64,000 nt of DNA from Chiloscyllium plagiosum (taxonomy: Eukaryota): assembly GCF_004010195.1 (NCBI RefSeq), contig NC_057749.1, forward strand, positions 20,506,095-20,570,094, written 5' to 3'. The notes beneath the pieces are model-generated. The model saw nothing but the letters and a program-made list of their open reading frames with translations, ran no database searches and was not told the DNA's origin. The translations under genes and the position numbers were made by a program. This document shows positions 1-64,000 of the stretch, in pieces (the first letter of the stretch is position 1; each line of letters starts with the position of its first letter).

Positions 1-17
1 CCCTGCCCCTCCCTAAC

Positions 18-162
18 CTCCATACACCGAGTTTCTCTCCGCCCTCAGGTTCTCTTCCACCGCCGTCACCTTCCTCCGCCTCTCGCGGAAAAACTCGCTC
101 AGCTCCGCCGCCCGGCGGCTTTTGCCGCTGCACGGAAACCCGCACACAACCACCAGCGGCAT
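18..162 (-). CDS. KTI12: KTI12 (Elongator-associated P-loop NTPase), coding exon 1; gene continues off the left edge
   Basis: Reverse strand from ATG at 162 reads MPLVVVCGFPCSGKSRRAAELSEFFRERRRKVTAVEENLRAERNSVYG+G, then donor GTTAGG at 17. This matches the KTI12 N-terminus (human MPLVVFCGLPYSGKSRRAEEL...VYGD) with Walker A GxxxSGKS, and lies in a CpG island. Confidence 0.88.
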
Positions 163-390
163 CGGGGCCGGCGGGGCGCTGGGGAAAGGAGGCCTGAGGC
201 CTGGGCCCCGGGCTCAGAGACAGGCCGAGGGCGAGGCTGAGGGCCGCCCCTTAAAGGGTCCGCGGACTCATTTCCTGTCGGTTCATTAAAGGGGAGTCGC
301 TGGCGACACCGCCATCCGCCGGGCAGGAGGCGCCATTGCAGGGCCCAGGTCACGTGGTCTCCCTCAGCCTCCTCCTCTGCTGCCAGCTTC
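163..390 (-). promoter_or_regulatory. CpG-island promoter/5' UTR of KTI12
   Basis: High GC and CpG density upstream of the ATG; E-box CACGTG at 351-356; TTAAAGGG at 251-258 and 286-293. Confidence 0.6.
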
Positions 391-419
391 CAACTCATGG
401 TAGATCATGCTGGGGACAT

Positions 420-740
420 TTCATTAGAATCCCTACAGTGTGGAAGCAGGCCATTCAGCCCATGAAGGTCACACCAACACTCCAAAAGGAACCCCCCCCC
501 CGCCCAGACCCACACCTGTAACTGTATTTCCCATAACTAATCCACCCAACCTGCACATCCCTGGACACTGTGGGGTAATTTGGCATGGCCAATCCACCAA
601 ACCTGCACACCTTTTCAGTGTGGGAGGAGACCAGAGGAAACCCATGCTGAGACCGGGAGAATGTGCAAACTGCACACAGACAATCGCCCGTGGGTGGAAT
701 CAAACCTGGAGTGAGGAAGCAGTTCTAACCATGCTGCCCC
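420..740 (-). mobile_element. HE1-type V-SINE (tRNA-derived)
   Basis: Reverse complement of the V-domain (GTGCAGTTTGCACATTCTCCC...) with a CR1-like 3' tail; diverged copy. Confidence 0.8.
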
Positions 741-828
741 GAACATCATTTAACCATTTAACATCATTGCAAAAACAAAATTGACAGAACAGACTTGTCA
801 CCCTCTCATCTGATATTCTGCTTTATTA

Positions 829-1560
829 GGAGATAGCGAGGTCTGCAGATGCTGGAGATCAGAGTTGAGATTGTGTTGCTGGAAAGGCACAGCAGATCAA
901 GCAGCATCCGAAGAGCAGGAAAATCGACGTTTCAGGCCAGAGCCCTTCAGGAATGACACTGGGAACCTCAGGGGTGGAGCGATAAGTCGGAGGTGGGGGG
1001 GAGGGGTGGTGCTGGGGAGAAGGAGAAGGTAGCTGAGAGTGCAATAGGTGGATAGGGTTGGGGGTGAAGGTGCAGGTCCACAGTTTCTTTCACCAGTTTC
1101 TTAATTTCCCCTTCCCCCATCTTACCCCAGTTCCAACCTTCAAGCTCAGCACCACCTTCATGTCCTGATACACTTGTCAATCTTCCTTTCTACCTATCTG
1201 CTCCACCCTCCTCTCCAATCCATCACCATTAACCCCACCTCCATCCATCTGATCCATACACACTACCACCTGATGAAGGAGCGACACTCCGAAAGCTAGT
1301 GCTTCCAATTAAACCTGTTGGACCATAACCTGGTGTTGTGTGATTTTTAACTTTGTATTCCCCAGTCCAACACTAGCATCTCCAAATCCATCCACCTATT
1401 ACACTCTCAGCTACCTTCTTCCCAGCCTCACCCCTCTCCCATTTATCTCTCCACCCCCAAAGCTCCCAGCCTCATTCCTGATGAAGGGTTCCAGTCCAAA
1501 ATGTAAATTTTCCTTCTTCTCGAATGCTGCCTGACCTGCTGTGCTTTTCCAGCAACACAC
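829..1560. mobile_element. Penelope-like element remnant (family A) with inverted 3' ends; family B terminus nested at ~1265-1388
   Basis: 829-1080 is the reverse complement of the PLE 3' end, and 1081-1560 is the same 3' end forward (CCTGATGAAGGG...GCTGCCTGACCTGCTGTGCTTTTCCAGC). Confidence 0.75.
1267..1301 (+). ncRNA. Minimal hammerhead ribozyme motif (PLE family B)
   Basis: CAC-CTGATGA-A-GGAG-cgaca-CTCC-GAAA-GC-TA-GTG: catalytic core, 4-bp stem II, palindromic AGCT stem III, CAC/GTG stem I. Confidence 0.7.
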
Positions 1561-1677
1561 TCCCAATTCAGCTTTATTAAACTAGTCCACTTGGTAGTAG
1601 AGAGCATTGAGAATTGCTGATAAAGAAAGACCAGTTTATTAATTCAATTTAAATTCCACCAGCAGCCATGGTGTCAT

Positions 1678-1865
1678 TTGAAACAAAAAAACAGAAATTG
1701 CTGGAGAAACTCAGAAGGTCTGGTGCAGCTGTGGAGAGAAAGCAGAGTTGATGAATCAAAACTGAAGAAGAGTCACCAGACCCAAATGTTAAGTTTCTTT
1801 TGGTCTCCAAAGATGCTGCCAGAGTTTGTGTCTGAATTCCAGCATCCAGAGTTCTGTTTTATTTT
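1678..1865. mobile_element. Short fold-back PLE-terminus element (family D), decayed
   Basis: AAAACAGAAATTGCTGGAGAAACTCAG... left arm; CTGAAGAAGAGTCACCAGACCCAAATG degenerate hammerhead; right arm ...TTCCAGCATCCAGAGTTCTGTTTT. Confidence 0.55.
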
Positions 1866-2349
1866 GTTATTATGGTGGGATTAGTCTGCAGAGAGTCAAC
1901 CTTGACCTCTGAATGACTAGTTGAGTCTCTTTACAACCACATCACCCTCAGTGGGGTACAGCTTTCAGTATCCAGAATCAAACATTGCTCAAACTTGAAT
2001 TTGGTTTCAAAACTCATGGATGAGGAATTTAAAAATTATGTTCATCCACTCATTTTCAGCACTTGAAGTGATAGTGGTACAGCAGTTGGAAGAATTTTTT
2101 GTTCAACTCTTCTGTATGCAGAAGTTTCATCATGTGCAGGCATGATTTCTTGCAACATATTTGACTCATGGAAACTGTTATGTTGCTACATATTCCACCT
2201 GTCTATACGTACAATTAATACATTCCTGCAGGATAACATTAGAGAATAAAATATTATTATCTGGAGCTTCAAACCCTATTTAAATGTATCAAACGGATAA
2301 TTGCTGAGCTGAGAGGTTCCAACTCTGCTACTGATCTGATTAACAATAA

Positions 2350-2800
2350 AGTGTTAGTTCCAAAGTATGCTACATTCTGATGGACAAGTTGACCTTTCTG
2401 AATGAGCAGTAGGAAAGTCCTTCCAATTATTGTTGTCAATGCTGTTGCATTTCAAAGAAAGCATCAAATTGCATGAGCAATTTGTCCTTGCTGTGGTGGC
2501 CGTTTCAAGAGTTGAGAGGACTAGATTTGGCCAAGATGATGATTTCCGGCCATTTGGACACAGCATTCAAACTATCAAAACTGATTGTACAGTTTTGCCT
2601 GAATGCTTACAGAGCTAGCTTCAAGAAGAGCGCTAGCATCTGTTTATTGGTCCTCCCATTGATTCGGAAGGATGCAGTACAGTAAGTGCTGGTAAAATTT
2701 CTCTCGCATCCTTATGTGTCACTGGTACACAGTCCAGGCGTCACTACAGTACAGAAGCTTGGTGACAACAAATGTTCTGCCTCTTAACCAATGACATTAT
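2350..2800 (-). mobile_element. RTE-clade LINE, 3' ORF2 remnant
   Basis: Reverse strand translates with stops and frameshifts to KLLYCSDAWTVYQ*HIRMREKFYQH...QWED...SLKCNSIDNNNW, resembling the RTE C-terminal motif LLYGxExWT...HxRxLExFHQR. Confidence 0.65.
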
Positions 2801-3034
2801 AAAACACTGATGAATTAACCATCAAACCAATTCTGGCATGCTGTCCTTCACTGGATGCAAACTAATTGCTTTGTTTGTCAAAATTAAACAGATTAGATTC
2901 CAAAGTAATTCATTATGTCTGAGATTTGTGAAAATGTGCTGCATTGCAACATAATTACAACAAATATCAGCACTATCGAGTGTCTTTATTGTAGTAATAC
3001 ATCAAGATGCTTGATGTACACACAAGATACACAC

Positions 3035-3710
3035 CTTCAGGCGACTGTGTGAAATTTGCGTAGGTTTCTGCAAGGTGCTCCGATTTCCTCCCACAGTCTA
3101 ACGACATGCAGGTTAGGTGGATTGGCCATGCTGAATTACCCACCGTGTCCAAGGATATACCCGCACCAACCAACCCCACCACCCTGTGGCCGAACACTTC
3201 ACCTCCCCCTTCCACTCTGCCAAGGCCATCTCCATTGCCACTCCCTAACCACCCAACGCCTGGAGAAAGAAGACCTCATCTTCCGCATCAGGATCCTTCA
3301 ACCCCATGGCATCAATGTGGATTTCACCAGTTTCCTCATTTCCCCTCCACTCCCCACCTTATCCCAGTTCCAAACTTCCAATTTGTCACCACCCTATGAC
3401 CTGTCCTACCTGTCCATTTTCCTTTCCACTTATCCACTCCACCCTTCTCTCCGACCTATCACTATTATCCCCACCTCCATCTACCTATCACACTCTCAGC
3501 CAACTTACCCCAGCCCCACCCCCCTCATATTTATCTCACCACCCCTCCAGCTCACAGCTACCTGACCTGCTGTCCTTTTCCATCACCACAATCTCGACTT
3601 TAGCCATGGGAAATGCAGAGTTAAAGGGATGGGGGGACATAATTGGCTGGAATGTTCTTTGGAGAGTTGCGGTGGACTTGATGGGCTGAATGGCCTACTT
3701 CTACAGTTTT
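3035..3710 (+). mobile_element. HE1-type SINE interrupted by a Penelope 3' fragment (~3160-3600)
   Basis: V-domain at 3040-3150; GIY-YIG C-terminal text (QRLEKEDLIFRIRILQPHGINVDF) at ~3250-3330; SINE tail resumes at ~3601. Confidence 0.7.
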
Positions 3711-3839
3711 TCACTGGACTGTGGGAGGAAATCAGAGGACCTTGCAGAAACCCACGCAGACATGGGCAGAACGTGCAAACTCCACACAGACAGTCTTATG
3801 ATTCTACACGTCCAATGAGCAAATAAATCTGAGACTAAA

Positions 3840-4120
3840 CTACATCAAGGAGATATTAGGATGGGTGACCAGAAACTTAGTGAAAGCATTCAGTTTTAAA
3901 GACTATCTTAAAGGAGGAAGGAGAGATAGTGAGAGAAGTGTAGAGAGGTTCAGATACAGAACTGAAGAGTTTCTAACTGAGGTAGCTGAATGCATGGAGA
4001 CATGGTTGAGCAATTGAAATCAAGGATCTCCAAAACTTATAAGTGCAGAGCCCTCAAAGGGTTGTTAGAGATTGGGAGGGGAGAGGCCATGGAGAGATTT
4101 GAAAAACGAGGATTGCAGAA
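3840..4120 (-). mobile_element. L2-like LINE 3' fragment
   Basis: Similar to copies at 48090-48420 and 51380-51680 (TTAAAGGAGGAA...GAG...TAGCTGAA motif); old and diverged. Confidence 0.45.
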
Positions 4121-4169
4121 ATCAGGCTTAATGAAAATGTACATGGGCCTTTGAACTATACTGTCATAT

Positions 4170-4822
4170 ACAAAGAACAAAGAACAAAGAAAATTGCAGC
4201 ACAGAAACAGGCCCTTTGGCCGTCCAAGCCCACGCTGATCTAAATTCTCTATCTAAACCTGTCGCCTATTTTCTAAGGATCTATATCCCTCTGCTCCCTT
4301 CCCATTCATGTATCTGTCTAGATCCATCTTAAATGATGCTATCATGCCTCTACCACCTCTCCTGGCAACGCGTTCCAGGCACCCACCACACTCTGTGTAG
4401 AGAACTTTCCACACATATCCCCCTTAACCGTTTCCCTTCACACCTTGATCATGTGACCCCTAGTATTTGAGTCCCCCACTCTGGGAAAAAGCTTCTTGCT
4501 ATCCATCCTGTCTATCCCTCTCATGATTTTATACACCTCAGTCAGGTCCCTCCTCAATCTCCGTCTTTCTAATGAAAATAATCCTAATCTATTCAACCTC
4601 TCGTCATCGCTAGCGCCCTCCATACCAGACAACATCATGGTAAACGTCGTCTGCACCCTCTCCAAAGTATCCACATCCTTTTGGTAATGTGGCAACCTGA
4701 ACTGTACGCAGTGTTCCAAATGTGGCTGAACCAAAGCCCTATTCAACTGTAACATGATCTGCCAACCCTTGTACTTGATACCCCATCTGATGAAGGAAAG
4801 CATGCCGTATGCCTACTTGACC
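4170..4822 (-). mobile_element. CR1 LINE 3' end
   Basis: ORF 4438-4803 ...LVQPHLEHCVQF...LERVQ...RLNRLGLFSLERRRLRRDLTEVYKIM...TRGH; (AAAGAAC)n tail at ~4171. Confidence 0.92.
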
Positions 4823-5007
4823 ACTCAATTTTTGTTTGTTGTGCTTGCTACCATCTGCATCTTCCAAGTGCCTGATATATGAGCAGTTTGTGTGTCTTTT
4901 TGGTCTAATGAGTAGAGTCTCGCAGAGTAAACACAATGTAGTTTATCACTTCTCCAGAACTGTTACAGGTTATAAGACTGGGCTCTACACTACTACGAAG
5001 CACCTTA

Positions 5008-5172
5008 GAATAGAGTCATAGAGATGTACAGCATGGAAACAGACCTTTCGGTCCAATGCGTCCATGCCGACCAGATATCCCAACCCAATCTAGTCCCACC
5101 TGCCAGCACCCGTCCCATATTCCTCCAAACCCTTCCTGTTCATATACCCACCCAAACGCCCCTTAAATGTTG
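5008..5172 (-). mobile_element. CR1 3' tail fragment
   Basis: ATAGAGTCATAGAGATGTACAGCATGGAA... near-identical to the tails at 7167 and 61955. Confidence 0.8.
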
Positions 5173-5298
5173 AATGTCTCAAACATGTTTCACAGCCAAG
5201 TAAATACTTTTAAAATGTACTCATTGTTGCAATGTAGGAAGCATTTTAGTCAATTCTTACGTAGCAAGCTCCCACAAGAGTAATGCAGTAATGTGGGC

Positions 5299-6212
5299 CG
5301 AAAATGTGTTGCTGGAAAAGCGCAGCAGGTCAGGCAGCATCCAAGGAACAGGAGAATCGACGTTTCGGGCATGAGCCCTTCTTCAGGAATGAGGAAAGTG
5401 TGTCCAGCAGGCGAAGATAAAAGGTAGGGAGGAGGGACTTGGGAGAGGGGCATTGGAAATGCGATAGGTGGAAGGAGGTCAAGGTGAGGGTGATAGGCCG
5501 GAGTGGGGGTGGTGGCGGAGAGGTCGGGAAGAAGATTGCAGGTTAGGAAGGCGGTGCTGAGTTCAAGGGATTTGACTGAGACAAGGTGGGGGGAGGGGAA
5601 ATGAGGAAACTGGTGAAATCCGAGTTCATCCCTTGTGGTTGGAGAGTTCCGAGGCGGAAGATGAGGCGTTCTTCCTCCAACCGTCGTGTTNNNNNNNNNN
5701 NNNNNNNNNNNNNNNNNNNNNNNNNNNNNNNNNNNNNNNNNNNNNNNNNNNNNNNNNNNNNNNNNNNNNNNNNNNNNNNNNNNNNNNNNNNNNNNNNNNN
5801 NNNNNNNNNNNNNNNNNNNNNNNNNNNNNNNNNNNNNNNNNNNNNNNNNNNNNNNNNNNNNNNNNNNNNNNNNNNNNNNNNNNNNNNNNNNNNNNNNNNN
5901 NNNNNNNNNNNNNNNNNNNNNNNNNNNNNNNNNNNNNNNNNNNNNNNNNNNNNNNNNNNNNNNNNNNNNNNNNNNNNNNNNNNNNNNNNNNNNNNNNNNN
6001 NNNNNNNNNNNNNNNNNNNNNNNNNNNNNNNNNNNNNNNNNNNAATCGTCGATCACGTCTGGGGGAAATTGCGGTCTTTGAAGAAGGAGGCCATCTGGGT
6101 TGTACGGTATTGGAACTGGTCCTCCTGGGAGCAGATGCGGCGGAGACGAAGGAATTGGGAATATGGGATGGCGTTTTTACAGGGGGCAGGGTGGGAGGAG
6201 GTGTAGTCTAGG
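5299..6212 (-). mobile_element. Young Penelope-like element (family A), RT C-terminus to 3' terminus, spanning an N gap
   Basis: ORF 6053-6268 contains LDYTSSHPAPCKNAIPYSQFLRLRRICSQEDQF (PLE RT thumb); 3' terminus carries a hammerhead core at 5355-5390. Confidence 0.85.
5355..5390 (-). ncRNA. Minimal hammerhead ribozyme motif (PLE family A)
   Basis: Reverse strand ATTC-CTGAAGA-A-GGGC-tcat-GCCC-GAAA-CG-TC-GATT. Confidence 0.6.
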
Positions 6213-6229
6213 ATGAAGGAATTGGGAGC

Positions 6230-6912
6230 GATGCCCGCCACCGCATCTCCACCACATCCCGCACTCACACATGCACCCCCTCACAGACCTAAGACACTCT
6301 CCACTCACATACACATACACATACACTCTCTCTCACACTCACAACCCCCCAACCCAGACAGAAAGACAGACAGACACACACACACACACATATACACATG
6401 CGCACATATACATATATTTTGTGGGGTGAATTTGTACTTGCAGAGTTACATTGTACTTTGCTCAAAACCTGCATGAATTCATGTAAAACTCTGTTATCTC
6501 ACTTTTTAGATTAGAATCAATCCAAACAACTTAGCATAGACAGAGAACACAGGGGGCCAACACCTTCAACATATTGTCTAGCTAACACCAATTGTTACAG
6601 TTAACCTGAGAATGCAACTTATTTAAAAAAGTTTGTGATTTACACATGAAAGAAGTGAAACTATCATGGTATTCGAACAGATGAAAGACTCAACAGATAA
6701 TCAAGGTATTTTTCAATGTATAATTTCAGTTACATCACACTGTAAATTTTTGCTATAAATTCTGTGCCTTACAATTTTGTCCTCGGCAACCACCTGATGA
6801 AGGAGCGACACTCTGAAAGCTAGTGCTTCCAATTAAACCTGTTGGACTATAACCTGGTGTTGTGTGATTTTTAACTTTGTACACCCCAGTCTAACACCGG
6901 CATCTCCAAATC
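6230..6912 (+). mobile_element. Penelope-like family B 3' region with hammerhead motif at 6791-6825
   Basis: Ends in CACCTGATGAAGGAGCGACACTCTGAAAGCTAGTG...CCAGTCTAACACCGGCATCTCCAAATC, the same terminus as 1265-1388. Confidence 0.7.
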
Positions 6913-7166
6913 TTTTGGTTCAGGTTACTTTGAACCAAAAGAGGTGGTTATCCTGGTAAATCACACAACTTACACAATGTGAGAGTCCAGAGAAACATTT
7001 ACAAAGGTCTCAAAGCTGATTGCCTTCTCTGTCAAGGAATGAATGAGTGCTGATTGAATGAGTGAGAGTGTGTCAGTATGAGAGAGAATGTGTGAACAAT
7101 TTTTGCCAATCTGGATCCAAGCAAGTGAGAAAGAGAAAATCAAGTCACCTTCCTTTGTGGATTGAG

Positions 7167-8370
7167 TTATAGAGTCATAGAGTCATAGAGATGTACAGCA
7201 TGGAAGCAGACCCTTCGGTCCAACCCGTCCATGCTGACCAAATATCCCAACCCAATCTAGTCCCACCTGCCCGCACCCAGCCCATATCCCTCCAAACCCT
7301 TCCTATTCATATACCCATCCAAATACCTCTTAAATGTTGCAATTGTACCAGCCTCCACCATTTCCTCTGGCTGCTCATTCCATACCCGTACCACACTCTG
7401 TGTGAAAAAGTCGCCCCATAGGTCTCTTTTATATCTTTCCCCTCTCACACTAAACCTATGGCCTCTATTTCTGGACTCCCCGACCCCAGGGAAAAGACTT
7501 TGCCTATTTACCCTATCCTTGCCCTTCCTAATTTTGTAAACCTCTATAAGGTCACCCCTCAGCCTCCAACGCTCCAGGGGAAACAGCCCCAGCCTGTTCA
7601 GCCTCTCCCTGTAGCTCAAATCCTCCAACCTGGCAACATCCTTGTAAATCTTTTCTGAACCCTTTCAAGTTTCACAACATCTTTCCGATAGGAAGGAGAC
7701 TAGAATTGCATGCAATATTCCAACAGTGGCCTAACCAATGTCCTGTAGGGCTGCAACATGACCTCCCAACTCCTGTACTCAATACTCTGACCAATAAAGG
7801 AAAGCATACCAAACGCCACCTTCATTATCCTATCTACCTGCGACTCCACTTTCAAGGAGCTATGAANNNNNNNNNNNNNNNNNNNNNNNNNNNNNNNNNN
7901 NNNNNNNNNNNNNNNNNNNNNNNNNNNNNNNNNNNNNNNNNNNNNNNNNNNNNNNNNNNNNNNNNNNNNNNNNNNNNNNNNNNNNNNNNNNNNNNNNNNN
8001 NNNNNNNNNNNNNNNNNNNNNNNNNNNNNNNNNNNNNNNNNNNNNNNNNNNNNNNCCTCTGAGCCAGTTCTGTATCCAAATGGCTAGTTCTCCCTGTATT
8101 CCATAAGATCTAACCTTGCTAACCAATCTCCCATGGGGAACCTTGTCGAACGCCTTACTGAAGTCCATATAGATCACATCTACCGCTCTGCCCTCATCAA
8201 TCCTCTTTGTTACTTCCTCAAAAAACTCAATCAAGTTTGTGAGACATGATTTCCCATGCACAAAGCCATTGTTACTATCCCTAATCAGTCCTTGCCTTTC
8301 CAAATACATGTACATCCTGTCCCTCAGGATTCCCTCCAACAACTTGCCCACCATTGACGTCAGGCTCACT
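7167..8370 (-). mobile_element. CR1 LINE (RT to 3' tail), spanning an N gap
   Basis: ORFs 7860-8402 (VSLTSMVGKLLE...GKSCLTNLIEFFEEVT...DFSKAFDKVPH) and 7257-7628; (ATAGAGTC)n tail. Confidence 0.93.
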
Positions 8371-8807
8371 TTGTTAACCACTTGTCTTACAGCTCCTTCC
8401 ACACATCAGTGCTATAGGTGCTCTGTACATCTGTCCTCAAAAGTTGCAACCTGGTTTTATCTTTAAACTCAAATAAAGATATTAAAAATGTAAGCATGTG
8501 ATTAAAAAACATCAATTCAATCTTTGAATAACAATCTCTCCAAATCTAATGAAAGAAATGAAATGCGTTTTTCTTCTTCTGTTGTATCATAATACAACCA
8601 ATCAGTGACAAGTTCTCTGTTCCCATTTTAAAAACAAATATTTTTTCAACATGTAGATAGTATTTAGAAGGAATTTAAGAAAGATTTGTTATGAATATGT
8701 TTACAACACAATGTTCTCAACATAACACATTATACCCCACTTTGAGGACATCTCATAACTTCTTAAGGCATTATAATATAAATATTTGTATTTATTAAGT
8801 AGTCTAA

Positions 8808-9397
8808 TGTGACAATGCTGTCACATTAAAAGTATATTTTATCTTTTTTTTAAAGAGAGGTTGTAAGGCAGAAGTGACGTTCTGGATTGTTAATATCACA
8901 TGTAAATACCTTGAGTTATGTTTAACAGCCTGAATTGGTATAGCCAGTTCTCACAGAGTAGGATATCTGGCTTTTGGTTTTTCAGTAACATCAGAAGCTG
9001 TTGGGGTCTCAACAGAGTTGGAAGCTTCCGTGAATGTCTCCTGGCTGTTATTCTCTCTAAACTTTCTCCTCCTGGATTGGAGAACTGCATGAGAGAATCT
9101 GTATCTGAATTTTCCTCTGTTGCCAAGTGATGTGTTTATGGGATGTTACTATATTGGAACAGTTAATTAGTAATAATTACTGTATTTATTATTCTGTCAA
9201 GTTTTCCAATAATGTTAAGTTATTCTAAATTCCTCTTTCTTTGGTTGTATTTTAACTACAATGTTTAAATAAATTGTGTTTTGCTTATTTGCTAGTTGTA
9301 TCGCTAGACTTATTTTGCCTTTGAAATAAGAAAGAGTTAGAGTCTCAGTTACCTTCTTAAAATATTTTGAGAGGATCTGGCAACCGGTGACTTAACA
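8808..9397. mobile_element. Probable solo LTR (Gypsy-like) inserted in the Copia RNase H region
   Basis: 590 bp bounded by TGT...ACA with internal AATAAA; interrupts the Copia C-terminus; no clean TSD. Confidence 0.4.
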
Positions 9398-9759
9398 TCA
9401 ACCAATTTTGTTTCAGAGATTTCTTTTCTTTCCAACATTTCCTGTACAATGTCAATTCTCAATCTTTTCAGTGCTACATCCTTTGCTGAATAAAGATTGT
9501 CCCAAAGCAAGCTAACACCACATAACAATCCATGGGCAATTTTACCTTAGGTTGCTCTTTGTACAAAATATCCTTCAGGGTACTGAACACTGAATTCCTT
9601 CAAGCTCTCCAACTCTTTGTTTGGCAACCTTTAACAAATGCAACTTTGTAATTTGTTTGTAGCCACCAAACGTTCTCAGTCATAAGAAATTGTCTGTCCT
9701 GTTGTGCTCTCAGCTTGTTCCATGATGCTTATTGTAGTCAGACTATAACTCAATTTAGC

Positions 9760-9888
9760 AAAAGTGAGGACTGCAGATACTAGAGATCAGAGTCAAGATT
9801 AGATTGGTGCTGGAAAAGCACAGCAGGTCAGGCAGCATCCGAGGAGCGGGAAAATCGACGTTTCAGGCAAAAGCACGTCATCAGGAAT
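9760..9888 (-). mobile_element. PLE family A terminus (solo)
   Basis: AAAGTGAGGACTGCAGAT...ATCGACGTTTC...CATCAGGAAT; TATAACTCAA repeated on both sides (9744-9753, 9888-9897). Confidence 0.8.
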
Positions 9889-9974
9889 ATAACTCAACTT
9901 ACCCTCCTATCTTGTTCTGGACTACAACTGCAAGATCTCTCCCTCATGAGACCAACATTTCTTTCATAAATCAG

Positions 9975-10300
9975 ACCATAAAATCATAAGAAATAGGGAC
10001 AAAAGTAGACCATTCGGACCCTCAGGTTTGCTCTGTCATTCAATGGAATCATGGCTGATCCAACACCTTCATATCCACTTTCCTGCCCTTTCCCCATAAC
10101 CCTTTATCCATCTACCTCAGCCTTGAGTATAGATAAGGTCTCTGTCCCACTGCTCTCTGTGGCAAGGAATCCTAAAATCTCAACCATCTAAGAAAAGAAA
10201 TTCCTCCCTCTTTATTCCGGCTCTCTGCCATCTGGTCCGAGACTCTTCAATGAGAGGAAACATCTTCACATTGACCCCTTTAAGAATCTTACATGAATCC
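9975..10300 (-). mobile_element. CR1 3' fragment (older subfamily)
   Basis: CATAAGAAATAGG...CCATTCGG...CAATGGAATCATGGCTGATC tail motif. Confidence 0.65.
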
Positions 10301-10684
10301 TATGATTTGCAATCTTTTCCTAGGGCCATGTTCAGTTTCCGAACTTGGACTGTGTTTTCTGGCCTTCCATATCTTAACTTCACTGTGCCAATCCATGGGC
10401 TCTATTTCTCATCATTCACATTTAGCAAATCTTTGTATTTTATGTTGGTTTTCTCTGCTCTCTCAACATTACCAACATCCCTCCATTTACGACCCCTTTC
10501 CTGTGTGTACAGGTATGTTACTTTGTTGCCAAATCCTGGTTTTTGCACTCTGGGGGAAAATAGCCTTCTCAGTTTTCTCTATATCACCTAGTCCGCATTC
10601 CCTCAGCTCTGCATATGAGCCTGAGAAACTGGCCAATACACATGGATGTGAAATATATGGGGGGTCATCAAAATGAGATTCTCA

Positions 10685-10955
10685 AATCATCGAATCCCTA
10701 CAGTGAGCAAGCAGCCCACCAAATCCACACTGACTCTCTGAAGAGTGTCCCAGCCTGACCTTTCCCCCACCCTAGCCTTTAACCCTGCATTTCCAATGGC
10801 TAAACCACCTAACCTGCACATCTTTAGACTGTGGGATGAAACCAGAGCACCCGGAGGAAGCCTACGCAGACACAGGAAGAATGTGCAACTCCACACGGAC
10901 AGTCGCCCAAGGGTCGAATTGAACCCAGGTCCCTGGCGCTGTGAGGCAGCAGTGC
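10685..10955 (-). mobile_element. HE1-type V-SINE
   Basis: Reverse-complement V-domain and tRNA B-box region (GAATTGAACCCAGGTCCCTGGCGCTGTGAGGCAGCAGTGC). Confidence 0.85.
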
Positions 10956-11399
10956 ATTTGATTTGATTTATTTATTCCCTTGTGAATTTTGTTACAAAAT
11001 ACAATGAAAAGTGTTGTATAGAGTCACCATTCTCCAGTGCCATGTTAAAACAGGGAAAACAGTCTGAATCCCACGCTGTAAGATTACTGTCCCTCCATCA
11101 CTACCTATTACCTGCCCAATCCTTTGCACAATTTCTGCCTTCTCTTTTGACTATGTCCCCCGAATTAAAATCTATTTCTGATGACCTTACACAATGCTGT
11201 AATTCTCACTGAATTTCATCTGAAACCGCAGCAATAATGAATGCCCATCTCACTGCAGGTAGGGCATTAGAGCTCAGAACAAGTGATGCTAATTGTAATC
11301 CCTCCCCAGACTGGAGGATGGTCACTCATTACTTCAGAAATCTTTGGTTCTCTCCTCAAAGCCAATTGATATGGACTGCTCATGTCAGTACAGATACTA

Positions 11400-12438
11400 A
11401 AACATAGAACAGTACAGCACAGTACAGGCCCTTCGGCCCTTAATGTTGTGCCTACCTTTTATCCTACTTTAAGATAAAACTACATGCCCTTCATTTTACT
11501 ATCTTCTATCCAAGAGTCACTTAAATGTCCCTAATGTACCTGACTCTACTGCCACTACTGGCAGTGCATTCCACACACCCACCACTCTCTGTGTAAAGAA
11601 CCTACCTCTGACATTTCGCCTAAACCTTCCTCCAATCACCTTAAATAATGCCCCCGGGGGATACCATGGAAAAAAGTCTCTGATTATTCACTCTATCTAT
11701 GCCTCTCATCATCCTGTATATCTCTATCAAGTTGCTTCTCACCCTTCTTCGCTCCAACGAGAAAAGCCTTACCTCCCTCAACCTTTCTTCATAAGACATG
11801 CCATCCAGACCAGTCCTGGTAAATCTCCTCTGCACCTTTTTAAAGCTTCCACATCATTTCTATAATGAGGCAACCAGAACTGAACACAATATTCCAAGTG
11901 TGGTCTAACCAGGGTTTTTTTAGAGCTGCAGCATAACCTCACAGCTCTTAAACTCAATCCCGCTGCTAATGAAAGCCAACAAACCAGACATCTTCTTAAC
12001 AACCCTATCAGCTTGAGTGACATCTTTGAGGGACCTATGGACATGTACCCCAAGATCCCTCTGTTTCTCCACACTGCCAAGAATCCTGCCTTTAACCCTG
12101 TCATCTGCAATCAAATTCAATCTTCCAAACTGAATCACTTCATACTTTTCCAGGTTGAACTCCATCTGCCACTTCTCAGCCCAGATCTGCACCCTGTCAA
12201 TGTCCCACTGCAACTTACAACACTATCCACCATTCCACTAACCTTCGTGTCATCGGCAAACTTCCTAACTCACCCTTTCACTTCCTCATCCAAGTCATTT
12301 ATAAAAATCACATAGAGCAGAGGTCCCAGATCAAATCTCTGCAGAACACCACTGGTCACTGAGCTCCAGGCTGAATAATTTCCACCTACTGCCACCCTCT
12401 GTCTTCTATGGGCCAGCCAATTCTGTATCCAGACAGAT
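11400..12438 (-). mobile_element. CR1 LINE 3' portion
   Basis: Frameshifted ORFs: WIQNWLAHRRQRV...SGVLQ...LYVIFINDLDE, WAEKWQMEFN, LVRPHLEYCVQFW. Confidence 0.92.
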
Positions 12439-12689
12439 GTTAGTACACAATTTCGTTTCTCCACTAGAATTTTATGAACCATCTCATCAGTACCATGTGG
12501 TTTCTTTCATAAACACCATCACTAAAAGGAACTTTCCACTGCTTTTGTTCATGACCACAATGCGCATAGTTTCACCCATGTTTCTAAATCATCAATGCTA
12601 ATTCCTCACGGCAATTGTCCCAGTATGTTCCTTATCCATTTCTCCACTACTTTGTTCACTATTACTCTCTGGGATGTTTTTCACTACGG

Positions 12690-13045
12690 GTGTAACAGGT
12701 TGAGGGGTGACCTTATTGAGGTTTGTAAAATCACGAGGGCACAGATGGGTGATCCTAGGGTGGGGGAGTTCAAAACTTGGGGGCATATGAGAGGAGAAGA
12801 TTCAAAGAGGACATGAGGGACAATGTTTTTACACTGAGGATGGTTTGTGTGCCACTGCCAGAGGAAGTGATGGATGCAGAGACAATTACAACATTTAAAA
12901 GTCATTTGGATAAGTTCATGAATTGGAAGGGTTTGGAGGGATATGGGCCAAACGCGGGCAGGCGAGACTAGTTTAGTTTGGGAACATGGTTGGCATCACC
13001 TGATTGGACCGAAGGGTCTGGTTCCGTGCTGTATGACTCTATGCT
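12690..13045 (+). mobile_element. CR1 3' fragment
   Basis: RLRGDLIEV...; tail GGACCGAAGGGTCTGG...GCTGTATGACTCTATG. Confidence 0.8.
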
Positions 13046-13151
13046 GAAAAATTTAGTTGTCATGTCTACAAAGAGCAAGATGAAACAGTTTTCCCCCTTA
13101 TCCCATACTTATAAAACCCATTGCTACAATTTGGTAAAATCTTTCACTTAT

Positions 13152-13460
13152 GCAGGGCAGCATGGTGGCTCAGTGGTTAGCACTGCTGCCTCACAGTGCT
13201 AGGAACCTGGGTTCGATTCCAGCCTCAGGCAACTGTCTGTGTGGGGTTTGTGCATTCTCGCCATGTCTATGTGGGTGTGCTCTGGTTTCCTCCCACAGTC
13301 CAAAGATGTGCAGGTTAGGTCGATTGGCCATGCTAAATTGCCCCACAGTGTTCAGGGATATGTGAGTTAGGGGAGTGGATCTGGGTGAGATACACTTTGG
13401 AGAGTTGGTGTGGACTTGTTGGGTCAAAGGGCCTGTTTCCACACTGTAAGGATTCTAATG
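13152..13460 (+). mobile_element. HE1-type V-SINE
   Basis: GGTGGCTCAGTGGTTAGCACTGCTGCCTCACAG A-box, GGTTCGATTCC B-box, V-domain, CR1-like tail. Confidence 0.9.
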
Positions 13461-14618
13461 GGCTGTGATGGTGACCTTGTGTGTGTGTGTATATATATAT
13501 TTCTTGTTTCTGTCACTTTTATCACTGATTTATTGTGCCCATCATCCCTTATTCCTGTATCCTTTAGTAGGATTTTAAATCTGTAAGAGGATGAATGCAG
13601 GTGCAGTTTTAAGATAAATAGTCTATTTTTCTCTTTAAACTCCCATCTCCAGAGGCCAATAAAAAACTATTTAAAATTTCACTTTTAGACAAGTTAGGTG
13701 CTGTCAAGAGGATAGAATTAGGTCCAGGTTGTGTAATCTGGAAATCCCACTGGCTTTTCAAATACATTTGCCTTGTATTTGATTTTGAGCTTTTGTTCAC
13801 AATCAGTTTTCTCAACAGGAAAGGTATTTCACTTGTCAGTGTCAGAGCTGATAACAAAATATACTCCAGTGATATTACAGGGAATCATCACTAAACCAAC
13901 CAGCATGCTGTCATCCCCAAAGGTAGAACTCTTAAATTCCTTGACCTTACTTTGGAGGTCCTTATCTGAAGAATTTAAATAACATTTTAACCAATCACTG
14001 TCTAAAACAGCACAATTTAATGAGTCTGTCACTGAAGCATGCAGTAGCTAGCTGAAGCTTCCCGTAATTATTACAATTCCTTGTGACTGTTCAATATCAT
14101 CATCTTGTCTCTTCCACCCTTCTGTGTTGGGTGTGATATTGACAACCATGTTATTCCATTTCAGACAATTTATTGCACAAGGGTATATCATATCACATCT
14201 AAAATATCTAATTATCATACCCCAGTCATTTCTGGGGTTCATTGCTCAGTTATAATTTCCCACTTTCTGCCCAACATTATAATTGTCAAAGGTATAACTA
14301 TTCTCGATCCTTCTAGTTTGGATTTCCTTTCATATTGATACTTTCATCTTCTGTACTGGAGGGTCTCATATTGCCTCTATTGATGAATTCTCCATTCTTT
14401 GTATTACTGCTAATGACTCGAGTCACAAATGATGCTGAGAATGAATTTGTTGAAGGCTCTAAAATCTTTATTTCTGAAAATCCAACTCCAGTTTGACATC
14501 TTTGGACAATCCAACAATTTGAAGACAATCCATGTGTTAGGAATCCCCAAGCAGAGTGTTTGGAATCCTGCATGTAGTTTGTTCAGTTCCATTATCACAG
14601 AATGACAGAAGTGTTATG

Positions 14619-15944
14619 GTCCATAACGAGCCTATTCAACCCATCATGTCTGCACTGGCTTGTTAAATGAGCTACCAATCTCCTGTTCTATCTCCATACC
14701 CTCGCATATTATTTTTTTACAGATAAACATCCAATGCCCTCCCTTTTTGATTTTCACAAAAACCTTCTCTGCTTTTGACTGCACTTCAATCTCACTGTCC
14801 TGATTTTTGGGCACCCGGTGTAGAGGGGGAAGGGCAGGCTGGGAGACCTCCTCGTGGGTCTGCTCCTGGGTCTAGCCAAAAAGGCCATAAACAAGTCCAC
14901 ACAGCGGGCGGTGGAGAGGGTCGTTACGGTTGATTGCCTGCCCCTCTTCCGCAGTTAGGTTAGAGCTCGGGTGTTTCTGGACAGGGAGCACGTGGTATCT
15001 ACCAACTCTCTCGAGCTGTTCAGGGAGAGGTGGGCACCACAGGAAGTGGAGTGTCTTATTTCCCCCTCCAACTCTATTTTGATTTAATCCCTGCCCTCCC
15101 CTTCACCTTTTGATTACACAACATTGCCCTTTGATGAGAAGGATTTTGCTTGTCACTGGCCACTTGGGTGTTTCCTGTCTTCCTGGTGGTGGGAAATGAA
15201 TAAAGATTTGTACACCTATTGTCTCTCACTGTGTCTCACACCTGCACACACACAACATGGGTGCTGGGGAAAATATAAGCACTAGTCCATAACGAGCCTA
15301 TTCAACCCATCATGTCTGCACTGGCTTGTTAAATGAGCTACCAATCTCCTGTTCTATCTCCATACCCTCGCATATTATTTTTTTACAGATAAACATCCAA
15401 TGCCCTCCCTTTTTGATTTTCACAAAAACCTTCTCTGCTTTTGACTGCACTTCAATCTCACTGTCCTGATTTTAGGGCAACCGGTGTAGAGGGGGAAGGG
15501 CAGGCTGGGAGACCTCCTCGTGCTCCTGGGTCTAGCCAAAAAGGCCATAAACAAGTCCAGACAGCGGGCGGTGGAGAGGGTCGTTACGGTTGATTGCCTG
15601 CCCCACTTCCGCAGTTAGGTTAGAGCCCGGGTGTTTCTGGACAGGGAGCACGTGGTATCTACCAACTCCCTCGAGCTGTTCAGGGAGAGGTGGGCACCAC
15701 AGGGAGTGGAGTGTCTTATTTCCCCCTCCAACTCTATTTTGATTTAATCCCTGCCCTCCCCTTCACTTTTTGATTACACAACATTGCCCTTTGATGAGAA
15801 GGATTTTGCTTGTCACTGGCCACTTGGGTGTTTCCTGTCTTCCTGGTGGTGGGAAATGAATAAAGATTTGTACACCTGTTGTCTCTCACTGTGTCTCACA
15901 CCTGCACACACACAACATGGGTGCTGGGGAAAATATAAGCACTA
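14619..15944. repeat. Direct tandem duplication of 666 bp (14619-15284) and 660 bp (15285-15944) containing a Tx1-like LINE 3' end
   Basis: Both units begin GTCCATAACGAGCC and end ATAAGCACTA; roughly ten substitutions and one 6-bp indel by eye. Each unit includes LLGLAKxAI...CLPLF...ERW-type text and AATAAA. Confidence 0.9.
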
Positions 15945-17179
15945 TCGCAGTTAGGCGGTAGTGTGGGGGTAAAATTTTTTTTGGTGATTTAGAATTTTCT
16001 CAGTTAAAAAAAAGAATATTAACAGGAGATTTAGAATCTCCTCAGTTCACGGACTGACACCAAGCTGGCTGGCCACAGCCTGTGCACAAGTAAATAAAAA
16101 TGAACATTGAATGCCCTCTTCAATGCCTCAATTGAATCTACCTCCATCACACTCCAGGCCCTCATTATTCACTGAGTGAAAAAGATTTCCCTTACTTAAT
16201 CCTTGCATTTTTTGCAAATCCCTTTTAACACTAGATATTCTTTTACAGAATATCCATCCTGCTTTCTGATTTTATTAAAATCTGACCATGCCTCACGCAA
16301 ATCTAATAGGTCATCTCTCCTATATCTTTTGTCCGTAAATTTTAATAACTTAGCTAAACCTTTCTCAGTGTTTAAACCTTAAATTTCTAGCTCTGAGAGT
16401 ATTTGGCACCTGATCCTGCTTCAGGTAAGGAGGTCAGATCTTGTCGGTTTTTACCTTTTGGTAAGGATGCCATCCATATCTGTACATCACTTCTTGTCTT
16501 CATTGCTTGTAAGGTTCAGTTCCACAGGATATCAGTAGGAAATCAGATCCCAATGTTGTACTTAGTATCAGCCATTCAGCTCAAACTGAGCTCCAATTAC
16601 AACCTTTTGAGCTCTATGTTTCCAATCTTCATCTTTTAACGACCATCCTCTGATGTCAGATTCAATCGAGATCCAAGCCAAAGCAGTGAGACAGAAGCCA
16701 AGATGTTTTCTTTTATGGATCAAGTTTATTAACTATTCAGTCTTACAGCTCCTTCAGTGTTTCAGCTTCACTACATGTAAATTATTTTAAATCAACCTGT
16801 TCAGAAATATTATGAGATTCAAACCAAGATCTTCTGGACCAGATGTAGAGACTCTATTACTACACCACAAAGCCTTTATCTTCATGCATATGTGTGCTTA
16901 GGCAATTACTAGCTGCTACCCATTCCTGTGTGACCTTAAATAATGTCTCAACAATGTGATTAACTGGACAATCACATGAGCATGAGAGAGAAAGATGTAT
17001 GAGAGAGAGAGAGATAGAGAGAGGGAGAGTGTGTGTGGGTAGGGTATGGGAACAGCAGTACACTTATGTAGATTTTTACAGTACTGAAACAGGTGATTTA
17101 ACCCGAGATCCAGCTCAGTATTTATGCTGCACACAACCTACTTCTTTCACTCTATCTGGATACTTAAATACTGACTTCA

Positions 17180-19790
17180 AGAGGATACAGGAGGTAGAGC
17201 TGAGTGTAGTGGCCATCACTGAGGACACATTGCTGGAGAAGCTGTAAGGTCTGAAGGTGGATGAATTAGCTGGACCAGATGACTACATGCCAGAGCTCTG
17301 AAAGAGAGAGCTGATGAGATTGTAGAGGCATTGGTGGTGATTTTTCAGATATCAACAGAGTCAGGGAGGTTCCCAGAAGATTGGAAATGGCTAATATAAC
17401 ACTCATGTTTAAGAAGGGAGGGAGGAAGGAGACAGGGAAATTATAGGCCGGTTAGCCTTGAGGTTCACAAGGGAGAGGTGTTAGCAATTCTGGAAAGTAT
17501 GAAAATAGATAAGCCCCTGGGCTGGATGGAATTTATCCTGGGATTCTCTGGGAAGCCAGGGAGGAGATTACAGAGCCTTTGGCTTTGATCTTTATGTCGT
17601 CATTGTCTCCAGGAATAGTGCCAGAAAACTGGAGGATAGCAAATGTCCCCTTGTTCAAGAAAGGGAATAGAGAAAACGCTGGCAATTATAGACCAGTAAG
17701 CCTTACTTTGGTTGTGGGTAAAGTGTTGGAAAAGGTTATAAGAGATAGCATTTATAATCATCTAGAGAGAAATAAGTTGATTAGGGATAGTCAACACGGT
17801 TTTGTGAAGAGTAGGTTGTGCCTCACAAACCTTATTGAGTTGTTTGAGATGGTGACCAATCAGGTGGATGAGGGTAATGTGGTTGATGTGGTGGGTATGC
17901 ATTTCAATAAGGCATTTAATAAGATTCCCCATGGTAGGCTATTGAATAAAATACAGAGGGATGGAATTGAGAGTGATTTAGCAGTTTGGATCAGACATTG
18001 ACTCGCTGAAAGAAGGCAGAGGGTGGTTCTTGATGGGAAATGTTCATCCTGGAGTTCAGTTACTAGCGGTGTACCGCAAGGATCTATTTTGGAACCACTG
18101 CTGTTTGTCATTTTTATAAATTACCTAGATGAGGGTGTAGAAGGATGGATTAATTTTGAGGATGACACTCAGGTCGGTGGAGTTGTGGTTAGTGCTGAAG
18201 GATGTTGTAGGTTACAGAGGGACAGAGATAAGCTGCAGAGCTGGGCTGAGAGGTGGCAAATGGGCTTTAATGTGGAAAAGTGTGAGGTGATTCACTTTCG
18301 AAGGAGTAAAGGATTGCAGAGTACTGGGCTAATGGTAAGATTCTTGGTAGTGTAGATGAGCAGAGAGATCTCTGTGTCCATGTACATAGATCCCTGAAAG
18401 TTGTCACCCAGATTGATAGTGTTGTTAAGAAGGCATGCGGTGTGTTAGCTTTTATTGGTGGAGGGATTGGTGGAGGGAGCCACGAGGTCATGCTGCAGCT
18501 GTACAAAACTCTGGTGCGGCCGCACTTGGAGTATTGTGTACAGTTCTGGTCACCGCATTATAGAAAGAATGTGGAAGCTTTGGAAAGGGTTCAGAGAAGA
18601 TTTACTAGGATGTTGCCCGGTATGGAGGGAAGGTCTTATGAGGAAAGTCTGAGGGACTTGAGGCTGTTTTTGTTAGACAGAAGAAGGTTGAGAGGTGTCT
18701 TGAGACATATAAGATACTCAGAGAGTTAGATAGAGTGAACAGTGAAAGTCTTTTTCCTCGGATGGTGATGGCTAGCACGAGGGGACATAGCTTTAAATTG
18801 AGGGGTGATAGATGTCAGATGTAGTTTCTTTACTCAGAGAGTAATAGGGGCATGGAACGCATTGCCTGCAACAATAGTGGACTCATCAATTTTAAGGACA
18901 TTTAAATGGTCATTGGATAAAGATATTGATGACAATGGAATAGTGCAGATAGATAGGTTTCAGATTGTTTCCACAGGTTGGCGCAACATCGAGGGCCGAA
19001 GGTCCTATACAGTGCTATAATGTTCTATGTTCCATTAGTCTGACCTTGGTCATTGGTAATACTTTAGAGATCATCACAAAGGATAAGATTACAGAGTAGT
19101 TGGAAGTGGATGGTAAAATAGGGTTAAGTCAGCATGACTTCATCCAAGAGAAGGTCATGCCTAACAAATCTGTTATGAATTCTTTGAGGAGGGAAGGAGG
19201 AGGTTAGATAAAAGAGAGCCAGTGGATGTGATCGATTTGGATTTCCAAAAGGTCTTTGACATGGTGCCACACAGGAGACTGCTCAGTAAGATAAGAGACC
19301 ATGGTGTTAGGGGCAAGGTACTGGTATGGATAGAGGATTGGCTGACTGACAGAAGGCAGATTTTAAAATGGTATTTTTTCAGGATGGTCGCCGGTGACTA
19401 GTGGAGTTCCACAGGAGTCAGTATTGTGCAGACAACTATTCACATGATACATAAATGATCTGGACAAAGGAACCGAGGGCATTGTTGCTAAGTTTTCAGT
19501 TGACATGAAGATAGGTTGAGGGACAAGTAGTGTTGAGGAAGCAAGGAGGCTGCAGAAGGTCTTGGACAGGCTGGAAGAGTGGGCAAAGAAGTAGCAGATG
19601 TGGGAATATGTGCAGGTCTGTATTTTGGTTGGAAGAATAGAGGCATAGATTATTTCCTAAATGTGGAACTTATTGCTGCAGAATGCTGTGGAGGCCAAGT
19701 CATTGAGTTTATTTAAAACAGAGATAGATAGGTTTGTAATTGGTCAGGGGATCAAGGTTTAAAGGGAGGAGGCTCCTATGTCTTCTGGTC
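17180..19790 (+). mobile_element. Nested CR1 LINEs: inner copy ~17460-19032 inserted in an older CR1 (17180-17460, 19033-19790)
   Basis: ORFs 17579-18001, 18023-18355 and 18442-18729 are CR1 RT. The outer element breaks at TATAGGCCGGTTAGCCT and resumes at TTAGTCTGACCTTGG. Confidence 0.9.
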
Positions 19791-20004
19791 TTACTGCCTT
19801 ATATTCTTCAATTAACATTTTCCCACCACTGATGTACTTCTTAGTTGATGTATTTCTTAGTTACAAAAGCTATAATTAATGATGTTGAGTTTTTGTCTCC
19901 CCCCAGTCCAAAACATACCCTCCACACATCACCCCCCATCCCCCATAAAATCCTTTCGTAATTAAAGGCCCATCTTAGAGAGCCCCTCAGCCTTGTCTTT
20001 TCCA

Positions 20005-20105
20005 GACTCTGGATTAGAGTGGTGCTGGAAAAGCACAGCAGTTCAGGCAGCATCCGAGGAGCAGGAAGATCGACGTTTCGGCCAAAAGCCCTTCGTCAGG
20101 AATGA
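20005..20105 (-). mobile_element. PLE family A terminus
   Basis: GTGCTGGAAAAGCACAGCAG...ATCGACGTTTCGGCCAAAAGCCCTTCGTCAGGAATG. Confidence 0.8.
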
Positions 20106-20159
20106 TGGGAGTTAAAAAGTGAAGAAGAGTGGTTTGTCTTTCTTTCAACTTGGGAAGGC

Positions 20160-20420
20160 ACTGATGAAATGATAATGTCATTGAACTAATAATCTGAAGG
20201 AGGATGGTTGGTCCAAATCCCAGCAGGACTACTGGTGGAACTAAAATGCAAATGAAATCTGGCACTGAACGCTACAGTCAGTAACTGCAAAACAAACATT
20301 AATTACATTAAAACTCCATCTGGTTCACCAATTACCATTAGGGAAGGAAATCTGCCATCCTTACCCAGTCTGGCCTACATGTGACTCACGACCCTCAGTA
20401 ATAGAGTTGTCTCTGAAGCT
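20160..20420 (+). mobile_element. Shark tRNA-derived SINE (second family), decayed; related copies at 37385-37750, 59510-59620 and 60220-60560
   Basis: Shared CCATCTGGTTCAC...GGAAGGAAATCTGCCATCCTTACC...CTACATGTGACTC core. Confidence 0.6.
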
Positions 20421-20604
20421 GTCAAGGACAAAGATAGGAACTATGAGCAGGAATAGCTCATTCAGGCCTCATTTACCATTCAGTAATGTCTTAGCCGATC
20501 TGGGTTGTGGTCCTCAGCTTCACATTTCTGGATCCTACCTCTGGCTCCATCCTCACTGTCCATAATCCTTGCCAGGCAAAGATCTCAGCCTCAAAAAAAT
20601 TCAT

Positions 20605-20792
20605 GATGTGGAGGAGCTGGTGTTGGACTGGGGTGGACAAAGTTAAAAATCACATAATGCCAGATTATAGCGCAACAGGTTTATTTGGAAGTACAAGCTT
20701 TCAGAGCACTGTTCCACAGCTACCTGCTGAAGGAGCAGCGATCCGCATGCTAGTGCTTTAGGGCTATAATCTGGTGTTGTATGACTTTTAAC
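20605..20792. mobile_element. Fold-back palindrome of PLE family B terminus (decayed)
   Basis: AGTTAAAAATCAC...CCAGATTATAG left arm versus CTATAATCTGGTGTTGTATGACTTTTAACT right arm; degenerate CCTGCTGAAGGAGC core. Confidence 0.7.
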
Positions 20793-20905
20793 TCAAAGAA
20801 GGTCAACAGTGCATCTTCCACCAATGCTCACAGTGCTCGGGGGAGATAGCCAAATCAGTCTCCAATAGCCACCATACCTCCAGGAAAATTCCAACACAGA
20901 GAAAA

Positions 20906-21508
20906 CCCATTAGGGTATAGACACCCCCTTAACTCGGATCACTGAGGGGCTTCTGCTCCAATCAGAAGTGGGTTCTCCCTCATGTTTGATGTTGATAGAG
21001 TCGTTATGGACCAATCATCAGTAAACATAGGAGAGAGACAGCTTGGAGCAGCAGGAAGAGGGTGTGTGGCAACAGGCAGTAAGACTGGAGGAAATGCCTG
21101 AGGGAGTGCAGGGGGATGGGAAATGGGGCAGCTGGGGTGGCTCAGTGCCCCAAAGGGTGGAGGGTTAGAATGGGAAGCAAGGCTGGCATGTCTGGGAGCC
21201 AGGGATAGCAACTCCCGGGGACCGGCGAGGAGGGCACAGAATGTTAGGTGAGTGTCTGCAAAGCTGCAGAGCTACACTGTCAATGGGGAGAGGGACTGCA
21301 GAATTGAGATGGGGGCTGGAAGGGGAGAGTGTGGCTGCAGGTGGGACAAAGGATTGGAGAGGGAGTCAAGGGTGCAAGGGGGAGAGAGCTGTTTTAATCC
21401 TTTCATTAAATAAACAGTCAGCTAACTGAGAATCAGGGAGTCTGAGGGAATGATCACTTTGCACATGACTTGCCAGCTTAAGGTTACAGGAGTTATGGGG
21501 CTACTATA
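20906..21508. mobile_element. Possible non-autonomous DNA transposon remnant
   Basis: Imperfect terminal inverted repeats TATAGACACCCCCTTAACT / AGTTATGGGGCTACTATA. Confidence 0.3.
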
Positions 21509-21513
21509 CCAAG

Positions 21514-21648
21514 GAGGAGAAAGTGAGGACTGCAGATGCTGGAGATCAGAGCTGAAAATGTGTTGCTGGAAAAGCGCAGCAGGTCAGGCAGCATCCAAGG
21601 AACAGGAGAATCGACGTTTCGGGCATAAGCCCTTCTTCAGGAATGAGG
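21514..21648 (-). mobile_element. Young PLE family A terminus with intact hammerhead core (21609-21644)
   Basis: Near-identical to 5299-5392, 54555-54680 and 62950-63136. Confidence 0.85.
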
Positions 21649-21782
21649 ATTATTCTGAAATGGCTTGGATTATTTCATGCAATAATCCACAGGTCTGACT
21701 GTTACAGCAATGAATACAGCAACAATACCAAACAAACAGCAATGCAGACACAGATTTGTGATATTGATTGATGGATTAATAT

Positions 21783-22265
21783 TTGTTGCCATGGTCTGGC
21801 GATGGAGGAGTCCAAGGACCTGCATGTCCTTGGTGGAGTGGGAGGGGGAGTTAAAGTGTTGGGCTACGGGATGGTTGGGTTGGTTGGTCTGGGTGTCCCA
21901 GAGGTGTTCTCTGAAACGTTCCGCAAGTAGGCGGCCTGTCTCCCCAATATAGAGGAGGCCACATCTGGTGCAGCGGATGCAATAGATGATGTGTGTGGAG
22001 GTGCAGGTGAATTTGTGGCGGATATGGAAGTGTCCCTTGAGGCCTTGGAGGGAGGAGGTGTGGCGCAAGTTTTGCATTTCTTGCGGTTGCAGGGGAAGGT
22101 GCCGGGAATGGAGATTGGGTTGGTGGGGGGAGTGTGGATCTGACGAGGGAGTCACGGAGGGAGTGGTCTTTTCGGAACGCTGATAGGGGTGGGGAGGGAA
22201 ATATATCCTTGGTGGTGGGGTCCGTTTGGAGGTGGCAGAAATGACGGCTGATGATATGTTGTACC
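21783..22265 (-). mobile_element. Penelope-like GIY-YIG endonuclease fragment
   Basis: FTCTSTHIIYCIRCTRCGLLYIGETGRLLAERFREH...PVAQHFN: GIY-YIG with the CxxC insert typical of PLEs. Confidence 0.9.
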
Positions 22266-22342
22266 AAGGAAAATGCAATAGATGCTGTTGTGATGAACAC
22301 TATTTCAACTGGATAATTTTACATGTTCTGCTTCATAATAAT

Positions 22343-22665
22343 TTAGATTAGATTAGATTAGATTACTTACAGTGTGGAAACAGGCCCTTCGGCCCAACAA
22401 GTCCACACCGACCCGCCGAAGCGAAACCCACCCATACCCCTACATTTACCCCTTACCTAACACTACGGGCAATTTAGTATGGCCAATTCACCTAACCTGC
22501 ACATCTTTGGACTGTGGGAGGAAACCGGAGCACCCGGAGGAAACCCACGCAGACACGGGGAGAACGTGCAAACTCCACACAGTCAGTCGCCTGAGTCGGG
22601 AATTGAACCCGGGTCTCTGGCGCTGCGAGGCAGCAGTGCTAACCACTGTGCCACCGTGCCGCCCA
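22343..22665 (-). mobile_element. Young full-length HE1-type V-SINE
   Basis: Complete reverse-complement copy with CpGs retained and a (TTAGA)n tail. Confidence 0.93.
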
Positions 22666-23075
22666 CAAAGTTATGTTTATATTTAAACATTATTATATCC
22701 CAAAGGTATGAATTATGGGAGGTGAAATGACTGTGTGAGAGACAAATGTGAAGCTGTTCAGTTGTGAATTCATCAATTTACAGCAAATTCAGGATGGTTT
22801 TTTTGATGTATAGCAATCTATTTATTTTTTAAAAAAGCATTAACTTCAAATTCACGCCTCTTGCCTTGGCAATTAGACACAGGCAACAAAAGCTGGTCCA
22901 GCCAACGGCACCCATATCCCATGAAAGAGCAAAGAAATAAACGCAGAGCTCTTGAGCTGACGATACAATGTGGAAGTGTAGTGTGCATGGGGAGGAAGTT
23001 AATTGACATTCTTGTCAGTAGGGACTAGCGTAGGGGAAGAGGCTTTTGTGGCAACTCTGTGGTAGTGTCAACTCT

Positions 23076-23430
23076 GAGAAAGTGAGGACCGCAGATGCTG
23101 GAGATCAAAGTTGAGAGTGTGATGCTGGAAAAGCACAGACGGTCGGGCAGCATCCGAGGAGCAGGAGATTGAATGTTTCGGGCAAAAGCCCTTCATCAGG
23201 AAATTGCCTGAAACGTCGATTCTCCTGCTCCTCGGATGCTGCCTGACCTGCTGTGCTTTTCCAGCACCATTCTAATCTTGACGCTGGAAAAGCACAGCCA
23301 GTCAGGCAGCATCCGAGGAGCAGGAGAGTGGACGTTTCGAATGTCATTCCTGATGAAGAGCTGATGCTCAAAACGTCCGCTCTCCTGCTCCTCGGATGCT
23401 GCCTGATCTGCTGTGCTTTTCCAGCACCAG
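23076..23430. mobile_element. Two tandem fold-back palindromes of the PLE family A terminus
   Basis: Arms GCTGGAAAAGCACAG...CGTTTC and GAAACGTC...CTGTGCTTTTCCAGC occur twice (23076-23282, 23283-23430). Confidence 0.85.
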
Positions 23431-23730
23431 AATTTTTGACGGTGGGTAATGTCCCTTCCTCTGGGCCAGGAGATCTAGGTTCAAGACCCATTTACCCAGA
23501 GCTGTGTCATAAACTGTCTAATCGGTTTGGAATAATGTCTATGACTGATCTGCACCCTGTTGTCAGCTATAAAAACCTCAATCCCGAGTCCATAAATTAC
23601 AGAGGGTGGTTGGAGGAAAGGGGAAACCTCACTCTCGAAATGGAAATTCAGTTTCCAATTGTATACCCTGGCCATTGGAATGTGTTCATGGGATTAAACT
23701 GGAAATACCAGCTGCTTAAACAATATATTC

Positions 23731-23736
23731 TTTATT
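23731..23736 (-). terminator. Putative NMB polyadenylation signal AATAAA
   Basis: TTTATT on the + strand, about 260 nt downstream of the NMB stop codon. Confidence 0.6.
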
Positions 23737-23992
23737 CACCACAAATAACCTTCAGGTTACATTAAAATGGTATAACAATGCAAAAACATCAGAAAAATAT
23801 AGAATAGTCCTTGCTGCCTCTTTAATATACCAATAAGACAATGTACAAGTAACAATACATGAAATACAGGAGATGAAAACACACTATTGTTACATTAAAA
23901 TACCCACATTCTCCACTCCTTCCTTCCAAACACAGACCATCTCACTCACATCTGCAAATATTGATTTCCCTTACAAGAGTTCAGGATGTTTG

Positions 23993-24049
23993 TCACTTCT
24001 CACTATTTTTCACATATCTCTCAATAATCTTCATTAATAATCCCGTACC
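23993..24049 (-). CDS. NMB: Neuromedin B precursor, coding exon 3
   Basis: Acceptor tctttcctcccctag then GTGLLMKIIERYVKNSEK*; phase 0 matches exon 2. Confidence 0.8.
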   Translation of the reverse strand, partial: GTGLLMKIIERYVKNSEK

Positions 24050-24419
24050 CTAGGGGAGGAAAGATAATACAAACATGTCACATACAGTTTACAATCTCCA
24101 TCCGGAGATAAGTATATAAAGCTCAGACAGAACACAGATAATCCTCTCCTTGTTACAAACCCAATCGATATCCTTGTACAAATTCATCAGGTTTAGTAAC
24201 TTTCAGATGCGATTTCCTCCAGGTCTTTCATAAAGCCAGTGTGAATGATCCTAAGTGCTTTGAATAGACCAATGCCCTGACTGGCAATTACTTTGTTGAA
24301 CATCTTACCGTCAGCTCTGTGGCCAATTACTAATCTCATGTACTTTGGTGACAGTATCCAGATAAGGTGGGTATAGATGATCCAGAATGCAATGATTTCT
24401 TCATACTTAGGGGAGACAT

Positions 24420-24800
24420 CAGTCAAGACTAATTAGACTGGGTCAGCAACTGAGATATCTGAAGGGGCTGAATGGACTCTGTTGGCCTGAAGGGACTGAA
24501 TGGTCATTGGGATAGTCAGAAGGGGCTGAATGGCCTGGGTTAGTTACTGGGATAGTCTGAAGGGGCTGAATAGCCTGGGTTAGTCACTGGGATAGCCTGA
24601 AGGGGCTGAATGGCTGGGTTAGTTAGTGGGATAGTCTGAAGGGGCTGAATACCCTGAGTCAGCTACTGGGGTAGTCTGAGTGGGCTGGGTCAGTTACTGG
24701 GATAGTCTGAACATGCTTAATGGCCTGGGCAAGTCTCTTGGAAAGTCTGAGCAGGCTGAATAGCCTGGGTCAGACCCTGGGATAGTCTGAAGGGGTTGGA
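24420..24800. repeat. 40-bp minisatellite (about 9 diverged copies) in NMB intron 2
   Basis: Unit GGGATAGTCTGAAGGGGCTGAATGGCCTGGGTTAGTTACT starting at 24509, 24549, 24589, 24628, 24668... Confidence 0.9.
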
Positions 24801-25028
24801 TCTGGCAGGTGTGGAGATAGGAGCCAAAACAGTCACTCGAGTTGATGGTGTGGGTGTGAATTTATCAGGCAGGCTGCCTTGACCAATGACCCAGAGAAAC
24901 TGGAAGTTGTCGATTTTGGAAATAAAAAGCAGACATAGAAGCTGGAAAAGAGGTGCTCCAGGCTCTGGGTGCCAGCTCTCTCAGTTTCTCTGGGTTTAAA
25001 TAACCCCCCCACACTGCCTGCTTCCTAC

Positions 25029-25216
25029 CTCAGTGACAGTGTTGAGGGTGAGCTGGTTTCCTCCTTGTTCCTGGGGCAGGCCGCTGTCCAGCATCTTCAG
25101 GATGAACAGATTCTGCAAATCCCTGGCAGCATCAGAGGGCTCCAGCGAGAGTCTCGCTGGAGAGGCATTGTATCCCTCTGGATAGTCAAAGAGGCTTTTC
25201 TTGCCCATAAAGTGTC
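25029..25216 (-). CDS. NMB: Neuromedin B precursor, coding exon 2
   Basis: Acceptor ttttttttag then (G)HFMGKKSLFDYPEG...TLNTVTE, donor GTAGGA; amidation/cleavage signal GKK. Confidence 0.93.
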
Positions 25217-25460
25217 CTAAAAAAAAAGCAGCAAGAAATAAATGTAACGTGTATAGCTGTGGTGGCCACTGTAGACAAGATGTAACCTCTCCTCTCATCA
25301 CTCCACACCACCAGACTGAACCTGCCTTCAGAGAACAGGTCCCCAGCAACAGGTCGCCAGTATTTCCCTCGCCATCTCTCCTAACCTCCTGCAATTTTCT
25401 CCACATCATTATCAGATCTCTCTGTCTTTGGCCATTCAAGCCTAGCTGCTTTTATTTGGC

Positions 25461-25530
25461 CGGGGTGGGGGGGGGGGGGGTGGGGGGGGGGGTGGGCGTT
25501 GGTGGTGGGGGTGGGAGGAGGAGGACAGGG
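25461..25530. repeat. Long G-run (G-quadruplex-forming potential) in NMB intron 1
   Basis: GGGGTGGGGGGGGGGGGGGTGGGGGGGGGGGTGGG... Confidence 0.7.
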
Positions 25531-25667
25531 GAAGCTATCAGAATACAACGCCCTCTCCCATTCACTGTGAGAATGGAGACTCCTTGCACTAAATAGGTAA
25601 TAATGAGAACCCCAGACAGAGAGAAAAGTCACCAGCTGAATTAAAATCCAAAACTAATTTGAGTTTT

Positions 25668-25990
25668 GGAAACAAAGACAGAAGTTGCTGGGAAAGCACA
25701 GCAGGTCTGGCAGCATCTGTGAAGAGAAATCAGAGTTAATGTTTCGGGTTTGGTGACCCTTACCTCAGAACTGCTGGTAGTCAGGAAAATGTTGGTTTTA
25801 ATGCAGAAGATAACGTGTCAGTCCAACTATTCTACTCTCTCTTTGGGCTCTACCACCACCTATCGTTTACCCCTTACCTCCCCTCCCCTCCATCCTATCT
25901 CCACAAATCCTGCCAGAGCTACTGAGCTTTTCCAGCAATTTCTGTTTTTGTTTCTGACTTACAGCATCCACAGTTCTTACGTTTTTTATT
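25668..25990. mobile_element. Fold-back PLE family D terminus in NMB intron 1; related copies at 28290-28390, 37960-38080 and 41700-41940
   Basis: ACAGAAGTTGCTGGGAAAGCACAGCAGGTCTGGCAG versus CTGCCAGAGCTACTGAGCTTTTCCAGCAATTTCTGT; degenerate hammerhead on the minus strand at ~25735-25772. Confidence 0.7.
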
Positions 25991-26384
25991 CTTTTAGTTT
26001 GAGTTTCAATTGAAATAAACATTTCTACATTTATAAAATCCCTGAGGACCACCCTGACCTCAGTTTTGGTCCCATTCCAGTTACATCCACTCCTTTCCCC
26101 CAGTTTCAAGCCTCACTCCCAGTTCTAGGCAGAATTTGTCCTTTGGGTCTCCTGTCAGTTATCCCCGTTCTCTGAAGCCTGTCTCCAATGGGCACAGCTG
26201 AGGAAAGAGCCCTTCTGAAGTCGTCACTAGGTCAGTGTGGTGGAATTCCCTCCCTAACAGCGCACAGAACTCAAGACGGCAGTTCATCACCATCACCTTC
26301 TCCAGGGCAACTAGGGATGGACAATAAATGATGACCCAGTCGGCGATGCCCACATCTCAGGAATGAATAAAAAGGTCTGAGACC

Positions 26385-26930
26385 AGGACACAGTGACAGC
26401 ACATACAGACAGACACACACACACAGATAAACATAGAGAGAAAAAACACTCATACAAACAGACACACAAACACAGAAACCCACGCACAGAAACACCGAGA
26501 TACACAGGCAGACATCAATGCAGTCACAAAGACAAAACACAGATAGACATAGACAGAAAGCATGGGCACTAACACAGACAAACAGACTCACTGACAGGNN
26601 NNNNNNNNNNNNNNNNNNNNNNNNNNNAGATAAATACACAGATACATACAGAGCGAAACCACACAGACAGACACATATATACACACACCCACAGGAAAAC
26701 CAGACAGATACATAGATATATACACTCAGATAAACCACAGAGAGACACAGAAACCACAGAGAGACACAGATATATACATAGGCACACACAAACACACACA
26801 GATACGACACACTTAGACATATACATAAAGATAAACACACAGGTACACACAGAGAGAAACCACATAGTCAGACACATACATACACAGAGAGAGTAACATA
26901 GACCCACTCAGAACATACAGACACAGAACA
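26385..26930. repeat. CA/GA-rich low-complexity tract in NMB intron 1
   Basis: Degenerate (ACAG/ACAC/AGAT)n; includes an N gap at 26599-26627. Confidence 0.85.
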
Positions 26931-26953
26931 TAAAAGATCTGTCAGCTTCTTAC

Positions 26954-27119
26954 CTGTTGCCCACAGATTCCCCCTCGGGTTGACTTTGATTTTGGAAACT
27001 TTGTTCCTGAGTTCGGTGAGGTCCAGGCTGACTGAGGCGGTGACAGACAACCAAGAGAACACGACCAGGTAAAGCAGCAAACTGAGGTGCCCCATACTGT
27101 GGACAGAGGGTGTAGCCAT
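26954..27119 (-). CDS. NMB: Neuromedin B precursor, coding exon 1
   Basis: MATPSVHSMGHLSLLLYLVVFSWLSVTASVSLDLTELRNKVSKIKVNPRGNLWAT+G, donor GTAAG. Signal peptide followed by R|GNLWATG, which joins exon 2 to give GNLWATGHFM-GKK (NMB, not GRP GNHWAVGHLM). Confidence 0.95.
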
Positions 27120-27239
27120 GGGGAGGGAGAGCGCCGGTCCTGTTTCTCTGCCTCTGTGTGTGTGTGGGGAGGAGGTGGTGTGTATAGGTATGTGGGTGCC
27201 TTGTCTGAGTCTCTCCCGGGTACTCCTGCCTCTGACTGG

Positions 27240-27345
27240 CCGCTTCATGGCCCGGGAGCTGGGTTTTATACCCGGGGCAGCTGACGGCTGCGGTGGGCGG
27301 CGCTGAGGGGGGTGGGCAGGGGCGGGGGAAGGGGAGGGGGAGAGG
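27240..27345 (-). promoter_or_regulatory. NMB core promoter
   Basis: TATAAAA at 27270-27264 (minus), TGACG half-CRE at 27282-27286, GC boxes GGGCGG at ~27295 and ~27320. Confidence 0.7.
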
Positions 27346-28829
27346 GGAACACATTGACAGAAAGCCACAGACAGAGAGAGAATCAGAGAGAGAGAGAGAG
27401 TGAAAGGAGCAAAGTGAGGATCGAGGAGAGGGGGTAACTGGGGGATTGAAATCCCCCAGAGTAGCTCAGCCCTACCCTGGACAGAGTGAATTCCAGCTCC
27501 GAGAACCGACCTGGGTTAGAGCCCGTTCGTGAATGGGCCAAATGTGCCGCTATGTCGCTGCAATGTACTTCCCCCTGGGCTGGGGGGGGGATTAGATAAA
27601 GGCTGGAAATCAAGGGGAAAAGACATTACAGATGTAATGTGGGGAGCGAGCCGGGGAGTTCTTCCTCCGGGCTAGCAGGGAGACGCGGGCCGAATAGCTC
27701 CATTCTGTGCTTGGAGCTGCTTGGAGAAAAAAAAATAACAGATTGATTCAAACCATTTCAGTGAGGCGCCTGTCTCTCCTAAAGGAAGCGCCCCCATTAA
27801 TGAACATTGCTTATTTTTCCCTGAATAGTGTGTAAACAGTGACATATTAGCAGACAACTCTCTCTCTCTCTCGAGTGAATTACACTCAGTACAGAGACTC
27901 TGCAAAACAAACTCAACAGAATCCCGAAGCCTTTCCTTTTCTCAGCCAGCCACTATTCCAGTTAACCTTCACATGAAGTCCTTGCTGGTTAATTTTTACC
28001 GTTCAACTTTGAGACGCGTATCTCTTGCTAAATTCGGCTCCCCCCCCCAAACTCTGTTTCCACAATCTCTTAAACCTTGGTCCCTAATTCCTGGGTACAC
28101 AGCCCACTCAGCTCCCGCTCCAACACATTTTGCAAATTAAATTGTTATCATTTTCTCGTGCTAGGGATCTGAGATCTGGGGATTTATTATCGAAATATAA
28201 TAATAGTTAAATTATGTGGAAAGGAATAGCTAAAAGTGTTTTAAAAGTCTGACAGTGTCGTTATTCATATCGGTTAGAATTGGACTCAACTGTTCTGGAG
28301 AATACTCCCAAAACATTAACCCTGTTGCTCTCTTCACAGATGCTGCTAGATCTGATTTCCGGTTTCCAGCATCCTCTGTATTTTGCTTTTAAAAAGCTAA
28401 CAGATTCTGCCTTTAGAAAATTCCTTTAGCCGTTTAATGCTCTCATTTCATCCCCTCCCTTTTCAGTAATCCTAAACATTTTGTAATTGCTCTTTTGAGT
28501 TGTAAAGACAAATTTGTATTCAGACCCCAAAACACGAGTAATGAATTACTTTATCTCTAGCATTGCTGAGAAACAACAAATTTTGTTGAAGCTTTTCATC
28601 AGTACGAGAAATACCAAGTTAAGGGGAAACATTTATACTGCATCAGAGGAGAGCACTGACTGGTTACAAGTGCACTGATTGCTGGAGGCATCGTCATTGA
28701 GAATGCACCAACTCATGATGATTGACAGTTAACTGCCAGGATTTGTTTAAACTTTTTCTCTGTAGTAAGTCACTTCAATCATCCCAAAGTTGACTCAGTT
28801 GGCTTTGGAATTTGGGTTCAAATGCTGTT

Positions 28830-29150
28830 CCAAGGGGCTCGAGCTCAAAAATGGAGGCTGTCTCTCTACTTGATTATAGAGAGAGTGCCACGCTGTCTCC
28901 TGGGTGAGACATTAATTGGAATTGTGTCTAACTGAACCTGGCTGGACTAGCTTTGGAGAATGAGCTGCTGTAACTGTATCAAAGACACTACTCTGAAGAA
29001 AAGCCAGTAAACTCTCCTTGGGGACCTGGCCGATACTTATCCCTCAATCAGAAAGAAACAGATTACCTGGTCATTATTGCATTTCTTGCATTATAAACAG
29101 TAACAACACTTCAAAAGTTTCTCTTTGTCTGTAAAGTGATTTGATATCTA
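28830..29150 (+). mobile_element. DeuSINE (SacSINE1-like), decayed; related fragments at ~5175-5295, 48420-48590 and 50040-50170
   Basis: GGTGAGACATTAA...CCTGGCCGATACTTATCCCTCAA...CAGATTACCTGGTCATT...CACTTCAAAAG...TATAATTGCAAGTC resembles the Deu domain plus tail. Confidence 0.6.
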
Positions 29151-29189
29151 GTAATTTTGAAGGTGCTGTATAATTGCAAGTCTTTTATT

Positions 29190-29730
29190 CATATGGGTGG
29201 CACTGACTAGGCCTAGCATTTATTATCCATTCCTAGTTGCCTTTGAGAAGGTAGTGGTGAACTGCCTTCTTGAACTGTTGCAGTTGTAGAAACACCCTCA
29301 GTGTTGACTTCCAGGGTTTTGACCCAGTGATAGTGAAAGAACTGTGGTGTATTTCCAAATCAGGATGGTAAGTGGCTCAGAGGCGATCTTGTAGGTAGTG
29401 CTATTCCCATGTATCAGCCACCTGGTCATAATACCAGAGGTTTGGAGGGTGCTGTCTGAGGATCTTTGGTGAATTTCTGCAGTGCATCTTGTAGATTGTA
29501 CACACTGCTGCTGCTGCTGAGCGTGGTGGTGGAGGGAGTGGATGCAGTGTCAATCAAGAGGGCTGCTTTGTCCTGGATGGTGTTGATCTTACACCCATTC
29601 AGGCAAGTGGGGAGTATTCCATCACATTCCTGACTTATGCCTTGTAGATGGTGGACAGGCTTTGGGGGAAATCAGGAGATGAGTTACTTACAGCAGTATT
29701 CCTAGCCTCTGATTGCTCTTGTAGATACAG
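29190..29730 (-). mobile_element. L2/CR1-clade LINE 3' fragment
   Basis: Reverse strand reads ...TIYKA*VRNVMEYSPLA...; the 3' tail matches the SINE tails at 22870 and 26230-26370. Confidence 0.65.
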
Positions 29731-29809
29731 TATTGATATGGCTGCAGTTAGTATGCAGAGAATAATCGCCTGTTTAGCAGGGAACCCAAATCCGAGCGTC
29801 TAACTGGTC

Positions 29810-29900
29810 CGTATGCAAAATGATTTACATCAGGAAGTTTGACAGGTCAAAGTAGGTCAGCGCTATTGGTCCGAGTACTGATCTTTCATTGTGATTTACT
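29810..29900. promoter_or_regulatory. Candidate NMB upstream enhancer with a perfect DR4/RORE element
   Basis: AGGTCA-aagt-AGGTCA at 29844-29859, TGATTTAC at 29821-29828 and 29892-29899, CAGGAAGT at 29831-29838, TGACAG at 29840-29845, all in non-repetitive DNA. Confidence 0.5.
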
Positions 29901-30211
29901 AAATATTCCTGGCCCACATTTATCATACATTCCCATTACAGAGACAGAGTGAGAGAGAGAGAGAGAGAAAAAAAAACAATTAAATCAATGAAGTGAGGTC
30001 AGAGACAGGTAAACTCTGCAAGGATCAATGAGCCAGGCTGAATACTGTCAGACCTGAAACGTGTTTCTCTTACCATAGACATTGCCAGACCTTTCCCTGA
30101 GCTCAGTTCCAGGGGTTTGACCTGAATTAATGAATTGAGTATTTCCACACCCACACCCTACCCCCACCCCCCCTGCTTCTGGGGTCAGTCAGGCTGACTG
30201 GCAGCAATGGG

Positions 30212-30352
30212 GTAAAAACAATGACTGCAGATGCTGGAAACCAGATTCTGGATTAGAGTGGCGCTGGAAAAGCACAGCCGGTCAGGCAGCATCCGAGAAG
30301 TAGGAAAACCGATGTTTTAGGCAAAAGCCCTTCATCCTGCTCCTCGGATGCT
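30212..30352 (-). mobile_element. PLE family A terminus with short fold-back
   Basis: ACTGCAGATGCTGG...GCCCTTCATC followed by CTGCTCCTCGGATGCT; flanked by a repeated CTGACTGGCAGCAATGG. Confidence 0.75.
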
Positions 30353-31689
30353 CCCTGACTGGCAGCAATGGAATACCCTCTCCTGAACACTCACTATCCT
30401 GACTTGATGAGGAACCATTTTGTTTGGAGAGGTAGTGTTGATTAAAGCGAGAAATGGGTGAAACTGAATTCTATTAACAACCAAAGGCTTGCTTGGTGGT
30501 CTGGTTTGTGCTCGCCCTAACAGCAGCTGTGATTTGAGAATCAAAGGCTCTGAGGGTTAATTCTGAATCAATGACAACTTATTAAACCGATCTCCTTAGT
30601 TCAGGACCCACCCAGTATAGGGCTTTTGTAATGCAGTGGTAGTGCTCCTACCTCAGAGTCAAAAGACCAAAGTTCAAGTCTCAGAGGTGTGTAATAACAT
30701 CTCTGATCAGGTTATTTAGGGAAATATCAACAACATTTGACTGGATATCAGATCCTTCTAAAAGGTGCCAACCAAAGCCCACCTGTCCTAGCCGGGATTT
30801 TAATGGGATTGTGTGTGTGTGTGTGTGTGTGGATGGTGGTGAATGGTAACACTACACCACTGGGTTCCTATGAGAGAGTTGTTGGAGATTTAATCCACTT
30901 GCCTTGAGCTGAGAGATTGCAGGATCATAACAGAAATGAAATACTCATAGTTCCAGCTAGTAAATTGCCACTTAGTACCAGCTTTGATCACAGGGTTATA
31001 GGGAGAGGTGATGTGTTTTTAAAGTAAAACAAAAAGATGCCCAGAAAGTGGGCAGATAGCCATTGAAAGACTAACAGGAAGGAGACGATCAAAGCAACAG
31101 TTAAAGTAAGGTCAGCATCACTTTTCTCGTCTGGTATTTGTTGAGGAGTTCAATGCTGCATGGCTGACTGGAAGCTGTTAACAAGTTCTCAGCGTTTATG
31201 GTCTGTGAAGAGAACAGCCCAGACTGAGGAACCCCTCATCACACCCTGTGATATCAGTGAAAGACCCACATTAAGTTCTCAGCTTGATAGTGCCCCTTTC
31301 TCAGGGACAGGTAATCCCATGGAGTCCTCACAGATTGATTTAAAAGGAACCCTTGGTTTGCCAACAGGATTGAAGCTTGTAAAGGCCTCATAGACAGTTC
31401 TCTGCTCTTCCTGAGCAATCTTTAAGGACATCTTTCTGTCTTAAATATTTCCTTGTGGGAAATTAACACTGCATTTAACATTCATATTGAGCCTCCAGTC
31501 TCAGCTTTGAAGGTGGAAGTGACTTCTGTAAGGGATAATCCTATGGGCATAGAAACAGTGACTATGTGGGGAAAGACAGGGGAAACAGGAGTCTGGGATG
31601 ATGGTTGACACTAGTATTCTCCAGGAGCTGTTATAAGGAACACTGCTCTCTCTCACTACATTTAGGATCTTGTCTTGCATATAGTTCTC

Positions 31690-31940
31690 TCCATCAGCTC
31701 TCGACCCAGAGGCAGACTTGACCACACCACCACAGGGTAAAATTGCCACATTCTTACCAGACCACAGGGCTGCTCTCTCATTACAGAGACAGATGATTGG
31801 TGGTGTTTTAACCCGAGGGTCACCATACCTCAGGTGAGGGGAGAGGTTGAGGAGGTGACCTACCTGGTTACCTCAGCTAGTGCAACAATTGAGCCCATGC
31901 CATTGATATCACAAACCAGCCATCAAGCCAACTGAGCCCT
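31690..31940 (-). mobile_element. tRNA-derived SINE (third family), decayed
   Basis: Reverse complement begins GCTCAGTTGGCTTGATGGCTGGTTTGTG...GGGCTCAATT (A/B-box-like). Confidence 0.5.
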
Positions 31941-32384
31941 CTGCATGTAGGCAGGTCCGGAATTCACCTTAGCTGAAACAAGGAATCGAACCCTGTGCTG
32001 CTGGTACTAACCTGATCCAGCCGATCAAACCTACAATCTCCCCAGGTTGCTGCGGCAGTAACGTTTTTCCCAGCATGTTTCAGCCTGGAGCCATGGACAG
32101 TCACGGTAGAGGCTTCAGTTTCTTTTCATCATGTGATTGCCTGACCAAAATCCTCTCTCACTTTTACCACCTGCATTGGTGCATGGTGGGATGATTTAAC
32201 AAGTCAATCCTCAACCTCTCTGGCCAAGGAAGGTGTGTTCATACCATGGCCACCAGGGAGTCAACCTCAGAGCTTCTGTCTCAAAGGAAGGAAACCTGCA
32301 CACTGCGCCAGATTCCAAGTCAGTCCCTATGAAAACAAGTTGAAGGCTCCACCATCACTACACATAGCTCCAATCTTTCAGCGT

Positions 32385-32398
32385 GTTGCCATAGCAAC
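32385..32398. promoter_or_regulatory. RFX X-box consensus
   Basis: GTTGCCATAGCAAC matches GTTRCCATRGYAAC in unique DNA. Confidence 0.4.
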
Positions 32399-32952
32399 TC
32401 AAACTTGGAGTGACACAGCACCACTGCCACAATTGACAGACATTTTATGCATTTAGTCCTTTTCATATCCTTGGAAATTCACAGACCATTTTATAGCCAA
32501 ATTCATTATCTTAAATTTTGGTTAGTTTTGTTCTTAGTGTTACCAATTAGTGCATAGAAGGCTCCAGTAAATATTGTTATGTTGATTGAGGAATGATTCT
32601 GTTCTTCTTGGAGGTAATCCCATGGGATGGTTTACAACCACATTTGTGGAGCAGGACTTACTGCAACACATTGAAGCCCTCCACCTACCTTTGATACCAC
32701 AGTCAGTACTACTCTCAAGTCATTTGGTCTTTTCCTTTGTCTTTAATTTTTGGCCTAATAGATTTCTCATTCTTAAAGTTTATAGCACAGAGAAGGACTA
32801 CTGAATAGCATAATGTCCAAATGATCCTCTATTCTGATCTCTGCTCAGCCACTTCCTCTACCTCAACTAGGCTTTTGCTTTTTCAAATGCAGGCTGTCCT
32901 CTTGATTCTTTCCCCAGGAGAGAATACTGACACAGTGAGTGTTATTTACTTC

Positions 32953-33172
32953 GTGTCGAGTGTGTGGTGCTGGAAAAACACAGCAGGCCAGGCAGCATCA
33001 GAGGAGCAGGAGAATCGTCGTTTCGGGCATGAGCCCCTTCATCAGATTCCTGACGAAGGGCTTCTGCCCAAAACGTCGATTCTCCTGCCCCTCGGATGCC
33101 GCCTGACCTGCTGTGCTTTTCCAGCGCCACCCTCTCGACTCTGACCTCCAGCGTCTGCTGTCCTCACTTTCA
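32953..33172. mobile_element. Fold-back palindrome of the PLE family A terminus
   Basis: Two opposed hammerhead-like cores (both mutated) meet at ~33047; imperfect TSD TATTTACTTC / TATTTATTTC. Confidence 0.85.
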
Positions 33173-34359
33173 TCTATTTATTTCCCCTTGTGCCTCTTCA
33201 CAAAATTGCAACAAAGTGCAAAAGGTCCCAAATTCCACAGATGCTTTCAAAGCTGACCACAATTGAGAGCAAGGAGTGTGGAGCACTGTTCAACCTACTT
33301 CAGAGCAAAATGGGTAATAGGAAATGGAAACTAGTGGCTGCATGGTTTTTATTTTATCAAAGTCTGCAAGTACTCAGAAGACCAAGCAGAGAGAAATAAT
33401 TATTTGTTTCGGAACAATAACCTTTCTTAGTTTGCGTTTTACATCAATTTCTAACATTGACAGAATTTAGGTTTTGTATTACCGTGCAAATTTGCACAGT
33501 TGATTGAACAAAACATTAGGCTAACAAAGATCAGTACTGTACCAAAGTGAGACCCGCATATGTGACACCTGCTCACAAATCCAAGCAATTGCCAAATACA
33601 TACTGGTTCATAAGAGGCTTCTGAGGTTAAAATCTTCCACTTTCAAGTCTCCACAATTGCTGTTTTATGACAAGTATAATAAATATCTTGTTTCCAAGTC
33701 GTGGCCCAATCCCTCAGGTCCCTATATTTCTGAACTAGTTTGGTTTCTAAAATCTTGTAAAGATTGCTTTTAAGTGCAATCTGTACATTTTAACTGCTCA
33801 CATTTTACAGAAAAAAGTATTAAGTTATCTGTCGGATGCTTATCAAATAGAGTGCTCATCACTACATGGCTACAAATAGGTACAAGCCCTGAATTTATTG
33901 CCTGTCGCTGATAGGATCGGTTATTTCATTGCATTTTACATGACTCACCAACTCCCTTGAAATAAATCGTTAACTTTTCTTCAATTTCACCTTGTACATT
34001 TCAAGGCAACGTATATTCCTCATGGAGACATCTCCTTCTTCAACCATCAGATCAAACAGCCAAAAGAGACAAGCACATTGTCAAAAGGTTACATTTTCCA
34101 CACCTTAAAAAGATCAAATTACTTTGACTTTTGTTTTCAACAGGTTTCAGCTCCATGTCAAAAGCAAGACAGCTCTCACCTCCAGCTGAAAATTGTTAAC
34201 TCCCTACCTACAGATGGCTAACCTAATACTAAAAGTGCTTCAAATATCAGAATCAGAATTGACATATCAGGGAGTCAGCCTGATCCTACTTTAGCTTGGT
34301 GAGATAAAGGCAGTTTCAAAAGGTTTCAATTACATACAAGTTCATTTCAATTTAAAATG

Positions 34360-35775
34360 ATGGGACCTGATCAGTTGTACCTTACAAATCTGTGGGAAGC
34401 TAGGGAAGTGATCGCTGGGCCTCTTGCTGAGATATTTGCATCATCAATAACCACAGGGGAGGTGCTGGAAGATTGGAGGTTGGTTAACGTGGTGCCACTA
34501 TCTCAAAGGTGGTAAGAAAAAGCCAGGGAACTACAGACTGGTGAGCGTGACATCAGTATTCGGCACATTGTTGGAGGGGATCCCGAGGGACAGGATTTAC
34601 ATGTATTTGGAAAGGCAAAGACGATTAGGGATGGTCAACATGGCTTTGTGCATGGGAAATGTGTCTCACTAACTTGATTGAGTTTTTTGAAGTAATGAGG
34701 GGGATTGATGAAGTGGTGGACGTGATCTAGATGGACTTCATTAAAGCATTCGACAAGGTTCCACATGGTTAGAAAAGTTTGATCATATGGAATACAGGGA
34801 GAATTAACCATTTGGAGTCAAAACTGGCTTGAAGGTAGGATACAGAAAGTGATGGTGAAGGGCAGGATTTATACACTTAATGGCCTGGGACATAGAGGCC
34901 TGGGACCAGTGGCGTGCCACAAGGATCAGTGCTAGATCCACTGCTTTTCATCATTAATATAAATGATTTGGATGTGAACCTCAGAGGTATGGTTAGTACA
35001 TTTGCAGATGACACCAATTTAGATAAATGAGGTGCTGCCTTTTGGTCAGACAAATCAGGGCAGGACTTATACACTTAATGGTAAGGTTCTGGAGAGTATT
35101 GCTGAACAAAGAGTTTATAGTTCCTTGAAAGTGGAGTTGCAGGCAGACAGCAGAGTGAAGGCGGTATTTGGTGTACTTGCTTTTATTGGTCAGTGCATGG
35201 AGTATAGGAGTTGAGAGGTCATGTTGCCGCTGTACAGGACATTGGTTAGGTCACTTTTGGAATACTGCAATTAATTCTGGTCTCTACTATAGAAAGGATG
35301 GTGTGGAACTTGAAAGGGTTCAGAAAAGATTTACAAGGATGTTGTCAGGATTAGAGAGCTTGAGCTATACGGAGAGGCTGAATAGGCTGGGACTATTTTC
35401 CTTTGAGTTGTGACCTTACAAAATAATGAGGGACATGGATAGGGTGAATGGACAAGGTCCTTTCCCGGAATAGGGGAATTCATAACAGGAGGGCATAGGT
35501 TTAAGGTCAGAGGGGAAAGATTTAAAAAGGACCTAAGGGGCGTTTTCATGCAGAGGGTAGTGTGTGAATGGAATGAGCTGCCTGAGAAAGTGGTGGAGGC
35601 TGGTACAATTACAATATTTAAAAGGAATCTGGGTGGGTATATGAATAGCAAGGGTTCAGAGGGATACAGGCCAAGTGCTGGGGCTAGATTAATTTAGGAT
35701 ATCTAGTTGGCATCGATAAGTTGGATCAAAGGGTCTATTTCCATGCTGTACATCTCTATGACTATGGCTCTATAA
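34360..35775 (+). mobile_element. CR1 LINE (RT to 3' tail), decayed
   Basis: CR1 RT motifs (GVPQGSVLDPLLF, ELERVQKRFTRML); tail GCTGTACATCTCTATGACTATG. Confidence 0.9.
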
Positions 35776-35884
35776 ACACACAGCAGAGACAGTTTCTTTA
35801 GTAGATTTGCAGTATTTAAAAAAAAAACACACCAAATGAAGCATAAATAAACTCAGTTTTTAGACTTATTGAATGCTTTAATCA

Positions 35885-37300
35885 TGTATAAGACCTAGGA
35901 GCAGAATTAGGCCATTCAGCCCATTAAGTCTGTTCCAACATTCAATCGTGGCTGATGTTTCCTAATCCTGTTCTCCTACCTTCTCCCCTTACTAATCAAG
36001 AACTACCTCCATTTTACATTAGCAATGAATTCCACAGATTGACCAGCCCCCAACTGAAGAAATTTCTCATCTCAGTCCCGAAAAGGTCATCCATTCACTT
36101 GGAGGCTGTGCCCTCAGGGCCTAGTCTCTGCTACTAGTGGAAACATCTCCATGTTTACTCTATTCAGACTTCTCAGTAATCTGTAAGGGACCAGTCAAAG
36201 AAAACCCTCTCTAGCCCCCCTTCAAAGCCAGCACACCCTTCCTTAAAAATGGGGTCCAAAGTTGTTCATAATATTCTAAATGTGGACTGACCAGAGCCTT
36301 ATACAGCCCTAGCAGTACATACCTGTTCTTGTATTCTAGCTCTCTTGCAATGGAATACTGGCATTGTATCTGCCTTCCTAATTGCCAAATTCAACCTGCG
36401 TGTTAACCCTCACAGAAACCCGAACAGGAATCCCAAGTCCCTTTGTGCTTCAGATTTCTGAAACCTTTCCCCCTTTTCAAAAAGTCTATGTCTCTATTCT
36501 TCCTACAAAGTGCTCAAGCTCACAATTTCCCACACTATACCCCATCCGGAACTTCTTTGCCTACTCAACTAACCTGCTCACATCTTTCCCATATCAACAC
36601 TACCAGTCCTTCTACCTTTGCGCAATGTGCAAACTTAACAACAATGCCACATTTCTTCATCCAGGTTGTTAATGTGAATAGCTATGGCATAAAACTGATG
36701 TATGTGGAGCTCCAGTCACAGGCTGCCATTCTGAAAAAAGACCCATCTAATCCCACTCTATGCCTACTGCCAGACAACCAATCCTCCATCTACACCAGTA
36801 CGCTGCCGCTAAAATCAAGGAAACTTACCTTAATTAGCAACCTTCTGTGCAGCAATTTTTTAAAGCCTTCTGGAAATCCAAATAGACCACATCCACTGGC
36901 TCTCCTTTGTCTGACATGCTCATTACCTCCTCAAAGAATTCCAACAGATTTGTCAGGTATGACCTTGCCTTGACAATAGTGTTGACTCAGCCCTATTTAA
37001 CCATGCAGTTCTAAGTACTCTCTAATTTCATTAGAGGTCAGGCTAACTGGCTTATAATTTCCCATATCTGCCTCCCTCCATTCTTAAATACAGGGGTGCT
37101 ATGTTTACCAATTGTCTAGGACTCTCCCAGAACTCCAGCAATTCCTGGAGGAATGCCTGCACAATCTCCTCAGCTATCCCCTTCAGAACTCTGGGTACAG
37201 TCCATCTGGTCCAGGTAATTTATCCACCTTCACATCTTTCAGCTTCCTCAGCAACTTCTCCTTAGTGGTGGCTACTATGCTCATCTCTGCCCGAATCTCT
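35885..37300 (-). mobile_element. CR1 LINE (older subfamily), decayed with deletions
   Basis: CATGTATAAGACCTAGGAGCAGAATTAGGCCATTCAGCCC tail; reverse-strand RT motifs (DVVYLDFQKA). Confidence 0.8.
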
Positions 37301-39107
37301 TGAATAGTGGTCAAATTTCCCATTCTGCACGCTAACTCATGTTAGCAATATTATATTCTTATAAAAGGATGAACTTATTGGGGAGGCAATGGCTTAACAT
37401 ATTATTGCTGGACTATTAATCATGAGACCCTGAAAACGTTCTGGGGATGTGGTCAGAATCCTGCCACAGCAGATGGTGGGATCTGAATTCAATTTTAAAA
37501 ATCTGGAATTAGGAGTCTAACGTTAACCACATAACAAAAGTCAAATGTCAGAAAAATCCATCTCGTACACTAATGTGCTTTAGGAAAGGAAACTGCCTAG
37601 AGGGTAGTCAAGAGTAAACCACATTGCTATGGGTCTGACCTACAGGAGACTCCAGACCCACAGAATCTGGTTGACTTTTGATTACTCTCTGGGCAATTAG
37701 GGATGGGCAATAAATGCTGGTCGAGCCAGTGATATCCACATCCCAGCGCCACATTTTTAATTTTAAAAAAGGTTTTGCAGCACTGTGGTACTGTCCCTAC
37801 CTCAATGTTCAAGCCCCAGAAGTGTGTCACATGTCAAAACAGATTGACTAAAAAAACCAAAATCAATATCTTGTCCTCGCAGGTGTTCAGCTTATTTGGG
37901 AGGATCTGGCCATGTAAATTAGTTTATCATTCTCCTAAAACAGTAATCTATCAGGCTAACATTGGGGCATCTCGACTCAAAACGTTAGCTTGTTCTCTTT
38001 CCATGGATGCTGTCTGACCTGCTGTGATCTCTAGCATTTGTTGTTTTATAGATTCCAGCATCTGCAGTAATTTGCTCCTACAGTGATCTATCTGCTTTAT
38101 GTGACACAACTTCCCTTCCTTTTTCTGGTGGAAACTGGGTAACATGACCCTACATGACATTTGCTATTCTCAACCAAGTGAGCAGCAAAGTCTGTCTGCT
38201 AATGCATTCGTCACTCAGCCTGACCAAAATCCTGGTTGATGGATTTTAGGAATTTTAAAAAAGGCACAATATTTCAATCAAGTCATTTTGAAAAGAAGTA
38301 CACATCAACTGATGATGGAAACATCAAGTTCCTATTTCTCAGAATGTAATGGCGACAGAGTGCCTAAGTACAGACAACATGTAGAGCTTAGTGAAAGTTT
38401 AATGGCACTACATTTTAAAAAAAAAGCTGTGCACAGCAGGCAATTCAGCTCCTCAAGCAAGATCTCCTGTTCAATCAGACTAATTCCTCTTAACTGCTCC
38501 ATGGATCTTATTCTGTAGAAGCACAGAAATGGAAAGCAAACTGAAAACAGGACAACGAGCAGAAAAGGAATTTGACAAAGACCCAGGTTGGTATCAAGTG
38601 TTTTGCAGCTGAATTGACAGAAACAGGGTGAAACTTTGTTAGTTTAGTACACTATTTGGATGATAAACAAAAAATATAATACATTCACAGTTAAAATTGA
38701 GACCACTCCAAATAACAGCATGAGATTTATTACAGAGGGACCACATAAGTGGTAAAGGGAAAAGACAAGGGGTTGTGGACTTGCTTGCTGAGCTGGTAAG
38801 TTTGTTCACAGACGATTCATCACCATGCTAGGGTAAATCATCAGTGTACCTCTGGTGAAGCATTGGCGTCCTGTCCCACTTGCTGTGTGTCTGGCTCTGC
38901 TGGTGTAATTTCAGGTTTTGTTGTTTTTCTTAGTGGATTTATATGGGATCCAAATCTACATGTTTGTTAATGGATTTCTGGGTTGAATGCCAGACTTCCA
39001 GGAATTCCCACACGTCTCTTCTTGTCCCAGGATGGATACGTTGTCCCAGTCAAATTGGTGTCCCTCATTGCCTGTGTGAAGTGACTAGTGATAGCTGATC
39101 ATGTCTT

Positions 39108-39408
39108 TACATTAGATTACTTACAGTGTGGAAACAGGCCCTTCAGCCCAACAAGTCCACACCGGCCCTCCGAAGAGTAACCCACCCAGACCCATTCCCT
39201 TACATTTACCCCTGCCCCTAACACTATGGGCAATTTAACATGGCCAATTCACCTGACCTGCACAGCTTTGGACTGTGGGAGGAAACCAGAGCACCCGGAG
39301 AAAACCCACGCAGACACGGGGAGAATGTGCAAACCCCACATAGTCGCCTGAGACGGGAATTGAACCCGGGTCTCTGGCGCTATGAGGCAGCAGTGCTAAC
39401 CACTGTGG
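39108..39408 (-). mobile_element. HE1-type V-SINE inserted in the PLE
   Basis: Reverse-complement V-domain with TTAGATTAC tail. Confidence 0.9.
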
Positions 39409-39994
39409 TGGCTAGTTGGCGTTCGTAACGTAGTGGCTAATTTTCTTCCTGTTTGCTCTATGTAGTGTTTTTGGCAGTTTTTACACAGTATTTTGTTATA
39501 ACACTGGTCCTATTGGATGTAGGTTTGGGATCCTTTATACTTGTTAGTAGTTGTTATAGTGGGGTAGTCGGTTTGTGGACTACCATGATACCAATGCACC
39601 AAAGTATCCTGGTGGTAATTTCTGGTATGTTCTTAACGCCCAGACACACTGCCATACATGTTGCATTTTTCTGTTGTGTGGGCATTGTTGGACCAAGCTT
39701 TTTGGGTATCCATTGTTTCTGAAGATGTTGCGTATGTGTTGTTCTTCTGCTTTGCGCAGCTCTGGGGTCCTGCGGTGGGTTGTGGCTTGCTTGAATAATG
39801 TCCTGCTGCAGCTTTGTTTGTGGGTGTTGGGATGTTTGCTGTTTTGTTGAGTACTTGGTCTGTGTGGATGGCCTTGAATTGAAGTCGGTTACTTTCTTCC
39901 TTGGTGAACTTGATGCTGGTACGGCTGTTGTTTAGGAGTTGATGGGTTTCCTCTAGCTGTGGGCATTTGGTAATTACAAAGGTGTCATGTACAG

Positions 39995-40255
39995 GATAGC
40001 ACCTGGGTTCGATTCCAACCTTGGGCAACTGTGTGTAGAGTTTGCACATTCTCCCAGTGTCTGTCTGGGTTTCCTCCAGGTGCTCCGGTTTCCTCCTACA
40101 GTTCAAAGATGTGCAGGTTGGGTGAATTGGCCGTGCTAAATTGTCCATAGTGTTCAGGGATGTATGGGTTAGGTACATTAGTCAGGGGGAAATGTGGAAT
40201 ATTTGGGTAGGGGTATGAGTGAGATAATCTTCAGAGGATTAGTCTGGACTTATTG
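39995..40255 (+). mobile_element. HE1-type V-SINE (5'-truncated) inserted in the PLE
   Basis: CCTGGGTTCGATTCC B-box followed by the V-domain. Confidence 0.85.
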
Positions 40256-42438
40256 GACCAAAATGCCAGTTTGCCACATTGTGGATCCAGAGTTTTGGCT
40301 GAGTAGTGGACAGCACTGTCTGTTCTAGTCTTTGCACAACCGCTTCTGCTGTTAGTCCTGATATCAGTGATCGCATGGGTGCACTGTATCCCTGACCGTT
40401 GAAGATGAAGTAGATTGTGAGGCACAGATCTAGTAGCTGGAGGGTGCTGTCCCTGCTGACAGTGTTACAGGCTGTCTGCATTCCTGGCTCGAGTAGCAAG
40501 GCTATTGTTTCCTTGGTTAGGGGGATGTCCATAGAGGTGAACAGCACTGTCACATCGAAAGGAGACCAAAATCTCATCCTCGTCTCGAGCTGTGCAAAGC
40601 AGAACACCTACATAATGTCTTCAGAAGCAACGGGTACCCATAAAGTGCAGTCTGCCGATACATAAATGACAGACCACAACACACCTAGATACACTGGTCA
40701 CACGGTCATTCATTAAGGACATGTCAGAAATGACCAGATGACTATTACTACCACAAAATGTGTAAAGACTGTCAAAAACTCTACATTGGGGAAACAGGAA
40801 GGAAATTGGCCTCCAGGGTCCATAATGACCAACTAGCCACCAAGAGACACGACTTGTATCACATCACACAGACAATTAGGGCCCCAATTCGACTGGGATG
40901 ACATGTCCATCCTCGGACAGGCCAATCAGAGAGACAGCGTGGGAATTCCTGCAAGCCTGCCACTCCATTAACAAATGTAGATTTGGACCCATGTCCCAAT
41001 CACTAAGAAACAGAAACAAAAGCAGAATGACAGCACCAACCGCAGCAGAACCAGACAGAGACACACGCAGCATACAGGACAGAACACCAATGCTTCACCA
41101 GAGGCACACTGATGATGTTACCTAGCATGGTGATGACTCACCTGTGAACGAGCTTACCAGCTCAGCAAGTCAACAACTTCACCTACAACCTGGGCTACAA
41201 ATCTTCTCGAACATGGAGGGAAAAGACTAGCTCAAGCCGGCTTTAACCTGCTCACATTAAAAGTGTTCTCCCAGTGCAGCAACTATAATGAATGAATTGG
41301 AAACATTTCAATGACTTCCAGATTTCAGAAAGAGAAAATCAGTGCTGGACATTAAAAGCAAAGCACTGAAAAGCACTTTGTAGCCTGCAGTTTTTCACAA
41401 TATTCCCACCACATTCACGCAATCTTTAAAACGTCAATACCAAACACGGTGAAAGCCAAAGAGTTAAAGCACAGCTAGTTTATCAACACCAAATGCCATC
41501 CTAAAGCTACTAACTTCCATCATATCATACAAAATGAACAAATACAGATGACAGCAGTAATTTTTAGAAGTTTTATTCAAATGCGGAATTCCCACGACTC
41601 CAAGATCATGAGGAAAAGGATTCTGTGGGGGTACTGGGCCAAGTACTTCACAATGTAACCACACATGGCAGATTGGATCTAACCCACCATGAAAACAAAG
41701 GAGGCAAAAGGCAAATACTGTGGGCGCTGGAAATCTGAAATTAACACAATGCTGGAGAAAAATCATCAGGCCTGGCGGCATTGGCGGAGAGAGAGTGAGG
41801 AAGAGCATCAACATTGCAATACTGGTACAAATCTTTCAGAACTGGAGTCCTTCTCAACAGTCATACCAGACTTGAAATGTTAACTCTCTTTCTCTCTCCA
41901 TTGGTGCTGCCAGAGTTTCGCTAACCTTGTGATTGTTTCATGAAAACAAAGGGATTCTCCTCCCTGAATAGTGTGTTGGAAATACCTGATGGCACTTCAA
42001 AAGTAGAACTTGAGTTTTATTTCAACAGTAAATGAACAAAACAAAGTGTGGAAGTTTGTGTTTACTGGGGGATGTGTTATGGGATAAAATGATCAAAAAG
42101 TCTTAGAAATGACCAATTTAAAAATTCTAATTACTTAAAATTATTCCAGATCCACTTCAAGAAAAAAAGATGGGCAATTTTCACAATCGGTGCTTTAAAA
42201 CAATAGGAAGTTAACAGTGGAAGGGTGGGGAATGAGGGTGCTGTATCAAATGAAGAAAAGATGAGCAGGCACTTCGTACAACAACACACACACACACAAA
42301 GAAAACTACTAAACATACCTGAACAAGCTGGGTCTGTCCACAATGTTTAACGAGAAAAGTACTGATGGGATTGTTCATTACTAATCACCACCAAGAAAAG
42401 CAGCCACACAGGGCAGTATGAGGATTTCTCAGTAAGAC

Positions 42439-42444
42439 TTTATT
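42439..42444 (-). terminator. Candidate SEC11A polyadenylation signal
   Basis: First canonical AATAAA I found on the minus strand after the stop (about 1.4 kb), followed by a GU-rich tract; alternatives at 42016 and 41572. Confidence 0.4.
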
Positions 42445-42601
42445 GGAAAGTAGAGTCTTTCAGAGATGGAGAGGTGGGCTCTTGCAATTTACTTGGTTAC
42501 AACGTACCAATGTCACCTTCACCTCCTAACTACACTGATTCATCCAGTCCAGGTACCAGCATTTCAATACAAATGCACTTTGTAAAATGTGAGCACTGTG
42601 T

Positions 42602-42818
42602 GCAAAGTTAAAAATCACACACCAGGTGTATTTGGAATCACCAGCTTTCAGAGTGCTGCTCCTTCATCAGGTGGTTGATGAGTATACGCCACAGCCACCT
42701 GAAGGAGCGGTGCTCCAAAAGCCAGTGCTTCCAAATAAACCTGTTGGACCATAACCTGGGGTTGTGCGATTTTTAACTTTGTCCACCCCAGTCCAACACC
42801 GACATCTCCAAATCATGA
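42602..42818. mobile_element. Fold-back palindrome of the PLE family B terminus (in the putative SEC11A 3' UTR)
   Basis: AAAGTTAAAAATCAC...AGCTTTCAGAGTGCTGCTCCTTCATCAGGTGG versus CCACCTGAAGGAGCGGTGCTCC...GATTTTTAACTTT. Confidence 0.8.
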
Positions 42819-43863
42819 CTCTCATTTTACATTTGTGAATAATTTGCAAGTTGTGATGGACAGAATGGTTAATAATAATCAGGACCATCTCTGGATGAAG
42901 GCTCTCCCTAATCTCACCAAACCTTTTCACAACCAAGTACTGGACATTGTTCTGACGTCAAACGGTTGGATATGGTTTGAAGAGTACAACATTTCCACCA
43001 ATCTGACAGAACATACAGAGGGTTAGACGTATTCTACGATCATCTTATTTAAAGTAAGGTGATCGAATAAATAAAGATAGCAGGTGAACTGGAAAAGAAG
43101 TGACTTCCAACTGTACAATGTGTCATAGTTTAAGTATCTGCGTAACTGTCCAATATTTGGTATTTCACATTTTCAATCTGCAATAAAGGAGAATCTAGGC
43201 AAGCTTCAACTTCCCTTCCAAATGGGTTCCAAGTAAGAACATGGAACTTGGCTCCATTTTTAAAGATTGACACACAGTTCACTGGCCCATTTGTCGTCTT
43301 TGGGTTTCAACTGCTGCTGCCAGCTATTTACTGTATCGTGTATGCTTTGGTCAGAGGTATTTGAGGTTTCCAAACAAGTTAGGGGACACCATGTTTCTTG
43401 GATATGCTGAGAAAGTGTACTGGGAGGTGGCCTGCTTCCTGACCAATACCAGCAAACCCACAATGTACTCCAATTTGTATTCAGACTGAAACAGCAGCAG
43501 CACACCAAAAAAAGCGCCAAGCTTTAAAAGGTGCAAACTGGCATCGACCCACCTGGCTTCAAACCTCTCTTCCCCCCCCCCCCACCCCAACCAAATGCCT
43601 GACCAACTCCAGGCTGCAGTAAAAATTTAGATTCAGTAAACAAAAAATAATGGGGAACGTGTGTGTGTGTGCGCAAGGTGACATCTTTCAGTTCATCACT
43701 TGTGAACATTCCTACAGTACTGATCTTCATTAAAAACACAATCACCATGTGGCAGTAAGCAGAAATCCATGGAAATAGCTGCAAAGTCGCACGCCTGCCA
43801 GTAATTTTCTTCATTTTAAACATTTGGTTTGACTAATATCCTTGGACAAACTTCACCCATTCT

Positions 43864-43914
43864 TCACTCTCGATGCACAAGGACAAAGAGCCCCAGCAGA
43901 ACAAGTACCGCATA
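43864..43914 (-). CDS. SEC11A: Signal peptidase complex catalytic subunit SEC11A, exon 6
   Basis: tttcag|YAVLVLLGLFVLVHRE*; matches the human C-terminus. Confidence 0.96.
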   Translation of the reverse strand, partial: YAVLVLLGLFVLVHRE

Positions 43915-43998
43915 CTGAAAAAGAAATTAATAAAAGCATTAATAAAACAAAACATTCACAAAAGATTATTGGTGGAAACAGGATTCAATCAAGCTTAC

Positions 43999-44056
43999 CT
44001 TAAATTTTGGATAGTCATTCATTAAAATGGTCACTATACCTATGTAAGGTACAAAC
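43999..44056 (-). CDS. SEC11A: SEC11A exon 5
   Basis: ccag|(G)[19 protein letters not shown]|gtaagc; 58 nt. Confidence 0.96.
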
Positions 44057-47055
44057 CTGGAAAAGAAAGATTTTTGAAATCTGTTAGACAATAATCAAAC
44101 AAACAACAGAAAAACCTAGCATCACGATACTGTTATCAAAATAACCTACGGTTTAAGATGTAGCCTCAGGAATAAGGGGACTGGTACTGAAGTGAGACTG
44201 ACTGCAATTAACAGGAAGAGACAGCTGAATAGACAGTGACAAACAGGCTGGTTGGCCGAGTCCATAAATACTGTGGGGATTAATGAGAGATCATACTACA
44301 GTCAAATATGTTTGCTTACTAGAAAAAAGTAGCTTTACTCTAGATCCCACTGAAGGCATTCTGGGATTTTAGCAACTTGGATCTTAAACTAGCCAGTGAT
44401 TAATTCTCATCTGGTTACAACAGTCAACAGTGTGTATTTGTCTAGCTTATGTAATAAAACATGGAAGGTTTTTCACTTTACTTGAAAACTATAATTCCTA
44501 TAAATACAATTAGAAAAAAAAAACAGAATACTTGCAATCCAAAAATCTGTGAGAACAGAACCGAATATGCACAATTTCAAGTCAATTAATTATCAAGGTG
44601 GGATAGCAGTCATTTGGTATAAATTTCATACCGATGAGATTGTTGATGTAATCAAATGCTCATCACTTCACTGCAATGATATGTGATGTAAAACAAGTAC
44701 AAAAATGGGCTGGAAAATTACTTTCAGGAGCAGGCTCTGCATTACTATTTAAGCTTTCAAGATTTCAGGGTACAAAACATTCACCAAAATGGACCAGAAA
44801 ATTTAGATTCTCTCTCATCCTTCTGTACAAGTACTCTGCAAACTATACATGCAAACTTTAAAACGATCTGCCTCAGTTGTTTGCCACTTTGCTAAATTTA
44901 AACTCACGAATCTGCAAACTATCACTTTAGAATTATTGTGCAAAGGATATCATTCAACTAGATTTGACATGTTTCAGGTTGTTACTTTGTAATCGGTAGC
45001 TGGCAGCTTAACATTTTATGATACTTCCCTGTATTTTCTGAAAACCAAGTATCACATTAACATATACAAAGGAATTTGAAAAATCGCAAATACCCATCTA
45101 TATTTATATTAATCCCTCATACTTCAATTTAGTGATATTGCCTATGCATTTCTCTAGAATATTTTACCACTCAAAATTGTTAACAGCCCACATATTTTTA
45201 TTTAAGCGAAGGATGAAACTAAACCTTTTGGAGATCAGGTATACACCAGTATTGAGAATAAGCACAATAGGGCATACACTTAACATGGAGATTTCTCAAA
45301 CCGAATGTCATTTGTTGGTGCAGGACAAGTAAACAGATCCGAATGGTTTAGAAAATGGAGTTCCAGGTTTGAGGCAACAATTTTATTTTCCAGGCACAGA
45401 ATCCAACATTTGTCACATCATAATTATATTTAAAAAGGAGGTATATTGTGTGCATTTTGGCTTTCAGTACTCTGGGAGCAACGATACTGCTCACGTAGTT
45501 TCACTGTGAACCCTCCCCGTCTACGTGCCGAGTCCAAACTTGCAAAACAAAAAACAGCTGCCCTGGTGACCATTTCAGATAGCACTCATTTAGCCAAGGC
45601 CTGAGACGTGGTAGCAGCCAACAGCACTGCTTACCTCTGCAATTTCCTTAGTGGTAGGTAAAACTCCATTCAACTGGTAGTAACAAATCATTTGTATTAC
45701 ACACTGACAGCAACTCCAGGGTGCGTTGTAAAACCCATGCAACACAAGTACCTTTCAGTATTGTGTTATGCAAGTTACAGGGCAGTTAATATAACACATA
45801 GTAAAGACTCACCCCACACCACTGGAATTGTACTGCTAAAGAGTATATTCATAATCATTGCCTAGTACAATTGATCAAGGTTTCTGTGACTGTTACAGTC
45901 AATGATAATGTAATACAGCTCAACGTTTATGACGCATCATCCATGTTTAAAAAAAAACTACAGCTTTGGTGTATTGGTAAGTGCATGAAGCAAGTTATTA
46001 TTGTTCTCAGCTTCTGTTCAATCAATTCAAGTTTATAGGAACAAGAGTTGTAATAAAAGGGCTGATTACAAGTTTGTTTGCTGTTGTACTGGCACACGTG
46101 CAATACACATTGTCTCTGGTGTTTCCATTCCATTCCAAAAAGAAACCTAACACTATGTTCACAATTGAACAGTTCCACACTCCCATGATTCAGATGTCAA
46201 CAGAAGGAAGTAGATTCACTGCATTTTTTTATTTCTTTAATTTTGATCAAAGTGGGTTATTAAATATAGAAAACACGGGGAGGAGGTGGTATGGAGTAGC
46301 AAAGGAAAAGAGAAACAGCAAAATGCATTTCCTACTACTATTCCCTGTGCATTGCTGAACTGCTGCTTTTAAAATCTAAGTTCAGTGTTACACAGTTAGG
46401 AGCAGAGTAATTTACTCCCCTGACACTCAAAATGTATTCTGTGATAATAACTCCCCATTTAGCAAGACAGTCATGTTATTGCTACAAGAGGCAGAAATGA
46501 AATTTTACAAGTGACCCTCCAGTTAACAGCTCAGGTTTTCACTAAGTTTTTCTCTGACTCAATAAGGCACTTCCACCTAGTTATTTCTTCTTTTCATATA
46601 AAAAAAGGTGTAATTACAGAGGAGGAAAGCACTTTTAACTAAAGTGCTTGTCTAAAAAAAAACTGAAGAAACTTCACGCGTGCCAGGAATGATAAAGTCA
46701 AGGCTTCTCTCCACATTTGGGCAAAAGAAAAAGGGGACAAATCAAACATTTGTCAGATAGATCTTATCCAGTAGGTTTCCTTGCCTATCAGTTGTTGTAA
46801 TGCTAGGCAGCTATGGACCACCCACCCCAGACCTGGATGCCAATCACTGGGATCCAATTCAATTAAAGGCCAAAGAGGTCAGGAATCAAGTGAAGTTGTC
46901 ATTCCGACAGTCACCATGTTAACTGAAGACAAAGACAAAGACAGTTAAGGTAAAACAGAACAGTATGTTATTCTACAAGTTAATCGATCACCTCAAACAT
47001 GCTGCACTGTGAACATCAAAAATAAACTTTGTTGAAAACACAACACCACCATTTT

Positions 47056-47392
47056 CGGCACGGTGGCTCAGCATTTAGCACTGGTGCCTCACAGCACCAG
47101 GGACCCGGATTCAGTTCCAGCTTTGGGCGACTGTGTGGAGTTTGCACATTCTCCCAGTGTCTGCGTGGGTTTCCTTCGGGTGCTCCGGTTTCCTCCCACA
47201 GTCCAAAGATGTGCAGGTTAGGGTGAATTGGCCGTGCTAAGTTGCCCATAGTGTTCAGGGATGTGTAGGTAGGTGCATTAGTTAAGGGTAAATCGAGGGT
47301 AGTAGGGGAATGGGTCTGGGTGGTTACTTTTCGGAGGGTCGGTGTGGACGTGTAGGGATGAATGGCCTATTTCCATACTGTAGGCATTCTAT
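47056..47392 (+). mobile_element. HE1-type V-SINE
   Basis: CGGCACGGTGGCTCAG head, V-domain, CR1-like tail. Confidence 0.9.
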
Positions 47393-48999
47393 CAAATGAT
47401 CAGTGCAACAAACAAAAACCCCTCAGACTAATCGGAGTTATCAATTTGCCTCTGTTCTAGAACAATGCTCTAATTATAGTATACTCTTGATTTTGCTGCA
47501 AAGGTGGCTCTGAATAAAGTTCAAACTATTGAATAATTCCAATTAAGTAGCATAAATAACAGTCTTATTTTAGATATAAAGTTTGTTTCCAATGTTAGCT
47601 GTGACAACAGACAGCTAATGGACAGTCAAAGATTAGCTGGCACCTTGTTCAGAGTTAGATATTCCTGAGGATTATGACCATTGTAACCACACAAGAGTAA
47701 TTTAAGTCACATCTAAACATTACAACAATAACTAGGTCGTGAATATATAGATTGACCTTGTGTGAAAACTTGTGGTCCTTCCTACCTACTGGCACACATG
47801 ACAGACTCTGGAAGTTTACATGGCCTTCGACATTTGCTCAAACCAGTCCTTGTTTGGGAACCATTTAGCCACCAGCCAGTGACAAAGGGGCCTATTAATA
47901 AGCATCTTCAGCCATGACAGGTAACACTGTCTCTTTTAATCCACCATTGATTGCCATGTTTGTGTTGCAACATACTCTTCAGCTGTCAGAATTTTAACAA
48001 ATCGCACGCAACCGAACTTATGAAACTAAGGGAATGTTAACAAACTGAACGACTAACAGTCCTGTTCATTTAATTTTGAAAAAACACCTTTACAACAACT
48101 TATATTTTTAAGAGTGCCTTTAGATGTAATGCAAACGGTCCAAAGTACTTCATAGAAGCATAAACAAAACTACAGTGAACCAAATCTTAACATAGCACAG
48201 ATGGTCAAAGGCTTGGTCAAAAAGATGATTTTTAAATAGTAAAGGAGGAAAGTGAGACGTGACAGGGAGGTTTAGGGAAGATAATTTAAGAGTTAGGGGC
48301 CAAAGTAGCTGAAAGCACAGCCATCAACAGTGGAACAATTAAAATTAGGGATATTGGAGGCTGAACTACAGGACTATATTTTGAGAACTACTGGCATGCA
48401 AGAGATTCCAGACATTGGCCAGGATGCTGGGACACCCGTTGGAATACCGTCATGGGATATGTTATGTTCACCTAAAAAGGGTTGAACTTTAACATCTCAT
48501 TCGAAAGACGACAGCTTAAACAACACTCCTGTAATACTATAGTGAGGTGTCAGTCTTGACTTTTGCGTACATATCTTGGAGTGAGGCCAACAGCAGAAAA
48601 TGCTTGAATTATTTGGCAGGGAAGGCTGTGGAAATATAAACACAGATCATTGACCCAAACATCACCTGGGGCTGCTCTGAGCCTATGCCCAAGCCTTCAA
48701 ATAACAGGAAATTAAAGGACAATTCATTATTTACACTGAATAACCCACTATAAGGATTTGGTAAACAGTGGTAGCAAGATATTGGAACACCTTCATTACA
48801 ACTGACTTCTGGATGCAAAATAATTAACTCAAAACCTCAGATGGGTCTTGTGAGACCATGAGGTTAACCTATCCATCCTCATACGTTTGCAGCCTTTGAC
48901 AACTGATTGCACAAGCTTAAAGCTGGTTACACAGTTCCACCACAATCCTCCTACTGACTGGGTCAACATTCATCTGACTACTTTGACCATCTGACTGCA

Positions 49000-49620
49000 G
49001 CCAGAGAACTGCATTAATTGCTTCACGCCCCATTTATGTATTTGCCTTTGATGTCTCCCAAGGATTTATCTTTGGATGTCCATTGTTCATCCTCTTGGAA
49101 ACGTCAAAACACAATTTCCCCATCACAAGCTGACAACACTCAGTTCTGCTTCACCAGCACCTCTTTTGACTTGTCTGCTGTCTACAAGGTGTCAGACTGT
49201 TTATTTGACATTCAGCCATGGACGAGCAGAAATTTCCTACAATTAAATATCAATCTTTAATCCACGTCACAAACCTCAGCATTAACTCCATCCCTCTCGC
49301 TGCCATGCAAACTCAAGCTCAATTGAAGTGTTCACAATCTGTGGTGTTCTCGACTTTGGTGGAAACACCATGCCACAGAGTAACACGATCACCGAAACTG
49401 CAATTTCCCCACCTCTAGCAGCACCCATTCCTGTCCATCTCAGCCCATCTGCCGCTGAACCCCTCATCCATGCTTTGCTCAAACTAAAAACCCTCCCTTA
49501 TTCTACCCTCTGTAAACCTGAGGTAATTCAAAACCCCTGTGCTCACTGATCCACACTGGCTCAGAATTAAATAATTTCTTGACTCCAAAATTCTAAAACT
49601 TATTTTCAAGCAGCCCTCAG
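49000..49620 (+). mobile_element. L2-like LINE RT remnant
   Basis: Degenerate text ...PQG...ADNTQ...VSDCLFDIQPW...NFLQLN typical of L2 RT. Confidence 0.55.
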
Positions 49621-51140
49621 GATTCTCCTATCCAATCAGCAAAAGAAATGTTGCCTAGAATTCACCAATGGCTATTTGAGAAAGTTTGACAAATGAAGAT
49701 TACTGTACTGGACATAATTTAAAATAGCTAGAGATTAAAAAAAACTGTTCTTTTTCACTGAGGTTCAAGGAGGGCAGGAGTCTGATTGCCTACAGGAAGT
49801 GGGCAAGGCAACAACAGGTATATGGAAATTCATGGGGGTTTTTTCCAAGATAATTTGTTTCAATGTAAAGTTGAGTTGTACATCTTCAAGGTGTTAGCAC
49901 TGTCACAACTATCAGTAACATGTACAATAGTGTCGATAGATTATAAACATCCTCTCAAGTATTTGCCTTCAGAAGCTACCCTCTACTACACTCTGGGAAT
50001 TTTCCATTTGGCTAAATTTGAATTGTGATCATGAAGCAGCTAAATGCTCTCACCCACTGATTTCAGACGAGCCTTTATTCGAGCACCCACTCTGCCTGCT
50101 TGGGTAGATGTAACAGATTCCAAGGCATCATTCAAAGAGGAATGGAGGAGTTATCCCTGATCTTTTGGTCAGTGGGCAGCATCAGGAGGTCTGATATTCA
50201 CACTACAAAAAAAAAGGCACTATTCCGAAGTTGTGAAATGAGTAGCTATTCCTTTTAAATTAAAAGGCTACATGCCATTTCCTCACCATGAGATATGTAG
50301 AGGGGTCACATGGATCTTTGCCTTGTTATTTGTTATATAACATAATTCCAATCTCTGTCTTGCCTTGGGGTGCACCCACTATTTACTTGATTTATAAAAG
50401 CCTAAGCTGCTACACAATTTCTCCATCTGAACTATCAGCCAGTCTTTCTTTCTACAAAACAGACTTGACTTATGCCACATAAAATTAGAAACATTTGCCC
50501 ATGTTCTGCCGGTGGACATCATCTTAAATCTTCAGAAAAAGTACAAAGGATTGCTGAGAAAATGCCATGTTGGGGAACTTTTCATCTCACACAAATCTTG
50601 AAGGAACAGAGAAGCTTGAAGAAAGGAAGAGGGGTGCAGGTCTAAATGTAGACATTCGTAGATGGAAGAAGCATGCAAACACATTGTGCCAGTTTCAACT
50701 AAATAAACCAGGTAACATACATTCTCTGGTTCATTCCTTAGGACAATGCCTCAAATAATCAGTCAACCTCCCAGAGTTAAATTTAAACAGAAAATGGCAA
50801 TTAACTGTCAGTCATCCTCCAACTGCATCCTTGATGACAACACACTTACAAGAGTTCACATGCCAATCAATCAATATACTGTTCTCATAGTATATTTCCT
50901 CTTAACACTGACATTCTTGAGAATTGTCCTGATGAGTGCAACAAACCTTTTTTCACCAATACTCAGTTCTGTACTTTCAAATGATTTATAAGCACAAAAG
51001 GTATTTTTTTTCTTTTATTCTGAGGTCTGTAAAATAAATGGTGGTATATCGATTCACATTTCTTCTTGCATTGGATGAAGTCTCAGTGCTGCAGGACACC
51101 TATCAACACAAGCAGACCACAAAATAAATCTGAAACTCAC

Positions 51141-51260
51141 CCACGCGCACGTCCCACTACATCTTTCTTCTCTAGCCAGTGTTGTCCCTGTTTGTACAAG
51201 CCTCGGTCATCAACAGAATTGTTGTCACCTTTCGTCAGAAATTTGATGTCTCCATTTTCC
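51141..51260 (-). CDS. SEC11A: SEC11A exon 4
   Basis: ttag|(K)[39 protein letters not shown](G)|gtgag; 120 nt. Confidence 0.97.
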
Positions 51261-51879
51261 CTAATACAACAGTACATATAAGTTTTGTCACATGATTTTC
51301 ACAATCTGCAAATTAAAAAAAAACTAGGAGGTGTGTGATGTATGAAACAGAACTTTTTAAATCAGTAGATTGGGCTAAAGAGCTTACATTTTTAATGGGA
51401 TGACTAATGTTCCAACGCACTTTACAAGGGCGTTATCAAACAAACTCTGCTACCAAACCACAGAAGAGATTTTGGCTCAGGGTCAGTTTTACTGACGTCT
51501 TAAAGGAGCATGGAGAAATAGAAAGGCAGTGAGATTCAGGAAAAGAATTCCAGAGTTAGGGCCACAGCAGCTGAAGCATGGTTGCCCATGGTAAGGCGAT
51601 GGAAATCAGTGACTTGCAAGAGTTGGAGGCCCGCAGTAATCAAAGCTGTATAGGACTTCATGGAGGTCATAAAAATAGAAAAGGTATTTAAAAAAGACAC
51701 AAGTGATGCTTTATGAAAAACTTAAAATTTTTGTTTCAAATTAGCACATCAAGTAACAAAGAAGCATGTAAACTAAAATGGCAAAAAATCTAGTCGAAGG
51801 ACTTTAGCTAAAGAGACTCCAATAGAAAATTGGAACAGTATAGATAAAAAGATATTGCCACAATACATAAACTCTCAAA

Positions 51880-53960
51880 CAGAAAGCTTGAGAAACAGCA
51901 ACTATGGACAGAGAAAGAGTTAAACTTTGAGTCCATAATGACTCTTCTTCAGAACTGAAAGGTGTTGGAATTTTTTTTTTATACATTTGACAGAGGCAAA
52001 GGTGGAGCAAGGGGACAGATGGTGTCAAGGCCCACTGCAAAAGATAAAGGTTTTGTTAATTATGGTGAAAGAGAAATAGTTGTATATTAAGATGGGAAGG
52101 GACAGAATAGGTTCTCTTCACTAACAGCAAAGTAAAGATGATACTATCCCCTCCATTGCCTTGTTTGTAAGTAAAATGGAGAATAGACATCTGCAATCAG
52201 TTGCTGAAGTTATAGAATTGAACAGTTACCTCAAGGCTGGAAAGTGCAAGTGGTGACTGAGATGTTATTCCTGGAGCTTGAATTGTGCTTTGTTGGAACA
52301 CTGCAGCAAGCCCAGGACAGAAATGTTAGCATGCGAGTAAGGTGGTTTACTGAAATGGGAAGCAATTGGGAGGTCTGGGTCATTTCCTACAGATGTAGCA
52401 GAGATAGACTCTAAAATGTCAGATAGTCTGCCTTTGGTCTTGAAAGAAACAAAACATGGCTTCACTTGGAAGATGTGTACGTGGCCTTGGACAGTGAGGA
52501 GGAAAGTTGTACACCTTCTGAAACTGCATGGTCATGTATCATGGGGGAGTGAGGAAGTACTGGAGGAGTGGATCATGGGGAACTGCCCCTGTAGTATGCT
52601 GACAGTCCAGGAGACAGGATGATGTTTGGTAGGGACATGCTCCCGGAGGTGGTGGAAATGATGGAGGATGATCTTTTTAATGCAGGGACTAGTAGATGGA
52701 GTGGAAGGAGAATGGAAATCCTATTGTTGTTCTGGGAATGGCAGGGGAAGAGTAGGGGCCCTGTCAACTACAATGGGTGGGGAATACTTAGCTGAGGAGA
52801 AAGGCAATGTTACAGACAACCTGGTGAAAAGTGGCATTAGAACAGAGGAACCTAGAGGTACAGGTACATAATTCTTCAAAGTTTGCATCAAATATAGACA
52901 GGGTGGTTAAAATGCTATTTGGCACACTTGCCTTCATTACTCAGGAAGAGTATAGGAGTTGGGAAGTCATGTTGAGGTTGTACAGGACATTGGTGAGGCA
53001 TCTTCTGGGATACTGTGTCCAATTCTGGGTAGCCCTGTTATAGGAAGGATATTAAGCTGGAGAGGGTTCAGAAGAGATTGACCAGGCTGTTGCTTTTATA
53101 GGAAGTTTGAGTTATAAAGAAAGGCTGGGACTTTTTTTTCCACTGGAGCATAGGGGTTCGAGAGATGACCTGATAGAAGTTTATAAACAAATGAGAGGTA
53201 TAGATAGAGTTAACGATAGTTGTCTTTTACCTAGGATGGGGGATTTCAAGAAGGGGGGCATATTTTTAAGTTGAGAGGAGAGAGATTAAAATAAAAACAC
53301 ACGAGGTGCATTTTTTTTTAAACAGAGTGTGGTTTGTGTGTGGAATGAAATTTGAGGAAGTGGAGGATGTGGGTTCAATTACAACATTTAAAAGACATTT
53401 GGATAAGTACACAAATAGGAAAAGGTTTGGAGGGATATGGGGCAGGAGCAGGCAGACGAGACTAGTTTAGTTTGGGATTATGTTCTGCATGGATTGGTTG
53501 GACTGAAGGGTCTAGTTCCGTGCTGTATGACTCTGTGTGACAGTGACCAAGAAACTGGGAGAATGAAATTCCTGAAGAAGGGCTTATACCCGAAACGTCG
53601 ATCTTCCTTCTCCTTTGATGCTGCCTGACCTGCTGCGCTTTTCCAGCAACATATTTTTAAGCTCTGATCCCCAGCATCTGCAGTCCTCACTTTCTCCTAG
53701 AATGAAATGGAAGCCTTGCAGGAAGCAGGATGTGAGGTGGTGTAGCTGAGGTACCTGTGAGGGGTGTGGACTTGGGTGGATATTAGTTGGCAGCCTACTC
53801 TCAGAAATGGAAACAATGAAGTCAAGAAAGGGAAGAGTCAGAGGTGGACCAGGTGAAGAGGAGAGAAGAATGGAAATTGGAAGCAAAACTGATGAAATCT
53901 TTCTAATTCTGGACATGAACAGGAAGCAGCATTAAAGACAATGTATTAGAGAAAGTAGGA
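51880..53960 (-). mobile_element. Old Penelope-like element, interrupted by a CR1 (52840-53540, +) and a young family A terminus (53568-53699, +)
   Basis: LPFLDFIVSISESRLPTNIH (PLE RT) at ~53780-53850; GIY-YIG tail (PIASHF...ISVLGL) at 52265-52465; CR1 motifs and tail in between. Confidence 0.7.
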
Positions 53961-54183
53961 AGAGAAAGGGGTAAAGATCTCCAATCAGTTATCATGCCCA
54001 TGAACATTATACAGGAAAACTCCTTTGGAATGGGCAGGAAGGATAACTAACTTACCCACAGTTAAACTACCCTGCTCTGCAATGCACTAAGCAGTCTAGA
54101 GGTGGTAGCTCAAGTAAAGCAATACTTTAAACAATGACATTCCTGTTTACAAGCCATCAGATTCCTGCTATAGAAACACGTAC

Positions 54184-54333
54184 TTCTCGTGAATTTTCAG
54201 CACTCTGTGTACTATTGGAATTTCTCGTCCTTCAATTCTGAAAACCACAATCTCGCCAACTCGGATGGGATCTTCTATGCGGTTGGTCAGGAACAGAAGG
54301 TCACCTCTGTGGAAGGCAGGTTCCATACTCCCA
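54184..54333 (-). CDS. SEC11A: SEC11A exon 3 (catalytic Ser in GSM, His in VHRV)
   Basis: ttcag|(S)[49 protein letters not shown](K)|gtacg; 150 nt. Confidence 0.97.
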
Positions 54334-54510
54334 CTGAAATGAGAGAGATAATGTCAGATTATCAGTTGGTGCTTTTCAGCTGAGAAAGGCAAGGGACATT
54401 TCACAGAATACAGAGATGAAATCAAAGTTTCAAAGACTGCTTTCAACCCACATTACAAGGGAACACCCATCACATCAGTATTAGCTTGGCTTTGGTGCAT
54501 TGTCAGATTA

Positions 54511-54679
54511 ATCGACGTTTCGGGCATAAGCCCTTCTTCAGGAATGGCTTATGCCTGAAGAAGGGCTTATGCCCGAAACGTCGATTCTCCTGTTCCCTGG
54601 ATGCTGCCTGACCTGCTGCGCTTTTCCAGCAACACATTTCCAGCTCTGATCTCCAGCATCTGCAGACCTCACTTTCTCC
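54511..54679. mobile_element. 169-bp PLE family A insertion with two back-to-back hammerhead cores and a 15-bp TSD
   Basis: TSD TGCATTGTCAGATTA at 54496-54510 and 54680-54694; cores on minus (54545-54510) and plus (54555-54586). Confidence 0.9.
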
Positions 54680-55204
54680 TGCATTGTCAGATTAGTATGT
54701 TAATTCCTCGAATGGATCATCACTAACTCTCACACTTAATAAATGTCAGTGGATTACAATGAGCAAAACCACTGGCCCAGAATCCATTTGCCAGTCTGTT
54801 GTCAAATAATACTGTAGAATCATAATGAGTTAATTAGGATTGGTGGTTTATTCAAAGATGACGGTTTCTACAATGCTGACCACTTAGCATAAATTATACA
54901 TTAGTCACTCAAACGGCTTGCACATTGAGTCAAACATATTTAATAACTGAAAATGCTGGAGAAACAGCAGGTTAGAAAACAGTTGGCTGCCTATTATACT
55001 GAATACTACCTGCATTTTGCGTTACTATTTATTCTATGCTTATTTGGGTTCATTATACCCCTCTATAAGCGGAGATCAGATACACGCACCTGGCTTATTA
55101 GCACCACCAACTGACCCAGAGACTTCAGTCCCTATGCTTTAGGACATTATTAAACATTATTCTGCTGTTTTCATCCTGACAAGGATCTACACACTCAACA
55201 ACTT

Positions 55205-55793
55205 CCCTTGCCACTACAAGAGGTGCAAAACCTGCACCCACATCAGAGGACCCAAAGGATCCTTTCACATTCGGCAAAGATGTTCTGCACATCATCCAAA
55301 CACCTCATCTACTGTGTCCGTTGCTCTCAATGTTGTCTCCTCTACACTGGGGAGACAGGGAACATCTCTGGGATACACACACCAAACAACCCTCCTGCCC
55401 TGTGGCGGACTAGTTCAACTCCCCCTCCCACTCCACCAAGGACACGCAAGTCCTAGGCTGCCTCCACCAGCAAATTCTAGCCACCCAATACCTGGAGGAA
55501 GAACATCTCATCTTCTGCCTTAGGACCACATGGCATCAATGTCGATTTCACCAGTTTCCTCATTTCCACCACACCTCCCCTCACCTCACCTCAACCCAGA
55601 TCCAATCCTCCAACTCTGCACTGCTGCTTTGAACTGTCCCACCTGCCCACCTTCCTTCCCATGTACCCACTCCACCCTCTGCTCCCAAAACGTCGACTCT
55701 CCTGCTCCTCTGATAATGCCTGACCTGCTGTGCTTTTCCAGTGCCACCCTTTTCGACTCTGATCTCCAGCATCTGCAGTCCTCACACTCTCCT
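55205..55793 (+). mobile_element. PLE family A GIY-YIG plus 3' terminus remnant
   Basis: FCTSSKHLIYCVRCSQCCLLYTGETG, followed by the family A terminus. Confidence 0.85.
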
Positions 55794-56159
55794 ACATTAC
55801 AGAGGGTAAACCTACATATTTTAAGTTAAACAGTACTTAACTGCAACCTGAAATTATTCACAAAACTGGAAGAACTCCAAGAACACTCTCTATAACTACT
55901 AACCTGGGGAGAAAAGGACACAGGTTTCAAAATTGTAGTTCCACACTGAATAACGGTGCAATATAGTGATTTTTCCAGGAAAGAGATAATTTACTATTAA
56001 TTTCCTGGCAAATTATCAAGGGAAATGATATATATCTACTGTGTTAAGACATCACTGTAGGGAATAAATGTGACAGTTCATTACTTCCAGGTTTATACAG
56101 CCATTGTCAATTTACAATTTAATTTGTAGATTCTGTTTTGTAGATACATTAAGTAGTCT

Positions 56160-56362
56160 GATTTGAAGGTGCCGGTGTTGGACTGGGTTGGACAAAGTTA
56201 AAAATCACAACACCAGGTTATACTCCAGCAAGTTTATTTGGAAGCACTAGCTTTCGGAGTGCTGCTCCTCCACAACCACCTGATGAAGGAGCAGCGCTCT
56301 GAAAGGTAGTGTTTCCAAATAAACCTGCTGGACTATAACCTGGTGTTGTGCGATTTTTAACT
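56160..56362. mobile_element. Fold-back palindrome of the PLE family B terminus
   Basis: Arms AGTTAAAAATC...GGAAGCACTAGCTTTCGGAGTGCTGCTCCT / CACCTGATGAAGGAGCAGCGCTCTGAAAG...GATTTTTAACT. Confidence 0.85.
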
Positions 56363-56447
56363 AAGTCGGCTGAGACATTCAGTATTGACAATCATTGTAC
56401 TGCAACAGTTACTGCTGCATACGTACTGCATTTAAAATAAAGTAGCA

Positions 56448-56672
56448 GAAAATGAGGACTGCAGATGCTGGAGATCAGTCACAAAGCGTGGTGCTGGAAA
56501 AGTACAGCCGGTCAGGCAGCATCTGAGGAGCAGGACAGTCGACGTTTCGAGCATAAGCTCTTCATCAGGAATGTCTTCATTCCTGATGAAGAGCTTATGC
56601 TTGAAACGTCAACTCTCCTGCTCCTCGGATGCTGCCTGACCGGCTGTGCTTTTCCAGGGACGCTGTTTGACT
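56448..56672. mobile_element. Fold-back palindrome of the PLE family A terminus with two hammerhead cores (56538-56573 minus, 56578-56613 plus)
   Basis: Stem II variant GAGC-ttat-GCTC; imperfect TSD TTTAAAATAAAGTAG. Confidence 0.85.
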
Positions 56673-57400
56673 TTAAAATAAAAGTAGTAGAGCCTCAGCC
56701 GAGAAGGGAAAGGAACTCGTGTTTATACGTCACCATATCACCTCTGAGCTTTGCAACTAACATTTTGAATTACAGGCGGTAACTTAATAACAGAATTCCA
56801 CGAATTATGTAACATCTCAAGCAGAAGATGCCAGAACATTGATGAAAGCATCGAAAAATGTCGAAACGATCTGCCCACAGTGAGGTTTACAACCACAACT
56901 TTCTGACCCGAGGGCACTATCGATCAAGCCAAGATGGAACAGGAGTTGAAGCACATCGAGATATGAACAGACTGTCTGCAAACATGGACTTTTTTTTTAA
57001 AAAAAAAGGAACACTTCACTCTTGGTTGTTAAAACACAGCAATGTCTCACAGCCTATAGATCAATGAGATATCACAGTATCTTCCAGCTTAGTGGGCAGC
57101 CAGTCAATTGGCAGTGACGACCTTTTGGAAGCTGTTCAACTGAACCCCTCTCTATCTGAAAAACAATAGTACTAGATTTCTATTCATAATCGATGCCTGA
57201 ATTTTTATATCTGTCCTCCTGTAACCTAACAGAATCTGTTGATCATCAAGAATGCAGAAGTCAGGCTGGATTCTGTAGGCATGTTACAGCGGTGAGTGCA
57301 TGTTGAGGAAGGATGTCCAGACTATCCCTTTTGACAGATTTGGAGATCTGAAGAATCATTTACAATTCAAACATGAAAGGAAGAACAGATGTTCACTTAC

Positions 57401-57510
57401 CTGAGCACAACTACAATTGGACTTTCACTCCCAGTCAGAACCATCAATCCTTTCCAGATCATCAGTGCAGAAGACACAATCATACCAAAATTCAAGACCT
57501 GATAGTATAA
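57401..57510 (-). CDS. SEC11A: SEC11A exon 2
   Basis: ccag|[36 protein letters not shown](S)|gtaag; 110 nt. Confidence 0.97.
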
Positions 57511-59003
57511 CTGGAACAAGAATCATTTAATTAGGCAACCCAATATTTCTTGTAAAGATCATTCACATTTCACCATAGTTATAATAAGGCAAACAGGGAG
57601 AGCAAAATCTCAGCTGCAATGGGAACATCAAACTCACCGAATTTTCAAACTTAACACACCTGGAAAAGCTGCCTTTGTCACTAACCACATCCTTCCAAGA
57701 GAAAGACGACTATGACACAGTGGAAACTTGAAAGGGTACAGCACCAATAGTTAGTGCACGACTAATTTTGAAGAGCAGAGATAAAAATAATGAGAACTAA
57801 AAAAACCCAAATTAATTATGGTCAAATTAGATTTACATAATAATCAGAAAAAACTTAAAACCCATGATAATTGTTCGTTAAAAGTTAGACATGTAATTGA
57901 ATGTTAAATTTCAAAGCACAGTCTCTAAGACTTTGCCCAAAGGCACATTAACTGTAGGCAGAGCTGGTCTTGGACTCCTCCAAAGTCAAACTCCATTGCG
58001 CAGCAAGGTAGTACAGGACAGCAATTCAGTAATGACACATTTCTTAGTTTCTCCCAAGGTTTCACTTTCTATTGAGAATATTGAATTTTTCAAAGTAAAT
58101 GATCAATAACTTACTGAAATAGAATCACATCACATGGTATATTAACTGGTGTTCACACATATCACTGCTTCCAAATCATCTTTAATTTAAAACAATTTAC
58201 TACACGTGTCACCTGGACAGTGTTAAATCATATGATTGATACAATACTCTGTTGGGGGTGGGGGGGAGAACACAAGCTTTAGTAGGCTGGTTCAAGTGCT
58301 ACTAAAGGGGAAATGCTCAGGAAGACTTGCCTATCAAAAACGTCAGAGTAGATGCAGGTCAGGATTCCCTTCTTATGGAAAACCTGTAGTAGCTCTGCCT
58401 TAGTTTGAAGCAGCAGAAACAAGCAAGGAAATTATGGATCACAGGGAGACACTACCTCCTGAGCTAGAAACAGAGCTAATTAATACAATGGAACCATGTC
58501 TCACTGAGCCAGCAAGCAGAGATGAAATTTGAAGAAACCCAGACAAAAACAGTCAAAAAATAAACTATGGCTAGATTTTCTGTGATCAAACCAACAGTAA
58601 CCCAGTGGTTCGAGAATGGCTGCAGAATTCTATGGTTATTTGCTCAGTAACAGATGAATGGCACACCACCCTGTAGGACACTGGGACCTGTGTGAACAGT
58701 GTAAGCAAGTGGACATTCCTTTAACCAGACTAAAGAAATATTAAGGAGCAGTGTAGAGCCTGCACCAGAGACTGCAGGAAAGAATCAGAATTCAACCTCA
58801 AATCAGATGGAGGGAGAAATGCAGGCTGTCCCTTTTCTCTTGGTTCAACAAAAACATTTTATTAAAGACACTTTCATCGATAATTAAAAGTTGAAATCAG
58901 ATTTCACACTGGTTAATGTTAATTCTCAGTCCCAGAGAGGTTGTTAGAGTAATTAAGACTGATAGTGCTGTTAAAAAGATTTTGGACTGAATGCTCTGAT
59001 GTA

Positions 59004-59223
59004 CAGTTTGTTCTGATATAACATGATAGTTCTGTTCCTGTGTAATCACGCGTTATAAGAAAATCAGGTGATAGCAGCACCATTTAAACTAATGGGAACC
59101 AAATTCATGTTATAGCCAAGACAGGTGAGGAAAGTTGGCATACTACAAATAACAGTCTAAATTCTTCAATTCTGTTATAGCCAATTCATGCAGAAGAAAC
59201 GAACGTTCTTACAGAACTGACTG
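59004..59223. mobile_element. Tc1/mariner (Tigger-like) MITE; related partial copy at ~63493-63660
   Basis: TA|CAGTTTGTTCTG...CAGAACTGACTG|TA: terminal inverted repeats with TA target duplication. Confidence 0.7.
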
Positions 59224-60567
59224 TAACTGATGCGGTGAGTTAAGTCCAACCATGATGCCAGGACAGGGATTTCACGCAATCTCATATTTGAACAGACAGT
59301 CAGAGAGAAGATGTGATTTTTGTGCAGCAAATGGGAACAAAAATCTTGGGACTAGATTTTTACATTCAATAGCAATTGCAGTCCAGTTTTGCATAAATAA
59401 TAAGATGGCTGGTAGCCTTACTAGTGTACATCAAAAACTGGCCTTGATATATAAAAGTCTAATTTAAGCTAGTAGGTGGGCTATCAGAAGGAAAATACTG
59501 ATAAAGCAGCTGGATTGTCGTAAAAATTAATCTGGTTCACTAATAACCTTCAGGAAAGGGAACCTGGCACTCTTAAGCAGCCTGGTTTGCACCTGACTTC
59601 TATCAACATAACGTGGTTGGATCAGAGCCCTGAACTGTGCACTAAATGAACTGCAACTCGAAGCAACTACAGACATAAACACTCTAACTTGGGACAGGCA
59701 AAACATGTGACCATTTCACCCTTACCAAAAAAAATTAAATTTTAAAATCAGCTGTCACTTGTACAAATACACATTTTGTTAAGCACTTGAATGATTCCTG
59801 GCTTCTTTTCAAAACCTGCACTCATACAGCTGCTAACAGAAAATTTCCCTTGATAATTCAGCCAGGCGGCACTCAAAATATTTTCACACTCAAACAAGGA
59901 ATTCAATACACAGATTTATTGTAGCAGCAGATATCATTCTCTCTACTTTAAACTACCCATGTACAACAATGCAATAGAACAATACAATTTGTGCAGGGAG
60001 ACATTTGTCTAGGGCCAGAAACAGTGGTCAGCAGGCAGGGGGAAATGAGAAGATCTTGCTGTGTTTCTGTGCACAGAAAGAATGCAATAACCAACACTGC
60101 TATAGATCAAAACCTATTTGTCCACTTAGTGATGGAGTCTGCACTGGTTGAAAACAATGGGCCAGAGAGCTGCGTTGCAGATCTCTAACTCTTATGAGTA
60201 TGACCTTTGTATTTAATATGCAGCATAGTGGTGAGGGTGACCAGTAATCCAGAAGTCCAGGGTAATGCTTTGGGGACTTGATTCAAAACCCCCACACCAG
60301 TTAGTAGAATGTGAATTTAGCTAATAAATCTGGAATTGAAAACTGAGCTCAATAATGGCAAATGAGAATTACTGTATTGTTGTAAAAACATCTGATTCAC
60401 AGATGCTCTCGAGAGAAGGAAATCTGACATCTCTACGTAATCTAGTCTACATGCAATTCCAGAGCAACATCATCATTGACTCATAACTGCCTTGTGAAAT
60501 GGCCAAGCAAGTCACCCAATTTGAGGGATACTGGAGCTAGGCAACAAACACAACTTGCCAGAAGTGA

Positions 60568-60771
60568 AGCGTGGTGCTGGAAAAGCACAGCCAGTCAGGC
60601 AGCATCTGAGGAGCAGGAAAATCGATGTTTCGAGCACAAGCAGTTTCTTGATGAAGGGCTTATGCCCAAAATGTTGATTCTCCTGCTCTTTGGACGCTTT
60701 TAACCGGCTGTGCTTTCCCAGCACCACTCTCTTCGACTCTGAACTCCAGTATCTGCAGTCCTCACTTTCTC
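60568..60771. mobile_element. Fold-back palindrome of the PLE family A terminus
   Basis: Inverted arms; TSD CTTGCCAGAAGTG (60555-60567) / CTTGCCAGAGGTG (60772-60784). Confidence 0.85.
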
Positions 60772-61239
60772 CTTGCCAGAGGTGCCTTCAACCAATGCAA
60801 AGAAAACTCTTAAAAACTCAGTTGATTTATGGTCAGATGAGAGCATCAGAACAATAACAGAACAAGTTCTCTCAGCATTGCATTTTGACAACTGAGAACC
60901 AAATGAGGAAGCCATCCACCCAAGTCAAGTCCACACTAGCGAAACTATGCTCAGAACTTGTAACAATTGACCTGCTGACATCACCTCCCTTGGTAGGAAT
61001 ACAAAGCTTATTCCAACTCTCAACCTACACTGAAGGACCAGATCAATCAAAACTCCAAAATATAAATCAAACATCCACCTATCCATTGTTAAGGCCACTC
61101 GAGGGTGCGATTTGTTAGGAGCAATTGCAATACAATATGTAGGACACCGAAAGTGTTGCATAAAGAGAGAGTTGGACCAAGGAACCAGAGTTTGGAGATT
61201 GGCAGCAAAGGCACTAAACACATGGTATTGAATCAGGAG

Positions 61240-61550
61240 CTGGTGGGAGTGTCCCAGAAGGTAAAGTCACTATATAAATGCAGAGGTAACCCCAGAAGCC
61301 TATGGATGTGTGGAGGACAGTAAAGTTGCTATACAAATGCAGATGTCGTCCAGTGAGTGTATGCGGGTCCGCAAAGCTGCTATACAAATGCAGAGGCCGC
61401 CCCGAGAGCCTGTGGGAGTGTGCAGGTCCGTAAAGTCGCTATACAAATGCAGATGTCTGCCCAGAAGCCAGTGGGAGCGTGGAGTACGCAGAAGTCTCTA
61501 TGTAAATGCAGTGGTCGCCCTGCCCTGGGAGCTGATGGGAGTGTGGGTCC
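61240..61550. repeat. About 58-bp diverged tandem repeat (5 units) in SEC11A intron 1
   Basis: Core AAAGTCGCTATACAAATGCAG in units starting at 61261, 61320, 61371, 61430 and 61488. Confidence 0.85.
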
Positions 61551-61625
61551 AGGTCGAGCAAGGGCCTGGTTTAAGCGGAGCCGCGGGCGCGGGCGCGGGC
61601 GCGGGCGGGCCCCGGGGAGACGCAC

Positions 61626-61676
61626 CTGCCGCTTGTTCATCCGCCGGACATCATTGAGGAAATCCAGCGACATCAT
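61626..61676 (-). CDS. SEC11A: SEC11A exon 1
   Basis: MMSLDFLNDVRRMNKRQ|gtgcg (human MLSLDFLDDVRRMNKRQ). The six exons total 540 nt = 179 aa plus stop. Confidence 0.96.
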
Positions 61677-61900
61677 CCTGAGCACCGGCTCCGCTCTCGA
61701 TCATGGGCGAGCGGCAGGGTGAGGGAGAAAAAAAACCAAGCCACGGAGCCTCCAACCGCCGACACTCGAGCTACCGGAAGCTCAGGCTCCCCTGGAAGTC
61801 TAGGCCTCACCAGGAAGGCGTCGCGCCGCCCTCTGGGAGATTTAAAGGGACACTCCCCTCCAGCAGCCAGCTCCCTGTCCAATGAGGGACTGCCAGGTTT
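61677..61900 (-). promoter_or_regulatory. SEC11A CpG-island promoter/5' UTR
   Basis: CpG-rich from about 61560 to 61860; CCAAT at 61879-61883; TTAAAGGG at 61842-61849. Confidence 0.6.
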
Positions 61901-61954
61901 TCTGGTCCAGAGCTGCCAAGTAGCCTTAGGTCACTCATTCATTAAAATGGGCTT

Positions 61955-63492
61955 AGAGTCAGAGAGATGTACAGCATAGAAACAGACCCTTCGGTAAACC
62001 TTGTCCATGCCGACATGATATCCTAAATTTAATCTAGTCCCACCTGCCAGCACTTGGCCCATATCCCTCCAAACCCTTCCTATTCATATACCCATCCAGA
62101 TGCCTTTTAAATGCTGTAATTGTACCAGCCTCCACCACTTCCTCTGGCAGCTCATTTCATACACGTACCACCCTTTGCGTTAAAATGTTGCCCTTAGGTC
62201 CCTTTTAAATCTTTCCCCCGGGGTGGCACAGTGGTTAGCACTGCTGCCTCACAGCGCCAGAGACCTGGGTTCAATTGCCGCCTCAGGCGACTGACTGTGT
62301 GGAGTTTGCACATTCTCCCCGTGTCTGCGTGGGTTTCCTCTGGGTGCTCCGGTTTCCTCCCACAGTCCAAAGATGTGCGGGTCAGGTGCATTGGCCATGC
62401 TAAATTGCCCGTAGTGTTAGGTGAAGGGGTAAGTGTAGAGGTATGGGTGGGTTATGCTTCGGCGGGTTGGTGTAGACTTGTTGGGCTGAAGGGCCTGTTT
62501 CCACACTGTAGGTAATCTAATCTAATCTAAACCCTAAACCTATGTCCTCCACTCTGGGGAAAAGGTCACCCCTCAGCCTCCGACGCTCCAGGGAAAACAG
62601 CCACAGCCTATTCAGCCTCTCTCTGCAGCTGAAACCCTCCATCCCTGGCAACATTCTTGTAAATAGCTTCTGAACCTTTTCAAGTTTCACAATATCCTTC
62701 CTATCGGAGGGAGACCACAATATTGCACACAGTATTTCAAAAGTGGCCCAACCAATGTCCTGTACAGCTGCAACATGACCTGCCAACTCCTACATGCAAT
62801 TCTCTGACCAATAAAGGAAAGCATACCAAACGCCTTCTTCACTATCCTATCTACGTGTAACTCCACTTTCAAGGCACTATGAACCTGCACTCCAAGGTCT
62901 CTTTGTTCAGCAACACTCTCCAGGACCCTACCATGAAGTGTATAAGTTCTGAAAATGTGTTGCTGGAAAAGCGCAGCAGGTCAGGCAGCATCCAGGGAAC
63001 AGGAGAATCGACGTTTCGGGCATAAGCCCGAAACGTCGATTCTCCTGTTCCCTGGATGCTGCCTGACCTGCTGCGCTTTTCCAGCAACACATTTTCAGCT
63101 CTGATCTCCAGCATCTGCAGACCTCACTTTCTCCTCAGTGTATAAGTTCTGCCCTGCTTCGCCTTTCCAAAATGCAGCACCTCACATTTATCTAAATTAA
63201 ACTCCATTTGCCACTCTTTCGCCCTTTGGCCCATCTGATCAAGATCCTATTGTTACTCTGAGATAACCTTCTCCACTGTCCACTACATCTCCAATTATGG
63301 TGTCATCTGCAAACTTACTAATTATACCTCCTATGCTCACGTCCAAATCATTTATATAAATGATAAAAAGCAGCGGACCCAGCACTGATCCTTGTGGCAC
63401 ACCACTAGTCCCAGGCCTCCAGTCTGAAAAGCAACCCTCTACCACACTCTGTCTTCTACCTTTGAGCCAGTTCTGTATCCAAATGGCTAGTA
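61955..63492 (-). mobile_element. CR1 LINE 3' portion, interrupted by an HE1 SINE (62218-62530, +) and a PLE palindrome (62952-63136)
   Basis: ORFs 63239-63502 (SGVPQGSVLGPLLF...FADDT), 62687-62890 and 62517-62786. Confidence 0.92.
62952..63136. mobile_element. 185-bp perfect fold-back PLE insertion with an exact 15-bp TSD
   Basis: 73-bp perfect arms (62949-63021 / 63026-63098) with loop ATAA; TSD AGTGTATAAGTTCTG at 62937-62951 and 63137-63151. Confidence 0.92.
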
Positions 63493-63699
63493 GTTCTGCC
63501 AAAACGCGGTTGTTCTGTTCTCATGCAATCCTGTGTTAGAAGAAAATCATGTAACAGCAGCACCAATTAAACTAGTGGGGCCGGAATCATGTTATAACCA
63601 ATACATATTTAAAACTTTGTGCTTTAGAAACAGTGTCCCCAATTCATCAATTGTGTTATGGTGAATTTGTGTTAACAGAACATGCAATATAGCAGAATG

Positions 63700-63880
63700 A
63701 CCTGTATTCCATGTGAATAACCTTGCTAATATATCTACCATGAGGAACTTTTTCGAATGCTTTACTGAAGTCCATATCGATCATGTCCACCGCTCTGTCC
63801 TTATCAATCCTCTGCATTACTTCTTCAAAAAAGCTCAATCAAGTTAGTAAGACACAATATCCTACACACAAAGCCATTTG
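63700..63880 (-). mobile_element. CR1 RT fragment
   Basis: FFEEVMQRIDKDRAVDMIDMDFSKAFEKVPHGR. Confidence 0.85.
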
Positions 63881-64000
63881 CTTATGCAAATGGCTGAGAT
63901 TATTTTGTTTAGAAGTTACAACTTGCCACTTAAAATCCCCCTTTTTTATTTGAAAAAGAAATACTTTTCATTTTCCTCAGCTTGCATTTTGTTATAAAGT

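Follow-up and report, generated by a model that had tools for sequence, protein, structure and literature searches.

Insertions of the endonuclease-bearing (EN+) Penelope-like elements (PLEs) are described as an inverted 5′-truncated copy with a 30–40 bp tail at one end and a target duplication (PMC3846280; PMC8557442). In the relevant portions of these accounts the inversion mechanism is termed undefined or is ascribed to antisense self-priming or endonuclease resolution, and the origin of the inverted ends and the one-sided tail is called unresolved in that of PMC8557442. The pLTRs of metazoan PLEs carry minimal hammerheads, for which cleavage and circular templates are proposed (Cervera and de la Pena 2014; PMC4209133). 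Non-LTR retrozymes are non-coding, hammerhead-bearing derivatives of PLE terminal repeats, arranged as direct tandem units (Li et al. 2026, bioRxiv 10.64898/2026.07.22.740005).

A biochemical system close to this is Poseidon of Anolis (PAc; Frangieh et al. 2024, PMC11167929), which in vitro nicks and extends both strands, with initiation at two sites within the RNA. Its protein was predicted to be a dimer and the RNA was used uncut. The start site was equal on both strands, and the pairing of sites lay outside the tests made there, as far as that report is available to us.

Here we analyse a window of 64,000 nt from Chiloscyllium plagiosum and a random sample of 1.36 Mb outside it, in 28 hand-picked mid-chromosome blocks, that holds 87 hairpins (64 of family A and 23 of family B). 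The insertions resemble the EN+ PLEs of Arkhipova et al. 2013 and Craig et al. 2021 in the head-to-head arms, the tail on one arm, the duplication and the overlap or palindrome at the junction. Unlike those published, so far as the accessible accounts go, they are mostly two termini alone and very numerous, and the end pairing, the 5′ wall and an extra G are counted here. The inverted ends, the tail and the minimal hammerheads of PLEs are already published; the literature searched, on Penelope hammerheads, inverted or palindromic copies, pLTR hairpins, shark and Neptune elements, twin priming, both-strand use, dimers and tails, showed no paper in which PLEs are said to prime twice or to copy a cap as G.

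Insertions and parent elements

The hammerhead-core pattern matches the window 20 times, whereas shuffled sequence gives 3.88 ± 2.14 matches (at least 20 in 0 of 100 shuffles), and 15 of them fall in families A and B, whose motifs are as the earlier note on this DNA had written them. The cores have the features of a minimal type I hammerhead, namely the CUGAnGA and GAAA boxes, stem II, an extra base, a palindromic stem III and a short stem I. The core, the extra base before stem II and the palindromic stem III are shared with the pLTR hammerheads, and so is the occurrence as thousands of dispersed singles and as opposite-strand pairs 100–700 bp apart (PMC4209133).

Stems I and II covary across families A, B and C, in an alignment in which B is out of register. 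The stem II covariation noted earlier at 56538–56613 holds in the left arm of the A hairpin 56444..56672 (GAGC/GCTC), but the right arm has GAGC/GCTT with a G-U pair. Double changes among the 75 A cores of the random sample are GAGC/GCTC in 2 and GGAC/GTCC in 2. An Rfam search of the window at E ≤ 5 recovered no family of hammerheads; what it gave were microRNA-hairpin matches below threshold. When isolated cores are folded, the z-scores are near 0 and the 4-bp stem II is the sole stem with predicted stability in A and B, so folding energy is uninformative on the motif.

About 13 structures in the window are head to head, in keeping with the inverted repeats reported before. The family A insertion at 829..1565 has its tail arm on the minus strand (829–1061), its short arm on the plus strand up to 1565, and a 14-bp target duplication with 1 mismatch. 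Its centre lies ~100–230 nt upstream of the hammerhead; the inversion point does differ per copy, as claimed, but is not always in or next to the ribozyme. Inside it sits a plus-strand family B single mini-copy (1261..1388) that runs from −9 to +120, with an intact core and an 11-bp duplication with 1 mismatch; here 0 is the C of CTGAnGA and the predicted cleavage is between +27 and +28.

Further family A pairs are a compound palindrome of four arms, or two head-to-head pairs (23076..23430), a minus-strand tail arm with an inverted stub of ~30 nt and a 17-bp duplication (30213..30363), and a hairpin of a short and a tail arm (32957..33171). In the last, the tail arm starts at −4 with a G immediately ahead of it, which could also come from the partner arm. 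A young insertion (54510..54680) joins a 36-nt inverted arm that extends to −5, templated filler and a tail arm from −1, within a 17-bp duplication with 1 mismatch. The hairpin 56444..56672 has an 11-bp duplication and GAGC in both arms, an older one (60566..60773) has a 13-bp duplication with 1 mismatch, and a young one (62949..63135) has arms 98.7% alike, joined via the self-complementary stem II, and a perfect 15-bp duplication.

Family B forms an old hairpin whose two arms are joined by stem II (20605..20793), another with small deletions (42603..42817) and a third with the tail arm on the minus and the short arm on the plus strand (56160..56362). Family C has an inverted pair with a degenerate core (25669..25965, minus arm 25730–25774), and an old C-like inverted pair is likewise degenerate in its core (1677..1870). 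The A single mini-copies are at 9761..9889 (minus strand, start −4/−5, tail-ended, 14-bp duplication with 1 mismatch), 53568..53698 (plus, −4 to the tail, 10-bp duplication) and 20015..20105 (minus, inner-site end), the last with no convincing duplication found.

The insertions had been said to consist only of PLE 3′ termini, but five window copies have an element body of 400–900 nt, and four carry RT or GIY-YIG remnants. Two older plus-strand A-type copies have a GIY-YIG remnant and have lost by deletion the hammerhead region (3159..3599) or its 5′ part (55199..55798). On the minus strand, a young A copy with RT and GIY-YIG remnants has a break at an N-run and an inner-site end (5302..6211), and a young A terminus and a GIY-YIG body have ~135 nt of unrelated sequence between them and a 9-bp duplication (21515..22263). 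The B copy on the plus strand (6253..6912) is tail-ended, and its body extends upstream for 517 nt or more. Of the 20 window insertions tested, 8 have target duplications of 11–17 bp with no more than 1 mismatch, against 5 of 1500 mismatched flanks with a similar caller, which bears out the 13–15 bp proposed for several copies.

The family A parent has 555 open codons with RVT_1 (E 1.4e-8) followed by GIY-YIG (E 4.9e-4, under the Pfam cut-off), the N-terminal part not having been recovered in a single copy. The family B frames (L172, L180 and L183) encode a GIY-YIG endonuclease with linker cysteines upstream of the B terminus, 30% identical to that of A (E 9e-18). By their sequences, families A and B are EN+ PLEs, B through its endonuclease and cysteine motifs. 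The translations of both have the three-cysteine linker motif, and CX2-5CxxC in the RT-EN linker marks the Neptune/Nematis clades (PMC8557442). As in pLTRs, the sequence past the tail is shared and is followed by further tandem units (L296–L320); walking upstream recovered no full-length donor with both repeats.

Family C, examined by its terminus, core and a box common to A, is real, with 1,031 sites that match a degenerate core pattern exactly. Family D had been given without coordinates and only C-like remnants are seen. The window elements are singles or head-to-head pairs and we rejected them as non-LTR retrozymes, as the window has no direct tandem units with complete hammerheads (10.64898/2026.07.22.740005). 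Elsewhere in the same genome, 224-nt tandem units do match the retrozyme layout. The earlier note also saw the elements as seeding introns, but the Pfam hits in 39 of the 43 long open frames of the window were confined to fragments of RT and GIY-YIG plus one match below threshold, in a search that short exons would escape.

Arm ends and the 5′ wall

The arms have two fixed outer ends, at ~+88 and +126 in family A and at +86 and +121 in B. One long, tail-ended arm is paired with one short, inner-site arm in 83 of the 87 sampled hairpins (60/64 A and 23/23 B), and 32 of 33 further young hairpins from the search loci have the same pairing. With a one-sided tail in these 83, an inverted 5′-truncated copy and variable duplications of 9–19 bp, the hairpins have the architecture of EN+ PLEs. 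The duplication-bearing A singles use both outer ends (17 long and 11 short), and the non-inverted copies with target duplications stop where the hairpin arms stop. Two internal initiation sites downstream of the hammerhead also delimit the tail in PAc, which is of a different clade by its linker motif and is not tied, in the available parts of that work, to inverted insertions or cap run-off (PMC11167929).

The arms are often unequal at their inner ends. Among the A hairpins that differ by >12 nt, the short arm reaches further 5′ in 24 and the tail arm in 7 (p=0.003). Among the duplication-flanked hairpins that differ by >20 nt, it does so in 13 versus 4 in A, two of the 13 being doubtful, and in 5 versus 2 in B. 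Thus, one arm cannot have been copied from its partner, and in young duplication-flanked hairpins of the random sample each includes sequence that its partner lacks. Both 5′ ends fall within −20..+32 in 39/64 A and 13/23 B hairpins and neither does in 8 A and 7 B.

The stem II loop is common to both arms in 28 of 30 hairpins versus 21% by chance, which counts for the dual priming preferred below but would fit fold-back or gene conversion too. The partner arm is the closest one in 12 of 53 comparisons. Asymmetric centres may also come from later deletion. One seemingly very asymmetric hairpin (L195) was discarded, being really a separate mini-insertion within an older copy.

The earlier note had called for plotting the breakpoints on the hammerhead in a larger sample. 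They do cluster near the core, but family A 5′ ends pile up at A(−4), 4 nt before the core and away from the cleavage site. The wall of family B is probably at A(−8). Of 112 duplication-confirmed A arm ends, 70 are in −12..+12 and 3 in +24..+32. By hand count, the first 100 listed of 36,985 core matches have 58 ends at −1..−4, 12 at −5..−9 and 30 read-throughs. Subfamilies diverge just upstream of −4; alignment drop-off was rejected as the cause, since the wall persisted with several references, with duplication-confirmed ends and on direct inspection.

An extra G that the element does not encode often stands before the −4 end: of 5,033 copies with this end across the genome, the first 100 listed have it in 68 cases by hand count (25.6% expected, p 8e-19). 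It precedes 12/15 ends at −4 versus 2/31 at −3/−2 (p 9e-7), and 0 of 30 loci with a −4 end have body upstream. Singles have it in 9/16 (p 0.009). In family B, letters other than C before A(−8) are G in 5 of 7 by hand count, the other two being point-changed read-throughs, and the signal is weaker in family C (10/20, p 0.016). A broad count before the wall in the random sample gave G 9, A 7, T 12 and C 55, with T and C templated in some subfamilies.

The partner arm could supply the G in 5–6 of 10 G hairpins, but not in the tail arm of L269 and the short arms of L281, L286 and L290. Among the 9 singles with a G, 7 have it within the target duplication, so a target-site preference is still conceivable. 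An untemplated G at the stop points to an RNA end rather than a stall.

The cleavage site as the main 5′ end was dismissed on the 3/112 confirmed ends above and on 426 filtered matches at +24..+29 versus 5,033, where the filter passes about half and the −4-end pattern is about half as inclusive. Ends at +28 are about twice those at neighbouring positions (23–31 vs 11–14 per 100), so some cleaved RNA may be used, with microhomology as a confounder. Copies thus starting before the core, and rarely at the cleavage site, differ from the cleavage and circular templates proposed in PMC4209133. In one single-cell RNA run, 1,190 multi-copy reads, coming from many genomic copies, formed no peak of starts or ends; a further run gave zero reads. 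The reads on the terminus are in both orientations and passively transcribed copies may be their source.

Proposed dual priming on uncut RNA and its alternatives

Our preferred reading, to which we give a probability of about 0.7, is that both nicks prime on uncut RNA and both cDNAs reach its capped start and are joined head to head. The two outer ends would be two internal priming sites, and a protein dimer would use one of them at each nick, probably on a single RNA. The polymerase II start would lie at the wall, and the G would be a copied cap. The tail-primed copy would more often end early, as it would have the second primer in its path, and the centre would be closed by end-joining through microhomology, often the stem II symmetry, or templated filler. 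Priming in the first repeat of the transcript would give the 90–130-nt stubs, and priming in the downstream repeat the longer, randomly truncated copies. The hammerhead would not set the breakpoint and would be present in the stubs because it spans the first 32 nt of the RNA.

In the twin priming of L1, a second nick primes internally on the RNA and yields an inverted part. The arms of L1 twin priming are not known to overlap. Our elements would share the internal second priming with L1, but their putative priming sites are fixed ~35–40 nt apart and the copies mostly cover the same stretch to make a palindrome. They also share the extra G, at what would here be capped starts, and the untemplated 5′ G of L1 is read as a cap copy (PMC9341517).

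The earlier note correctly took each hairpin to arise at insertion, as the centres vary, the target duplications are of 9–19 bp and coding parents exist. Its mechanism, in which one cDNA halts at the hammerhead and folds back to serve as its own template, with later deletion giving the asymmetry, is unlikely. The many ends within −20..+32, the arm starts at most 12 nt apart in 29 of 60 mixed A hairpins, the stem II symmetry at some centres such as 62949–63135 and the shared loops would all suit it. It gives no account, however, of second arms that stop at a site used by singles, and the long and short pairing, the unique sequence of each arm, the short arms further 5′, the extra G on short arms, the centres far upstream and the singles with the same wall stand against it. 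Slightly less probable still is dual priming in which RNA structure or a protein bound at stem I would stall the copying at the wall, and the G would reflect target preference or junction microhomology. In A and C the wall does fall on the 5′ arm of stem I, the G is in many cases within the target duplication or adjoins the partner arm, and the C signal is weaker; but the G is enriched at the exact −4 end only, the apparent B wall (−8) is 5 nt before stem I, also with G, and stem II is the sole predicted stable stem in A and B.

Self-priming on an antisense transcript, proposed in print for PLE inverted junctions (Arkhipova et al. 2013; PMC3846280), could draw on the both-orientation reads but accounts neither for the long and short ends in 83/87 nor for the G on either arm and the singles with both ends, and we consider it very improbable. 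The uniform size of many hairpins (~190–230 bp) and the very high copy number are what ordinary MITEs or a palindromic non-autonomous family spreading as a unit would give. The per-copy centres, the unequal arms, the 9–19 bp duplications and the long copies running into an RT/GIY-YIG ORF largely refute this, and the earlier view of PLE termini with minimal hammerheads, not MITEs, stands.

Dual-nick, cap-run-off copying, as we prefer, is thus suggested as what would explain mirror-image PLE insertions. Tentatively, at a little under even odds, the two-site, two-nick priming by a dimeric RT-endonuclease may be obligatory, with the tail site serving one target strand and a site ~38 nt upstream the other, on a single uncut, capped RNA. 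One reaction would then account for the tail, the inverted pLTR and the ~200,000 hairpins; the stub would be a transcription-start record and the hammerhead a decapping switch in the first 32 nt of the message.

Abundance and significance

The earlier note put the elements at about one per 6 kb. In the window an A or B hairpin does occur every ~7 kb, but in the random sample every 15.6 kb, the latter a lower bound on density. The 87 hairpins in the 1.36 Mb of 28 hand-picked blocks extrapolate to ~2 × 10^5 A and B hairpins in the 3.56-Gb genome. This number is a large potential source of dsRNA. In a lizard, Penelope is reported to undergo heavy A-to-I editing, as are palindromic repeats that fold on themselves in a frog (PMC5625713).

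Two-strand ribozyme pairs had been proposed, which as a function is not supported. A transcript across a hairpin has a single sense core, which by prediction a duplex of −122 to −163 kcal/mol would lock. A core on both strands survives in only 12 of the 87 sampled hairpins. In such folding models, the hairpins bury the predicted ribozyme.

Repeat annotation would take these elements for MITEs or microRNA hairpins. The counts give predictions for the existing in vitro system, namely one nick per initiation site and cap run-off (PMC11167929). A further prediction is that ribozyme cleavage plays no part in setting the ends. If true, the stubs would map the transcription starts of many PLE families using DNA alone.

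Window insertions and their coding parents

The hammerhead cores of the window are real, with 20 matches to the core pattern versus 3.9 in shuffled sequence. The core motifs of the families and the GAGC/GCTC change agree with their description in an earlier note made from the sequence alone. Self-comparison and family searches give 13 head-to-head structures (hairpins), four short singles and five copies that keep 400–900 nt of the element body, together with several C-like remnants. Target duplications of 11–17 bp surround 8 of the 20 tested insertions. The body in five copies makes the note's "only 3′ termini" too strong, and a fourth family, claimed as a minimum, was not identified in the window. 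Nor was any host intron identified there.

Positions are counted from 0 at the C of CTGAnGA, with the predicted cleavage between +27 and +28. The note places every inversion point within or beside the ribozyme, which is too strict since the hairpin at 829–1565 is centred 100–230 nt upstream of its core.

We sought the parents by walking upstream within the same genome. Family A leads to a copy with 555 open codons, RT and then GIY-YIG, and its linker cysteine motif is the one given for Neptune and Nematis in the accessible text of PMC8557442. The family B terminus likewise leads into a frame for GIY-YIG that shares 30% identity with the one in family A, and the element sequence runs on beyond the tail into further units, as pseudo-LTRs predict. 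This walk recovered no complete donor element in the genome. The continuation into RT/GIY-YIG frames and the further units bear out the view that the window insertions are products of Penelope-like elements (PLEs), and an origin as ordinary MITEs has next to no probability.

The elements are real and of an already known kind. The accessible texts of PMC3846280 and PMC8557442 already describe inverted 5′-truncated copies, one-ended tails, palindromes at junctions and target duplications, and that of PMC4209133 describes minimal hammerheads and opposite-strand pairs.

Some structures in the window are compound. At 23076–23430, a four-arm palindrome consists of two head-to-head pairs placed tail-to-tail, by one event or nested insertion. 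A long A copy on the minus strand (5302–6211) faces a long B copy on the plus strand (6253–6912) head to head across a gap of about 40 nt, although the two belong to different families. At 21650–21783, part of the element between terminus and GIY-YIG body has given way to about 135 nt of unrelated sequence, within one 9-bp duplication. Other repeats include a recent direct duplication (14619–15160 and 15285–15820; period about 660 bp, 98–99% identity), a minisatellite of about 9 units of 40 bp (24463–24841) and LINE-type RT fragments (RVT_1, 17513–18352) with inverted partner copies near 11955–12434 and 4616–4760. Further LINE/SINE 3′ pieces make long-range inverted pairs across the whole window.

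Paired outer ends and unequal arms

We sampled 28 blocks of 50 kb at hand-picked positions on 28 large contigs (1.357 Mb excluding N). These blocks contain 219 A-type and 60 B loci with 64 and 23 head-to-head pairs, respectively. The hairpin counts are lower bounds because arms shorter than 30 nt are missed and some family C termini, matching a shared box, are counted among the A singles.

The outer ends fall into two classes, whose alignment-based medians are +89 and +128 for family A and, for family B, +86 and +121. Singles use both about equally (82 long and 73 short in A; 17 and 11 with duplications). Hairpins have one long and one short end in 60 of 64 A and 23 of 23 B cases in the sample. 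Of 33 additional young hairpins taken from search loci, a partly query-biased set, 32 show this pairing too.

The arms also differ in their 5′ reach. In 24 A hairpins it is the tail-less arm, ending at the inner site, that extends over 12 nt further in the 5′ direction, in 7 it is the tail arm, and in 29 the two stop within 12 nt of each other; the same comparison in B gives 10, 4 and 9 and is not significant. With a target duplication and a difference over 20 nt, the arms are mutually unique in 13 A and 5 B hairpins versus 4 and 2 of the opposite kind, two of the 13 being doubtful, one for an over-extended alignment and one for an included N. In hairpins with mutually unique arms, the short arm holds 5′ sequence missing from the tail arm and the tail arm 3′ sequence missing from the short arm, so that neither can be a copy of the other.

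The earlier note had the hairpins made by cDNA folding back at the ribozyme during insertion. The stem II loop is common to both arms in 28 of 30 hairpins, agreeing with one RNA template but equally with fold-back or conversion. Fold-back is nevertheless unlikely, since arms with mutually unique sequence cannot be mutual copies. Later deletion could make the asymmetry in single cases but leaves the bias toward longer-reaching short arms unexplained.

The 5′ wall and the extra G

The 5′ ends of copies pile up 4 nt before the core. Of the 112 A arm ends confirmed by a target duplication, 70 lie between −12 and +12 and only 3 in +24 to +32. The young core pattern used has 36,985 exact matches genome-wide; in the first 100 of the list, a hand count gives 58 copies stopping at −1 to −4, 12 at −5 to −9 and 30 that read through. 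Ends around the cleavage site are rare, with 426 matches in total for +24 to +29 under a filter passing about half, and the about twofold excess of +28 ends over neighbours may come from microhomology.

Copies with a non-element base (not C) before A(−4) make 5,033 exact matches genome-wide. This base is G in 68, A in 18 and T in 14 of the first 100 listed (hand count), against 25.6% expected for G, and the element body upstream is absent at all 30 such loci examined. The G is tied to the −4 end (12/15 versus 2/31 at −3 and −2 ends). Families B and C back the signal more weakly: in B, G makes up 5 of the 7 letters other than C that precede A(−8), and in C it occurs in 10 of 20.

Singles with the −4 end have G in 9 of 16, mostly at a position inside the target duplication. 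Annealing of a C-ended cDNA to the target would give this placement; target preference may also explain it. The partner arm can supply the G in 5–6 of 10 G hairpins. In four it cannot, and there the G sits once on a tail arm and three times on a short arm.

The start bases lie in what we take to be initiator-like C-A steps. Elsewhere, an untemplated 5′ G of L1 is read as a copied cap in the accessible text of PMC9341517. In D. virilis, Penelope carries an internal promoter with a start 46 bp ahead of an intron, the end of which adjoins the hammerhead (accessible texts of PMC2377424 and PMC4209133).

Ribozyme and insertion mechanism

A transcript across a hairpin has one sense core, which is predicted to be enclosed in a duplex of −122 to −163 kcal/mol. 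Both strands keep a core in 12 of 87 hairpins. The "two-strand ribozyme pairs" of the earlier note are not supported as functional units; a cleaving dimer requires two sense copies (accessible text of PMC4209133) and opposite-strand cores cannot make it. RNA reads over the terminus, from one single-cell run, point to no start or end position. Elsewhere in the genome, six loci (L301, L302, L311, L315, L316, L320) of a very young A subfamily with a CTGT loop and perfect 4-bp stem I have direct tandem 224-nt units, each with an intact hammerhead. These tandems form where the 5′ region jumps back into the repeat, resemble retrozymes and could in principle form cleaving dimers.

For a lizard PLE, the accessible text of PMC11167929 reports that both target strands are nicked and extended, two internal start sites define the tail and a predicted dimer uses uncut RNA. 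We favour, with a probability of about 0.70, dual priming on the RNA by both nicks. Each nick of a staggered cut, presumably made by a dimer, would prime at one of two internal sites and both cDNAs would extend toward the capped 5′ end of the RNA, which in the first repeat of the transcript would be only 90–130 nt from the priming sites. The two would then be joined head to head, often via stem II symmetry or short templated fillers. The same priming with the 5′ wall as a stall is improbable, and antisense self-priming is very improbable.

Short fillers copied from stem II recur at hairpin centres and end on CC microhomology (L001–L006, L015–L017 and window 54540–54560; a query-enriched set), which suggests that the RT slips back once the template end is reached. 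At two independent loci (L178, L181), the inverted B arm begins at nearly the same point, about 240 nt upstream of the core, a possible second stop or start site. At L162, a 461-bp palindrome of 98.9% identity (1996–2456 versus 2535–2994 after orienting) mirrors about 360 bp of unrelated flank on either side of an A hairpin, which may stem from read-through copying, from a later duplication or from an assembly error.

The accessible PLE literature, as far as searched, describes neither paired priming sites nor a cap G. The mutually unique arms, the one-of-each ends and the G speak for dual priming. The fold-back mechanism is probably wrong for these elements and the testable alternative, two cDNAs primed by both nicks and joined head to head, is better supported.
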